A stretch of DNA of 64,000 bases from Oikopleura dioica. Its lineage: Eukaryota > Animalia > Chordata. A program made the position numbers and the translations under genes. The DNA lies in the NCBI GenBank assembly GCA_907165135.1, contig OU015566.1:124001-188000 (forward strand), read 5' to 3'. Below the pieces are notes generated by a model. That model was not told the origin of the DNA. It did no database searches and worked only from the letters and a program-made list of their open reading frames with translations. Position 1 is the stretch's first letter. Each line of letters starts with the position of its first letter. Shown here piece by piece: positions 1 through 64,000 of this stretch.

Positions 1-40
1 ATTTTGACCTCGTTTTTGGGCGATTCATGATAACGATGAC
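1..40 (+). repeat. Satellite monomer fragment (left flank of element A)
   Basis: Matches the ~170 bp monomer; ends in ATGAC, the target-site duplication of element A. Confidence 0.9.
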
Positions 41-1086
41 TAATATCGATCAATGCAAGAACAGAAAAAATAAAAATTGAATATTCCTTTCACGGCCGAC
101 TTTCGTCAATTTGGATTGATTTTTGTAGGAATTCACAGATTAATTGCTGCTGTTTATTTCGCCTTGAACCCTTAACTAAGTGGGTAATTGATGAAAATTA
201 ATTTAAGTTAACTCTAGTTAATTAAGGGTTCAGGGATTAATTTTCAGTAGTGGTTCGGGAGTTTAGGTTTCTTTTGCGCTACGGTGCTTTCACAATTTCA
301 ATTGCATGAAAAAGGATGATAGTTAAAACGCATTAAAATCACAATATCGATTTCTTTTATCTTTAGAAAAATTACTCTTCCTTGATTTCAGTTTTATTTT
401 AAAATTACTGGTAATTATTTACTGCAACGATTCTCGCTGGAATTCTTCTTGATGGCAATTGCTGTATGTTCTCATCCACTAGCTGAGTTCCGCATTGCGG
501 CTTGACACTGTGACCCCGTGCACCTCGGGATGGCGGTGTCTGTAAGTGCTCCTGGTAGGCGACGGTTTTATGAATCCTTTTTCGGCTCGAATTTAGATCG
601 ACTGGTCATCCTTCTTCTTTAACGACGAAAATGCACTTTCTTCAACCTCGACGGCAACTGCTTCAACGACAAAAACGACAAAACCGACAAATACAAGATG
701 GAAATGGACAAACGCTCTGGACAGACGACGATTATGGAACTGGACTGGCTTGCGAATCTTTATCAAAGTGTGATATGGTCACATAGTGAGAAGTTGATCA
801 CTTTGATAAAATTGGAATGGAATTGCTGCTAATTATGAAAAATCGGATGAACTTGAATGGCGGAAGCGAAAGCGGCTTGCCATATTTGGAAAGAAAAACA
901 ACTGCGCGAAAGGCGCTTCACCATATTTGGAAGTAAAAACATCTGCGCGAAATGCGAAATTTGAAAATTTGTAAAATCGAAAATCAGTCTCTTTCTTCAA
1001 CCAAATAATATAGCAGCATTCCGAATTTTCTAGTGTTTTCTTTCGCAAGTGGCAATTAGCTTAGAGATAAGGACCAGACGGTATCA
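41..1086 (+). repeat. 5' LTR of element A
   Basis: Direct repeat of 6887-7932; termini TAATA...TATCA. Confidence 0.95.
481..590 (+). ncRNA. Conserved structured RNA motif in LTR (family A; second copy 7327-7436)
   Basis: Helices GAGT/GCTC, CCGC/GCGG, GACACTG/CGGTGTC and CCCG/CGGG covary with the other LTR families; function unknown. Confidence 0.65.
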
Positions 1087-1100
1087 TAGTGACCATGCCA
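1087..1100 (+). promoter_or_regulatory. Putative primer-binding site, atypical (TAGTGACCATG)
   Basis: Directly follows the 5' LTR; resembles TGGTGACC-type PBS but starts TAG, not TGG. Confidence 0.5.
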
Positions 1101-1134
1101 AGCGACACGAATCTTCAATCAAAGGTACAAAAAA

Positions 1135-2208
1135 ATGCCGGAGGAACTTCTTTTTCAGCATTTTCCCTCTCTTAATCCGAGACAGTTTTTTCGACCCAAT
1201 ATGCTTCCGTTTGAATTTTTAAATTCTAAAAATAGTTTGAGCGATAAGATTAAGGCGATGCGAAAAATTTTTGAAAAATCAATCCAGGATCATGGACGGG
1301 AAAATGAGAAATCAAATCTGATCAAGCAGTTTGAGCGAGCTGCTGTTGATTGCATCCGTAATAATTGCTCTCACGATTTCTTGAACAATTATTCTAGAGA
1401 AATGAGTAGCCTTGAAAATGTTGAGTCAACTTTTGAATTTCTCGAGTCTCTTTTCGGCTCTGAAACTGAGGAGGAAAAAAAGGAGCGCGCGTCGATGGAG
1501 CTTGAAAAATTGACAAGGCGAACAGATATGAATGAGAAATTTTCATCCTTTATTCAAAGAATCAAAACTGTTGCTCAAATGATTTCGGACAAGCCCGATG
1601 CCATTAATTTTATCGTAGATGATCATTTCTCAAAAAATCTCGAGCCCGCGAATCGTGCATTTCTTAGAGATCACGGTTACAGTAAAAAAGCAACTGCTGA
1701 GATTGTTTCATTTCTTGATTCCCGCGAAAGATACTTGAATGTAAATATTTCTGCAGTTCAGTCAAACGAATTGTCGCATTTTGTTGATAAAACAAGTGAA
1801 TTGCTGGAGTCAAAATTGAGCCAAATGGAAGCGGTTTATGAGAAACGAGCTGCTGATTTTAGTGCAAGTATTGATAAATTGACTGCGACAGTCGCTAAAC
1901 TCGAACTTGAGAAAAATAACTTGCGCCAAAATTTTCAGGCCCCTATTCAAAATCAGAATCAAGCGAATGCGGCTCCAGGACTTCCTCCTCAGTTTAATAG
2001 CTTTTGGAATCCTCAATTTGGGAATCAGAGTCAGATGGGAGGATTTGCCCCGCGGCCAACAGCATTTTGTTTCAATTGTAGACAATATGGTCATTTTAAA
2101 TCCCGTTGCCCGAGAATCAAATGCTTCGAATGTCAAAAACTTGGGCACATTAGCCGTTTTTGCCCAGAAAAATCTGCAAAAGAAGGAGTCAGCAACTCAA
2201 AAAACTAG
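1135..2208 (+). CDS. gag: Gag with two CCHC zinc knuckles
   Basis: 357 aa ORF with CFNCRQYGHFKSRC and CFECQKLGHISRFC; homologous to the gag ORFs of elements E and G. Confidence 0.95.
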   Translation: MPEELLFQHFPSLNPRQFFRPNMLPFEFLNSKNSLSDKIKAMRKIFEKSIQDHGRENEKSNLIKQFERAAVDCIRNNCSHDFLNNYSREMSSLENVESTFEFLESLFGSETEEEKKERASMELEKLTRRTDMNEKFSSFIQRIKTVAQMISDKPDAINFIVDDHFSKNLEPANRAFLRDHGYSKKATAEIVSFLDSRERYLNVNISAVQSNELSHFVDKTSELLESKLSQMEAVYEKRAADFSASIDKLTATVAKLELEKNNLRQNFQAPIQNQNQANAAPGLPPQFNSFWNPQFGNQSQMGGFAPRPTAFCFNCRQYGHFKSRCPRIKCFECQKLGHISRFCPEKSAKEGVSNSKN

Positions 2209-5200
2209 AACGAGAGCCCGATTCTGACCAAATTTGGGTTCCTCAGATTTCTGTAAATAACGTAGGACAGCAATTTTTTGTTAATGTAAATATTTTTAAC
2301 AGTCACGTGCGGTGTCTTGTAGACACAGGCGCCCAAATAAATATTATTTGTCACAAATACATCCCAAAAAACATAAAAATTGAAAAAACAAAAATAAATG
2401 TCGTTAACTATTCCGGTGGGAAAATTGATATTATCGGAAAGGTTGTAGCCGAGATAGTTATCGACGAAAAAATAAATGGTAAATCGACTTTTTACGTAGT
2501 TACAAATGATTTTTGCCCGATTTTTGGTGTTCCAGCGCTCATTGATAATGAATTACTTATTAACCTTAAACGTAAACGCTTAATAAAAATCGGACCTGTG
2601 GAAAGATTTGCCCGTTTAAATGAAGTAACTGTAAATTCCTCAGTAAGTGACAATCAAGAAGTGCAGATTTATTTAGAGGATGAGCCTTATAATGCGTTAT
2701 CAAAAGAAACATTTTCATTCAGGCCAAAGTCGGAAACGATAATTGATCTTCATGTTCAAAATTTGGCATCAACGAAAAATCTTTTCTTTGAACATTCAAA
2801 TTTAGGAGATTCAAAATTGCAATTGATTCCAAGTTTTCAGACCGTTGATAGTGATTCCCCTATTTTTCGATGTCTTGTTATTAATCCTACTGATAGTAAT
2901 ATTAAAATCCACGCTGGTACAATTTACGTTAAACTCGAAGAGGTTGTCGAGATTGCGAGAATAAAGAAAACGAGGAATAAAAATCTTGACAACCTTGAGG
3001 TTGGGCCAATTGAATCACACTCGGTTAAAAGTAAATTTGACGCTCTTACTGATGAATTTTCATTTCTTTTTTTGGACAACGATGATCCGCTCCCCGCGTG
3101 TAATCTTGAAAAATTTTCGATTAAAACTGAGTCAAAACATCCGATTGCGGTTGCCCCATACAGGACTCCATTCAGTCTTAGAAATGAAATGTGGACGATG
3201 TTAAAACGGGATATGAAAAATGATATAATAGAACGATGTTCAAGTCCATGGAATTCCCCTTGTTTGTTAGTTCGAAAAAAGGATGGCACATATCGGTTAG
3301 TGATCGATTTTCGGCAATTGAATAATGTGACTTATCAACAGCATCATCCTTTGCCGAATCTCGAAGATAGTCTTTCTTATCTAGAGAAAAGCAGAATTTT
3401 CAGTTCATTAGATTTGATAAAAGGATTTTACCAAGTTTTAATCGAAGAAGATTCTAAGGATAAAACGGCTTTTAGTTGTGAATTTGGTCAATTTAGATTT
3501 AAGAGAATGCCGATGGGCGCGAAAAATAGCCCATCTCATTTTATGCGAATAATGGACAAGGTTTTAATGGGCACAGAAAAGACGCAAATCCTTGCGTACA
3601 TGGACGATCTTCTTTGCCATAGTGTAACCGAGGAGGATCATCTTCTCTGTCTCCGAAAATTTTTTACTATTTGTAGCGCTAATAATCTTCGAATTCATTC
3701 AAGAAAGGCACTATTTTTTCAAAAAACAGTTACTTTTTGCGGGTATGTGATAAGTAGCGGAAACGTTTACCCATCACGAGATAAGATTAAGGCCATCGAG
3801 AATTTAACTATTCCGAAGTCGAAAGAACAAGCTCAAAGTCTTTTTGGACTTTTAAATTTTCATAGACGATTTATAAATAACTTTGCAGCAATCGCGTTGC
3901 CAATTACAAAAACCTATCGAAAAAATTTTTGCTGGACCGATGAAGCATCAGATGCACTCAACACGCTCAAAAAATTAATTTGTGATAATTCGCTAAAATT
4001 AAAAATTGCCCCATCGGACGGAGGGTTATTTGTGCTCGAGACAGACGCTAGTAATTATGGATATGGAGGGGTTTTATATATCTGCGAGCAAAATAATAAT
4101 CAGGAATCGCACTTTCATAATTCTGACTGTCTCTTACCGGTTATGTATAACAGTGGTAATTTTAATCAATCTCAGGTTAATTATACAATCATTGAAAAAG
4201 AGCTTCTTTCAGCAAAACTTTGCATGGAAAAATGGTCGGTTTATTTAGCATGTCGTGAATTTCATTGGATTACGGATAATAACAATATAAAATATATTAA
4301 AACCCTTCGTACTTGTAATCAAAAATTAGCCAGATGGATAACCGATTTACAGTCATTTTCATTTCGAGTCATTAGTAAATCATCGAGCAAAATGAAAGTT
4401 AGTGATTATCTTAGCCGTCATTCAGTGTCTAATCTTACGATTAATGCAATAAAACTAAATGAAAATCGTTTTCTTGAGCTTCAAAAGCTTGATTCTACCC
4501 TTTCAGAAATACGAAAATTTTTAAAAATCGATCGCTGGCCGAATAATCCTAAGAATGACATTGCTTTTTATCTTCTTCTTCGAGATAAGCTTGAAATATC
4601 AGAAAGTGGTCTTTTAGTATATAAAGAAAGTCATAATATCTCTCGCGTTTGTGTCCCTCGAGAGCTTGAAGCGGAGATAATCGAAAATTATCATAATTAC
4701 TGTCATGCGGGAATAGACCAAATTTTTGCTAAAATTTCACTAAAATATATCTGGCCGAGAATGAAAATAGGCATAAGGGAATTTATACGTAGCTGCTCAT
4801 ATTGTCAAAAAGACAAACCAAATTATCATCCAAATAGAGCTCCAACACTTAGTTTTAAAACACCAACTGGCCCCTATCAAGTTTTTGGATTTGATTTGAT
4901 TACATTGCGCCCAACTGATAAAGGAAATCGTTATGTAATGGTGATGGTTGATTTTTTCTCAAAATTCGGATACTGTGAACCATTAAAATCAAGAAACTCT
5001 CATGAGTTACTGTCAAAATTCAAAAACGTTATTTTTCGAAACCCGTTTTTTCCGAAATATGTTGTTTTAGATAACGCCCGCGAACATTCTGAAATAGAAC
5101 GTTTTATGATTGAAAACAGTATTGAGCCACATTTTTCGCCTCCAAGACATCCACAAAGTAACGGTCAATGTGAAAATTTTAATAGAACTTTGAAAAGTCG

Positions 5201-6797
5201 ATTGCGAGCGAAGTGTAATTATGAGAACTGGGATTTATGTCTGCAGGAAGTCCTTCATGATATAAATAACTCTTCTCATTCTGTGACAGGCCTTTCGCCC
5301 TTTACAATTCAAACAGGTTTTAGAAACCCCCATCACATTTTTGATCAAAACTTTCGAGATTATAACGAAAGAGTAGAAATAAATTTTGAGTCCATAAAAG
5401 ATCTAATTGACGAGGAAAAAAAAGCAAGACTGGCTAAATTCGCTAATCCATCATTCACCCCGTATAAAATTGGAGAAAAAGTTCTTTTACGAAATTTCGA
5501 AAATAAAAAACCATCATTTTTGGGACCATTTGAGATTATTTCTGCTTCAAAAGAAGGAACATGGTACACTGTAAAATCAGACAAACAGTTATTTAGGCGT
5601 CACGCTGATGACCTTAAGAAATTTCATTCTCGATTAGATAACCCTAGAATAAATCAAGCCCCGGAACCGGAAATTCCTGAAATTGAAAAAATTTTGCCAG
5701 ATCCCATTTTTAACGATCAGCCCCCAACCTTTTCTTATTTTTCTGCATCATCGCCCCTGGAAACCGATTCATTTGAAGTCAAAAAAGACATGGCCCTTGA
5801 TAAACTTTCATCGGCTTGTGTCGATGGGATTTTCGAAAATATTTTTACTCAATTTATAGTCGATGCGCTTTCAGAAAATTTAGAGGAGAGCGCTTCATCC
5901 TCAGAAGATGAAAGTTCTATTATTTCTGTTATCGAAAACGAGGGCGAATTTGAGATTTTGGAACGAGAAGAAATTAATAATTTAAGCGGTATATTGCCAA
6001 ATCCAGTTAGGCAACTAGAATTTTCTACCGATTCAGAGTTCGAAATTGAAACAAACAGTGAGTTATGGGAAATAACCATCGATTCGGACCCTGAAACGGT
6101 AGAAAAAAGTCCTAAATTACTATCTTATGATAAACTACAATTGACGCAAAATGATCGGCTTGTCACTCCAAAAGACTCTGATATTGACCCAATAAGAAAA
6201 CTTGCCAAAAGAGAGCGGGAATCTTCAAAAGACTCTGCCCCAAGCCCAAAAAAAGCAAATACAAATCTGGAATCAAATTTTTTTGAAATCGAAAACATGT
6301 CGATAGTTATAAAATTGGAAAATGAAAATATGGGATTTTTTGAAAAACTGGATCGGGAATATGAGGCCTTTGCTGCAGACATGATGGTCGAAAATGGTTG
6401 TATTTTAAGGCTGAGTGAGCTTGCGAAAGATAATCTTATGTTTATTTTATGGAAATTTGAAATTGAATTTTCGGAAACAGAAAATGTAGGAGAGTTAAGA
6501 CTAAAAATTCGAGACTATATTCAATCAAATCATCCAAATTGGCGAAAAACAAATTCAGGAGACCTTCTCTTTTTTTCAATCTTGCATTTGAGAGAACGGA
6601 AGCGCCTCTCTGAATTAAACAAACCCGAGTTAAAAGTTTTGATAGCTCAATTTAATCTGTCTGAAAAGTGTATTCCTTCAAAACTGTCAAAAAATGAATT
6701 ATTACGATTTATTGATGAAAAATTTCGTCTTCTTTTCCCAAATCATCCACGAGAAAATGATGAGCTTATTTTTGAACCAAAAACAAATATTCAATAG
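2160..6797 (+). CDS. pol: Pol polyprotein PR-RT-RNaseH-IN plus ~400 aa C-terminal extension
   Basis: VDTG protease, YMDD RT, LETDAS RNase H, HHCC finger, D-D-E (FDLI, LDNA, CENFN), GPF motif, then acidic linker and two helical repeats. Confidence 0.97.
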   Translation: MPRKICKRRSQQLKKLEREPDSDQIWVPQISVNNVGQQFFVNVNIFNSHVRCLVDTGAQINIICHKYIPKNIKIEKTKINVVNYSGGKIDIIGKVVAEIVIDEKINGKSTFYVVTNDFCPIFGVPALIDNELLINLKRKRLIKIGPVERFARLNEVTVNSSVSDNQEVQIYLEDEPYNALSKETFSFRPKSETIIDLHVQNLASTKNLFFEHSNLGDSKLQLIPSFQTVDSDSPIFRCLVINPTDSNIKIHAGTIYVKLEEVVEIARIKKTRNKNLDNLEVGPIESHSVKSKFDALTDEFSFLFLDNDDPLPACNLEKFSIKTESKHPIAVAPYRTPFSLRNEMWTMLKRDMKNDIIERCSSPWNSPCLLVRKKDGTYRLVIDFRQLNNVTYQQHHPLPNLEDSLSYLEKSRIFSSLDLIKGFYQVLIEEDSKDKTAFSCEFGQFRFKRMPMGAKNSPSHFMRIMDKVLMGTEKTQILAYMDDLLCHSVTEEDHLLCLRKFFTICSANNLRIHSRKALFFQKTVTFCGYVISSGNVYPSRDKIKAIENLTIPKSKEQAQSLFGLLNFHRRFINNFAAIALPITKTYRKNFCWTDEASDALNTLKKLICDNSLKLKIAPSDGGLFVLETDASNYGYGGVLYICEQNNNQESHFHNSDCLLPVMYNSGNFNQSQVNYTIIEKELLSAKLCMEKWSVYLACREFHWITDNNNIKYIKTLRTCNQKLARWITDLQSFSFRVISKSSSKMKVSDYLSRHSVSNLTINAIKLNENRFLELQKLDSTLSEIRKFLKIDRWPNNPKNDIAFYLLLRDKLEISESGLLVYKESHNISRVCVPRELEAEIIENYHNYCHAGIDQIFAKISLKYIWPRMKIGIREFIRSCSYCQKDKPNYHPNRAPTLSFKTPTGPYQVFGFDLITLRPTDKGNRYVMVMVDFFSKFGYCEPLKSRNSHELLSKFKNVIFRNPFFPKYVVLDNAREHSEIERFMIENSIEPHFSPPRHPQSNGQCENFNRTLKSRLRAKCNYENWDLCLQEVLHDINNSSHSVTGLSPFTIQTGFRNPHHIFDQNFRDYNERVEINFESIKDLIDEEKKARLAKFANPSFTPYKIGEKVLLRNFENKKPSFLGPFEIISASKEGTWYTVKSDKQLFRRHADDLKKFHSRLDNPRINQAPEPEIPEIEKILPDPIFNDQPPTFSYFSASSPLETDSFEVKKDMALDKLSSACVDGIFENIFTQFIVDALSENLEESASSSEDESSIISVIENEGEFEILEREEINNLSGILPNPVRQLEFSTDSEFEIETNSELWEITIDSDPETVEKSPKLLSYDKLQLTQNDRLVTPKDSDIDPIRKLAKRERESSKDSAPSPKKANTNLESNFFEIENMSIVIKLENENMGFFEKLDREYEAFAADMMVENGCILRLSELAKDNLMFILWKFEIEFSETENVGELRLKIRDYIQSNHPNWRKTNSGDLLFFSILHLRERKRLSELNKPELKVLIAQFNLSEKCIPSKLSKNELLRFIDEKFRLLFPNHPRENDELIFEPKTNIQ
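2199..2260 (+). promoter_or_regulatory. -1 ribosomal frameshift signal
   Basis: A_AAA_AAC heptamer just before the gag stop; stem GAGCCCGA/TTGGGTTC with possible TCTGA/TCAGA pseudoknot; pol is in the -1 frame. Confidence 0.8.
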
Positions 6798-6886
6798 TTC
6801 TTGAATAATCGATAAAAACAGAAGAAAAAAAAAAAAAATATATAAAAAACAAAGAATCAAAAAAAAAATCCCTGGCGGGGCCATAC

Positions 6887-7932
6887 TAATATCGATCAAT
6901 GCAAGAACAGAAAAAATAAAAATTGAATATTCCTTTCACGGCCGACTTTCGTCAATTTGGATTGATTTTTGTAGGAATTCACAGATTAATTGCTGCTGTT
7001 TATTTCGCCTTGAACCCTTAACTAAGTGGGTAATTGATGAAAATTAATTTAAGTTAACTCTAGTTAATTAAGGGTTCAGGGATTAATTTTCAGTAGTGGT
7101 TCGGGAGTTTAGGTTTCTTTTGCGCTACGGTGCTTTCACAATTTCAATTGCATGAAAAAGGATGATAGTTAAAACGCATTAAAATCACAATATCGATTTC
7201 TTTTATCTTTAGAAAAATTACTCTTCCTTGATTTCAGTTTTATTTTAAAATTACTGGTAATTATTTACTGCAACGATTCTCGCTGGAATTCTTCTTGATG
7301 GCAATTGCTGTATGTTCTCATCCACTAGCTGAGTTCCGCATTGCGGCTTGACACTGTGACCCCGTGCACCTCGGGATGGCGGTGTCTGTAAGTGCTCCTG
7401 GTAGGCGACGGTTTTATGAATCCTTTTTCGGCTCGAATTTAGATCGACTGGTCATCCTTCTTCTTTAACGACGAAAATGCACTTTCTTCAACCTCGACGG
7501 CAACTGCTTCAACGACAAAAACGACAAAACCGACAAATACAAGATGGAAATGGACAAACGCTCTGGACAGACGACGATTATGGAACTGGACTGGCTTGCG
7601 AATCTTTATCAAAGTGTGATATGGTCACATAGTGAGAAGTTGATCACTTTGATAAAATTGGAATGGAATTGCTGCTAATTATGAAAAATCGGATGAACTT
7701 GAATGGCGGAAGCGAAAGCGGCTTGCCATATTTGGAAAGAAAAACAACTGCGCGAAAGGCGCTTCACCATATTTGGAAGTAAAAACATCTGCGCGAAATG
7801 CGAAATTTGAAAATTTGTAAAATCGAAAATCAGTCTCTTTCTTCAACCAAATAATATAGCAGCATTCCGAATTTTCTAGTGTTTTCTTTCGCAAGTGGCA
7901 ATTAGCTTAGAGATAAGGACCAGACGGTATCA
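6887..7932 (+). repeat. 3' LTR of element A
   Basis: Copy of 41-1086 at offset 6846. Confidence 0.95.
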
Positions 7933-8275
7933 ATGACCATCGAAAAAAAAATTTTTTTTTTGAATTTTTTTTCTTTTGGGTTTGAGAGGCTCAGTATCAA
8001 CCAAAATGACGCTCGGAAGACGGCAGAAACGCTGCAAATAAAATTAGAGCAAAAAACGAAATTTCAAAATTTTGACCTCGTTTTTGGGCGATTCATGACA
8101 ACGATGACCATCGAAAAAAAAATATTTTTTTTTTGAATATTTTTTCTGTTGGGTTTGAGAGGCTCAGAATCAACCAAAATGACGCTCGGAAGACGGCAGA
8201 AACGCTGCAAATAAAATTAGGGCAAAAAACGAAATTTCAAAATTTTGACCTCGTTTTTGGGCGATTCATGATAAC

Positions 8276-9569
8276 TGATACGGAAGCGGCTGTCCTGCAG
8301 GAATTTTGCTCGATCTCTTACTCTAGAATGCCAAGCGAAAATAACGAGAATCAAATTTTAAATTTGCGTGGTTTTATTTGTGATTTGAATGACGGAGAAA
8401 GGCGCGACGCGGGGTTAAATAGCAGCGAGATTCGATCAGTGTTTTTGAACAAGCGGTTGTTTTTGAAAAACAATTTTTCTTTCGAAAACAAGGAAGAGAG
8501 CCCGTGGCTTCTTTTAGCGGTTTTCTTGCGGGAAATCCTTTCGGATCGATTTCTTTTCGGAAGAGGAGCTGGTCGAACTTGCCAAGCAAGTTATTTTCAA
8601 AGGTTTCGGGAGCCGGCGCCGCGCGTGACGAGATAAAACGCAAATTAATTATTTTTTTTTATAATAAAAAGCAGAAAATAATAACAGCCACTTAAACTTC
8701 TCACTATGTGACCGTAGAAGTGACTGTTAATTATGATTGAAATAAATAAAGGATGAGAAAAGTAAAAGAATATATACAAAATTTTAACAAATAAATTGAA
8801 TAAAATTTGGTCAGGATTTTATAAAATAAATTTATCAAAATTGAAATCATAGAAGAAGCAAATTCCAAAGAACATACCCGGGGGAAGTTACTGTCGCGGT
8901 TCGCACCGTATCTTCTCTTACGGATGAGCTAGTTTGCGACAAGCGGACGCACTGACAGAGAGTTTGTCCGACCCCACGGCACCGAGATGATACGACGGTT
9001 TATCTGCTCGTTGGAGTTGTTGTTGTTGAAGAAGGTGTTGACGGCTGTTCTGTTGTAGACTTTGAATCGTATGTACTGTCAATAATCGAACTTTAAAATC
9101 GCAAAGCAATGATAAGAAATATCAATAAATAGATTAAACATGCGGTTTTGCGAATTGCATATTTTTGATGAATTGACGTCAGATCGCACTAGAATAGTCA
9201 GAAACGAATTAAGATTTCTTCCAAAGTATGCGTACATACACATTAATCCTAGACTGAATAAACCCTTAATTAGTTTCCGACCCGTTGATTATGATGAGAG
9301 CATATGAGCATTCCAATGATAAAAGTAGAAATCGTAAAGAGATGACATGATGATAAGACAATTTTGGGTCAATCTGGCTCGTAAAAACTGACCATCTTTT
9401 CATTTTGAGAAGAATATCGTGAAATGATTTTTGAAAAAATGTCTGATCAATTTGGTGATACCAAGCTGACAAGACAAATTTAAACCAACGTAGAACCGAA
9501 TTGACGTAAATACTTGGCCGTGAAATAAATTTTTTGTGTTGCTTGAGGCGTTGTTCCCTAAGGATATCA
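8276..9569 (-). mobile_element. Solo LTR B (1294 bp)
   Basis: TGATA...TATCA termini, TSD ATAAC (8271-8275, 9570-9574); shares LTR motifs with element A on the minus strand. Confidence 0.92.
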
Positions 9570-11150
9570 ATAACGATGGCCATCGAAAAAAAAATTTTTT
9601 TTTGAATTTTTTTTCTGTTGGGTTTGAGAGGCTCAGTATCAACCAAAATGACGCTCCGAAGACGGCAGAAACGCTGCAAATAAAATTTGGGCAAAAACGA
9701 AATTTCAAAATTTTTACCTCGTTTTTGGGCGATTCATGATAACGATGACCATCGAAAAAAAAATTTTTTTTTTCTGTTGGGTTTGAGAGGCTCAGAATCA
9801 ACCAAAATGACGCTCGGAAGACGGCAGAAACGCTGCAAATAAAATTAGGGCAAAAAACGAAATTTCAAAATTTTAACCTCGTTTTTGGGCGATTCATGAT
9901 AACGATGGCCATCGAAAAAAAAATTTTTTTTTTTGAGTTTTTTTTCTGTTGGGTTTGAGAGGCTCAAGATCAACCAAAATGACGCTCGGAAGACGGCAGA
10001 AACGCTGCAAATAAAATTAGAGCAAATAACGAAATTTCAAAATTTTGACCTCGTTTTTGGACGATTCATGATAACGATGACCATCGAAAAAAAAATTTTT
10101 TTTTTTGAATTTTTTTTCTGCTGGGTTTGAGAGGCTCAGAATCAACCAAAATGACGCTCGGAAGACGGCAGAAACGCTGCAAATAAAATTAGGGCAAAAA
10201 ACGAAATTTCAAAATTTTAACCTCGTTTTTGGGCGATTCATGATAACGATGGCCATCGAAAAAAAAATTTTTTTTTTTGAATTTTTTTTCTGTTGGGTTT
10301 GAGAGGCTCAGAATCAACCAAAATGACGCTCGGAAGACGGCAGAAACGCTGCAAATAAAATAAGGGCAAAAAACGAAATTTCAAAATTTTGACCTCGTTT
10401 TTGGGCGATTCATGATAACGATGACCATCGAAAAAAAAATTTTTTTTTTTGAATTTTTTTTCTGTTGGGTTTGAGAGGCTCAGAATCAACCAAAATGACG
10501 CTCGGAAGACGGCAGAAACGCTGCAAATAAAATTAGGGCAAAAAACGAAATTTCAAAATTTTGACCTCGTTTTTGGGCGATTCATGATAACGATGACCAT
10601 CGAAAAAAAAATTTTTTTTTTTGAATTTTTTTTCTTTTGGGTTTGAGAGGCTCAAGATCAACCAAAATGACGCTCGGAAGACGGCAGAAACGCTGCAAAT
10701 AAAATTAGAGCAAATAACGAAATTTCAAAATTTTGACCTCGTTTTTGGGCGATTCATGATAACGATGACCATCGAAAAAAAAATTTTTTTTTTTGAATAT
10801 TTTTTCTGTTGGGTTTGAGAGGCTCAGAATCGACCAAAATGACGCTTGGAAGACGGCAGAAACGCTGCAAATAAAATTAGGGCAAAGAACGAAATTTCAA
10901 AATTTTGACCTCGTTTTTGGGCGATTCATGATAACGATGACCATCGAAAAAAAAATTTTTTTTTTGAATTTTTTTTCTGTTGGGTTTGAGAGGCTCAGTA
11001 TCAACCAAAATGACGCTCGGAAGACGGCAGAAACGCTGCAAATAAAATTTGGGCAAAAAACGAAATTTCAAAATTTTGACCTCGTTTTTGGGCGATTCAT
11101 GATAACGATGACCATCGACAAAAAATTTTTTTTTCGATGGCCATCGTTAT

Positions 11151-12424
11151 TGATATCCTTAGGGAACAACGCCTCAAGCAACACAAAAAATTTATTTCAC
11201 GGCCAAGTATTTACGTCAATTCGGTTCTACGTTGGTTTAAATTTGTCTTGTCAGCTTGGTATCACCAAATTGATCAGACATTTTTTCAAAAATCATTTCA
11301 CGATATTCTTCTCAAAATGAAAAGATGGTCAGTTTTTACGAGCCAGATTGACCCAAAATTGTCTTATCATCATGTCATCTCTTTACGATTTCTACTTTTA
11401 TCATTGGAATGCTCATATGCTCTCATCATAATCAACGGGTCGGAAACTAATTAAGGGTTTATTCAGTCTAGGATTAATGTGTATGTACGCATACTTTGGA
11501 AGAAATCTTAATTCGTTTCTGACTATTTTAGTGCGATCTGACGTCAATTCGCAAAACCGCATGTTTAATCTATTTATTGATATTTCTTATCATTGCTTTG
11601 CGATTTTAAAGTTCGATTATTGACAGTACATACGATTCAAGGTCTACAACAGAACAGCCGTCAACACCTTCTTCAACAACAACAACTCCAACGAGCAGAT
11701 AAACCGTCGTATCATCTCGGTGCCGTGAGGTCGGACAAACTCTCTGTCAGTGCGTCCGCTTGTCGCAAACTAGCTCATCCGTAAGAGAAGATACGGTGCG
11801 AACCGCGACAGTAACTTCCCCCGGGTATGTTCCTTGGAATTTGCTTCTTCTATGATTTCAATTTTGATAAATTTATTTTATAAAATCCTGACCAAATTTT
11901 ATTCAATTTATTTGTTAAAATTTTGTATATATTCTTTTACTTTTCTCATCCTTTATTTATTTCAATCATAATTAACAGTCACTTCTACGGTCACATAGTG
12001 AGAAGTTTAAGTGGCTGTTATTATTTTCTGCTTTTATTATAAAAAAATAATTAATTTGCGTTTTATCTCGTCACGCGCGGCGCCGGCTCCCGAAACCTTT
12101 GAAAATAACTTGCTTGGCAAGTTCGACCAGCTCCTCTTCCGAAAAGAAATCGATCCGAAAGGATTTCCCGCAAGAAAAACCGCTAAAAGAAGCCACGGGC
12201 TCTCTTCCTTGTTTTCGAAAGAAAAATTGTTTTTCAAAAACAACCGCTTGTTCAAAAACACTGATCGAAACTCGCTGCTATTTAACCCCGCGTCGCGCCT
12301 TTCTCCGTCATTCAAATCACAAATAAAACCACGCAAATTTAAAATTTGATTCTCGTTATTTTCGCTTGGCATTCTAGAGTAAGAGATCGAGCAAAATTCC
12401 TGCAGGACAGCCGCTTCCGTATCA
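11151..12424 (+). mobile_element. Solo LTR B' (inverted duplicate of B)
   Basis: Reverse complement of 8276-9569 with an 18-bp deletion and SNPs; TSD GTTAT on both sides; lies in an inverted satellite block (~11125-12890). Confidence 0.92.
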
Positions 12425-15123
12425 GTTATCATGAATCGCCCAAAAACGAGGTCAAAATTTTGAAATTTCGTTTTGCCCTAATTTTATTTGCAGCGTTTCT
12501 GCCGTCTTCCGAGCGTCATTTTGGTTGATTCTGAGCCTCTCAAACCCAACAGAAAAATATTCAAAAAAATTTTTCGATGGTCATCGTTGTCATGAATCGC
12601 CCAAAAACGAGGTCAAAATTTTGAAATTTCGTTTTTGCCCAAATTTTATTTGCAGCGTTTCTGTTGTCTTCCGAGCGTCATTTTGGTTGATTCTAAGCCT
12701 CTCAAACCTAACAGAAAAAAATTTTTCGATGGTCATCGTTATCATGAATCGCCCAAAAACGAGGTCAAAATTTTGAAAATTCGTTTTTGCTCTAATTTTA
12801 TTTGCAGCGTTTCTGCCGTTTTCGAGCGTCATTTTGGTTGATACTGAGCCTCTCAAACCCAACAGAAAAAAAATTCAAAAAAAAAATTTTTTTTTTTTGA
12901 AAAACTGTTGGGTTTGAGAGGCTCAGAATCAACCAAAATGACGCTCGGAAGACGGCAGAAACGCTGCAAATAAAATTAGGGCAAAAACGAAATTTCAAAA
13001 TTTTGACCTCGTTTTTGGGCGATTCATGATAACGATGGCCATCGAAAAAATTTTTTTGAATTTTTCTGTTGGGTTTGAGAGGCTCAGAATCAACCAAAAT
13101 GACGCTCGGAAGATGGCAGAAACGCTGCAAATAAAATTAGAGCAAAAACGAATTTTCAAAATTTTGACCTCGTTTTTGGGCGATTCATGATAACGATGAC
13201 CATCGAAAAATTTTTTTGAATTTTTTCTGTTGGGTTTGAGAGGCTCAGAATCAACCAAAATGACGCTCGGAAGACGGCAGAAACGCTGCAAATAAAATTA
13301 GGGCAAAAACAAAATTTCAAAATTTTGACCTCGTTTTTGGGCGATTCATGATAACGATGACCATCGAAAAAATTTTTTTGAATTTTTTTCTGTTGGGTTT
13401 GAGAGGCTAAGAATCAACCAAAATGACGCTCGGAAGACGGCAGAAACGTTGCAAATAAAATTAGGGCAAAAAACGAAATTTCAAAATTTTGACCTCGTTT
13501 TTGGGCGATTCATGATAACGATGACCATCGAAAAAAATTTTTTAAATTTTTTGTTGGGTTTGAGAGGCTCAGAATCAACAAAAATGACGCTCGGAAGACG
13601 GCAGAAACGCTGCAAATAAAATTAGGGCAAAAAACGAAATTTCAAAATTTTGACCTCGTTTTTGGGCGATTCATGATAACGATGGCCATCGAAAAAAAAA
13701 TTTTTTTTTTGAGTTTTTTTTCTGTTGGGTTTGAGAGGCTCAAGATCAACCAAAATGACGCTCGGAAGACGGCAGAAACGCTGCAAATAAAATTAGGGCA
13801 AAAAACGAAATTTCAAAATTTTGACCTCGTTTTTGGGCGATTCATAATAACGATGACCATCGAAAAAAAAATTTTTTTTTTTTGAATTTTTTTTCTGTTG
13901 GGTTTGAGAGGCTCAGAATCAACCAAAATGACGCTCGGAAGACGGCAGAAACGCTGCAAATAAAATTAGGGCAAAAAACGAAATTTCAAAATTTTGACCT
14001 CGTTTTTGGGCGATTCATGATAACGATGGCCATCGAAAAAAAAATTTTTTTTTTTGAGTTTTTTTTCTGTTGGGTTTGAGAGGCTCAAGATCAACCAAAA
14101 TGACGCTCGGAAGACGGCAGAAACGCTGCGAATAAAATTAGAGCAAATAACGAAATTTCAAAATTTTGACCTCGTTTTTGGGCGATTCATAATAACGATG
14201 ACCATCAAAAAAAAATTTTTTTTTTGAATATTTTTTCTGTTGGGTTTGAGAGGCTCAGAATCAACCAAAATGACGCTCGGAAGACGGCAGAAACGCTGCA
14301 AATAAAATTAGAGCAAAAAACGAATTTTCAAAATTTTGACCTCATTTTTGGACGCTCGGAAGACGGCAGAAACGCTGCAAATAAAATTAGGGCAAAAAAC
14401 GAAATTTCAAAATTTTGACCTCGTTTTTGGGCGATTCATGATAACGATGACCATCGAAAAAAAAATTTTTTTTTTGAATTTTTTTTCTGTTGGGTTTGAG
14501 AGGCTCAGTATCAACCAAAATGACGCTCGGAAGACGGCAGAAACGCTGCAAATAAAATTAGGGCAAAAAACGAAATTTCAAAATTTTGACCTCGTTTTTG
14601 GGCGATTCATGATAACGATGACCATCGAAAAAAAAATTTTTTTTCTGTTGGGTTTGAGAGGCTCAGAATCAACCAAAATGACGCTCGGAAGACGGCAGAA
14701 ACGCTGCAAATAAAATTAGGGCAAAAAACGAAATTTCAAAATTTTGACCTCGTTTTTGGGCGATTCATGATAACGATGGCCATCGAAAAAAAAATTTTTT
14801 TTTTGAATTTTTTTTCTGTTGGGTTTAAGAGGCTCAGTATCAACCAAAATGACGCTCGGAAGACGGCAGAAACGCTGCAAATAAAATAAGAGCAAAAAAC
14901 GAATTTTCAAAATTTTGACCTCGTTTTTGGGCGATTCATGATAACGATGACCATCGAAAAAAAAATTTTGTTTTTTGAATTTTTTTTCTGTTGGGTTTGA
15001 GAGGCTCAGAATCAACCAAAATGACGCTCGGAAGACGGCAGAAACGCTGCAAATAAAATTAGGGCAAAAAACGAAATTTCAAAATTTTGACCTCGTTTTT
15101 GGGCGATTCATGATAACGATGAC

Positions 15124-16031
15124 CAGGGTGTCAAAACGCGGGGGATTTTGATGGGATCGCGCGCCACAGCGCCATTTCGATCCCACGGTGTAAGGGATCG
15201 CCTCGCAGCGAGAGGCAACGAGAAGGGAGCGCTCACAAAAACAAAGGGATCGCGTCGATCCCTTCGCGCGTGGGATATCCCTTCGGGCAAGGGATCGAAA
15301 ATTTCCGAGATCGAGCGAACCTTGTAAACAGTCAATTACTGAAAATTGAGCGTAATATGCATACCATGGAGTTGAGCTCTAAGGGGAGATCGAGAATCTG
15401 AACTCTGAATAATGCACTGACTTTTTCAGTAGCTCATTCTGTGCGGTAAATCCCATCGAAACCGTCATATCTCGTGAACTAGATTAGATCTGTTTAGATC
15501 AGCATCCTATAATTAACTAAAAAGATCTTTTAGGGAGCCCAAAAAGCATTAGCGCGCCAGAATCTCAGTGGGTGCTTAGTGTGACCCAGTATACGACATC
15601 AGATGCAAATCATACCGGGTGATTAACACAGAGTTCCCGAAAGCATTAAGCTTCAAATTTTCACAGTGAATTTAGGATTTATATAAGCTAATGTCCCGAA
15701 AACACAGTTCGGTATAGAATCATTTTCGTTGAAAGTCAATAATCTTATGCAAAACGTTAGTTTTTATATATAACAATAAGTAATTCATATCCAATAATTT
15801 TTAATTCCTCAAAGATTTATTATAAATCAGTAATTTTAGCATGTAATAATTATTATTCTTGAAGTTCAAAATTTGAAAATCTCCGTCAGCGCCAAAAGCG
15901 CTAGGTTTGGCGCTCTGGCTCCCGCGATCCCTTCTCGTTCAAAAGGCGCGCGAGCGATCCCTTCGCTCCTGGGATCGAGCGTAGGCGTTTTTTGGCGATC
16001 CCTTCTCGATCCCCCGCGATTCGACACCCTG
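15124..16031. mobile_element. Non-autonomous hAT-type DNA transposon (908 bp)
   Basis: TIR CAGGGTGTC(AAAA/GAAT)CGCGGGGGAT, 8-bp TSD ACGATGAC, many subterminal GGGATCG motifs pointing inward from both ends; no transposase. Confidence 0.9.
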
Positions 16032-17600
16032 ACGATGACCATCGAAAAAAAATTTTTTTTTTTTGAATTTTTTTTCTGTTAGGTTTGAGAGGCTCAGAAT
16101 CAACCAAAATGACGCTCGGAAGACGGCAGAAACGCTGCAAATAAAATTAGGGCAAAAAACGTTATTTCAAAATTTTGACCTCGTTTTTGGGCGATTCATG
16201 ATAACGATGACCATCGAAAAAAAAATTTTTTTTTTTGAATTTTTTTTCTTTTGGGTTTGAGAGGCTCAAGATCAACCAAAATGACGCTCGGAAGACGGCA
16301 GAAACGCTGCGAATAAAATTAGAGCAAATAACGAAATTTCAAAATTTTGACCTCGTTTTTGGGCGATTCATAATAACGATGACCATCAAAAAAATTTTTT
16401 GAATATTTTCTGTTGGGTTTGAGAGGCTCAGAATCAACCAAAATGACGCTCGGAAGACGGCAGAAACGCTGCAAATAAAATTAGAGCAAAAAACGAATTT
16501 TCAAAATTTTGACCTCATTTTTGGACGCTCGGAAGACGGCAGAAACGCTGCAAATAAAATTAGGGCAAAAAACGAAATTTCAAAATTTTGACCTCGTTTT
16601 TGGGCGATTCATGATAACGATGACCATCGAAAAAAAAATTTTTTTTTTGAATTTTTTTTCTGTTGGGTTTGAGAGGCTCAGTATCAACCAAAATGACGCT
16701 CGGAAGACGGCAGAAACGCTGCAAATAAAATTAGGGCAAAAAACGAAATTTCAAAATTTTGACCTCGTTTTTGGGCGATTCATGATAACGATGACCATCG
16801 AAAAAAAAATTTTTTTTCTGTTGGGTTTGAGAGGCTCAGAATCAACCAAAATGACGCTCGGAAGACGGCAGAAACGCTGCAAATAAAATTAGGGCAAAAA
16901 ACGAAATTTCAAAATTTTGACCTCGTTTTTGGGCGATTCATGATAACGATGGCCATCGAAAAAAAAATTTTTTTTTTGAATTTTTTTTCTGTTGGGTTTA
17001 AGAGGCTCAGTATCAACCAAAATGACGCTCGGAAGACGGCAGAAACGCTGCAAATAAAATAAGAGCAAAAAACGAATTTTCAAAATTTTGACCTCGTTTT
17101 TGGGCGATTCATGATAACGATGACCATCGAAAAAAAAATTTTGTTTTTTGAATTTTTTTTCTGTTGGGTTTGAGAGGCTCAGAATCAACCAAAATGACGC
17201 TCGGAAGACGGCAGAAACGCTGCAAATAAAATTAGGGCAAAAAACGAAATTTCAAAATTTTGACCTCGTTTTTGGGCGATTCATGATAACGATGACCATC
17301 GAAAAAAAATTTTTTTTTTTTGAATTTTTTTTCTGTTAGGTTTGAGAGGCTCAGAATCAACCAAAATGACGCTCGGAAGACGGCAGAAACGCTGCAAATA
17401 AAATTAGGGCAAAAAACGTTATTTCAAAATTTTGACCTCGTTTTTGGGCGATTCATGATAACGATGACCATCGAAAAAAAAATTTTTTTTTTTGAATTTT
17501 TTTTCTTTTGGGTTTGAGAGGCTCAAGATCAACCAAAATGACGCTCGGAAGACGGCAGAAACGCTGCAAATAAAATAAGAGCAAATAACGAAATTTCAAA

Positions 17601-20187
17601 ATTTTGACGTCGTTTTTGGGCGATTCATGATAACGATGACCATCGAAAAAATTTTTTTTTTTGGATTATTTTTCTGTTGGTTTTGAGAAGCTCAGAATCA
17701 ACCAAAATGACGCTCGGAAGACGGCAGACACGCTGCAAATAGAATAAGGGCAAAGAACGGGGTTTCAAAATTTTGATCTCGTTTTTGGGCGATTCATGAT
17801 AACGATGACCATCGAAAAAAAGAAATTTTTTTTAATTTTTTTTCTGTTCGTTTGGAGAGGCTCAAAATCAACCAAAATGACGCTCAGAAGACAACAAAAA
17901 CAATGCAAATTAAATTAAGGCAAAAAACGAAGTTTTAAAATTTTGACCTCGTTTTGGGCGATTCATGATAACGATGACCATCGAAAAAAAATTTTTATTT
18001 ATGAATTTTTTTTCTGTTGGTTTTAAGAGGCTCTGAATCAACCAAAATGACGCTTGGAAAACGGCAGAAACGCTGCAAATAAAATAAGGGCAAAAAACGA
18101 AGTTTCAAGATTTTGACCTCGTTTTGAGCGATTCATGATAACGATGACCATCGAAAAAAATTTTTATTTTTTAATTTTTTTTTCTGTTGGTTTTGAGAGG
18201 CTCAGAATTAACCAAAATGACGCTTGGAAGATGGCAGAAACAATGCAAATAAAATGAGGGCAAAAAACGAAGTTTCAAAATTTTGACCTCGTTTTTGGGC
18301 GATTCATGAAAACGATGACCATCGAAAAAAGAATTTTTTTTTTGGATTTTTTTCTGTTGGTTTTGAGAAGCTCAGAATCAACCAAAATGACGCTTGGAAG
18401 ACGGCAGAAACGCTGCAAATAAAATTAGAGCAAAAAACGAAGCTTCAAAATTTTGACCTCGTTTTTGGGCGATTCATGATAACGATGACCATCGATAAAA
18501 AGAAATTTTTTTTATAATTTTTTTTTCTGTTGGTTTTGAGAGGCTCAAAATCAACCAAAATGACGCTCGGAGGACGGCAGAAACGCTGCAAATAAAATTA
18601 GGGCAAAAAACGAAATTTCAAAATTTTGACGTCGTTTTTGGGCGATTCATGATAACGATGACCATCGAAAAAAGAATTTTTTTTTTGGATTTTTTTCTGT
18701 TAGTTTTAAGAGGCTCTGAATCAACCAAAATGACGCTTGGAAAACGGCAGAAACGCTGCAAATAAAATAAGGGCAAAAAACGAAGTTTCAAAATTCTGAC
18801 CTCGTTTTTGGGCGATTCATGATAACGATGACCATCGAAAAAATTTTTTTTTTTTGGATTATTTTTCTGTTGGTTTTGAGAAGCTCAGAATCAACCAAAA
18901 TGACGCTCGGAAGACGGCAGACACGCTGCAAATAAAATAAGGGCAAAGAACGAAGTTTCAAAATTTTGACCTCGTTTTGGGCGATTCATGATAACGATGA
19001 CCATCGAAAAAAAATTTTTATTTTTGAATTTTTTTTCTGTTGGTTTTTAGAGGCTCTGAATCAACCAAAATGACGCTTGGAAAACGGCAGAAACGCTGCA
19101 AATAAAATAAGAGCAAAAAACGAAGTTTCAAAATTTTGACCTCGTTTTGGGAGATTCATGATAACGATGACCATCGAAAAAAATTTTTATTTTTTAATTT
19201 TTTTTTCTGTTGGTTTTGAGAGGCTCAGAATCAACGAAAATGACGCTTGGAAGACGGCAGAAACGCTGCAAATAAAATAAGGGCAAAAAACGAAATTTCA
19301 AAATTTTGACCTCGTTTTTGGGCGATTCATGATAACGATGACCATCGAAAAAAGAATTTTTTTTTTGGATTTTTTTCTGTTGGTTTTGAGAGGCTCAGAA
19401 TCAACCAAAATAACGCTCGGAAGACGGCAGAAACGCTGCAAATAAAATTAGAGCAAAAAACGAAGCTTCGAAATTTTGACCTCGTTTTTGGGCGATTCAT
19501 GATAACGATGACCATCGAAAAAAAATTTTTTTTTGAATTTTTTTTCTGTTTGTTTTGAGAGGTTCTGAATCAACCAAAATGACGCTTGGAAAACGGCAGA
19601 AACGCTGCAAATAAAATTAGGGCAAAAAACGAAGTTTCAAAATTTTGACCTCGTTTTGGGCGATTCATGATAACGATGACCATCGAAAAAAAATTTTTAT
19701 ATTTGAATTTTTTTCTGTTGGTTTTGAGAGGCTCAGAATCAACCAAAATAACGCTCGGAAGACGGCAGAAACGCTGCAAATAAAATTAGGGCAAAATACG
19801 AAATTTCAAAATTTTGACCTCGTTTTTAGGCGATTCATGATAACGATGACCATCGAAAAAAGAATTTTTTTTTTGGATTTTTTTCTGTTGGTTTTGAGAA
19901 ACTCAGAATCAACCAAAATGACGCTTGGAAGACGGCAGAAACGCTGCAAATAAAATAAGAGCAAAAAACGAAGCTTCAAAATTTTGACCTCGTTTTTTGG
20001 AGATTCATGATAACGATAACCATCGATAAAAAGAAATTTTTTTTTTAATTTTTTTTTCTGTTGGTTTTGAGAGGCTCAAAATCAACCAAAATGACGCTCA
20101 GACGGCAAAAACAATGCAAATATAATTAGAACAAAAAACGAAATTTCAAAATTTTGACCTCGTTTTTGGGCGATTCATGATAACGAT
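17601..20187 (+). repeat. Satellite array, subfamily 2 (CTGTTGGTTTTGAG / GAAGTTTC type)
   Basis: Diagnostic changes from ~17600 onward; same variant type as 31942-50065. Confidence 0.9.
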
Positions 20188-23100
20188 TGATGCCGATTAA
20201 CTGCAAATCTCTCTAAGCTAGAATTCCTGCTGAAGAATGAGGCCAAAATACGAAACGTGGCTGTATTATTTTTGGTTTGAAGAGAGTGATTTCCAAATTT
20301 CCAAATTTTCAATTTTGCATTTCGCGCAGGTGCTTTCATTTCCAAATAAGGCGCAGCGCATTTCGCGCCGCTGTTTTTCTTTCCAAATATGGTGAAGCGC
20401 TTTCGCGCATTTGTTTTTCTTCGTTGATTTCAATTTCGCTTCAACAGCCACGTTCGCTTCGAATTTTATCGCAAAAATTCAATTTTATCAATAAGTTCAA
20501 TTTCCAACTATGTTGCCATATCCCTTATCGATAAAAATCCTTTTCGTTAAAATGTTTACCAAAGCCAGTTCCATATTCGTTGTCAGTCCATTGCGTGATC
20601 GTTGTCGTTGAAGAAGAAGTCGCCGCCATTGTTGAAGCTGCAGTTTTGTCGGTTTTGAGGAGAATGGTCAGTTTCCCCTAAAGCGAGCCAAAAAGGTGTT
20701 CAATCAATTTTGCCTACCAGGAGCACTTACAGACAGCGCCATCCCGAGGAGCACGGGGTCACACTGTCAAGCCGCGCAAAGCGGAACTCAGCTAGAGGAT
20801 GAAAGTATCATGCAACAGCTTCGAAGTAGTTGAAGAAGAATACCAGTTGAATAGTCCAATTGTCGAGAAGATGTCGTCGTTTGAAATCATAGAAGAGTCA
20901 GCTTGATCCATCAAATAATATTTACCAGAGCAGAATATTGAAAAGAGATTGTGAGCACTAGAATTTTTTAACAAAAACCGTCGAAACGGGTGGCTAATGT
21001 GCCTTTTGTGAGTGTGAAATAACGCGTACGTTATGAAAAATAGAGATTTTATGAACTCATGCATTATCCGAGATTTGGCTCCAAAATCATCAGAACAATT
21101 TAACCGTGAATTTCATGCTCGATCAACCTAATTGGCGTAAAATAATTTGTGAGAGATAAATTCAATTTTAATTTTTATTTGTCTTAGTTCTTTCCCGTAT
21201 TCGTATCAGTATGACCCGTCATGGGTTTCTTTTTTTGGTGGAGCATCTTTTTGGGCAAGAACAAATTGAATTTTAGATATCAGGTCCGAATATTAGTTCA
21301 TTGTTTTTTTTCGGATGATTCGGATATAATTTTTCAAAAGCAGTTGTGATAAATAATATCATTTCCGATTTGTTTTGCAGACTACATTTAGGCAAGTTAT
21401 ACTCAGCCATAAGAACTTTGAGCTCAGACTTTGTCAGATCAAAAAGAGTTTTTTCCTTTTTCAAATTTAATATTGAAAAGAATAATAATTCGCCGCATGC
21501 ATTTTTACGCCAATTAGGGTGATTTTTCCAAACATACTCTCTGATTTTAATTCTTAGATCTGAAATTGTTTCTGTCGTCAAGAAATCGACCTCAAACTTA
21601 TGCAAGATATATCTTAAGGCTTCTTTTGTAAGTTCTCCCAACTTCAAGATGCACCCGTTTTCTATAACCATATCCTCCCTGATTTCCTCAACTCTCGCTT
21701 CAATTCTCTCGAAAAAATCTTGATGCTCATTTTGAAATTTAAATGCTATTGAAATATTAAAATTTGGCTCACAATCCATCTCCGAACAATTTTGAGGCTC
21801 CTCGCTAGCTATTTTATCGGCTTCTAAATTTGGAATTTTAGAGCAAGGAACAGAATCCGCGGATGATTCCCTATCACGTTTCCGATTCGCTGAAATGTCT
21901 AATTTATCATAAGAGATAAGCGGTTCTTGATTATCAGTTAAAAAATTTTCGTGAACTGTTTCTGTTTCTACTGTCGAAAAGTCCTCATCAAGAGTTATTT
22001 CCCAATGCGAATTTGTATCAATTTCCCACTCAGAATCCGAGGAATTCACAGATCCTACAAATGGAAAATCATCTGGTTTAGGAATAGCGTCGAAAATTAC
22101 CGAGTTTTCAGGCTCAGTGTTAATATGCTCATTTTCAATTATTGATACACAAGAGCTTTCTTCAGACGAAGATTCCATAGATTCCAGTGTATCAATAATC
22201 CAATCTGTGCAAATATTATCAAAGACTTGTTCAACAAGTAAATCAACTATTTTGTCATATCTTTTTTCGATTTCTTTCTCTTCCGATGAAATCGGCGAAC
22301 TAATACAGAACCCATTCGAGAAAGACTCAGGCTCACAAAAAATATTTTTTTTTGGATCAGAAAAACTGCTTTGAACTTCGGGGAAAATAACAGGGGCCTC
22401 AAAATCTTGCAATTCTTCCTTCCTGACATTAAATTTTCTCAAATGATCTGCATGTCGTCTATATTCTTTGTTTTCAGACTCGACCGTATACCACGTTCCC
22501 TCTTTTGATTTACTTTTAATCTTGTACGGACCCAGAAAAGCGGGTTTCTTTGCATCAAAATTTTTAATAAGAACAAAATCATCAATTTGGTAAGGGGAGA
22601 ATTTTGAATTTGAAAATTTTTCTAGCCGCTTTTGCTTTTCTTCATCGATTAAAATTTTGATATCTTCGAAATTAATGTCAATTTTTTGATACGGGGCCCT
22701 AAAATTTGGATCAAAAATATCGTGAGTGTTTTTTACACCCATTTGAAGCGAATAAGGGGAAGTTTTAGTCACTGAATGTTCAGATGTATTTAGATCGTGA
22801 ACGATTTCTTGAAGAAAGCAGTCCCAGTTAACAAAATTACAGCGAGCACGAAGCCTACTTTTGAGAGTTCTATTGAAATTTTCGACTTGCCCATTTGAGG
22901 ACGGATGTCTTGGGGGTGTAAAATGGGGTTCAATCTTGCTTTCTTTCATGAATTTTTCAAGTTCAGAATGTTTGCGTGCATTGTCAAGAACAACAATTTT
23001 GGGAAAAACTGGGTTTTTAAAAATTACACTTTTAAATTTTTCAAGAAAATTTTTTGAATTTCGTGATTCCAAGGGCTCACAATAGCCGAATTTTGAGAAA

Positions 23101-23310
23101 AAATCAATCATGACCATAACGTACTTATTCCCAAAATCAGTTGGAGGGAGTGTAATAAGGTCGAATCCAAAAACTTCGAATGGTCCGTCCGGTGTTTTAA
23201 AAGTCAGAATCGGTGCTCTATTGGGGTGAAAATTCGGCTTGTCTTTTTGACAAAAAGAACATGTTCTAACAAACTCTTTTATTGCATTCCGCATTCTAGG
23301 CCAGATATAT
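20188..23310 (-). mobile_element. Element D: 3' half (integrase, extension, 3' LTR 20188-21208) of a split LTR retrotransposon
   Basis: LTR ~99% identical to 50066-51086; flank ACGAT; pol homology to element A begins abruptly at YIWPRM (~23310). Confidence 0.92.
21273..23310 (-). pseudogene. pol: 5'-truncated pol: integrase core and C-terminal extension
   Basis: CSFC half of the zinc finger, FDLI/LDNA/VENFN catalytic motifs, GPY motif, tandem helical repeats; still an open frame. Confidence 0.9.
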
Positions 23311-23904
23311 AATATATACTGTATAGGTATTAGTAGGCTTGCCGCACCATTTTTCTATTTTCCAGGATCTCTGGCCGAATCTAACCAAACTTGCTGGATA
23401 TATGCATCAAGACAAGCTATGAAAAACTGCACTAGCGGATTTTTCAAAATGAGTGTCCTTGGGGCCTTTTTTGGGTGTTTTTTGAGGAGAAAAATCGCAC
23501 CAAAGTGATTAGAAGGCGATTAGAAGTACCTGCCTATTCAGTAAGAGATACAAGAGTACCCTTAGGTGAAAGCTAAAGGTCTGTTCTACTTATACTCAGA
23601 AATTTGCGTTTGCACCTCGGACTTATCAGTAGTTTTTTTCGCTTCAAAGTTTACTGAAAATGACAGATACGAAATTTCAAAATTTTCAACTTTTGAAAAA
23701 CGCGTGCTAGAATGACGTTCTATAGCTCAACTTGAAGCTTATGAGTTACTGAATCCACTTGACCGGTTTTTAAGGTACCAGCTGGTCATTCTAGCGGTTC
23801 ATCGCGGTTCATCCCATTTTTATTGATTTTTTTTATAGAATATCATAATAAAATATAAATTTTTTAAAATAAAAGCTTTTTAGGGGAAAATTTTTGACTA
23901 ACCA

Positions 23905-24520
23905 GATGGTTGATAAGGCGGTTCATCGCGGTTCAAGCATCTTAACTGTCCGAAATATGGCAATATGTATACCAAATGACTTCTTATCGTATAACCGATC
24001 TTAAAAACAAAGAAAAAAGATAACCGCGTGGTAAATTTGGCGGTTCTTGGTGGTTCATGGCGGTTCAAGCACTTTTAAAGTAAGAAGTCCGGCATCATGT
24101 ATATCAAATGAACTCTTATCGAGAGACAATTCTTTCTGACCAAAAATTATGCTATACCGTGTGGTTAATTTCGCGGTTCGTCGCGGTTCAAGGCGGTTCG
24201 AGCACACTTTTAGTCAGAGAAATGGCAATATGTATATCAAATGAACTCTTATCAAGAGACGATTCTTTCTGACCAAAAATGCTGCTGTATCGTGTGGTTA
24301 ATTTCGCGGTTCGTCGCGGTTCATGGCGGTTCGAGCACACTTACAGTGTAAGTGTGGCAATATGTATATCAAATTGATTCTTATCAGAAGATTAATCTTT
24401 TTCACCGAGTATTATTCTGAACCACGCGGTAAATTCTGCGGTAAATGCACTGTAACTGTCAGAAATGCTCCAATATCTATATAAAATGGATCGTGACTGA
24501 AAAATAAATCTTAGGCTGCT
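23905..24520 (+). repeat. Tandem repeat, ~132 bp unit, ~4.5 copies, with GCGGTTC triplets
   Basis: ATGTATAYCAAAT recurs at ~23965, 24097, 24229, 24362; related motif copies at ~23790 and ~26180-26220. Confidence 0.8.
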
Positions 24521-24594
24521 TAGAGTAAAGACACTTGAATCTTCTTGAATAAAATGGCAATTCAATTCAAAACCGTTTATTCAATTGACTTGTT

Positions 24595-25260
24595 TTAAGG
24601 CAAAAGATATTGTAATTTTATTTCTTCCTCAGCTTTACTGTCTTTTTTAAGCTGTTCTGATTTTGAACACCAAGCGCGCGTGTACAGATTTTTCTTAAAG
24701 TCTATTTCTTCGTCGTCAAGCCATTTGCTGGTTTTGCTACGAAAAAACATTATAAATTTCTTACTTTTAAACTCCAAAAAACCTTATTTTGAGAGCTGCC
24801 GATCGATAAATATTGATATTTAAACTCTTTGTATCGACTCGCTGTCTGGCTTTTAGCGTTGAAAAAGCAGATTCAAGAAGAGTGTTGTCGCTTAGTATTA
24901 CGGAATTGTGTTCAATATTGAGATTTTTCCACTCAGCATGATCTAGTAATAAAAATTTATATATATTCAAATGAGATCAGAATTTCATTACTCTGTACCT
25001 TTGAATAGCTTTTTAAGAATCTCAGATGCGTTTTCGTGAATTTCATCATTCATGTACTTTTTCTCTTCTTTCGAAGCTGCTTTGTATATCGCCTTTTAAA
25101 AAGAAAAGATAGAAATTATTGAAAAATGCTTTTACCTCAAGATTTGGAACGCTTTGTTTAGTGTCGTCTTCTAAAAACTGATTTTTTTAGTTTTTTTTTT
25201 TAAAGTAATTGTATACCTCAGATGCTTTGATCAATGCGTTTCAGACGTCAGACATTATTT
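24595..25260 (-). pseudogene. Small multi-exon gene or gene relic with 43-56 nt GT-AG introns, unknown product
   Basis: Three exons join in frame (..ASEILKKLFK|DHAEWK..ALKI|SKTSKW..); upstream exons do not join in frame. Confidence 0.35.
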
Positions 25261-25368
25261 TTCTCATGTGATTTTTTCGTCTATAAAATCCGCGCCGACT
25301 TCACATATATTAAAGAAATTCTTTGTGACAAGAGAAATAAACTACAAGAGAAAGTTTGAAGAGAAACT

Positions 25369-25636
25369 GTGATGCTTGTTTTCCTTTTTTTGTTCTGCCG
25401 ATTCGTCAATTCATGTCAAAAGCATGATTCTTATGCTTATCGATATGAATTAGAGCAAGATATTTCGGACATAGTTCCTTTACTGAAGGATAATGGAACA
25501 AAATTGTCATTGGGTGACACCCTTTTCCGTGCTTATAATTTCCTAAGCGGCTTTGCTTATGAAAATTTTGCTCTCCACGATCCCCCGAGATGCCGTCAAG
25601 CCATTGGTTTTGACCTTCAATTCCCTTCTGAACGTA
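25369..25636 (+). CDS. Possible first exon of a secreted protein
   Basis: Hydrophobic N-terminus (LVFLFLFC) and ~88 codons ending at a GTAAGT donor; no homology recognised. Confidence 0.25.
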
Positions 25637-26373
25637 AGTTTATTTCATAAAAATGTAAATAATGTTTATAAAATATTTTTTTTACTTATAATTTCTATAA
25701 ACTAGTTTCGGACAAACATACGAGGCAAAAAGAACATCCTGGAAGAATCGGCTATAGCTGGGCTTTGGGTGAAAAAAATCGAAATTTGAAAAAAAACTTT
25801 TTTTTTGGAATTTGATCTTTTTCTCTTCACCATTGAATTCTCCGTAGTCGAAAACCTAGGAAGCACGTTGACATTGTTCTGAGACGCATTCTAGAGCGAT
25901 AAGAGCGGCACTTCAAAGAGCCAAAACGTGTTATTTTAGGATATCTTTTTAGAACCCTTAGGGGATATATATTAAGCTCATATTTTTTTACGCGTAGGTA
26001 ATGCATATTTGCTCGCCTATTTGGAATCAAAATCATATAATTAGTTATTCTTAATAGTTAATTAATTATTTAAAAATAATTTTGATTACTCGTTTTTTTC
26101 CAAAAATATCGCTTTTTTGTGAATGATTATGCAAGATAGTATTTTTCGAGGACCAGATATGGACAAATATGTTTGTACCAGATGGTTAACCAGGCGGTTC
26201 GTCGCGTTTCGTCGCGGTTCAATCATCATCTCACTAGAAACACCTGTTTATGCATATCAATCGTTCTGAAATCAAATAATGAATCATTAAGACTTAATTC
26301 TATATGATATAGATAGATATATCTATAATATATATATATATATAGATCTATATTCTATATGTATAGGCTATAC

Positions 26374-27444
26374 TGGAAAGAACACAAAAAAAATAAAAAT
26401 TGAATTCCTTTCTTTCACGGCCCGTTTCGTCAACTTGGATAGATTTTTGAATGAATACACACAAAACCGGTTAAACATGGATTCTTGAGCCAATTCCGTG
26501 GATTGCTTGCATGAGATCATCACAATCAAAAATACTGTTATTTGTTATAACGTACGCGATATTCACATCATCAAAGGCACATTAGCCAGCGTCATTTGGC
26601 GTTTAACTCTCACAAATTTTAGGAAAGCATGAACATTCAAACGAACCAATTATTTTCTTATATTTTTCTGAAAATTATTATTCTGGTAAATATTATTTCT
26701 TCGACGATTCTGGATTCTCCTCCTTGATTTCACAATTCGACTAATTCTTCTGGAAACTCTCATCTACAATGGAAAGCTACTTTTTCTTCTTTGATTTCAG
26801 TTGGACTGCCGTATGTAGCTCATCCCCAGCCGAGTTCCGCTTAGCGGCTTGACACTGTGACCCCGTGCACCGCGGGATGGCGGTGTCTGTAAGTGCTCCT
26901 GGTAGGTTTTGTTGTTAGAATCCCTTTTTGGCTCGATTTAAGGACGACTGGTCATCTTCTTCAAAAACGACAAAATTGCACTTTCTTCAACAAAAACGAC
27001 AGCTTCAACTACAACGACAACGACTATGCCTGGACTGACAACGATTTGGACAATGGATTTGGTTAAACTTTATTTTTATTTCTTATCAGCAGTGATATGG
27101 CCACATAGTGGGAAGTTAATCTGTTGATAAGAAAGAAGAATTAAAACATATTTCAACATGGAAACTGCTGCTAGCGTCACGTGATTGCGACTGTGTGAAA
27201 AACAAAACGAGGACAACAATTGTGCGAAAAGCGCTTCGCCATATTTGGAAATGAAAATAAGCGCGCGAAATGCGCGAGCGCCTTATTTGGAAATAATTGC
27301 ATCTGCGCGAAATTGAAATTGAAAATTTTGAAATTTGAAAATCACTTCTCTTCTTACCAAATATAATAGCAGCGTTTCCGAATTTCAAGAGTTTTTCCTT
27401 CGCAAGTTGCAGTTAGCTTAGAGAATTCATTCGAAATTGTATCA
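26374..27444 (+). mobile_element. LTR F (solo or orphan 3' LTR of a related family)
   Basis: Shares 5' A-tract, RNA motif, CACATAGTG box and GCGCGAAA/CArG repeats with LTR A; ends GTATCA; no PBS follows; flanks TATAC/CACAC. Confidence 0.85.
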
Positions 27445-28246
27445 CACACCTCTTCAGGCAAGATACCACAACGCGCTACTAGCCTCATAGTGAGAGGCGC
27501 TGCGGAGCCACGCGCTGAAATCAAAAGCGTTTAAACTGACAAATATAGAACAAGGAATGCCATTCAAAGTAAAAGGCGTTTTTATTTTTTGATTTTAAAT
27601 CAATTAATTTTAAGTAAATTAACTTTAACCCTAGCCGGCCAAAAATGATTTTCCCCGGGTACCGGCCAAGAGGCGCCAAATATGGCGCCGCGCGGCTTTT
27701 TTAATAGAAATCATCAAAATTTTTCCTGAAAATTTTTATATTAATTTATTAAAAATCATTTCTATTAATGTAAGCATGGATTAATCGTGTCAATTCCAAG
27801 AAATTATGAGTCCGAAAAAATTTTCTTGCTGATGATCATTGACGAGAAAAAAGTCAAAAACTGATTTCGGATAAAAAACGCTAAATAATGCTTTTTTCTG
27901 TTTGTTTTCCAGATGAAAATCATATTTTATCATTATTATGACAAAAAACTAGTTTTATAACATCTATTTCGAGAAAAACTTATCGGCCCGCTGCCGAGAA
28001 AAAGCTCGGGTACCGGTCAAAGGACGCCATATAGGGAGTATCTCCTTTTATTACCCGGCGCCATATATGGCGCCTTGAGTTCTCGTGAAAATGAGGCTCT
28101 GCCAACATTCTGGTCAATCTGAAACGGATTAAAACCCCTCCCAGTCGAAAGGCGATCGAAAAATACTCCTCAAAGTGAATTTCAAATAAAATTTTTTTCC
28201 TCAACTTTTGAAGCTAAATGCGATCGAATGACCCATGATTTATGGA

Positions 28247-29630
28247 CCATATAGCAAAGAATACTCGTTTTTGGGACACCCTTAAATGCTGTTTCCATAA
28301 TCCTACAAAATACCGATGGACTATTCTTGGTGCCCATCGGCATTCTTTTAAAAGCGAATTGGCCAAATTCACAGCTAAATGCCGTTTTTGAGATTGATTC
28401 AGGCTCAATTGCGACTTGATGGAATCCCTTCATCAAATCCGCCGACGAAAAAAATCGGCTTTGTTCTAAATAAGCTAAACTATCTTCGAGGTTTGGAAGA
28501 GGAAAATGCTCTTGTTCTGTCGCCTCGTTTAATTTACGATAATCTATAACTAATCTCCATTCACCGGATTTTTTCCTTACTAATAAACAGGGGGAATTCC
28601 AAGGGGATGAAATGGGTATAATCATATCATTTTCGGTGTAATTTTTAAGAATTGACCAAAGCGTATCTCTTAGACTAAATGCTGTTCTGTAAGGGGCAGA
28701 AGATATGGGAACATCGGTTTTCGTATAAATCGAGAATTTTGTGACTGTACATTCTGGCAGATAATCGCCCTCTTCGAGAAGTAAAAAACAAAATTTTTTG
28801 ACGAGTTCAAAGAACTCTTTTTTGACTTTTGGATTTTTTATGTTGCCATATTTAAGTGACTTTAAAATTTTTTCGAATTTTTTTGTGTCGCAGGAGAGAC
28901 GGGCTACTTCTACGGCTTTTTCTAGTTTTATAAAAACGGTGTTTTTTGGGATTTTTATTGAGTTATTTGTTGGGTTAATGACCATTAATCGATAAATAGG
29001 AGATTCCGGAGTTATTTCTTGAAGCGAGGGAATAAATTCTAGCTTGGATCCTTCTAATTTAGAATCCTCAAAGAAAACCGAAAAAGAAGAATCAACGTTT
29101 GTAACAAATAGATCAATAAGACATTCAGAATTAGGGCGAAACGTATAATTCTCCGTTGATTTTCCTTCAAGCTCAAAATTTTCTTTTTCTATTTCTGTCA
29201 TGTTTATAGAGGCTAATCTTTGAGTTGGACCACTTAAAATCAATTTTTGGCGTTTTAAATTTATCAAAATTCCATTTTCTTCAATTGACGCGCTACCAAA
29301 AATTGAATTAAGATGGTTATTCACTACGTAAAATCTTGATCTACCCCATTTCTCATTTTCGATCGTAAAATCAGCTTCAATATATCCAAGAATATCCACG
29401 CTTCCGCCTGTATAATTCACAACATGCGGTAAATCTGACTTTATAATTTCTTGATCAGCGGGAACGAGGCACTCTTGGATAAGATTTAACTGACTTCCAG
29501 TGTCTATTAAAAATTTGACCGGTTTATTAAAAAGTGAAATATTTACAAAGAATTGTTTTCCAACCGATTTTGGATTTGAAAAACTAATTTTTGGAACGAG
29601 ACTTTGACCAGAAGGCGCTCCAACAATTAG
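28247..29630 (-). pseudogene. pol: Truncated pol (protease and N-terminal RT)
   Basis: IDTG protease, SPWNSP/IDYRKLN RT motifs; homology stops after LCYM. Confidence 0.9.
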
Positions 29631-30748
29631 TTTCCCGACTGGTTCTGATTATTTTTATTCGGGCAAAATCTGGCAATGTGACCTTTTTGTTTACATTCGT
29701 GGCATTCGATTAATCGGCAGCGAGATTTAAAGTGACCATATTTGCCGCAATTATTGCAAAACGGGGTCGGGCGAGGTTGAAAAAAGGGTGGAAATCCATT
29801 TTGCTGGTAACCCATTTGTGAAAATCTTGGCTGAAATCCGCCACTGGGGAATCTTGGCTGAAAACCCTGAAATTGACTGTTTTGGGCTTGGAACCCACTT
29901 GAAAAATCTGTCGAAGGGGCATTTGATTTCATTTGCATCTTATCCCTGTTTTCCCTATCCACTTCGAGCTTGGCTACAGAAGCAGTGATCGCCGCGAGAG
30001 TTTTAGAAAATTCTTCCGCCCTTTTTTCACTCGCTTCCTGCATTTTCAGATTATTCTCATTAATCATTGCCAGCTGTTGTGCAAACATATCGGATGCACT
30101 ATCCATAAAATTTTCGATTGATTTTTCACCAATTTTCGAGACATTAAGGACAGAAAATCTATCGCGCTTGTCAAGAAAATCGGCAATACTTTTTGCATTA
30201 GCATTAAGTTGGCAATGATCTCTAAGAAAGGCTCGGTTAGTTTGGTCGATCTGTTTTTTAAAATGATCCTCGACGATAAATTCTTGTGCGTCTTTTTTGG
30301 AGGTTATAATAGATGCAAGACTTTCAATTCGCTTCAAAAAAGACGTGAATCGCTCGTTTGAGTCCGTTCTACGAGTAAGTTGTTCTAGCTCTATTTTTGC
30401 GCGGGACACTTTGTTTTCGTCTGATTCTTCCCCGAACAAAGACCGAATAAATTCAAGAGCTTCCTTGGCTGTTTTTTGCTGAGCTAATTCCCTACCATAA
30501 ATTTCTAAAAAAGCTTGGCTGCAAGAATTTCGAACAAAACCGGTAGCTCGTCGCTCGAATTGAGCGATTAATTCAGTCTCGTTTTCCCTCTTATGATCTT
30601 TCATGGCTTGTTCAAAAAGGTTACGAATTTGTCCTATTCTATCCTTGACGTCCGCAAGGCTTATTTCTAGCTCATAAAATTCCATATTTGGCCGTATTAA
30701 ATTTTGCCCACCAGAAAGAAGACTCGAAAAAAGATATTCCTCAGGCAT
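29627..30748 (-). CDS. gag: Gag of element G
   Basis: MPEEYLF start, two CCHC knuckles, G_GGA_AAC slippery site before the stop. Confidence 0.92.
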   Translation of the reverse strand: MPEEYLFSSLLSGGQNLIRPNMEFYELEISLADVKDRIGQIRNLFEQAMKDHKRENETELIAQFERRATGFVRNSCSQAFLEIYGRELAQQKTAKEALEFIRSLFGEESDENKVSRAKIELEQLTRRTDSNERFTSFLKRIESLASIITSKKDAQEFIVEDHFKKQIDQTNRAFLRDHCQLNANAKSIADFLDKRDRFSVLNVSKIGEKSIENFMDSASDMFAQQLAMINENNLKMQEASEKRAEEFSKTLAAITASVAKLEVDRENRDKMQMKSNAPSTDFSSGFQAQNSQFQGFQPRFPSGGFQPRFSQMGYQQNGFPPFFQPRPTPFCNNCGKYGHFKSRCRLIECHECKQKGHIARFCPNKNNQNQSGN

Positions 30749-31941
30749 CTTCGAGAATTTACCTTGTCCGTTTGTAGTCGCCATGATATCGAAAGCAAAT
30801 GTCCTAAGAATGTCTCTCAACTGCTAGAATGCAAATCACATGCGATAAAATAGAAACTCAATTTTTAATTAAAACGATGTGGCGGTGGATGTATTTGTGG
30901 AAAGAATGATTTTTCGAAAGCAGAAATTTTTGAAATTTCATATGCAGATGTTTTTCAATAACAATAACATTTCCATAAAAGGAAAATTTCGCGTCCTCGT
31001 TGTTTTTCATTCGCAGCGCGCATTTCGCGCGATTGTTTTTCTTTTCCAAATGCTCCAAATAATCGCACCAAACACCACCAAATCGCTTCTTTTCTTATCA
31101 CTGCAATTCAAGATTCTCACTATGTGACCTCAAGAATTGACAGTAATTTCCAGTTTTAGTCCAGATCCAAATTCGTCGTCGTTTCCAAAGCAAGTTTCGT
31201 TGTCCAGGTGGTAGTTGTTGTAGTTGTTGTCATCACCGTCGTCCCAAATGGCCGTTGTGTAATTGTTGTCGTTTTGAGGTGGTCAGCTAGAAAAGAACAG
31301 CAACCGTAACAAGCTCAAAAGATTCGATTACCTAGAGGCGCTTATTTCCGCGGTTGACCGTTTTGGCATTTTCTGGCCCGGGCACTTTGCGGAAAGCCGG
31401 ACATAACCCACCAATTTCATGTCCGGAAGCCTAGCTAGTAAGAGCAATAATTCCAGTGAAGACATAGAAGAGAACCAAGTTGTCGGCGTCGTAGAAGCAA
31501 AATCCGTCGATTATTAATTTTTCTATTTGTACTGTCAATAATTATGAACAAAAATAGTAATTATTTAAATAGAGCTTTGTCATCCTTTTTCATGCAATAA
31601 GAAATAATGAAAGAAAACCGTCGAAACGGGCGGCTAATGTGCCTTAGTTGCGATGATGTGAACACACGCGTACGTGCCAAAATTACAAAATAAACAGATG
31701 TTTATTTTCCCCCAATTAGTTTTGTTTTGTCTATAATCCCTAATTAACTAATCTTAATTAAAATTAACGGATCTTACCCACTTAGTTAGGAATTATAGAC
31801 GTGAAATGAAGAAACTTTTCGGTTTTACTCTGATCGATTTTTGATTTTTTTTTTGTGTGATTTCTAACTGGCGAAGACCGTGACTCTGAATTATCAATAA
31901 ATCATTTTTTTTGTGTTCCCTTTTCTTATCATTATCAGTTT

Positions 31942-34900
31942 ACTTCGTTTTTTGCCCTCATTTTATTTGCATTGTTTCTGCCGTATTCCAAGCGTCATTT
32001 TGGTTGATTCTGAGCCTCTCAAAACCAACAGAAAAAAAATTAAAAAAAAAAAATTTTTTTCGATGGTCATCGTTATCATGAATCGCCCAAAACGAGGTCA
32101 AAATTTTGAAACTTCGTTTTTTGCCCTTATTTTATTTGCAGCGTTTCTGCCGTTTTCCAAGCGTCATTTTGGTTGATTCAGAGCCTCTAAAAACCAACAG
32201 AAAAAAAATTCAAAAATAAAAATTTTTTTTCGATGGTCATCGTTATCATGAATCGCCCAAAACGAGGTCAAAATTTTGAAACTTCGTTTTTTGCCCTTAT
32301 TTTATTTGCAGCGTTTCTGCCGTTTTCCAAGCGTCATTTTGGTTGATTCAGAGCCTCTAAAAACCAACAGAAAAAAAATTCAAAAATAAAAATTTTTTTT
32401 CGATGGTCATCGTTATCATGAATCGCCCAAAACGAGGGCAAAATTTTGAAACTTCGTTTTTTGCCTTTATTTAATTTGCATTGTTTTTGTTGTCTTCTGA
32501 GCGTCATTTTGGTTGATTTTGAGCATCTCAAAACCAACAGAAAAAAAATTAAAAAAAAATTCTTTTTTTCGATGGTCATCGTTATCATGAATCGCCCAAA
32601 AACGAGGTCAAAATTTTGAAACTTCGTTCTTTGCCCTTATTTTATTTGCAGCGTGTCTGCCGTCTTCCGAGCTTCATTTTGGTTGATTCTGAGCTTCTCA
32701 AAACCAACAGAAAAATAATCCAAAAAAAAAAATTTTTTCGATGGTCATCGTTATCATGAATCGCCCAAAAACGAGATCAAAATTTTAAAATTTCGTTTTT
32801 TGCCCTAATTTTATTTGCAGCGTTTCTGCCGTCTTCCGAGCGTCATTCTGGTTGATTTTGAGCCTATCAAAACAAACAGAAAAAAAAATTAAAAAAAAAA
32901 TTTCTTTTTATCGATGGTCATCGTTATCATGAATCGCCCAAAACGAGGTCAAAATTTTGAAACTTCGTTTTTTGCCCTAATTTCATTTGCAGCGTTTCTG
33001 CCGTTTCCCAAGCGTCATTTTGGTTGATTCAGAGCCTCTTAAAACCAACAGAAAAAAAATTCAAAAATAAAAATTTTTTTTCGATGGTCATCGTTATCAT
33101 AAATCGCCCAAAACGGGGTCAAAATTTTGAAACTTCGTTCTTTGCCCTTATTTTATTTGCAGCGTGTCTGCCGTCTTCTGAGCGTCATTTTGGTTGATTC
33201 TGAGTTTCTCAAAACCAACAGAAAAATAATCCAAAAAAAAAAATTTTTTCGATGGTCATCGTTATCGCCCAAAAACGAGGTCAAAATTTTGAGACTTCGT
33301 TTTTTGCCCTTATTTTATTTGCAGCGTTTCTGCCGTTTTCCAAGCGTCATTTTGGTTGATTCATGACCTCTCAAAACTAACAGAAAAAAATCAAAAAAAT
33401 TTTTTCGATGGTCATCGTTATCATGAATCGCCCAAAAACGAGGTCAATATTTTGAAACTTCGTTTTTGCCCTTATTTCATTTGCAGCGTTTCTGCCGTCT
33501 TCCAAGCGTCATTTTGGTTGATTCTGAGCTTTTCAAAACCAACAGAAAAAAATTCAAAAAATAAATTTTTTCGATGGTCATCGTTATCATGAATCGCCCA
33601 AAAACGAGGTCAAAATTTTGAAACTTCGTTGTTGGCCCTTATTTTATTTGCAGCGTTTCTGCCGTCTTCCGAGCGTTATTTTGATTGATTCTAAGCCTCT
33701 CAAATCAAACAGAAAAAAATTTAAAAAAATTTTTTCGATGGTCATCGTTATCATGAATCGCCCAAAAACGAGGTCAAAATTTTGAAACTTCGTTTTTGGC
33801 CCTAATTTTATAAGCAGCGTGTCTTCCGTCTTCCGAGCGTCATTTTGGTTGATTCTGAGCTTCTCAAAACCAACAGAAAAATTATTCAAAAAAAAAAATT
33901 TTTTCGATGGTCATCGTTATCATGAATCGCCCAAAAACGAGGTCAAAATTTTGAAGCTTCGTTTTTTGCCCTTATTTTATTTGCAGCGTTTCTGTCGTCT
34001 TCCAAGCGTCATTTTGGTTGATTCTGAGTCTCTCAAAACCAACAAAAAAAAAATTCAAAAAAATAATTTTTTTTTTCGATGGTCATCGTTATCATGAATC
34101 GCCCAAAAACGAGGTCAATATTTTGAAACTTCGTTTTTTGCCCTTATTTTATTTGCAGCGTTTCTGCCGTTTCCCAAGCGTCATTTTGGTTGATTCAGAG
34201 CCTCTTAAAACCAACAGAAAAAAAATTCAAAAATAAAAATTTTTTTTCGATGGTCATCGTTATCATGAATCGCCCAAAACGAGGTCAAAATTTTGAAACT
34301 TCGTTTTTTGCCTTAATTTAATTTGCATTGTTTTTGTTGTCTTCTGAGCGTCATTTTGGTTGATTTTGAGCCTATCAAAACCAACAGAAAAAAAATTAAA
34401 AAAAATTTCTTTTTTTCGATGGTCATCGTTATCATGAATCGCCCAAAAACGAGATCAAAATTTTGAAACTTCGTTCTTTGCCCTTATTTTATTTGCAGCG
34501 TGTCTGCCGTCTTCTGAGCGTCATTTTGGTTGATTCTGAGTTTCTCAAAACCAACAGAAAAATAATCCAAAAAAAAAAATTTTTTCGATGGTCATCGTTA
34601 TCGCCCAAAAACGAGGTCAAAATTTTGAGACTTCGTTTTTTGCCCTTATTTTATTTGCAGCGTTTCTGCCGTTTTCCAAGCGTCATTTTGGTTGATTCAT
34701 GACCTCTCAAAACTAACAGAAAAAAAAAAATCAAAAAAAAAATTTTTTTTCGATGGTCATCGTTATCATGAATCGCCCAAAAACGAGGTCAATATTTTGA
34801 AACTTCGTTTTTTGCCCTTATTTCATTTGCAGCGTTTCTGCCGTCTTCCAAGCGTTATTTTGGTTGATTCTGAGCTTCTCAAAACCAACAGAAAAAAAAA

Positions 34901-37900
34901 TTCAAAAAAATAAATTTTTTTTTCGATGGTCATCGTTATCATGAATCGCCCAAAAACGAGGTCAAAATTTTGAAACTTCGTTGTTGGCCCTTATTTTATT
35001 TGCAGCGTTTCTGCTGTCTTCCGAGCGTTATTTTGATTGATTCTAAGCCTCTCAAATCAAACAGAAAAAAAATTTAAAAAAAAAAAATTTTTTTCGATGG
35101 TCATCGTTATCATGAATCGCCCAAAAACGAGGTCAAAATTTTGAAACTTCGTTTTTGGCCCTAATTTTATAAGCAGCGTGTCTTCCGTCTTCCGAGCGTC
35201 ATTTTGGTTGATTCTGAGCTTCTCAAAACCAACAGAAAAATAATTCAAAAAAAAAATTTTTTCGATGGTCATCGTTATCATGAATCGCCCAAAAACGAGG
35301 TCAAAATTTTGAAGCTTCGTTTTTTGCCCTTATTTTATTTGCAGCGTTTCTGTCGTCTTCCAAGCGTCATTTTGGTTGATTCTGAGTCTCTTAAAACCAA
35401 CAGAAAAAAAATTCAAAAATAAAAATTTTTTTTCGATGGTCATCGTTATCATGAATCGCACAAAAACGAGGTCAAAATTTTAAAATTTCGTTTTTTGCCC
35501 TAATTTTATTTGCAGCGTTTCTGCCGTCTTCCGAGCGTCATTCTGGTTGATTTTGAGCCTCTCAAAACAAACAGAAAAAAAAATTAAAAAAAAAATTTCT
35601 TTTTATCGATGGTCATCGTTATCATGAATCGCCCAAAACGAGGTCAAAATTTTGAAACTTCGTTTTTTGCCCTAATTTCATTTGCAGCGTTTCTGCCGTT
35701 TCCCAAGCGTCATTTTGGTTGATTCAGAGCCTCTTAAAACCAACAGAAAAAAAATTCAAAAATAAAAATTTTTTTTCGATGGTCATCGTTATCATAAATC
35801 GCCCAAAACGAGGTCAAAATTTTGAAACTTCGTTCTTTGCCCTTATTTTATTTGCAGCGTGTCTGCCGTCTTCTGAGCGTCATTTTGGTTGATTCTGAGT
35901 TTCTCAAAACCAACAGAAAAATAATCAAAAAAAAAAAATTTTTTCGATGGTCATCGTTATCGCCCAAAAACGAGGTCAAAATTTTGAGACTTCGTTTTTT
36001 GCCCTTATTTTATTTGCAGCGTTTCTGCCGTTCTCCAAGCGTCATTTTGGTTGATTCATGACCTCTCAAAACTAACAGAAAAAAATCAAAAAATTTTTTT
36101 CGATGGTCATCGTTATCATGAATCGCCCAAAAACGAGGTCAATATTTTGAAACTTCGTTTTTGCCCTTATTTCATTTGCAGCGTTTCTGCCGTCTTCCAA
36201 GCGTCATTTTGGTTGATTCTGAGCTTTTCAAAACCAACAGAAAAAAAAATTCAAAAAAATAAATTTTTTTTTCGATGGTCATCGTTATCATGAATCGCCC
36301 AAAAACGAGGTCAAAATTTTGAAACTTCGTTGTTGGCCCTTATTTTATTTGCAGCGTTTCTGCCGTCTTCCGAGCGTTATTTTGATTGATTCTAAGCCTC
36401 TCAAATCAAACAGAAAAAAAATTTAAAAAAAAAAAAATTTTTTTCGATGGTCATCGTTATCATGAATCGCCCAAAAACGAGGTCAAAATTTTGAAACTTC
36501 GTTTTTGGCCCTAATTTTATAAGCAGCGTGTCTTCCGTCTTCCGAGCGTCATTTTGGTTGATTCTGAGCTTCTCGAAACCAACAGAAAAATTATACAAAA
36601 AAAAAAATTTTTTCGATGGTCATCGTTATCATGAATCGCCCAAAAACGAGGTCAAAATTTTGAAGCTTCGTTTTTTGCCCTTATTTTATTTGCAGCGTTT
36701 CTGTCGTCTTCCAAGCGTCATTTTGGTTGATTCTGAGTCTCTCAAAACCAACAGAAAAAAAAATTCAAAAAAATAAATTTTTTTTTCGATGGTCATCGTT
36801 ATCATGAATCGCCCAAAAACGAGGTCAATATTTTGAAACTTCGTTTTTTGCCCTTATTTCATTTGCAGCGTTTCTGCCGTTTCCCAAGCGTCATTTTGGT
36901 TGATTCAGAGCCTCTAAAAACCAACAGAAAAAATTCAAAAATAAAAATTTTTTCGATGGTCATCGTTATCATGAATCGCCCAAAACGAGGTCAAAATTTT
37001 GAAACTTCGTTTTTTGCCTTAATTTAATTTGCATTGTTTTTGTTGTCTTCTGAGCGTCATTTTGGTTGATTTTGAGCCTATCAAAACCAACAGAAAAAAA
37101 ATTAAAAAAAATTTCTTTTTTTCGATGGTCATCGTTATCATGAATCGCCCAAAAACGAGATCAAAATTTTGAAACTTCGTTCTTTGCCCTTATTTTATTT
37201 GCAGCGTGTCTGCCGTCTTCTGAGTGTCATTTTGGTTGATTCTGAGTTTCTCAAAACCAACAGAAAAATAATCCAAAAAAAAAAATTTTTTCGATGGTCA
37301 TCGTTATCGCCCAAAAACGAGGTCAAAATTTTGAGACTTCGTTTTTTGCCCTTATTTTATTTGCAGCGTTTCTGCCGTTTTCCAAGCGTCATTTTGGTTG
37401 ATTCATGACCTCTCAAAACTAACAGAAAAAAAAAATTCAAAAAAATAAATTTTTTTTTCGATGGTCATCGTTATCATGAATCGCCCAAAAACGAGGTCAA
37501 AATTTTGAAACTTCGTTGTTGGCCCTTATTTTATTTGCAGCGTTTCTGCTGTCTTCCGAGCGTTATTTTGATTGATTCTAAGCCTCTCAAATCAAACAGA
37601 AAAAAAATTTAAAAAAAAAAAATTTTTTTCGATGGTCATCGTTATCATGAATCGCCCAAAAACGAGGTCAAAATTTTGAAACTTCGTTTTTGGCCCTAAT
37701 TTTATAAGCAGCGTGTCTTCCGTCTTCCGAGCGTCATTTTGGTTGATTCTGAGCTTCTCAAAATCAACAGAAAAATAATTCAAAAAAAAAATTTTTTCGA
37801 TGGTCATCGTTATCATGAATCGCCCAAAAACGAGGTCAAAATTTTGAAGCTTCGTTTTTGCCCTTATTTTATTTGCAGCGTTTCTGTCGTCTTCCAAGCG

Positions 37901-40900
37901 TCATTTTGGTTGATTCTGAGTCTCTCAAAACCAACAGAAAAAAATCCAAAAAAAAATTTTTTTTCGATGGTCATCGTTATCATGAATCGACCAAAAACGA
38001 GGTCAATATTTTGAAACTTCGTTTTTTGCCCTTATTTTATTTGCAGCGTTTCTGTCGTCTTCCAAGCGTCATTTTGGTTGATTCTGAGTCTCTCAAAATC
38101 AACAGAAAAAAAAAATCCAAAAAAAAAATTTTTTTTCGATGGTCATCGTTATCATGAATCGACCAAAAACAAGGTCAAAATTTTGAAACTTGGTTTTTTG
38201 CCCTTATTTTATTTGCAGCATTTCTGCCATCTTCTGGGCGTCATTTTGGTTGATTCTGATCTCTCAAAACCAATAGATAAAAGATGCAAAAAAATTTTTT
38301 TTTCGATGGTCATCGTTATCATGAATCGCCCTAAAACGAGGTCAAAATTTTGAAACTTCGTTCTTTGCCCTTATTTTATTTGCAGCGTGTCTGTTGTCTT
38401 CCAAGCGTCATTTTGGTTGATTCTGAGCTTCTCAAAACCAACAGAAAAAAAAAAATAATTTTTTTCGATGGTCATCGTTATCATGAATCCCCCAAAAACG
38501 AGGTCAAAATTTTGAAACTTCGTTTTTTGCCTTAATTTAATTTGCATTGTTTTTGTTCTCTTCTGAGCGTCATTTTGGTTGATTTTGAGCCTCTCAAAAC
38601 CAACAGAAAAAAAATTAAAAAAAATTTCTTTTTTTCGATGGTCATCGTTATCATGAATCGCCCAAAAACGAGGTCAAAATTTTGAAAATTCGTTTTTTGC
38701 TCTAGTTTTATTTGCAGCGTTTTTGCCGTCTTCAAAGCGTCATTTTGGCTGATTCTGAGCTTCTCAAAACCAACAGAAAAAAATTTTTTCGATGGTCATC
38801 GTTATCATGAATCGCCCAAAAACGAGGTCAAAATTTTGAAACTTCGTTTTTGCCCTAATTATATTTGCATTGTTTCTGCCGTTTTCCGAGCGTCATTTTG
38901 GTTGATTCTAAGCCTCTCAAAACAAACAGAAAAAAAAAAATTTTTTCGATGGTCATCGTTATCATGAATCGCCCAAAAACGAGGTCAAAATTTTGTAACT
39001 TCGTTTTTGCCCTAATTTTATTAGCAGCGTTTCTGCCGTCTTCCGAGCGTCATTTTGGTTGATTTTGAGCCTCTCAAAACCAACAGAAAAAAAAATAAAA
39101 AAAAAAATTTTTTTTTGATGGTCATCGTTATCATGAATCGCCCAAAAACGACGTCAAAATTTTGAAACTTCGTTTTTTGCCCTAATTATATTTGCATTAA
39201 TTCTGCTGTTCTCCGAGCGTCATTTTGGTTGATTCTGAGCATCTCAAAACCAACAGAAAAAAAATTAAAAAATAAAATTTTTTTTCGATGGTCATCGTTA
39301 TCATGAATCGCCCAAAACGAGGTCAAAATTTTGAAACTTCGTTTTTTGCCTTAATTTAATTTGCATTGTTTTTGTTGTCTTCTGAGCGTCATTTTGGTTG
39401 ATTTTGAGCCTCTCAAAACCAACAGAAAAAAAATTTAAATCAAATTTTTTTTTTTTCGATGGTCATCGTTATCATGAATCGCCCAAAAACGAGGTCAAAA
39501 TTTTGAAACTTCGTTCTTTGCCCTTATTTTATTTGCAGCGTGTCTGCCGTCTTCCGAGCGTCATTTTGGTTGATTCTGAGCTTCTCAAAACCAACAGAAA
39601 AATAATCCAAAAAAAAAAATTTTTTCGATGGTCATCGTTATCATGAATCGCCCAAAAACGAGGTCAAAATTTTAAAATTTCGTTTTTTGCCCTAATTTTA
39701 TTTGCAGCGTTTCTGCCGTCTTCCGAGCGTCATTTTGGTTGATTTTGAGCCTCTCAAAACCAACAGAAAAAAAAATTAAAAAAAAAATTTCTTTTTATCG
39801 ATGGTCATCGTTATCATGAATCGCCCAAAAACGAGGTCAAAATTTTGAAGCTTCGTTTTTTGCTCTCATTTTATTTGCAGCGTTTCTGCCGTCTTCCAAG
39901 CGTCATTTTGGTTGATTCTGAGCTTCTCAAAACCAACAGAAAAAAATCCAAAAAAAAAATTCTTTTTTCGATGGTCATCGTTATCATGAATCGCCCAAAA
40001 ACGAGGTCAAAATTTTGAAATTTCGTTTTTTGCCCTAATTTTATTTGCAGCGTTTCTGCCGTCTTCCGAGCGTTATTTTGGTTGATTCAGAGCCTCTCAA
40101 AACCAACAGAAAAAAGATTCAAAAAAAAATTTTTTTTCGATGGTCATCGTTATCATGAGTCGCCCAAAAATGAGGTCAAAATTTTAAAACTTCGTTTTTT
40201 GCCCTCATATTATTTGCATTGTTTCTGCCGTCTTCCAAGCGTCATTTTGGTTGATTCTGAGCCTCTCAAAACCAACAGAAAAAAAATTAAAAAATAAAAA
40301 TTTTTTTCGATGGTCATCGTTATCATGAATCGCCCAAAACGAGGTCAAAATTTTGAAACTTCGTTTTTTGCCCTAATTTCATTTGCAGCGTTTCTGCCGT
40401 TTCCCAAGCGTCATTTTGGTTGATTCAGAGCCTCTAAAAACCAACAGAAAAAAAATTCAAAAATAAAAATTTTTTTTCGATGGTCATCGTTATCATGAAT
40501 CGCCCAAAACGAGGTCAAAATTTTGAAACTTCGTTTTTTGCCCTTATTTTATTTGCAGCGTGTCTGCCGTCTTCTGAGCGTCATTTTGGTTGATTCTGAG
40601 CTTCTCAAAACCAACAGAAAAATAATCCAAAAAAAACAAATTTTTTCGATGGTCATCGTTATCATGAATCGCCCAAAAACGAGGTCAAAATTTTGAGACT
40701 TCGTTTTTTGCCCTTATTTTATTTGCAGCGTTTCTGCCGTTTTCCAAGCGTCATTTTGGTTGATTCATGACCTCTCAAAACTAACAGAAAAAAAAATCAA
40801 AAAAAAAATTTTTTTTCGATGGTCATCGTTATTATGAATCGCCCAAAAACGAGGTCAATATTTTGAAACTTCGTTTTTTGCCCTTATTTCATTTGCAGCG

Positions 40901-43900
40901 TTTCTGCCGTCTTCCAAGCGTCATTTTGGTTGATTCTGAGCTTCTCAAAACCAACAGAAAAAAAAATTCAAAAAAATAAATTTTTTTTTTCGATGGTCAT
41001 CGTTATCATGAATCGCCCAAAAACGAGGTCAAAATTTTGAAACTTCGTTGTTGGCCCTTATTTTATTTGCAGCGTTTCTGCCGTCTTCCGAGCGTCATTT
41101 TGATTGATTCTAAGCCTCTCAAATCAAACAGAAAAAAAAATTCAAAAAAAAAAATTTTTTTTCGATGGTCATCGTTATCATGAATCGCCCAAAAACGGGG
41201 TCAAAATTTTGAAACTTCGTTTTTGGCCCTAATTTTATAAGCAGCGTGTCTGCCGTCTACCGAGCGTCATTTTGGTTGATTCTGAGCTTCTCAAAACCAA
41301 CAGAAAAATAATTCAAAAAAAAAAATTTTTTCGATGGTCATCGTTATCATGAATCGCCCAAAAACGAGGTCAAAATTTTGAAGCTTCGTTTTTTGCCCTT
41401 ATTTTATTTGCAGCGTTTCTGTCGTCTTCCAAGCGTCATTTTGGTTGATTCTGAGTCTCTCAAAACCAACAGAAAAAAAAAATCCAAAAAAAAAATTTTT
41501 TTTTCGATGGTCATCGTTATCATGAATCGACCAAAAACAAGGTCAATATTTTGAAACTTCGTTTTTTGCCCTCATTTTATTTGCATTGTTTCTGCCGTCT
41601 TCCAAGCGTCATTTTGGTTGATTCTGAGTCTCTCAAAACCAACAGAAAAAAAAAAATCCAAAAAAAAAATTTTTTTTCGATGGTCATCGTTATCATGAAT
41701 CGACCAAAAACAAGGTCAAAATTTTGAAATGTGGTTTTTTGCCCTTATTTTATTTGCAGCATTTCTGCCATCTTCTGGGCGTCATTTTGGTTGATTCTGA
41801 TCTCTCAAAACCAATAGATAAAAGATGCAAAAAAATTTTTTTTTCGATGGTCATCGTTATCATGAATCGCCCTAAAACGAGGTCAAAATTTTGAAACTTC
41901 GTTCTTTGCCCATATTTTATTTGCAGCGTGTCTGTTGTCTTCCAAGCGTCATTTTGGTTGATTCTGAGCTTCTCAAAACCAACAGAAAAAAAAAAATAAT
42001 TTTTTTCGATGGTCATCGTTATCATGAATCCCCCAAAAACGAGGTCAAAATTTTGAAACTTCGTTTTTTGCCTTAATTTAATTTGCATTGTTTTTGTTCT
42101 CTTCTGAGCGTCATTTTGGTTGATTATGAGCCTCTCAAAACCAACAGAAAAAAAAATTAATAAAAATTTCTTTTTTTCGATGGTCATCGTTATCATGAAT
42201 CGCCCAAAAACGAGGTCAAAATTTTGAAAATTCGTTTTTTGCTCTAGTTTTATTTGCAGCGTTTTTGCCGTCTTCAAAGCGTCATTTTGGCTGATTCTGA
42301 GCTTCTCAAAACCAACAGAAAAAAAAAAATTTTTTTCGATGGTCATCGTTATCATGAATCGCCCAAAAACGAGGTCAAAATTTTGAAACTTCGTTTTTGC
42401 CCTAATTATATTTGCATTGTTTCTGCCGTTTTCCGAGCGTCATTTTGGTTGATTCTAAGCCTCTCAAAACAAACAGAAAAAAAATAAAAAAAAAAATTTT
42501 TTTTCGATGGTCATTGTTATCATGAATCGCCCAAAAACGAGGTCAAAATTTTGAAAATTCGTTTTTTGCTCTAGTTTTATTTGCAGCGTTTTTGCCGTCT
42601 TCAAAGCGTCATTTTGGCTGATTCTGAGCTTCTCAAAACCAACAGAAAAAAAAAAATTTTTTTCGATGGTCATCGTTATCATGAATCGCCCAAAAACGAG
42701 GTCAAAATTTTGAAACTTCGTTTTTGCCCTAATTATATTTGCATTGTTTCTGCCGTTTTCCGAGCGTCATTTTGGTTGATTCTAAGCCTCTCAAAACAAA
42801 CAGAAAAAAAATAAAAAAAAAAATTTTTTTTCGATGGTCATCGTTATCATGAATCGCCCAAAAACGAGGTCAAAATTTTTAAAACTTCGTTTTTTGCCCT
42901 AATTTTATTAGCAGCGTTTCTGCCGTCTTCCGAGCGTCATTTTGGTTGATTTTGAGCCTCTCAAAACCAACAGAAAAAAAAATAAAAAAAAAAATTTTTT
43001 TTTGATGGTCATCGTTATCATGAATCGCCCAAAAACGAGGTCAAAATTTTGAAACTTCGTTTTTTGCCCTTATTATATTTGCATTAATTCTGCTGTTCTC
43101 CGAGCGTCATTTTGGTTGATTCTGAGCCTCTCAAAACCAACAGAAAAAAAATTAAAAAATAAAAATTTTTTTCGATGGTCATCGTTATCATGAATCGCCC
43201 AAAACGAGGTCAAAATTTTGAAACTTCGTTTTTTGCCCTTATTTTATTTGCAGCGTTTCTGCCGTTTTCCAAGCGTCATTTTGGTTGATTCAGAGCCTCT
43301 AAAAACCAACAGAAAAAAAATTCAAAAATAAAAATTTTTTTTCGATGGTCATCGTTATCATGAATCGCCCAAAACGAGGTCAAAATTTTGAAACTTCGTT
43401 TTTTGCCTTAATTTGATTTGCATTGTTTTTGTTGTCTTTTGAGCGTCATTTTGGTTGATTTTGAGCCTCTCAAAACCAACAGAAAAAAAATTTAAAAAAA
43501 TTTTTTTCGATGGTCATCGTTATCATGAATCGCCCAAAAACGAGGTCAAAATTTTGAAACTTTGTTCTTTGCCCTTATTTTATTTGCAGCGTGTCTGCCG
43601 TCTTCCGAGCGTCATTTTGGTTGATTCTGAGCTTCTCAAAACCAACAGAAAAAATCCAAAAAATTTTTTCGATGGTCATCGTTATCATGAATCGCCCAAA
43701 AACGAGGTCAAAATTTTAAAATTTCGTTTTTGCCCTAATTTTATTTGCAGCGTTTCTGCCGTCTTCCGAGCGTCATTTTGGTTGATTTTGACCCTTTCAA
43801 AACCAACAGAAAAAAAAATTAAAAAAAAAATTCTTTTTATCGATAGTCATCGTTATCATGAATCGCCCAAAAACGAGGTCAAAATTTTGAAGCTTCGTTT

Positions 43901-46900
43901 TTTGCTCTCATTTTATTTGCAGCGTTTCTGCCGTCTTCCAAGCGTCATTTTGGTCGATTCTGAGCTTATCAAAACCAACAGAAAAAAATCCAAAAAAAAA
44001 ATTCTTTTTTCGATGGTCATCGTTATCATGAATCGCCCAAAAACGAGGTCAAAATTTTTAAATTTCGTTTTTTGCCCTAATTTTATTTGCAGCGTGTCTG
44101 CCGTCTTCCGAGCGTTATTTTGATTGATTCTGAGCCTCTAAAAACCAAGAGAAAAAAATTCAAAAATAAAAATTTTTTTTCGATGGTCATCGTTATAATG
44201 AATCGCCCAAAACGAGGTCAAAATTTTGAAACTTCGTTTTTTGCCTTAATTTCATTTGCAGCGTTTCTGCCGTTTTCCAAGCGTCATTTTTGTTGATTCA
44301 GAGCCTCTCAAAACCAACAGAAAAAAATTCAAAAATAAAAATTTTTTTTCGATGGTCATCGTTATCATGAATCGCCCAAAACGAGGTCAAAATTTTGAAA
44401 CTTCGTTTTTTGCTCTAATTTCATTTGCAGCGTTTCTGCCGTTTTCCAAGCGTCATTTTGGTTGATTCAGAGCCTCTCAAAACCAACAGAAAAAAAATTA
44501 AAAAAAAATTTTTTTTCGATGGTCATCGTTATCATGAATCGCCCGAAAACGAGGTCAAAATTTTGAAACTTCGTTTTTTGCCCTCATTTTATTTGCATTG
44601 TTTCTGCCGTCTTCCAAGCGTCATTTTGGTTGATTCTGAGCCTCTCAAAACCAACAGAAAAAAAATTAAAAAATAAAAATTTTTTTCGATGGTCATCGTT
44701 ATCATGAATCGCCCAAAAACGAGGTCAATATTTTGAAACTTCGTTTTTTGCCCTTATTTTATTTGCAGCGTTTCTGCCGTCTTCCAAGCGTCATTTTGGT
44801 TGATTCTGAGCTTCTCAAAACCAACAGAAAAAAATTCAAAAAATAAATTTTTTCGATGGTCATCGTTATCATGAATCGCCCAAAAACGAGGTGAAAATTT
44901 TGAAACTGTGTTTTTGGCCCTTATTTTATTTGCAGCGTTTCTGCCGTCTTCCGAGCGTTATTTGGATTGATTCTAAGCCTCTCAAAACAAACAGAAAAAA
45001 TTAAAAAAATTTTTTCGATGGTCATCGTTATCATGAATCGCCCAAAAACGAGGTCAAAATTTTGAAACTTCGTTTTTGCCCTTATTTTATTAGCAGCTTG
45101 TCTGCCGTCTTCCGAGCGTCATTTTGGTTGATTCTGAGCTTCTCAAAACCAACAGAAAAATAATTCAAAAAAAAAAATTTTTTCGATGGTCATCGTTATC
45201 ATGAATCGCCCAAAAACGAGGTCAAAATTTTGAAGCTTCGTTTTTTGCCCTTATTTTATTTGCAGCGCTTCTGCCGTCTTCCAAGCGTCATATCATATGA
45301 CTCATATGGTTGATTCTGAGCTTCTTAAAACCAAAAGAAAAAAATTCGAAAAAAAATTGTTTTTCGATGGTCATCGTTATCATGAATCGCCCAAAAACGA
45401 GGTCAATATTTTGAAACTTCGTTTTTTGCCCTAATTTTATTTGCAGCGTTTCTGTCGTCTTCCAAGCGTCATTTTGGTTGATTCTGAGTCTCTCAAAACC
45501 AACAGAAAAAAAAATCCAAAAAAAAAATTTTTTTTCGATGGTCATCGTTATCATGAATCGACCAAAAACAAGGTCAAAATTTTGAAACTTGGTTTTTGCC
45601 CTTATTTTATTTGCAGCGTTTCTGCCGTCTTCCGAGTGTCATTTTGGTTGATTCTGAGCCTCTCAAAATAAACAGAAAAAAATCCAAAAAAAAATTTTTT
45701 TTTTCGATGGTCATCGTTATCAAGAATCGCCCAAAAACGAGGTCAAAATTTTGAAACTTCGTTTTTTGCCCTTATTTTATTTGCAGCATTTCTGCCATCT
45801 TCTGGGCGTCATTTTGGTTGATTCTGATCTCTCAAAACCAATAGATAAAAGATGCAAAAAAATTTTTTTTTCGATGGTCATCGTTATCATGAATCGCCCT
45901 AAAACGAGGTCAAAATTTTGAAACTTCGTTCTTTGCCCTTATTTTATTTGCAGCGTGTCTGTTGTCTTCCAAGCGTCATTTAGGTTGATTCTGAGCTTCT
46001 CAAAACCAACAGAAACAGAAAAAAAAAATTTTTTTTCGATGGTCATCGTTATCATGAATCCCCCAAAAACGAGGTCAAAATTTTGAAACTTCGTTTTTTG
46101 CCTTAATTTAATTTGCATTGTTTTTGTTCTCTTCTGAGCGTCATTTTGGTTGATTTTGAGCCTCTCAAAACCAACAGAAAAAAAAATTAAAAAAAATTTC
46201 TTTTTTTCGATGGTCATCGTTATCATGAATCGCCCAAAAACGAGGTCAAAATTTTGAAAATTCGTTTTTTGCTCTAGTTTATTTGCAGCGTTTTTGCCGT
46301 CTTCCAAGCGTCATTTTGGTTGATTCTGAGCTTCTCAAAACCAACAGAAAAAAAAAAAATTTTTTTCGATGGCCATCGTTATCATGAATCGCCCAAAAAC
46401 GAGGTCAAAATTTTGAAACTTCGTTTTTGCCCTAATTATATTTGCATTGTTTCTGCCGTTTACCGAGCGTCATTTTGGTTGATTCTAAGCCTCTCAAAAC
46501 AAACAGAAAAAAAATTAAAAAAAAAATTTTTTTTCGATGGTCATCGTTATCATGAATCGCCCAAAAACGAGGTCAAAATTTTGAAACTTCGTTTTTGCCC
46601 TTATTATATTTGCATTGTTTCTGCCGTTTACCGAGCGTCATTTAGGTTGATTCTAAGCCTCTCAAAACAAACAGAAAAAAATTAAAAAAAAATTTTTCGA
46701 TGGTCGTCGTTATCATGAGTCGCCCAAAAACGAGGTCAAAATTTTGAAACTTCGTTTTTGCCCTAATTATATTTGCATTAATTCTGCTGTTCTCCGAGCG
46801 TCATTTTGGTTGATTCTGAGCCTCTCAAAACCAACAGAAAAAAAATTAAAAAATAAATATTTTTTTCGATGGTCATCGTTATCATGAATCGCCCAAAACG

Positions 46901-49900
46901 AGGTCAAAATTTTGAAACTTCGTTTTTTGCCCTTATTTTATTTGCAGCGTTTCTGCCGTTTTCCAAGCGTCATTTTGGTTGATTCAGAGCCTCTAAAAAC
47001 CAACAGAAAAAAAATTCAAAAATAAAAATTTTTTTTCGATGGTCATCGTTATCATGAATCGCCCAAAACGAGGTCAAAATTTTGAAACTTCGTTTTTTGC
47101 CTTAATTTAATTTGCATTGTTTTTGTTGTCTTCTGAGCGTCATTTTGGTTGATTTTGAGCCTCTCAAAACCAACAGAAAAAAAATTAAAAAAAATTTTTT
47201 TTTTTTCGATGGTCATCGTTATCATGAATCGCCCAAAAACGAGGTCAAAATTTTGAAACTTTGTTCTTTGCCCTTATTTTATTTGCAGCGTGTCTGCCGT
47301 CTTCCGAGCGTCATTTTGGTTGATTCTGAGCTTCTCAAAACCAACAGAAAAATAATCCAAAAAAAAAAATTTTTTCGATGGTCATCGTTATCATGAATCG
47401 CCCAAAAACGAGGTCAAAATTTTAAAATTTCGTTTTTTGCCCTAATTTTATTTGCAGCGTTTCTGCCGTCTTCCGAGCGTCATTTTGGTTGATTTTGACC
47501 CTTTCAAAACCAACAGAAAAAAAAATTAAAAAAAAATTTCTTTTTATCGATGGTCATCGTTATCATGAATCGCCCAAAAACGAGGTCAAAATTTTGAAGC
47601 TTCGTTTTTTGCTCTCATTTGATTTGCAGCGTTTCTGCCGTCTTCCAAGCGTCATTTTGGTTGATTCTGAGCTTCTCAAAACCAGCAGAAAAAAATCCAA
47701 AAAAAAAATTCTTTTTTCGATGGTCATCGTTATCATGAATCGCCCAAAAACGAGGTAAAAATTTTGAAATTTCGTTTTTTGCCCTAATTTTATTTGCAGC
47801 GTTTCTGCCGTCTTCCGAGCGTTATTTTGATTGATTCTGAGCCTCTAAAAACCAACAGAAAAAAATTCAAAAATAAAAATTTTTTTTCGATGGTCATCGT
47901 TATCATGAATCGCCCAAAACGAGGTCAAAATTTTGAAACTTCGTTTTTTGCCCTAATTTCATTTGTAGCGTTTCTGCCGTTTTCCAAGCGTCATTTTGGT
48001 TGATTCAGAGCCTCTCAAAACCAACAGAAAAAAAATTAAAAAAAAATTTTTTTTCGATGGTCATCGTTATCATGAATCGCCCGAAAACGAGGTCAAAATT
48101 TTGAAACTTCGTTTTTTGCCCTCATTTTATTTGCATTGTTTCTGCCGTCTTCCAAGCGTCATTTTGGTTGATTCTGAGCCTCTCAAAACCAACAGAAAAA
48201 AAATTAAAAAATAAAAATTTTTTCGATGGTCATCGTTATCATGAATCGCCCAAAAACGAGGTCAATATTTTGAAACTTCGTTTTTTGCCCTTATTTTATT
48301 TGCAGCGTTTCTGCCGTCTTCCAAGCGTCATTTTGGTTGATTCTGAGCTTCTCAAAACCAACAGAAAAAAAAATTCAAAAAAATAAATTTTTTTTTCGAT
48401 GGTCATCGTTATCATGAATCGCCCAAAAACGAGGTGAAAATTTTGAAACTGTGTTTTTGGCCCTTATTTTATTTGCAGCGTTTCTGCCGTCTTCCGAGCG
48501 TCATTTTGGTTGATTCTGAGCTTCTCAAAACCAACAGAAAAATAATTCAAAAAAAAAATTTTTTCGATGGTCATCGTTATCATGAATCGCCCAAAAACGA
48601 GGTCAAAATTTTGAAGCTTCGTTTTTTGCCCTTATTTTATTTGCAGCGCTTCTGCCGTCTTCCAAGCGTCATATGGTTGATTCTGAGCTTCTTAAAACCA
48701 AAAGAAAAAAATTCGAAAAAAAATTTTTTTTCGATGGTCATCGTTATCATGAATCGCCCAAAAACGAGGTCAATATTTTGAAACTTGGTTTTTGCCCTTA
48801 TTTTATTTGCAGCGTTTCTGCCGTCTTCCGAGTGTCATTTTGGTTGATTCTGAGTCTCTCAAAACCAACAGAAAAAAAAAATCCAAAAAAAAAATTTTTT
48901 TTCGATGGTCATCGTTATCATGAATCGACCAAAAACAAGGTCAAAATTTTGAAACTTGGTTTTTTGCCCTTATTTTATTTGCAGCGTTTCTGCCGTCTTC
49001 CGAGTGTCATTTTGGTTGATTCTGAGCCTCTCAAAGTAAACAGAAAAAAATCCAAAAAAAAATTTTTTTTTTCGATGGTCATCGTTATCAAGAATCGCCC
49101 AAAAACGAGGTCAAAATTTTGAAACTTCGTTTTTTGCCCTTATTTTATTTGCAGCATTTCTGCCATCTTCTGGGCGTCATTTTGGTTGATTCTGATCTCT
49201 CAAAACCAATAGATAAAAGATGCAAAAAAATTTTTTTTTCGATGGTCATCGTTATCATGAATCGCCCTAAAACGAGGTCAAAATTTTGAAACTTCGTTCT
49301 TTGCCCTTATTTTATTTGCAGCGTGTCTGTTGTCTTCCAAGCGTCATTTTGGTTGATTCTGAGCTTCTCAAAACCAACAGAAAAAAAAAAATTTTCGATG
49401 GTCATCGTTATCATGAATCCCCCAAAAACGAGGTCAAAATTTTGAAACTTCGTTTTTGCCTTAATTTAATTTGCATTGTTTTTGTTCTCTTCTGAGCGTC
49501 ATTTTGGTTGATTTTGAGCCTCTCAAAACCAACAGAAAAAAAAATTAAAAAAAATTTCTTTTTTTCGATGGTCATCGTTATCATGAATCGCCCAAAAACG
49601 AGGTCAAAATTTTGAAAATTCGTTTTTTGCTCTAGTTTTATTTGCAGCGTTTTCGCCGTCTTCCAAGCGTCATTTTGGTTGATTCTGAGCTTCTCAAAAC
49701 CAACAGAAAAAAAAATTTTTCGATGGCCATCGTTATCATGAATCGCCCAAAAACGAGGTCAAAATTTTGAAACTTCGTTTTTGCCCTAATTATATTTGCA
49801 TTGTTTCTGCCGTTTACCGAGCGTCATTTTGGTTGATTCTAAGCCTCTCAAAACAAACAGAAAAAATTAAAAAAATTTTTTCGATGGTCATCGTTATCAT

Positions 49901-50065
49901 GAATCGCCCAAAAACGAGGTCAAAATTTTGAAACTTCGTTTTTGCCCTAATTATATTTGCATTAATTCTGCTGTTCTCCGAGCGTGCTTTTGGTTGATTC
50001 AGAGCCTTTCAAAACCAACAGAAAAAAAATTCAAATAAAAAAAAATTTTTTTCGATGGTCATCGT
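31942..50065 (-). repeat. Satellite array, subfamily 2, reverse orientation, ~108 monomers with higher-order repeats
   Basis: Continuous ~168 bp monomers; diagnostic variants recur at ~1.35 kb and ~3.4-4.0 kb periods. Confidence 0.96.
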
Positions 50066-51124
50066 TGATACGAATACGGGAAAGAACTAAGACAAAAAAA
50101 TTAAAATTGAATTTATCTCTCACAAATTATTTTACGCCAATTAGGTTGATCGAGCATGAAATTCACGGTTAAATTGTTCTGATGATTTTGGAGCCAAATC
50201 TCGGATAATGCATGAGTTCATAAAATCTCTATTTTTCCTTCATAACGTACGCGTTATTTCACACTCACAAAGGCACATTAGCCACCCGTTTCGACGGTTT
50301 TTGTTAAAAAATTCTAGTGCTCACAATCTCTTTCCAATATTCTGCTCTGGTAAATATTATTTGATGGATCAAGCTGACTCTTCTATGATTTCAAACGACG
50401 ACATCTTCTCGACAATTGGACTATTCAACTGGTATTCTTCTTCAACTACTTCGAAGCTGTTGCATGATACTTTCATCCTCTAGCTGAGTTCCGCTTTGCG
50501 CGGCTTGACAGTGTGACCCCGTGCTCCTCGGGATGGCGCTGTCTGTAAGTGCTCCTGGTAGGCAAAATTGATTGAACACCTTTTTGGCTCGCTTTAGGGA
50601 AACTGACCATTCTCCTCAAAACCGACAAAACTGCAGCTTCAACAATGGCGGCGACTTCTTCTCCAACGACAACGATCACGCAATGGACTGACAACGAATA
50701 TGGAACTGGCTTTGGTAAACATTTTAACGAAAAGGATTTTTATCGATAAGGGATATGGCAACATAGTTGGAAATTGAACTTATTGATAAAATTGAATTTT
50801 TGCGATAAAATTCGAAGCGAACGTGGCTGTTGAAGCGAAATTGAAATCAACGAAGAAAAACAAATGCGCGAAAGCGCTTCACCATATTTGGAAAGAAAAA
50901 CAGCGGCGCGAAATGCGCTGCGCCTTATTTGGAAATGAAAGCACCTGCGCGAAATGCAAAATTGAAAATTTGAAAATTTGGAAATCACTCTCTTCAAACC
51001 AAAAATAATACAGCCACGTTTCGTATTTTGGCCTCATTCTTCAGCAGGAATTCTAGCTTAGAGAGATTTGCAGTTAATCGGCATCATGGTGCCCACGCCG
51101 GAAGCCAACTTCAAGGTGAATAAA

Positions 51125-52156
51125 ATGCCCGAAGAATTACTTTTCGCTTCATTTCCCTCCCTCAATTCTCGTCAATTTTTTCGGCCGAATATGCTTTCTT
51201 ATGAATTTTTGATTTCTAAAAATAATTTGAGCGACAAAATTAAAGCGATGGAAAAAATTTTCGATAAAAGTATAAAAGATCATAATCGAGAGTCTGATCG
51301 AGAAAATTTGGAAAAAGCTTTTGCTCGACAAGTTGTTGATTGCATTCGCAATAATTGCTCGCATGAATTCGTGAATAATTACGGGCGAGAGATGGCCAAT
51401 TTTGAAAACATGAAGGAAACTTTTGAATTTTTGGAATCGGTTTTTGGAACAGAGTCAGAGGAAGAAAAGCGAGAGCGGGCGGGGATCGAACTTGAAAATC
51501 TTTGCCGTAGATCGGAAATGAATGAAAAGTTCTCCTCATTTTTGACACGAATAAAGTCAGTCGCGGAAATTATCTCTGATAAGCCAGATGCGGTTGCGTT
51601 TATCGTCAACGCTCATTTTTTGAAAAATCTGGAACCGGCGAATAAATCATTTTTGCGTGATCACGGGTTCGGTAAGAAAAGTGCTCAGGAAATTGCGACC
51701 TTTTTGGATTCTCGAGAGAGATATTTAAGTGTCAATGTTTCTTCGATTGAGTCTGCTAATCTGGCATCCTTTGTTGATCGAACGAGTGACCTTTTGGATT
51801 CGAAATTGACTCAGATGGAGACAAATTATGAACGCAAGAATGCCGAATTATTAGAACAGATCAAACAGCTTACGGCGACAGTAGCTAAAATTGAACTCGA
51901 AAAAAAGGCCAAAAATCAGGATATGAGCAGACCTGCAAACCCGCCTGCCTCAGCAAATTTTATCCCCCCGTTTCCGTTTCCGAGATTTCAACAACCGCCC
52001 CAAGCGGCCCCTTTTTGCCAAAATTGCCAACAATGGGGTCATGTCAAACCGAGGTGCCCCAAGATTAAGTGTTATGAGTGTCAGGGTTTTGGTCATATTG
52101 GCAGATACTGCTTGAAAAGACGGGAGAATAACAGCCAAGATCAGGCAAAAAACTAG
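51125..52156 (+). CDS. gag: Gag of element E
   Basis: MPEELLF start, two CCHC knuckles, A_AAA_AAC before the stop. Confidence 0.93.
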   Translation: MPEELLFASFPSLNSRQFFRPNMLSYEFLISKNNLSDKIKAMEKIFDKSIKDHNRESDRENLEKAFARQVVDCIRNNCSHEFVNNYGREMANFENMKETFEFLESVFGTESEEEKRERAGIELENLCRRSEMNEKFSSFLTRIKSVAEIISDKPDAVAFIVNAHFLKNLEPANKSFLRDHGFGKKSAQEIATFLDSRERYLSVNVSSIESANLASFVDRTSDLLDSKLTQMETNYERKNAELLEQIKQLTATVAKIELEKKAKNQDMSRPANPPASANFIPPFPFPRFQQPPQAAPFCQNCQQWGHVKPRCPKIKCYECQGFGHIGRYCLKRRENNSQDQAKN

Positions 52157-54183
52157 ATTTTGGAGCGAATTCTGGTCAAATAACCGTTCCAAAAATCTCA
52201 ATTAACAAAATTGGAGAGCAATTTTATGTAAATGTAAATATTTTTAACTCACCTGTTCGATTTTTGTTAGATACCGGTTCACAATTAAATTGTATTTGTA
52301 AGAAAAATGTACCAAAAAACATAAAAATTCAAAAAACAAAAACTGAAGCAGTTAATTATTCCGGCGGACATATTGAGATTTTGGGGAAAGTCGAAGCGGA
52401 TATAATTATCGAAAATGTTAATTGGGGCAAATCAGAGTTTTATGTCGTTCCCGATAATCTTAGCCCTATTTTGGGTGTTCCTGCTATACAAGATAATGAA
52501 ATAATGATTAATCTACATCGCCGTAGAATTATTCAATCTGGACCGATAGAGCGTTTTGCGAAATTAAATCAAGTTGTTGCGGAAGACACTGTCGAGGACA
52601 ATGATGATAAGAAAAATAGCAGTGAATATGATGCATTCTCGACGGAAACTTTTTTATTTAGGCCAAAATCAGAATTCATTATTGATTTAAAAATAGACAA
52701 TCTTGACCGCTCAAAAAGTCTCTCATTCGATCAATCTAATCTTGGAAATTCAAAATTGCAGCTTATTCCTAGCTTTCAGGTTGTCGATAAAAATTCCCCA
52801 AAGTTTCGTCTTCTTGTTGTTAATCCGACAGATACAGTAATAAGAATCCCCGCGGGTACGATTTTTGTTAAATTGCACGAAATTGTCGAGATTGCAAGAA
52901 TCAAAAATATAAAGCATAAAAACTTGAAAAATATTTCCGTCGGAAGGATTAACTCTCCAAAAATAAAAATGAATTTTGACGCCCTTCTTGATGATTTTGT
53001 TCACCTTTTTTTGGATGATGATGATGAACTCCCCGAATGTACGATTGAAAAATTTTCAATAGACACAGATACAGAATTCCCAATCTCATCAGCTCCATAT
53101 CGCACCGCTTTTAGCTTACGAAATGTTCTTCGAGATCTTTTAGACAAATTTATGGGTAATAAATTGATAGAACGATGCACAAGCCCATGGAATAGTCCAT
53201 GTATTTTGGTCAGAAAAAAGAATGGGCAATTCCGTCTCGTTATCGATTTTAGAAAATTGAACGATGAAACAGTACAGATACATCATCCACTGCCAAATTT
53301 AGAGGATTCTTTGTCTTACTTAGATAAAAGCACTATTTTTTCTTCGATAGATTTGATTAAGGGTTTCCACCAGATCGCTCTCTCAGAGGAGGCAAAAGAT
53401 AAAACCGCATTCTCAAACGAATTTGGACAATTTAGATTTTTGCGAATGCCGATGGGCTGTCGAAATGCTCCAAGTTTTTTCATGAGAGTTATTGATCAGG
53501 CCCTTAGAGGCGTAGAAAAATCTGAGATTTTACCGTACATGGATGATATTCTTATTCATAGTAAAACAGAAGAACAGCATTTCTTAAATATCAAAAAGTT
53601 TTTTCACATTCTAGACGCAAATAATTTAAGAATAAATTCACGTAAAGCTTCATTTTTTACGAGATCAGTGACATTTTGCGGCTATTTTATTTCGGATGGC
53701 AATATTTCTCCTTCAACTGATAAAATTCAAGCAATAAAAAATTTACAAATTCCATGCTCCAAAGAAAGTGCACAAAGCCTTTTTGGGCTTTTGAATTTTC
53801 ATAGGCGTTTTATTAAAAATTTTGCGGCTATCGCATTACCTATAACAAAAACTTGGAGAAATGGGTTTTTATGGACGAATGATGCTACTGAAGCCTTTAA
53901 AAAGCTTCAGAGTATTATTTGTGATAATGCGATGAAACTTAAAATAACCCCTGTAGAAGACGCACTGTTTGTTCTTGAAACAGATGCGTCAAATAATGCC
54001 TATGGTGGTGTCCTGTATATCTGTGAGAAAAATTGTAGGGAGGAGTCTCATCATCATTCGAGCGAGTGCTTGATTCCTGTGGGCTATAATAGTGGTAATT
54101 TTAATGAAACTCAGTCAAGATACACAATTATCGAAAAAGAGTTATTTTCAGCAAAACAATGCATGATGAAATGGGCTATATAT
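52147..54183 (+). pseudogene. pol: 3'-truncated pol (PR, RT, most of RNase H)
   Basis: LDTG, YMDD and LETDAS motifs; strongly similar to element A pol. Confidence 0.92.
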
Positions 54184-55881
54184 GATATACTGTATGGTCC
54201 ATACCATACAGTATGGTTAGGCAGTTCGGGTCAAGATGATTTTCAGATAAATTGAAAGTTGAGACTCAGTCTTGGTGGGTGGAAAGATTTAGTCTCCCAG
54301 ATCAGCTGGATGAGGATGAAACGTAATAAGAGATTAGCTGGATGATTAAAAAAGACTTTTCAAACAGAAGAGAAGATCACAAGACAGCTGGATTAAAATT
54401 TGATTACAATAGGATGAACTTTGATGGAGGTTTTATTGAATAAACTCACGTTTTCGGAAGTTTTAAGTGTGATTTTTGGAATCTCCATGGACCATGGTCA
54501 AATTTGTATTTTCCTCGATAAATTTGCGATTTCCCAGTGAGCCTCGCTGTTTCCCGCAGAGTTGGGCAGTTCGGCCGTGTAGGGCTTGTCACCCGCTGGG
54601 GGGCAGGCGAATCCCTCTTACCCCCATTATACCTACCGGGTGTGCCCATCTCCTACCGCGTTACTCGCGTGTGCCTCAGCTGCTCCACCCTCGCGCCTCT
54701 CGCGCGCCCTTTTAGAATTCGCTCTAGCGAGTGCGTGGAGAAGTTCTTTTTTCCCGTTTGGACAGTCCCTGCTATAAGAGGCCGTATCCGTTGTCGGTTC
54801 GGTCGGTCTGGTCCGTTTTTTGGTCGCTCGGTTTTCGGGTTTTTGATCGGATTACTCGGTTTTTAAAATCAAAATCAAGATCAAGAAATCAAATTTTTAT
54901 AATATTTGTCATTCTCACAAGGCGCTCTAATCAAAGCATTTTACTGTGACAGTAGATTTGCTCTAAATACAAAGATTAAAAAGATTATCAAGAGCTTTTG
55001 CGCAGAAATTCAAAAAATCGTCCAATTTTAATCAGTTCTTTCTGTTTTTAAAATTATTTTTATTACTTTTCAAAAAAAATGAAAATTTTCGATTTTTCTC
55101 AAAAAAAAATTTCATGACGAATATAGGTAGTATAGGACGTATATAGGAATAGAGGTATATGAGTATTTTGAGTTCCAAAAAATCCAAAAATGCAAGTGTT
55201 CAGTGAGAGGATTTTCTTTTCGTAAAAGGGAAGTCTTCCTCTGGCGGGTTCTTCCGCGTTGTTCTCCGCTTAGTGAAAAAGCGAAAAACGCACACTTGGT
55301 GTCGTTTATTCGGGCTCGAGTCCAGGGAAACCCCCTTCTTTCATCGGTATCTTTTTTAGTGCAGAACGCAGTTCTGTATTTACAGAATGCCATTCTGCAT
55401 TTGCAGAATGCCGTTCACCCTTATTTCGATTCTTGAAAATGAGAAACTCATTATCACCCAAATCATTCTAGATCTTAAAAAAGAGCACAATAAAAGACCA
55501 TAATATGAAACTATGAACTGTCTGTATTTACTTTTGACTCTCTATTAGGTTGATTCTTATCAAAAACATCTTCCAAGAATTAAAAAGAATGCTATATCAT
55601 ATAATAAGACAAATATTCTTAAAATATCGATGCGATAAATAAGCGCTTACACTCAGCAACTCGCGAAATAATATGGTGACCATACGCAAATACTGACTAA
55701 AATCAAGGTCAGGTCTTCTGAGGGATCTTCATGGTGAAATGATATAAAATGCTCGATCATAAACCCGTTAACAAAGCAGTCAATATGTAATTTGTTTACT
55801 AAAATAGGTGGTGGCCTAAAACGTCGTCCAGTTGCTGCATGTGCGGCCTAAAACGTCTTTCCTGTTGCTGCATGTGTGGCC

Positions 55882-56059
55882 CAAAACGTCTTTTGGGCCC
55901 CTAGGCTAAATATATGAGTGGGTCGAGAGATGCTTGGTAAAGCCACGTCGCCTAACAGCCCAATAATAGCAATAATAGCTAGCTCCGACGATGACTCGGC
56001 TTCTTACCTAACGATGACACAAGAAAACCTATTAGCCTAGGGGCCCAAAAGACGTTTTG
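55882..56059. mobile_element. Small inverted-repeat element (MITE-like)
   Basis: 28-bp perfect inverted repeat CAAAACGTCTTTTGGGCCCCTAGGCTAA; ~33-bp tandem copies of a related motif just upstream. Confidence 0.6.
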
Positions 56060-58078
56060 TTGAAAAATGTCCGGAAAATTGGACCATGGTTAATTTTGCA
56101 GTGCCCAACTTAAATGCCTTATAATCGGAAAAGTGTCCGGAAAAATGGACTCCGGAAAAATGGAAACAAACTGTAATTTCGAGAAAAATTCGCACGCGAG
56201 TTTCGGGTATTTTTTTCAACTATGGCAAAAACCAATTTCTTATTAATCGATTACTTATCAATAAAATGATTGAGTTTTTGCATTTTTTTCTTTAATCATT
56301 TATCAACGATGTCACTTATAATATCTAATCAATTAAAATAGAAATGGATTCTGTTTATATCAAGTATTTTCAGTAGTTGATAGGATTACAACGATTCAAA
56401 CTGAACCGAAAAATTCATTAACCCATCTTGATTTTTTGCATTTATGGTCCTCAAAATCAACAAAGAAAACTTCTGTGTTTTTGGTTCTATACTCTTGAGT
56501 ATCCTTATAATCAGGCGTCAGGATTCGCTTGGCTTCACGAGGCGAATTCGCTTCGCTTTCGCTTTTTACCAAAAATTTTTGCTCAATTTTTCAGAAGGAA
56601 GAATGTGTTAAAATTTATTAAAATAAATTGATTTGTTCTAGGATAACGATAATGAACGCCAATAACCAAAATTTATGGGTTTTTTTAAGCCACAAGGAGT
56701 CGAAAAGAGAACGTTTTGCGTGCGCAAGGGGTGTTTAAATTTTTGTGCTTTAATCAGGCATTTTTAATCACGCTAGAATACGCCAAAGAATCTCGCATCA
56801 TGATTTTCTAGACGTTGTTATTGAAGAACTAGCTAGAGGAGCTTGTTTTTGGGGCAATTAGTTGCCACTGTAATTCACAATGACAAGATACAAGAGAAAC
56901 CAGAAGCAGACTATGAATATTGTTTTTGCTCTTGTTACCGTAATAGTAAGCGAAAAAAGCCTTTAAGTCGGGGGTCGACGAGAATCGGTATTTTTAGGAA
57001 CAAAATTCCGAAAAACCTGATTGGCTGGAAAAATTTGGACTTTTTGAGTGATAATAAAAGGGTTGAAAATCTATCGGCGAAAAGAAGAAAAAATTTTGAC
57101 CAGAAAAAATGGTCCAAAACTTGTCTAAAAATGAACCCAAAATTTCCATTTTGGCAATTTTCTGATTTTTTCGTCGTGTTTTTTCGGACACGTTTGGTAA
57201 AGAAGTGCACGAAATTTCTGCGAAGACTCGAGAAATTCTTAGCCGATAGATTCTTAATACCCTTCTTTTCCCAACCGAGAAGTCAAAATAAACTTACGAA
57301 ATTTTCGAAATAAATAATTTTGACTATATTTTTGAATTCCTTATCAAAATCTAAAAATTCTTTGTTTCTAGCTTTTTTTTTATTAGTCCATGTAAAACCC
57401 GATAAAAATCGAGTTTTACTTTGAGTCAAAATTGGAAAAAACACCCGAAAACCGCGTGCGCGTGCGTGCGCGTGCGCGAATTTTTAAAAATCCCGTGCGC
57501 ATTGATTTTAAGAACCCGCGTGCGGGTGCGTGCGCGCACGTGCGCCCACGTGCGAACCTTTTAACATGATATTTTCTTGTGTTTTTAGCTAAAATTTAGG
57601 TAATTGTGATCAATTTTTGTATAAATTAAGTTTAATATTGACTTTGATTCTATAGAAATAAGTCAAGGGCTCTTCAAAAAATATATATAAATAAATAAAA
57701 TGATTTTTCTTTGTTTAGGTTTTTGAGAAAAATTTTTTGGAAGGACAAAAACTCAAAATTTTGAAGAGATTTTTCCCTATTTTTCACATTTGCACGCGTG
57801 CGCGCACGTGCGCTCTTTTTATCTCCGGGTGCGCGTGCGTGAGTCTTCGAAAATCTCGCGTTCGAGTGCGTGCGCGTGCGCAAAACACGCACGCATGCGC
57901 ACGTGCGCCGCACGCGCACGTATTTTTTCGCACTATGCTTTGAGTATAAGCTTATACTATAAGCGTGCGGCGGTTCTGCATTTTCAGAACGCCGTTCTGC
58001 TGCAGGACGTGGCCGCCCTACACCCATTTTTTTCTGAGACACTGACCCTTAATTATTTGATTGCCGATTAATTCTTAA

Positions 58079-59483
58079 GGGGGAGGTCGTCAATATCGGG
58101 GTTTCTCTTGAACAAAAAAGCGGGAAAACCTGCTTGGTTGAGAGAAATTCGAATTTACGGGTGAATAGAAAAGGGTTTAAATAATTCATCGGCGAAAACT
58201 AGAAAAATTTTTTGCCAGAAAAAATGGGTCGAAAATCCCGTCAAAGTAGGGCCATTTTCGCGAAAATCGACCAAAAACGATCATTTTTTAACAATTTTCT
58301 CAATTTAACCCCCTAAAACTTATTTTTATCAGAAAATTTAAGGCTCAATAGTAGGGTAGGCCAAGAAAAAAGTGAAGTCTCATTTCAGCAGGATCTGACA
58401 ATTCCAAAAATATATTATTCATATGCACACTTTTGTATAAGTGTGATTTTGATAACCCATGAAGATCCATGTTGACGACCCCCCCCCTTAAGGGTCCCAT
58501 CTATCTGTTAATTATATTTGATTGGCGAAAAAAAGTCAGGGTTTTGAGAATTTTTGTTCGGGAGACGCCCCCACTTTAAGGGGGTCCCCATTGGTTTTTG
58601 CGAAATCACCCATTTTTGAACAGCGCTGACCAACAGATGCTCTTTTATTTTTGAATTCTTCAACTTTTAAATTGTAGATCTAACCTTCAACTAAAAATGT
58701 AAATTTGGAGAAAAAAAATTATCAAGCAGTTTAGGCGCTAGAGAGCTCAAAAGAGGTCTTACTCGAGAAGAATACCTATTTTGGGTCATTTTCAAACACG
58801 CCTCAAGCCCAAAAAGTAACAGATTTTTTTCAAACTAGGTATGTTTTTCGAAACAACTAACCTTGATCTAAAAATGTAATGAAGAATAGCTGGATACCCC
58901 AAAAAATGTTTATGTAATATCGACGATGAAAAAAAAGTACGATTTTAAAAATTTCGGCCCTTTGAATTGCCTTCCGGGCATAACCCAGACTCTTATTTTT
59001 TGGCATACATAGAAAGCTGAGCTTAAAAGCTCTCTAAAAATGTGTCGTATAAGGCAGTACGACTGATTTAAAAATGGGATAATTTTTTCATTTTCACACT
59101 TAGACATCAAAATCGGCGACTTCAAGCTCAATTTTCGGGACATTCTCTTGACAATAAAGAAAAATGGTCAAGAAATTTTTTGTTGCTCTTTACATTAGCT
59201 TTTTAAAAATTGATAAATGACATCGTGTAGATAAATGTAGGAGTTGTTTGCTAAGCAAACTGCAATAAACTCCTACATTTTAAAAATTATTAAAGAATTT
59301 TAAAATTCCGTCTTTTGCAAAAGCAATGGGGACCCCCTTAACCTTTATTTTTGAAAAATTTTTCCAAGAAATTTTTTTTCGACCCTTCCCTTTTTACCTA
59401 AGGAATCAAATATTTTCAATAGAATCAGGTTTTCCCGCATTTTTGTTTTTCCGTAATCCGGATATTGACGACCCCCCCCCCCC
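58079..59483. mobile_element. TTAA-flanked non-autonomous element, Kolobok-like (GG termini)
   Basis: TTAA at 58075 and 59484; TIR GGGG..GTCGTCAATATC plus AACAAAAAWGCGGGAAAACCTG; extra TIR copy at ~58471-58487. Confidence 0.75.
58580..59337. mobile_element. Nested TTAA element
   Basis: TTAA-GGGGGTCCCCATTG...CAATGGGGACCCCC-TTAA. Confidence 0.75.
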
Positions 59484-60837
59484 TTAATTTAATAATAATA
59501 ATTTTTTCAAGGTTATTTTGATAAAAATCTTTGGAAACGATCAAGTGATCAAAGGAACAATAAAAATCAATGATGAATGCTCAGAAAGTGTGAATGACAT
59601 TTTTCTTGATCTTGAAAAGCTTGAGGAAAATTATCCAGATCTTCAAGGAATCAGAAGAAAAGACATTGTCACCAATAAATGCTTCTATCCAGGTACATTC
59701 AGTTCTTTTTCATTTAATAATCGAATTAAGGCTATTCAAGCGTAAATTCAATCATAAGATTCAATCGTCATTTCAACCCAAAGATCCTCGCAAAGCCTGA
59801 AAGCTGTCATTTTGCTGATTCAACCAGGACTTCAATCATTTTTGGAATCAAGACAATGCCTCAATCAACTGTTGCCAGAGAAATAATACGACAAACCTGG
59901 CTCAGAGAAGATATCTGGGAATGGTTAGGAGTCCAGATAAAAGTTGTGTTCCTCGTCGGCAGCTGGGGTCGGCAACTAGCCAGTAGCTTGTGAGTTGGCC
60001 TGTTTATCAGAAAAAATCACCAGGTCACTGCTTGCTTTGGAGCACAGTTGAAAGTCTATTGGCAGTACTGCAACGACTGCCCCTTGTAGCTGCCAATTTA
60101 TGCCGTTCTTCTTCAAGAATTAGCAGTACAGTTTTTTTTCTCTTTTGTTGACATTTTCGTCATTTGTGTATGTTATATTTGTAAAGATAAAGATTAAAGT
60201 GGATTGAATAGGTAGTGAACCCCGAAAGAGCGGAATCCGCTCAGCGGATAAAGCGTCACCAATCATAAAATCACAAAGGGTATTTAATCTGCGCAACCAA
60301 CTGTTACAAAAACGACAAATAAAAGCAACAGAAAAACGTTTCGAGGATTAAATTTGCCACTCTACTAGGGAAGATATTTTGACACTGCGGCGGTACATTT
60401 TTATCCGGATTCTTGCCAACTTTAATGGCTATTTTAACGAAAATTGTCGTAACAAACATCCACAAAAAGGAACAAAAACTGTCAATTCCCGACCAATTCT
60501 CAATTCGAAAAAATAGCATTTTTTTCTTGACGGATAGTAAAAAATATAAAGATTAAATTTTGCCACTCCACCTCATTTAACTCTCAATTTTTTCTGAAAA
60601 GAGACGATTTTTTATTAGATAAATTTTATTTTTCTTAGTTTTTTTAACACTCGGAGATATAACAGAAATTATTTTTTTTAATTTTTGATAATCTTCAATA
60701 AATTAAAAAAATGGCAATTGTTGGCAGTTACAGTTGCGTCCTTGAAAAAGCCTGGCAGTCCTTGATTTGATATGTTTTCAAATATCATACTGTTCAAGCA
60801 AGGGTGTTTGAATTGGCCAAAAGCAAAGGCTCCTTAA

Positions 60838-61353
60838 GGGACCTTGGCGAGATAGATCAGACGCTACTTCAAGTGCGCCTCATATGTTTTTGACTAGATG
60901 TTTATCAAAAATTTTTTTGCAAACAATATCTACAAACACTTGGCTTCCTTTTTCAGCTATCTGTTTTCCTCTATCATTTATAGTTAAGCCGCAATTGCGA
61001 AAGAAAGAAGTTCATGTTCAAAAGGATTCAGCGCCCTCATTTTTCACTGTATGAAATTGAAAGCACATTCAGCAGAAAGAGCAGACAATTCTCTACAAAA
61101 GTTGCTTATGAGGGTCTATGATAGCAATTACCTGGCGAGATCAAGGGAGCTTTTTCCGGAGTGGATCGGTTCCGCGGCGGGCGTTCTTGCAATTACTGCT
61201 AAACTACTATAAATGATAGAGAAAAACAGAAAGCTGGAATAGGACGCCAAGTGTTTGTAGATATTTTTTTCAAAAAAAAAATTTGAAAAACACCTAGTGA
61301 AAAATATATGAGGCGCGCTTGAAGTAGCGCCCGATCTTGCTCGCCAAGGTCCC
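60838..61353. mobile_element. TTAA-flanked MITE with ~120 bp imperfect TIRs
   Basis: TTAA-GGGACCTTGGCGAG...CTCGCCAAGGTCCC-TTAA. Confidence 0.85.
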
Positions 61354-62344
61354 TTAAGAAAAAAATGATTAGGAGATGGACTTTTTTAGGTAAAGAGATG
61401 GGTCTACTTTGAGGGAATCTTTCGCCATTTTTTCGAGAAAATTTTTTTTTTCAAAATTAGCCGCCCACACAAATTGGACCCTTTTTAACTTATTTACAGT
61501 GAAAACCCATTTTAAGGCCCACTCTTTAAAGGCCACGTTTTCGAAAAATCTCCAAAATCTGTCATCCTAAAAAAAATCCACTTTAAGGCCACTTTTTTTT
61601 CGAATTCCGAAAGTTACAGTTTCGCTAGAAAAAAGCTAGTTACCTTCGACTGTATCCTCGACCATTTTGAAGTCGATGGCTTTTCAGTGTCGGCATTGTC
61701 TGTCACTTGAACTTGAGGCACTTCTTCAATCTCTATAGGAGTACTTGGACGCGTTTCATCAATTTGAAGCGCCAGAAAATGCTCGACAAATTCTTTTTCT
61801 TGTTTGTCCAGAACACTTACTCAACATCGAGATCTTCAAACTGATCGATTTCTTCTCGTAAATAATCCTCTCGAAGATTTCGAGTGCATGACGATTTCGA
61901 TAGAGATTTTTGATCCATTTCTCTGACATGTTGGCAGAAAAAATATTTTTGAGAGAATGAAAGAAAGAATCACCTATAGTCCAATTTAAACAACATATTT
62001 TGGCAATTGCTATGAATCATACTTTGTTCGGGCGATAGAAACATGCAGTAGACTCGGGCATTCCCGTATAGACCCCCGTTATGATTCATTTTTGTCCGAA
62101 AAATGGAAAAATTTGTTGTCATCCGACGCAAGGCAAAAAATATCCATTTTAAGGCCATTTTTGAAATCCGTTGTCATCCAAAAAGTGGCCTTAAAATGGG
62201 TTTTCACTGTACACTGAGAGATAAAATATATTATTCGAAAAAATTTGAGGTTTTTAGGTTGAAAAATCTTAGTCTCGACCACCACCCCCTTACGTCTTTT
62301 TACATCTGTATCGTAAAATCTTGTATAGACTATACAGTATAGTC

Positions 62345-62698
62345 CGGGAACCCTCGACTCGCCGGGATTTCCTCGACTCGCCGGGAGTTTGCATTTTTTT
62401 TCCCGGCGAGTCGAGGGTCTTCTAGAAATTGCTAGAATCATCAATTAAACCCATTTTTAACGCAGATATATTTGATATTTTAAATCATTCCTTACCAAAT
62501 ATTTCCCTAAGAAATGGTTCAGTAGGAGTTATAGTTTGGGTTTAAGGTAAGGGTTTAGGGTTAGTGTTGAGAAATGGTGTTAGCGATTAGGGTTAGGGTT
62601 AGGGTTGGTGACCCTCGACTCGCCGGGATTCTGTCTGCATATTTTTTCCCGGCGAGTCGAGGATCAGGCGAAAATCCCGGCGAGTCGAGGGTCTCCCG
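62345..62698. mobile_element. MITE with repeated CCTCGACTCGCCGGGA motifs and internal TTAGGG repeats
   Basis: TIR CGGGA(G)ACCCTCGACTCGCCGGGAT; 7-bp direct flank TATAGTC. Confidence 0.7.
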
Positions 62699-62947
62699 TA
62701 TAGTCTACCCCATTTCTATAGACTACATGACAGCGAAATAGCCTAGCAAAAGCTAAAGAACTCAAAAAATTGCATTTTTAATTCAAACTATTGAAGCCTA
62801 TCCCTTGCTTTCCTGACTAGTTGCCGACCACAATACGGTAGATCATCAGAACAGAATGCTCTTCAGGAAGAAATCGAGAAAAACAATGACATATTGACAC
62901 TCGACATGGAAGAAAGCCATCACAACCTACCTTTCAAAGACATCGCC

Positions 62948-63162
62948 CGTAGTATGATCTCAAAATTCGGCCACCCTCATTTTAGGTTAGTGTTAGGGGG
63001 GCTCCAAGGGGGCGAAGCCCCCTAGGTTAGGCCTTAGGGTTAGGAACTGCGTACTTTTACCCAAGGGGGGGTCCCAGGAAGCGAAGCCCCCGGGTTAGGA
63101 GTAGGATTAGGAAAAATAAAAAAATCAAATTATACTTGGCCGAATTTTGAGGTCATACTACC
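62948..63162. mobile_element. 215 bp MITE in a GT31 exon (Merlin-like by 8-bp TSD and GGTA end)
   Basis: 26-bp TIR GTAGTATGA(T/C)CTCAAAATTCGGCCA; TSD ACATCGCC at 62940 and 63163. Confidence 0.85.
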
Positions 63163-64000
63163 ACATCGCCTTCCTAAAGTTCATCAAAGAATCCTGCTCT
63201 TCTGTCCAATTCGTGTTCAAAGGCGATGATGACATCCTTCTGATCCCTCGAAATCTCAAACAAGAGATTGACAAGCTCAGGAACACGGACGAGTTCGAAG
63301 CTCTCGGCTGCTTGAAAAAGGAATCTCTTGCAATAAGAAACCTAAAGAGCAAGTATTTTATCCCAAAACAACTCTTTGAAGAAGATGGTCTTCCCGATTT
63401 CTATTCTGGCGCAGGCAGAGTTCGAAATTCGTTGGCAGTACTGCCACGACTGCCACTGGCAGCTGCCAATATCGGCAGTCACTTGGCAGTGGCAGTTAAA
63501 TTTTTCAAGGGCTGACAGCTGTCAACCTACTTCAACTTCGAAAGATGTTAATTTCTTTATAAAGTTTTCTTTCAAGAACCACAAAAAAAACAACGCTTAT
63601 GAATCATAAGTTATGATCCAAATTCGCTCTCGACTCGAGAGTCTCGAGACCTAAATTATTCAATCATTTTAATCAAAAGAGACATTTTTATCTCAGATAT
63701 TGTCTCTTCTATAAGTTTAAACCGTCAAAAAGACTGTTTTTAACTTAGTTTGACTTTAAAAATTCTTAAAAATAGTATCAAAATTGGCAGCTTTTGGCAG
63801 TCGACTGGTAACTGCCACTGGATAGTTTGAAAATACGGCGCACGCGCACAAACTCGCACGCAAGATTTTCGAAAACTCGCGCTCGTGCGCGCACGAATAG
63901 GATAAAAAAGGGTTTTTATTCGGAATTTGGAGTTTTTTTCCTTCCTCGGAAATTTTGCGAATACCTTAACAAAGAAAAATAATTTTTCGTTCTTTTGGAA

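What the first reader, a model, noticed from the sequence alone, without database searches (positions are those of the whole stretch)
36..20187. Four independent insertions hit the same 11 bp (ATAACGATGAC) of a ~170 bp satellite monomer
Seen: TSDs are ATGAC (A), ATAAC (B), ACGAT (D/E) and ACGATGAC (hAT MITE), all overlapping substrings of ATAACGATGAC next to the CGATGRCCATCG dyad. Both LTR orientations occur. Chance clustering within ~6% of the monomer is unlikely. Inference: satellite-targeted integration. Because an unrelated hAT element uses the same spot, DNA shape or phased nucleosome linker exposure may contribute as well as integrase specificity.
Basis: partly seen in the sequence, partly recalled or inferred. 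Interest (0 to 1): 0.85.

Follow-up and report, generated by a model that had tools for sequence, protein, structure and literature searches.

The report
Retrotransposon landing spot in subtelomeric satellite
In a 172-base repeat next to the chromosome ends of what appears to be the tunicate Oikopleura dioica, one group of young virus-like jumping genes has landed again and again in the same 14 bases of the repeat unit, which points to steered integration rather than chance.

Summary

D and E are two halves of one element split by an inversion. A second copy of B is an inverted duplicate, not a new hit.

The pattern replicates beyond the window. I used 258 kb of two chromosome ends plus genome-wide pattern searches, and conservatively counted 23 independent insertions into this satellite. 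Sixteen start at monomer positions 1-10 (uniform-null P about 3e-15).

The bias is strong for the "A-like" elements (8 of 9) and is not shown for the B-like family (1 of 6).

The LTR "families" are not unrelated. They form one Ty3/gypsy clade sharing a conserved integrase tail of about 175 aa with weak SAP/HeH-like features.

The hAT MITE is a single event. Its relatives all sit in chromosome arms, and its own target preference fits the site. It therefore gives little support to the DNA-shape or nucleosome idea.

The satellite is subtelomeric, not centromeric.

Other agents of this scan reported the same hot spot on other pieces of this genome. I found no paper describing it.

The parts
1..40 (+). 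satellite, end of a 2.8-kb block that begins upstream of the window; ends with ATAACGATGAC
36..40 (+). left copy of TSD ATGAC of element A (monomer positions 7-11)
41..7932 (+). element A. Full-length Ty3/gypsy element with LTRs 41-1086 and 6887-7932 (100% identical). gag is at 1135-2208 (CCHC zinc knuckle). pol is at 2160-6797 with domain order PR-RT-RNaseH-IN plus a long tail.
6261..6794 (+). conserved C-terminal module of A's pol (last 178 aa), shared by the whole clade; candidate target reader
7933..8275 (+). two satellite monomers between A and B; 7933-7937 is the right copy of TSD ATGAC, 8271-8275 the left copy of TSD ATAAC
8276..9569 (-). element B. Solo LTR (1294 bp) of a second family of the same clade. 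Full-length relatives code on the strand opposite to the TGATACGG reading, so B is inverted relative to the satellite. Its TSD is ATAAC (monomer positions 1-5).
9570..11134 (+). satellite block; 9570-9574 is the right copy of TSD ATAAC
11135..12895 (-). inverted duplicate of B with its flanks. It consists of 16 bp of satellite, copy C at 11151-12424 (97.9% identical to B), and 470 bp of satellite in reverse orientation. It is not an independent insertion.
12905..15123 (+). satellite block; 15116-15123 is the left copy of the 8-bp TSD ACGATGAC (monomer positions 4-11)
15124..16031 (+). non-autonomous hAT element (MITE, 908 bp). Its ends are 88-93% identical to the ends of roughly 6-kb elements elsewhere that encode the hAT dimerisation domain.
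16032..20187 (+). satellite block; 16032-16039 is the right copy of the hAT TSD; 20183-20187 is ACGAT, next to D
20188..23310 (-). D, the 3' half of element DE. It holds the 3' LTR (20188-21208) and the integrase core plus tail (pol residues 865-1542 on A's numbering).
31942..50065 (-). 18-kb satellite block in reverse orientation (the inverted segment); 50061-50065 is ATCGT, the complement of ACGAT, next to E
50066..54255 (+). E, the 5' half of element DE. It holds the 5' LTR (50066-51086, 98.9% identical to D's LTR), gag, and pol residues 16-697.

Best explanation
This is a genuine integration hot spot. The satellite lies within the first ~190 kb of chromosome ends and has a 172-bp monomer. 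One clade of young Ty3/gypsy retrotransposons inserts preferentially into monomer positions 1-14 (ATAACGATGACCAT).

Insertions start mostly at positions 1, 4, 7 and 10. A weaker shoulder lies at positions 152-170.

The most likely cause is encoded by the elements themselves. Their integration complex reads something at this end of the monomer: either the DNA next to the long A/T tract at positions 17-47, or a protein bound there. The candidate reader is the clade-specific module of about 175 aa at the C-terminus of pol, after the integrase. This module has weak SAP/HeH-like features.

Shown here: the positional bias, its replication outside the window, the kinship of the elements, and the existence and conservation of the tail.

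Inferred only: that the tail does the reading, and what exactly it reads.

The hAT MITE at the same spot is best treated as a coincidence helped by that family's own target preference.
For: Positional bias:
- I conservatively counted 23 independent insertions into this satellite. They come from C1:1-60000, C4:1-188000 and genome-wide flank patterns.
- Sixteen have a TSD starting at positions 1-10. The uniform-null P is 3e-15, and 5e-13 after allowing for any of the 172 possible windows. In 200,000 simulations the largest cluster was 10.
For A-like elements alone it is 8 of 9.

Independence of the events:
- The same position is used by clearly different elements. ATAAC at position 1 is used by five A-like elements with different LTR ends, in both orientations.
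- Nearly identical elements use different positions. A sits at position 7, while its 100%-identical relative on C1 sits at position 1.

Context matters, not just the pentamer:
- ATGAC occurs twice per monomer, at positions 7 and 81. Only the first is used: 4 events in the deduplicated list against 0 (five if the possible duplicate copy of A on C13 is counted).
- The A-like insertions outside the satellite do not share the pentamer pattern.

Recent insertion:
- All LTR pairs are 99.5-100% identical, so the insertions are recent and their TSDs are intact.

The shared tail:
- All LTR families share pol end to end, including the tail.
- The tail has 53 homologues among 1.84 billion representatives. 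The six full-length homologues checked are all Ty3/gypsy pol proteins (five RT-RNaseH-integrase, one shorter with RNaseH-integrase), and in the long hits the match lies at the C-terminal end.
- The structure model has pLDDT 90.
- The best structural matches for residues 112-162 are HeH, SAP and LEM motifs (Z 4-5.6, 42-45 residues, rmsd about 2 A).
- Of 29 family members, 5 hit Pfam SAP (best E 9e-5) and 3 hit Rho_N.

Precedent: the integrase C-terminal region sets satellite targeting of Tal1 in Arabidopsis (PMC11735389).
Against: - The B-like family carries the same tail but shows no clear preference for the spot (1 of 6). About two thirds of its copies lie outside the satellite.
- Eight of about 20 A-like copies also lie outside the satellite.
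- The SAP/HeH similarity is below the level the aligner's own notes call meaningful (Z under 8). A's own tail has no Pfam hit.
- A reader of the symmetric A/T tract should give hot spots on both sides of the tract, yet only one side is used.
- All data are fixed insertions in one assembly, not de novo events.
- Small unplaced contigs may be allelic copies of chromosome ends. I removed the obvious duplicates, but some double counting may remain.
Confidence: 0.6

Rival explanations
1. The cause lies on the target side. Positions 1-14 would be unusually exposed or deformable DNA. For example, they may lie at the edge of a positioned nucleosome next to the nucleosome-excluding A/T tract, or be bent by a host protein on the CGATGRCCATCG dyad. 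Any transposition machinery would then tend to hit this stretch.
For: - A DNA transposon unrelated to the LTR elements sits exactly there (TSD at positions 4-11).
- The hot zone abuts a roughly 30-bp A/T tract, and the monomer length is close to a nucleosome repeat.
- Within the zone, 15 of 16 insertions are in a 3-bp phase (positions 1, 4, 7, 10). This could reflect local DNA geometry (post hoc P about 1e-5).
Against: - There is only one non-LTR event.
- The other detected ends of that hAT family are in chromosome arms.
- Its target sites favour A.....AC, which fits only 4 monomer positions including this one.
- The related B-like elements, which should see the same exposed DNA, spread over positions 1, 7, 91, 114, 153, 166 and 166.
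- The zone is not more conserved than the rest of the monomer, so there is no sign of a protected protein-binding box.
Confidence: 0.22
2. A plain pentamer preference of the integrase core explains the pattern. The enzymes would like A-Y-N-A-Y as the duplicated site, and the monomer happens to carry four overlapping copies of that pattern at positions 1, 4, 7 and 10. No tethering would be needed.
For: - The pattern A-Y-N-A-Y occurs at only six monomer positions (1, 4, 7, 10, 81, 170).
- Fifteen of 16 hot-zone insertions use the first four of these positions.
Against: - Positions 81 and 170 fit the pattern but have no insertion. If the six sites were equal, P is about 0.003 for 14 LTR events.
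- Only 1 of 8 A-like sites outside the satellite fits the pattern.
- A pentamer preference would not explain the enrichment, of roughly two orders of magnitude, of the elements in a satellite that makes up about 0.2-0.3% of the genome.
Confidence: 0.12
3. There is no integration bias. The clustering would come from copying of array segments that already held an element, from assembly errors in a nanopore assembly, or from selective retention.
For: - Inverted and direct duplications that carry elements with their flanks are common here. Examples are B/C in the window, C1:4151-25167, and C4:3766-5064, 30617-38825 and 41337-49534.
- The assembly paper says subtelomeric regions may be represented twice (PMC8008620).
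Against: - Duplicates were collapsed before counting.
- The remaining events differ in element sequence, TSD position or orientation, and each has an intact TSD.
- Retention cannot depend on the position within a 172-bp unit of non-coding repeat.
Confidence: 0.04

Closest known systems
Tal1 (Ty1/copia, Arabidopsis lyrata): centromere-satellite-directed integration set by the integrase C-terminal region (PMC11735389)
   Same: An LTR retrotransposon goes preferentially into a tandem satellite array. In Tal1 the determinant maps to the variable C-terminal part of integrase. Here the clade shares a special C-terminal module.
   Different: - Tal1 is Ty1/copia and follows CENH3 chromatin of centromeres.
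- Here the elements are Ty3/gypsy, the array is subtelomeric, the host is an animal, and the bias is resolved to a few bases of the monomer.
- No de novo data or domain swaps exist here.
Ty5 of Saccharomyces (integrase tail binds Sir4, insertions at telomeres and silent loci) and Ty3 (Pol III start sites) - from general knowledge
   Same: Integrase-mediated tethering sends LTR elements to chromosome ends or to a nucleotide-precise window, away from genes in a compact genome.
   Different: - No Sir4-type partner is known here.
- No tRNA or other Rfam family lies in the monomer, so Ty3-type Pol III targeting is not supported.
- There is no chromodomain either, so this is not a chromovirus.
Tor elements of Oikopleura dioica (PMC4402516)
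   Same: Same presumed host, Ty3/gypsy-like order, 4-5-bp TSDs, near-identical LTRs, intact ORFs and few copies.
   Different: - That paper does not mention telomeres, satellites or target preference.
- A shows only gag and pol, with no third (env) ORF.
- I did not place these elements in a tree with reference Tor sequences.
P-element and other insertions into Drosophila subtelomeric TAS repeats - from general knowledge
   Same: A subtelomeric satellite acts as a preferred landing area for transposons of more than one kind.
   Different: That preference is regional, not at a fixed position of the repeat unit, and it is linked to piRNA production. Nothing here was tested for small RNAs.

Membership tests
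Ty3/gypsy (Metaviridae) LTR retrotransposon | pol domain order protease - RT - RNase H - integrase | tested here: met
   Pfam on A, a B-like, a K2 and another A-like pol gives RVP, RVT_1, RT_RNaseH, Integrase_H2C2 and rve in that order
Ty3/gypsy (Metaviridae) LTR retrotransposon | direct LTRs with short inverted ends, 4-6-bp TSD, gag with CCHC knuckle | tested here: met
   LTR pairs are 99.5-100% identical. TSDs are 5 bp. zf-CCHC is present in gag. A-like LTRs begin TA, not TG.
Chromovirus branch of Ty3/gypsy | chromodomain at the integrase C-terminus | tested here: not met
   no chromodomain hit in any pol or in the 545-aa tail, even at E up to 1
Tor elements of Oikopleura | grouping with reference Tor pol sequences | not tested
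   No reference Tor sequences were on hand. The host identity rests on assembly size, 19 scaffolds and the 17.1-Mb longest scaffold matching OKI2018_I69.
hAT superfamily (for the MITE) | 8-bp TSD and terminal inverted repeats starting CAG | tested here: met
   ACGATGAC lies on both sides; the 23-bp imperfect TIRs start CAGGGTGTC
hAT superfamily (for the MITE) | ends shared with autonomous copies that encode a hAT transposase | tested here: met
   Ends 88-93% identical bound roughly 6-kb elements. These contain PF05699 hits above the cut-off on the same strand. The family's TSDs are 8 bp.
SAP / HeH helix-extension-helix DNA-binding motif (for the integrase tail) | sequence match to the SAP or related profiles | tested here: inconclusive
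   Of 29 tail homologues, 5 hit PF02037 (best E 9e-5), 4 hit SAP_new25 and 3 hit Rho_N. A's own tail hits none.
SAP / HeH helix-extension-helix DNA-binding motif (for the integrase tail) | two-helix fold superposable on solved SAP/HeH/LEM domains | tested here: inconclusive
   The model has pLDDT 90. Residues 112-162 align to T4 endonuclease VII C-terminal domain, Rho N-terminal domain, CDNF, emerin LEM and Tho1 SAP at Z 4-5.6 over 42-45 residues. That is below the level the tool calls meaningful. No match was found for the whole 178 aa.
Integrase-directed satellite targeting (Tal1 type) | insertions enriched in the array over the genome | tested here: met
   The satellite makes up about 0.2-0.3% of 64.3 Mb (784 monomer hits). 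It holds about 11-13 of about 20 A-like 3' flanks and 7 of about 21 B-like flanks.
Integrase-directed satellite targeting (Tal1 type) | de novo insertions show the bias and the integrase C-terminal region is responsible | not testable with these tools
   only fixed insertions in one assembly are available

The most novel reading that the evidence does not exclude
The subtelomeric satellite monomer carries a dedicated landing site. A whole clade of chordate Ty3/gypsy elements finds it through a new DNA- or chromatin-reading module on the end of integrase, built from two SAP/HeH-like repeats. This would be a base-precise safe-harbour system in one of the most compact animal genomes. The array might be kept or expanded because it soaks up insertions, or because it feeds silencing.
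Probability: 0.3. Interest if true: 0.8.

Novelty: new variant of a known kind. Interest (0 to 1): 0.62.

Why it matters
Targeted integration is how retroelements survive in compact genomes, and few cases are understood at base resolution. Here the target is only 172 bp of known sequence, and the elements are young, with open reading frames. The host is a laboratory animal with a 64-Mb genome, and a single conserved protein module is the obvious candidate reader. The question "what does the integrase read?" can therefore be tested directly by binding and integration assays and by population resequencing. The case also shows how subtelomeric arrays of this species are built: satellite, nested elements and frequent inverted duplications.

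Tried and rejected
1. Fetching more chromosome ends. After that I read only the 12-39 bases that pattern searches print beside LTR or TIR ends. Solo LTRs or diverged ends missed by those patterns are not counted. One known event (C4:121202) was missed by the pattern.

2. A second satellite with a similar motif at A-like insertion sites on C14. The composite 20-mer has one hit only, the LTR end itself. Rejected.

3. Pol III or RNA-gene targeting. No Rfam family and no tRNA lies in the satellite.

4. The hot zone as the most conserved part of the monomer. Positions 1-16 are 92-97% conserved, like most of the unit. Only the A/T tract varies. Not supported.

5. A link between element orientation and landing position. 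Both orientations use positions 1 and 7. Family-wise orientation skews (A-like about 9:3, B-like 1:6) are not significant.

6. A first orientation tally was wrong because B-like, K2 and M elements code on the other strand. Corrected.

7. Whether C4:102004-103298 is a copy of B. The left flank is 98% identical but the right flank is an ordinary 93%. Undecided, so it is counted as one event with B.

8. Foldseek against PDB and the ESM Atlas gave no significant match for the tail.

9. Read mapping was not tried.
Full report
WHAT IS IN THE WINDOW

Tandem Repeats Finder and a monomer BLAST show a satellite of about 172 bp. It lies on the plus strand at 1-40, 7933-8275, 9570-11134, 12905-15123 and 16032-20187. 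It lies on the minus strand at 11135-11150, 12425-12895 and 31942-50065. I number the monomer from the A of ATAACGATGAC.

The interruptions are as follows.

- A (41-7932). This is a full Ty3/gypsy element with two 1046-bp LTRs that are 100% identical. It has a gag with a CCHC knuckle and a 1545-aa pol in the order protease, RT, RNase H, integrase.
- B (8276-9569). This is a 1294-bp unit with TG..CA ends. It is 95-99% identical to the LTRs of roughly 8.2-kb elements elsewhere in the genome, so it is a solo LTR.
- A copy of B at 11151-12424.
- A 908-bp element with inverted ends at 15124-16031.
- D (from 20188) and E (from 50066).

- ATGAC for A.
- ATAAC for B.
- ACGATGAC for the 908-bp element.
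- ACGAT next to D, with its complement next to E.

HOW MANY EVENTS IN THE WINDOW

The copy of B at 11151-12424 is 97.9% identical to B. It carries B's left and right satellite flanks in reverse complement. It is an inverted duplication of B with its surroundings, not a new insertion.

D and E are one element:
- Their LTRs are 98.9% identical.
- D holds only pol residues 865-1542. E holds gag and pol residues 16-697.
- Their outer flanks are the two copies of one TSD.
- The 18 kb of satellite between them is inverted.

A single inversion with one break inside the element explains all of this. About 0.5 kb of pol is missing at the break.

The window therefore holds four independent events, as claimed. 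Four random starts fall within 7 consecutive positions of 172 with P about 2e-4.

WHERE THIS IS

The assembly has 64,281,565 bases in 19 pieces, and the window is C4:124001-188000. The size, the number of scaffolds and the 17.09-Mb longest piece match the published OKI2018_I69 assembly of Oikopleura dioica (PMC8008620). Earlier notes of this scan name the same species.

C1 and C4 begin with CCCTAA telomere repeats, and the satellite starts 4-5 kb inward. A 25-mer of the monomer has 784 matches genome-wide. Those listed lie at the start of C1 and the end of C2.

The array is therefore subtelomeric and makes up roughly 0.2-0.3% of the genome. [quoted passage not shown]

REPLICATION OUTSIDE THE WINDOW

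I mapped every satellite boundary onto monomer coordinates.

I then read the bases that follow LTR ends genome-wide with pattern searches:
- the B-like family;
- the A-like superfamily, which shares a TAGCTTAGAGA box near the LTR end;
- the K family.

Before counting I collapsed copies that are clearly duplicates:
- the inverted pair on C1;
- three copies of one B-like element on C4;
- B, its inverted copy, and possibly C4:102004;
- an A-identical copy on C13;
- two look-alike copies on C5 and C14.

This leaves 23 independent insertions into the satellite.

| Family | Events | TSD start positions |
|---|---|---|
| A-like | 11 | 1, 1, 1, 1, 1, 4, 7, 7, 7, 10, 152 |
| B-like | 7 | 1, 7, 91, 114, 153, 166, 166 |
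| K and K2 | 3 | 4, 10, 103 |
| M | 1 | 6 |
| hAT | 1 | 4 |

Sixteen of the 23 start at positions 1-10. The binomial P is 3e-15. After multiplying by 172 possible windows it is 5e-13. In 200,000 simulations no run exceeded 10.

For the A-like elements alone it is 8 of 9 (P 1e-9). For the B-like family it is 1 of 6, which is not significant.

The hot spot is therefore real.

THE EVENTS ARE INDEPENDENT AND RECENT

- Position 1 is used by five A-like elements whose LTR ends differ, one of them inverted relative to the satellite.
- A and its 100%-identical relative on C1 use different positions, 7 and 1.
- All LTR pairs are 99.5-100% identical, and all TSDs are intact.

WHAT THE SITE LOOKS LIKE

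The zone reads as two hexamers of the form AT-R-AC-S, followed by ATCG and then a tract of about 30 A/T bases.

Fifteen of the 16 hot-zone insertions start at positions 1, 4, 7 or 10. These are the four overlapping pentamers that fit A-Y-N-A-Y. The pattern occurs elsewhere in the monomer only at positions 81 and 170, and neither has an insertion.

Two further points show that the pentamer alone does not explain the choice:
- ATGAC itself occurs at positions 7 and 81. Only position 7 is used, 4 events in the deduplicated list against 0; a fifth, the A-identical copy on C13, may be a duplicate of A.
- Of eight A-like sites outside the satellite, one fits the pattern.

The zone is not better conserved than the rest of the monomer. 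It holds no tRNA or Rfam family.

THE ELEMENTS ARE ONE CLADE WITH A SPECIAL TAIL

The pol proteins of the A-like, B-like and K2 elements are 44-67% identical from protease to the last residue. After the integrase core they carry about 500 further residues. These have no Pfam domain and no chromodomain.

The last 175 residues or so are conserved across all families. A profile of this tail finds 53 proteins among 1.84 billion representatives. The six full-length hits I checked are all Ty3/gypsy pol proteins (five with RT, RNase H and integrase; one shorter, with RNase H and integrase), and in these and the other long hits the match lies at the C-terminal end.

With 29 sequences, AlphaFold gives a confident model (pLDDT 90, pTM 0.85) of two strand-helix-helix repeats. 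No solved structure matches the whole model.

Residues 112-162, and less clearly 44-98, superpose on helix-extension-helix motifs at Z 4-5.6 over 42-45 residues. The matches are T4 endonuclease VII C-terminal domain, Rho N-terminal domain, CDNF/MANF, emerin LEM, and the Tho1 and Hcc-1 SAP domains. The tool's own notes say such Z values may be common arrangements.

Independently, 5 of the 29 tails hit Pfam SAP (best E 9e-5) and 3 hit Rho_N. I read this as a suggestive, unproven SAP/HeH-like DNA or chromatin reader. SAP domains are known for binding A/T-rich scaffold-attachment DNA (general knowledge), and the hot zone abuts the A/T tract. Two earlier notes of this scan reached a similar idea on other pieces of the genome.

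THE hAT ELEMENT

The 908-bp element has an 8-bp TSD and 23-bp imperfect inverted ends starting CAGGG. Its ends are 88-93% identical to those of roughly 6-kb elements that encode the hAT dimerisation domain.

- It is the only member of its family found in the satellite. The other 21 ends found lie in chromosome arms.
- The family's seven readable TSDs mostly end in AC or GC, and four read A.....AC.
- Only four monomer positions fit A.....AC: 4, 78, 144 and 170.
- Given its own preference, the chance of landing in the hot zone is about one in four. Under a uniform null it is about 6%.

MECHANISM, WITH ODDS

- Element-encoded steering, with the tail as candidate reader: about 0.6.
- A purely target-side cause (exposed linker or bent DNA open to any transposon): about 0.2. 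It rests on one hAT event and on the 3-bp phasing, and it fits poorly with the scattered B-like insertions.
- A bare pentamer preference: about 0.1.
- Duplication, assembly or retention artefacts: a few per cent.

Open problems for the favoured model:
- The B-like family carries the tail yet is not position-specific.
- Only one side of the symmetric A/T tract is used.

COMPARISON AND NOVELTY

Steering of LTR elements by the integrase C-terminus is established for several systems:
- Tal1 into Arabidopsis centromere satellites (PMC11735389).
- Ty5 at yeast telomeres and Ty3 at Pol III genes (general knowledge).

The Tor paper on O. dioica reports young, polymorphic elements with 4-5-bp TSDs. It says nothing on telomeres, satellites or target choice. 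The assembly paper gives only the general remark quoted above.

I found no description of a base-resolved hot spot in a subtelomeric satellite for a chordate Ty3/gypsy clade, nor of this tail. I rate it a new variant of a known kind. The scan had already noted the same hot spot on other pieces of this genome, each time with about five events. This report adds a larger, deduplicated count, the family-by-family breakdown and the test of the hAT argument.

LIMITS

- All events are fixed insertions in one nanopore-based assembly.
- Small contigs may be allelic to chromosome ends.
- Flanks outside my 258 kb are known only for 12-39 bases.
- Membership in Tor was not tested.

Noticed in passing
window 8276-12895; C1:4151-25167; C4:30617-49534; window 20188-54255: Inverted duplications and inversions that carry whole elements with their satellite flanks are frequent in these subtelomeres. 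They include the B/C pair, a palindromic pair of A-type elements on C1, a palindromic pair of B-like elements on C4, and the 18-kb inverted block that split element DE.
   Followed up: partly
monomer positions 1, 4, 7, 10 (e.g. window 17114-17127): Fifteen of 16 hot-zone insertions start in a strict 3-bp phase, on the four overlapping A-Y-N-A-Y pentamers of a short AT-R-AC-S hexamer repeat (post hoc P about 1e-5). No explanation was tested.
   Followed up: partly
window 28248-31937 (minus) and 26384-27444 (plus): A third element (F) has a 5' LTR, gag and pol to residue 483 only. Its outer LTR end meets the inverted satellite at monomer position about 137 through 4 unmatched bases and without a TSD. 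An A-like solo or partial LTR (G) with a non-satellite flank lies nearby. These are probably rearrangement joints.
   Followed up: partly
window 23918-24386: A separate, diverged tandem repeat of 133 bp (about 3.5 copies, 78-83% matches) lies inside the TE-rich stretch next to D.
   Followed up: no
window 866-956, 7712-7802, 20317-20421, 50853-50957: A 41-bp unit is repeated 2.2-2.6 times inside the LTRs of A and of DE.
   Followed up: no
G000 C5:52467-52506 and C3:2898821-2898855: A K-family element sits inside an A-like LTR about 13 bp from where that LTR type normally ends. A B-like LTR end lies one base from the start of an A-like LTR. New insertions thus seem to land right beside elements already at the spot. 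The flanks could not be fetched.
   Followed up: no
C1:1-60000, C4:1-188000, C2:12.88-12.93 Mb: Apart from local inversions, the satellite has one orientation relative to the chromosome end. It is on the plus strand next to left-end telomeres of C1 and C4, and on the minus strand at the right end of C2.
   Followed up: partly
G000 C1:634548-645447 and C1:730261-741159: Two hAT structures of about 11 kb each contain two transposase-domain hits and share the same internal end. They have different 8-bp TSDs (ATCATTAC and AAATATAC), as if a double element had transposed as one unit.
   Followed up: no
window 41-47 and relatives: LTRs of the A subfamily begin TAATA instead of the usual TG, while ending in the usual CA. 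Related subfamilies begin TGATA.
   Followed up: no
window 54256-64000: The stretch beyond the break in E holds further repeat fragments and short ORFs that I did not annotate.
   Followed up: no

What the first reader, a model, noticed from the sequence alone, without database searches (positions are those of the whole stretch)
481..590. Unassigned, strongly covarying RNA structure conserved in the LTRs of five divergent retrotransposon families (ribozyme candidate)
Seen: the same architecture occurs at 481-590, 7327-7436 (A), ~8857-8980 minus and ~11721-11845 (B), 20685-20793 minus and 50482-50590 (D/E), 26828-26935 (F) and 31312-31436 minus (G), although most of the surrounding LTR sequence has diverged. 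Layout: P1, then U, P2 hairpin, invariant CUU, P3 with internal loop and apical hairpin, RUAAS, P1', short linker, GGUA, variable region, GAA, U-tract. Helices swap sequence but keep pairing. P1: GAGU/GCUC (A,E,F), AGGC/GCCU (G), GGGG/CCCC (B). P2: CCGC/GCGG, CCGGAC/GUCCGG, CGGAC/GUCCG. P3: GACAC/GUGUC, GACAG/CUGUC, UCCGC/GCGGA, GUCGC/GCGAC. Linker bases stay fixed. Established: paired covariation with fixed unpaired bases marks functional RNAs, and self-cleaving ribozymes occur in R2 (HDV-like) and retrozyme/Penelope (hammerhead) elements. By eye it fits no hammerhead, HDV, twister, pistol, hatchet or hairpin consensus. Inference: a new ribozyme class that could release element RNA from read-through satellite transcripts, or a stability, export or packaging element.
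Basis: partly seen in the sequence, partly recalled or inferred. Interest (0 to 1): 0.92.

Follow-up and report, generated by a model that had tools for sequence, protein, structure and literature searches.

The report
Folded RNA module in Tor LTRs
The long terminal repeats of the Tor jumping genes of the tunicate Oikopleura dioica carry a real, previously undescribed folded RNA element that sits just before a splice-site-like signal; it is probably a control element of the element's own RNA, not a self-cutting ribozyme.

Summary
All eight listed copies exist and fold into the same junction (P1 closing hairpins P2 and P3). The window is Oikopleura dioica, and the elements are Tor (Ty3/gypsy) retrotransposons inserted in a 170-bp satellite. 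The five families reduce to three independent sequence versions (A/D/E/F, B, G).

I found the same module in at least 68 LTR copies genome-wide and in eight Tor relatives from marine metagenomes. Across 14 variants, 172 of 174 helix cells pair and 11 of 13 pairs change on both sides. There are 11 G-U pairs against one A-C, so this is a sense-strand RNA structure. No Rfam family matches.

The ribozyme idea is poorly supported.

What stays invariant is G|GUR, 2-4 nt after P1'. In 10 of 12 lineages a 3' splice-site-like pentamer ends 37-45 nt further on (background 8%); the host's intron size peaks at 47 nt.

Best reading: a non-catalytic cis element coupled to a splice donor and mini-intron inside the LTR. 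RNA reads gave no coverage, so transcript ends and splicing remain untested. First readers noted the same motif twice on other pieces of this genome.

The parts
41..1086 (+). 5' LTR of Tor element A (1046 nt); the module lies at LTR positions 445-511
   Evidence: Direct repeat 39-1096 = 6885-7940. The LTR end TATCA is followed by the PBS-like TAGTGACC at 1087. gag and pol carry Ty3/gypsy domains.
6887..7932 (+). 3' LTR of element A
485..551 (+). Junction core, A copy. P1 is GAGU/GCUC, P2 is CCGC/GCGG, J23 is CUU, P3 is GACACUGU/GCGGUGUC with an apical CCCG/CGGG, and J31 is UGUAAGU.
7331..7397 (+). Identical core in the 3' LTR of A
26832..26898 (+). Core, F copy (A-type sequence)
50486..50554 (+). 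Core, E copy (A-type). The fifth P3 pair is flipped from C-G to G-C.
20721..20789 (-). Core, D copy (same element as E, on the opposite strand)
8881..8975 (-). Core, B1. P1 is GGGG/CCCC, P2 is CGGAC/GUCCG, P3 is GUCGC/GCGAC. The MFE fold is exactly the three-way junction.
11727..11821 (+). Core, B2 (P1 is GAGG/CCCC with one A-C mismatch)
31336..31432 (-). Core, G. P1 is AGGC/GCCU, P2 is CCGGACAUGA/UUAUGUCCGG, P3 is UCCGC/GCGGA. The MFE fold is the three-way junction.
554..596 (+). 5' splice-site-like G|GUAGGC (G554, GU 555-556) and a 42-nt intron-like segment ending UUUAG at 596. The same unit occurs at 7400-7442, 26901-26942, 50557-50597, 20678-20718(-) and 31287-31332(-).
8815..8878 (-). In B: G|GUAUGU followed by a U-rich stretch with no AG before the box. 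In the full B LTR (L060) the first AG is 155 nt downstream.
602..608 (+). Conserved box CUGGUCA. It reads CUGACCA in E, B and G: 50603-50609, 8808-8814(-), 31280-31286(-).
472..477 (+). Upstream UCAUCC box. It is conserved only in A-type and B copies (UCAUCU in B).

Best explanation
The module is a non-catalytic, cis-acting RNA domain of the sense transcript of Tor LTR retrotransposons. A closing helix P1 encloses the long hairpin P3 and, in most lineages, a second hairpin P2. It ends 2-4 nt before a conserved 5' splice-site-like G|GUR. In most lineages a 37-45-nt unit follows that has the size and ends of a typical O. dioica mini-intron.

I propose that the folded domain sets how accessible this donor is to U1 snRNP, and possibly also binds Gag. 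The transcript pool would then be divided into unspliced RNA, which keeps the intact LTR sequence and can serve as the genome, and processed RNA used only for expression. This is the job done by the splice-donor/packaging domain of retroviral leaders.

Shown: the structure, its strand, its restriction to Tor LTRs, the invariance of G|GUR, and the intron-like spacing.

Inferred: U1 binding, actual splicing, any link to packaging, and whether the module sits in a long R/5'UTR or in U3/3'UTR.
For: Structure:
- Across 14 non-redundant variants, 172 of 174 anchored helix cells pair and 11 of 13 pairs show double-sided changes. None of 2000 column shuffles reaches the observed values.
- RNAalifold predicts P2 and P3 on its own for the A-type set, with 6 compensatory pairs.
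- On a structure-blind MAFFT alignment of 8 B/G-type sequences, P3 is 100% paired, against 22-42% when the partner is slid by 1-3 columns.

Strand:
- There are 11 G-U pairs against 1 A-C pair, which points to the gag-pol sense strand as RNA.

Specificity:
- At least 68 strong A-type hits occur genome-wide, typically in pairs about 6.8 kb apart.
- The module is present in metagenomic Tor relatives whose Pol is 51-68% identical to that of A (49, 50, 58, 61, 79).

Donor:
- G|GUR is invariant in all 14 variants, while the 2-4-nt linker before it varies.

Intron-like unit:
- A T-rich pentamer ending in AG lies 37-45 nt after the GU in 10 of 12 lineages, or 6 of 7 independent groups. The background rate in the same LTRs is 7.9%, giving a binomial P of about 1.6e-6.
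- O. dioica introns peak at 47 bp (PMC4122922).

Need for such signals inside the LTR:
- gag starts at the LTR-end/PBS junction, so there is no leader between the PBS and gag.

Modularity:
- In L210 the A-type junction is missing from its homologous site, and a P2-less version followed by GGUG sits about 90 nt downstream. The module therefore looks modular and required.
Against: - There is no RNA evidence. Four public RNA runs of the species label gave essentially no reads on this LTR. Splicing, the transcription start and the poly(A) site are therefore unknown.
- B, the most abundant family, and L075 have no AG at the expected distance.
- The 36-46-nt search range and the 3' splice-site definition were chosen after I had seen the data.
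- No genomic copy of A or B shows the predicted spliced junction.
- A TATA-Inr-AAUAAA-like arrangement 100-150 nt before the LTR end in B, L208 and L076 suggests that transcription may start downstream of the module. That would place it in U3, and so only in the 3' UTR, where a splice donor has a less obvious purpose.
- Henriet et al. mapped Tor3a splice donors near the start of gag, not in the LTR.
- P1 is only 4 bp, and its register was chosen among a few alternatives.
Confidence: 0.4

Rival explanations
1. The module lies in U3 and acts only in the 3' UTR of the genomic RNA, without splicing. There it would be an export, stability, cyclisation or packaging element. Transcription would start about 100 nt before the LTR end.
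For: - TATA-like boxes lie 30 nt upstream of a TCATT-type initiator and just before an AAUAAA-like hexamer, near the LTR end, in B (L060 about 2071-2120), L208 and the distant L076.
- The LTR between the module and its end carries further conserved hairpins, for example GGUCACAUAGUGAGAA, which is identical in A, B and G.
- With no leader after the PBS, the roughly 1-kb U3 is the only large non-coding stretch.
Against: - It does not explain the invariant G|GUR or the intron-like spacing.
- The promoter reading rests on consensus matching by eye in three lineages. L074, L079 and L072 lack a clear TATA box at -30.
Confidence: 0.2
2. The junction is the R region itself, in the manner of the TAR and poly(A) hairpins of HIV-1. 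Transcription would start at or near UCAUCC. The A-rich J31 hexamer would serve as the poly(A) signal presented by the fold. Cleavage would occur near GGUR, and the U-rich stretch would be the downstream element. The structure would aid minus-strand transfer.
For: - J31 reads AAUAAG, UAUAAG or AUUAAG in several lineages, 11-15 nt before GGUR, and a U/GU-rich stretch follows.
- UCAUCC lies about 7 nt before P1 in A-type and B copies, and resembles the first bases of the host SL RNA gene.
Against: - The J31 hexamers are poor or absent poly(A) signals in many lineages (UGUAAG, AGUAAC, CAUAGC, CAAAGC, UAGAAC).
- UCAUCC is absent from the G-type lineages.
- This reading would require a U5 of 540-700 nt.
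- It offers no reason for an invariant GGUR at a cleavage site.
Confidence: 0.12
3. It is a new class of self-cleaving ribozyme that frees element RNA from read-through satellite transcripts.
For: - The fold is a compact multi-helix structure with covariation and has no Rfam match.
- The elements sit in transcribable satellite arrays.
- As far as I recall, ribozymes are known in R2, Penelope-like elements and retrozymes.
Against: - Junction bases are not conserved between lineages. J12 is U, UU or absent. J23 is CUU, CUG or GUU. J31 has many forms.
- P2 is dispensable (L208, L210).
- No candidate cleavage site or pseudoknot covaries.
- The elements have an LTR promoter of their own.
Confidence: 0.03
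4. It is a DNA-level element such as an enhancer, promoter or cruciform, or shared ancestry with no RNA function.
For: - The A-type sequence is almost invariant over 131 nt, loops included. That is more conservation than pairing alone requires.
Against: - Helix sequences are completely replaced while pairing is kept.
- G-U pairs outnumber A-C pairs 11 to 1. Protein-binding DNA sites do not behave in this way.
Confidence: 0.05

Closest known systems
Splice-donor / packaging domain of retroviral 5' leaders, such as the HIV-1 SD hairpin and the three-way-junction core encapsidation signal (PMC4974535 and PMC7395439, seen as titles and abstracts; details from my own knowledge)
   Same: It is a multi-helix junction in the non-coding part of a retroelement RNA, placed right at a 5' splice-site sequence. 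Only the unspliced form can propagate.
   Different: - It lies inside the LTR, not between the PBS and gag.
- It shows no sequence or Rfam relation to those domains.
- Neither splicing nor Gag binding has been shown.
- The putative intron is a 37-45-nt mini-intron, not the large gag-pol intron.
Splice donors located in the R region of the LTR (HTLV/BLV, foamy viruses; my own knowledge, not checked here)
   Same: A 5' splice site lies inside the LTR and is therefore present at both ends of the provirus. In foamy viruses U1 binding and RNA structure are reported to decide poly(A) site use.
   Different: - It is not known whether the Tor module lies in R.
- The fold is different.
- Those donors splice to distant acceptors.
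Hammerhead ribozymes of Penelope-like elements and retrozymes; HDV-like ribozymes of R2 and other non-LTR elements
   Same: A structured RNA within the terminal repeats of a retroelement. The hammerhead is also a three-way junction.
   Different: - There is no CUGANGA, GAAA or UH core.
- The junction strands are 1-2, 3 and 5-9 nt long and vary in sequence.
- There is no nested pseudoknot.
- cmscan gives no hit even at E<=10.
O. dioica spliced-leader RNA
   Same: A 5' exon is followed by G|GUR. In F-type copies the bases upstream of P1 share CUCAUCCC...GAGU..CCG with the start of the SL.
   Different: - The similarity is limited to about 15 scattered bases and occurs only in some A-type copies.
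- The 'exon' would be about 90 nt, against 40 for the SL.
- The upstream promoter regions are unrelated.
- The Sm-like U-tract is not conserved across lineages.
Ty3 bipartite primer-binding site, where U3 sequences pair with the primer tRNA (my own knowledge)
   Same: Tor has a very short PBS. It matches 8-12 nt of the 3' end of tRNA-Arg(UCG). PBS-like or anti-PBS-like boxes lie in the LTR downstream of the module.
   Different: The module itself shows no consistent complementarity to the tRNA. The longest matches are no better than in shuffles.

Membership tests
Hammerhead ribozyme | Three-way junction with conserved CUGANGA and GAAA strands and a UH cleavage site | tested here: not met
   The junction strands are U/UU, CUU/CUG/GUU and an A-rich 5-9-mer on the sense strand, and their complements do not fit either. 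There is no Rfam hit at E<=10 on either strand.
HDV-like, twister, twister-sister, pistol, hatchet and hairpin ribozymes | Match to the family covariance model (nested pseudoknots and conserved cores) | tested here: not met
   cmscan against Rfam 15 gave nothing at gathering threshold over the whole window. At E<=10 over the A, B and G copies it gave only weak snoRNA noise.
Any self-cleaving ribozyme | Site-specific self-cleavage of the transcript | not testable with these tools
   No RNA ends could be mapped, because the RNA runs gave no coverage.
Functional structured RNA (generic) | Base pairs kept through compensatory changes beyond what relatedness explains | tested here: met
   172 of 174 cells are paired and 11 of 13 pairs have double-sided changes, with 0 of 2000 shuffles as high. 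P3 on a structure-blind alignment is 100% paired, against 22-42% when slid. RNAalifold finds 6 compensatory pairs. Caveat: the registers of P1 and of some P2 helices were chosen by looking for pairing.
Spliceosomal GT-AG mini-intron of O. dioica | 5' G|GUR donor | tested here: met
   It is invariant in all 14 variants, and 10 of the 14 have A at -2.
Spliceosomal GT-AG mini-intron of O. dioica | Pyrimidine-rich YAG acceptor at a length near the species mode (47 nt) | tested here: inconclusive
   It is present 37-45 nt downstream in 10 of 12 lineages, against an 8% background (intron sizes from PMC4122922). It is absent in B and L075. The criterion was defined after seeing the data.
Spliceosomal GT-AG mini-intron of O. 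dioica | Spliced junction observed in RNA | tested here: inconclusive
   No reads covered the region in 4 RNA runs. No spliced-form copies of A or B exist in the genome.
Retroviral leader packaging / splice-donor domain | Lies in the 5' untranslated leader of the genomic RNA | not testable with these tools
   The transcription start within the LTR is unknown. The paper that mapped Tor start sites gives no positions in its text.
Retroviral leader packaging / splice-donor domain | Specific binding by Gag/NC, and requirement for encapsidation | not tested
   Needs bench work.
Spliced-leader RNA | About 40-nt leader identical to the species SL, a donor site and an Sm site | tested here: not met
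   The SL is found 49 times exactly elsewhere in the genome. The LTR shares only a short 5' word with it.

The most novel reading that the evidence does not exclude
The junction is the core of a new, very small self-cleaving ribozyme class. In a less radical form, it is a structure-gated splice donor with a mini-intron embedded in an LTR, whose retention marks the RNA that can replicate. My evidence disfavours the ribozyme but cannot exclude it without a cleavage assay. I put the second reading at about 0.3.
Probability: 0.04. Interest if true: 0.9.

Novelty: new member of a known kind. Interest (0 to 1): 0.55.

Why it matters
Tor elements are the main active LTR retrotransposons of a model chordate with an extremely compact genome, and some carry env genes. 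Nothing in the papers I could search describes a cis-acting RNA signal in their LTRs.

These elements have no leader between the primer-binding site and gag. A conserved folded module next to a splice-donor-like signal therefore points to where their RNA-level control may sit: packaging, export, or the choice between genomic RNA and messenger RNA.

If the mini-intron is real, the LTR contains an intron that must be retained for faithful replication. That would offer a simple, testable system for how a retroelement sorts its RNAs in a host that uses very short introns and trans-splicing. The motif is also a handy marker for finding Tor-like elements in marine metagenomes.

Tried and rejected
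- **Rfam.** The whole window at gathering threshold and the A, B and G copies at E<=10 gave nothing relevant.
- **tRNA/tmRNA scan of the window.** None found.
- **Covariance model R1, built from A-type copies.** It finds all A-type copies but scores B and G no better than satellite noise. Sequence similarity between the types is therefore nil, and the link between them is architectural only.
- **RNA evidence.** One run search and one read-laying run. Three oligo-dT RNA runs and one single-cell run of the same species label gave 0-4 partial reads, all on a different conserved 40-nt block. No verdict on expression, RNA ends or splicing.
- **Fetching more of the genome.** I used metagenome contigs carrying Tor Pol instead.
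- **Metagenome pattern scan for the B/G-type P3.** The pattern was too loose and returned only bacterial noise. Two scans of viral contigs found nothing relevant.
- **Genomic copies of the predicted spliced junction of A and B.** None found.
- **ORF in the LTR downstream of the module.** The Asp/Asn-rich frames are not consistent between lineages, so this was rejected. It is an (AACGAC)n-like repeat.
- **Pseudoknot between the upstream UCAUCC and GGAUGG in P3.** It is not kept in L071, so rejected.
- **Long-range helix AGCUGAG/UUCGGCU seen in MFE folds.** It is broken without compensation in L012, so rejected.
- **Bipartite-PBS idea.** The module shows no consistent complementarity to tRNA-Arg(UCG).
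- **SL-RNA origin.** Only a short shared word, so rejected.
- **J31 as a TATA box.** It resembles the TATAAG hairpin of the distant L076, but the distances to any initiator do not fit.

Full report
**What the window is**

The 40-nt O. dioica spliced leader occurs 49 times exactly in this assembly, so the genome is Oikopleura dioica. Earlier notes of this scan say the same. The window is a 170-172-bp satellite array carrying several LTR retrotransposons. Their gag and pol genes have zf-CCHC, RVP, RVT_1, RNase H, Integrase_H2C2 and rve domains in the Ty3/gypsy order. These are the Tor elements of Volff et al. 2004 and Henriet et al. 2015 (PMC4402516).

Element A has identical 1046-nt LTRs at 41-1086 and 6887-7932. 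The finding sits in the middle of the LTR, at LTR positions 445-511.

**Check of the observation**

All eight stated copies are there, and the quoted helix strands are correct. A pattern descriptor encoding the architecture finds 7 loci in the window, against a mean of 0.2 in 40 dinucleotide shuffles. This test is partly circular, because the descriptor came from these copies.

A, D/E and F share one nearly invariant 131-nt sequence. B and G are unrelated to it in sequence: a covariance model built from A-type copies scores them within the noise. The window therefore offers three independent versions, not five. D and E are the two LTRs of one element, now on opposite strands 30 kb apart (I11).

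**Independent data**

BLAST and the model find at least 68 A-type copies in the assembly, typically in pairs about 6.8 kb apart, as expected of LTRs. B has at least 40 near-identical copies and G has 6.

I therefore took Tor-like Pol proteins from public metagenomes, at 36-69% identity to the Pol of A, and fetched their contigs. The module is present in every lineage at 50-68% Pol identity whose LTR is covered:

| Locus | P1 | P2 | J23 | P3 | Donor |
|---|---|---|---|---|---|
| L071 | as A | CCAC/GUGG | CUU | AUCAC/GUGAU | GGUA |
| L072/L073 | ACGU/GCGU | CCCUGC/GCAGGG | CUG | UCCGC/GCGGA | GGUG |
| L075 | UGCG/CGCG | 8 bp, one mismatch | CUU | UCCGC/GCGGA | GGUG |
| L074/L079 | GCCGC/GCGGC | CCUU/AAGG | CUG | AUCGC/GCGAU | GGUA |
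| L209 | weak | CCAGUG/CACUGG | CUG | GUCGG/CCGAC | GGUG |
| L208, L210 | GAGU/GCUC | none | GUU | GUCGG/CCGAC | GGUG |

The distant 40% clade (L076) has a short LTR and a long leader, and I did not find the module there.

**Covariation**

I anchored the helices at the junction in 14 non-redundant variants.
- 172 of 174 cells pair.
- 11 of 13 pairs show changes on both sides.
- No column shuffle out of 2000 reaches the observed values.

RNAalifold predicts P2 and P3 on its own for the A-type set, with six compensatory pairs. For P1 it prefers an alternative GAG/CUU pairing. I reject that alternative because it fails in the CUG lineages.

On a MAFFT alignment made without regard to structure, P3 is paired in 40 of 40 cells. 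This falls to 22-42% when the partner is slid by 1-3 columns.

There are 11 G-U pairs and 1 A-C pair, so the structure belongs to the sense strand as RNA. Thermodynamic z-scores are modest. P1 is short and its register was partly chosen, so P1 is the least secure helix.

**What is and is not conserved**

- J12 is U, UU or absent.
- J23 is CUU, CUG or GUU.
- J31 ranges over UGUAAGU, AAUAAGC, UAUAAGC, CAUAGC, CAAAGC, AGUAACUU and UAGAACA.
- P2 can be absent.

That is not what a catalytic core looks like. Together with the lack of any Rfam match, it makes a ribozyme unlikely.

What never changes is G|GUR, 2-4 nt after P1'. It usually has A at -2 and often G at +5, which are the positions that define a 5' splice site.

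In 10 of 12 lineages a T-rich pentamer ending in AG lies 37-45 nt after the GU. The background rate in the same LTRs is 7.9%. Counting 6 of 7 independent groups gives P of about 1.6e-6. O. dioica introns peak at 47 bp (PMC4122922). Within the A-type alignment both ends of this unit are conserved and its middle is free.

A box CUGACCA, or its complement CUGGUCA, follows within 0-10 nt.

B and L075 lack the nearby AG. In B the next 155 nt contain no AG and end in a good acceptor-like UUAACAG.

**Where the module sits in the transcript**

This is unresolved.
There is thus no post-PBS leader, and RNA signals must lie in the LTR or in gag.
- Some lineages show a TATA-Inr-AAUAAA-like arrangement 100-150 nt before the LTR end. 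That would put the module in U3.
- The UCAUCC box just upstream of P1 in A-type and B copies resembles the first bases of the SL RNA gene, and might instead mark a start site.
- The only RNA runs offered gave no coverage.
- The paper that mapped Tor start sites gives no positions in its text, and no supplement is held.

**Conclusion**

The structure is real, new to the databases and papers I could search, and specific to Tor LTRs. The best-supported mechanism is a non-catalytic cis element coupled to a splice-donor-like signal and a probable mini-intron (confidence 0.4).

The rivals are a purely 3'-UTR element (0.2), an R-region/poly(A) module (0.12), a DNA-level element or no RNA function (0.05) and a ribozyme (0.03).

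The copies were only compared.

Noticed in passing
window 777-792, 7623-7638, 11989-12004, 8698-8713(-), 31114-31129(-): A 16-nt block GGTCACATAGTGAGAA is identical in the otherwise unalignable LTRs of A, B and G, about 230-290 nt downstream of the module. It can form a 4-bp hairpin UCAC-AUA-GUGA. In L072 it reads UGAC-AUA-GUCA, which is compensatory. Its UGGUCAC matches the 3' end of the primer tRNA, so it is complementary to the PBS. The few RNA reads that mapped at all lay on this block.
   Followed up: partly
window 1087-1100; L072 923-945; G000:C1:2491947-2492019: The Tor primer-binding site is only 8-12 nt long (TGGTGACC...). It matches the 3' end of a tRNA-Arg(UCG) gene found in the genome. 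In most lineages the gag ATG is formed by the last LTR bases plus the PBS. In element A this ATG is mutated (ATA) and gag starts 48 nt further on.
   Followed up: partly
window 20188-23294(-) and 50000-54255(+): One Tor element is split. Its 5' LTR, gag and RT lie at about 50.0-54.3 kb on the + strand. Its integrase and 3' LTR lie at 23.3-20.2 kb on the - strand, and the LTR parts are 100% complementary. The satellite between them is also inverted. This is either a roughly 30-kb inversion or an assembly artefact.
   Followed up: no
window 8651-9605 and 11115-12051: Two B-family LTRs in inverted orientation (98-99% identical) flank about 1.5 kb of satellite. No internal region lies between them.
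   Followed up: no
window 600-720 (and the same place in E, F, G, L071, L072, L074, L209): A tract rich in AACGAC-like repeats follows the module in nearly all lineages. It reads as Asp/Asn-rich in some frame, but no ORF is conserved between lineages.
   Followed up: partly
window 970-1015; L060 2071-2120; L208 about 100-160: Near the 3' end of the LTR, a TATA-like box lies 30 nt upstream of a TCATT-type initiator-like word and next to an AAUAAA-like hexamer. This may be the real core promoter and poly(A) signal, implying a short R.
   Followed up: partly
window 375-391: CTCTTCCTTGATTTCAG, a strong 3' splice-acceptor-like word, lies about 95 nt upstream of the module. It recurs upstream of the module in F, L071, L072 and L210. 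It could be an SL trans-splice acceptor.
   Followed up: no
L210 4700-4920: In this A-related element (Pol 68% identical) the A-type junction is missing from its homologous site. A P2-less B/G-like version followed by GGUG sits about 90 nt further downstream, so the module appears to have been replaced or moved.
   Followed up: partly
window 6871-6886; L072 6811-6828; L208 about 6000-6030: There is no purine tract before the 3' LTR. A conserved CCCTGG..GTGGTCA-like word lies there instead, and it resembles the 3' end of the primer tRNA (an anti-PBS). An earlier first-reader note of this scan says the same.
   Followed up: no
L074 and L079, about 700-900: Four to five tandem copies of a hairpin CUCGCC-N-GCGGUGCGAG lie in the LTR downstream of the module. 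A has a related GCGC-GAAAG-GCGC pair at 903-950.
   Followed up: no
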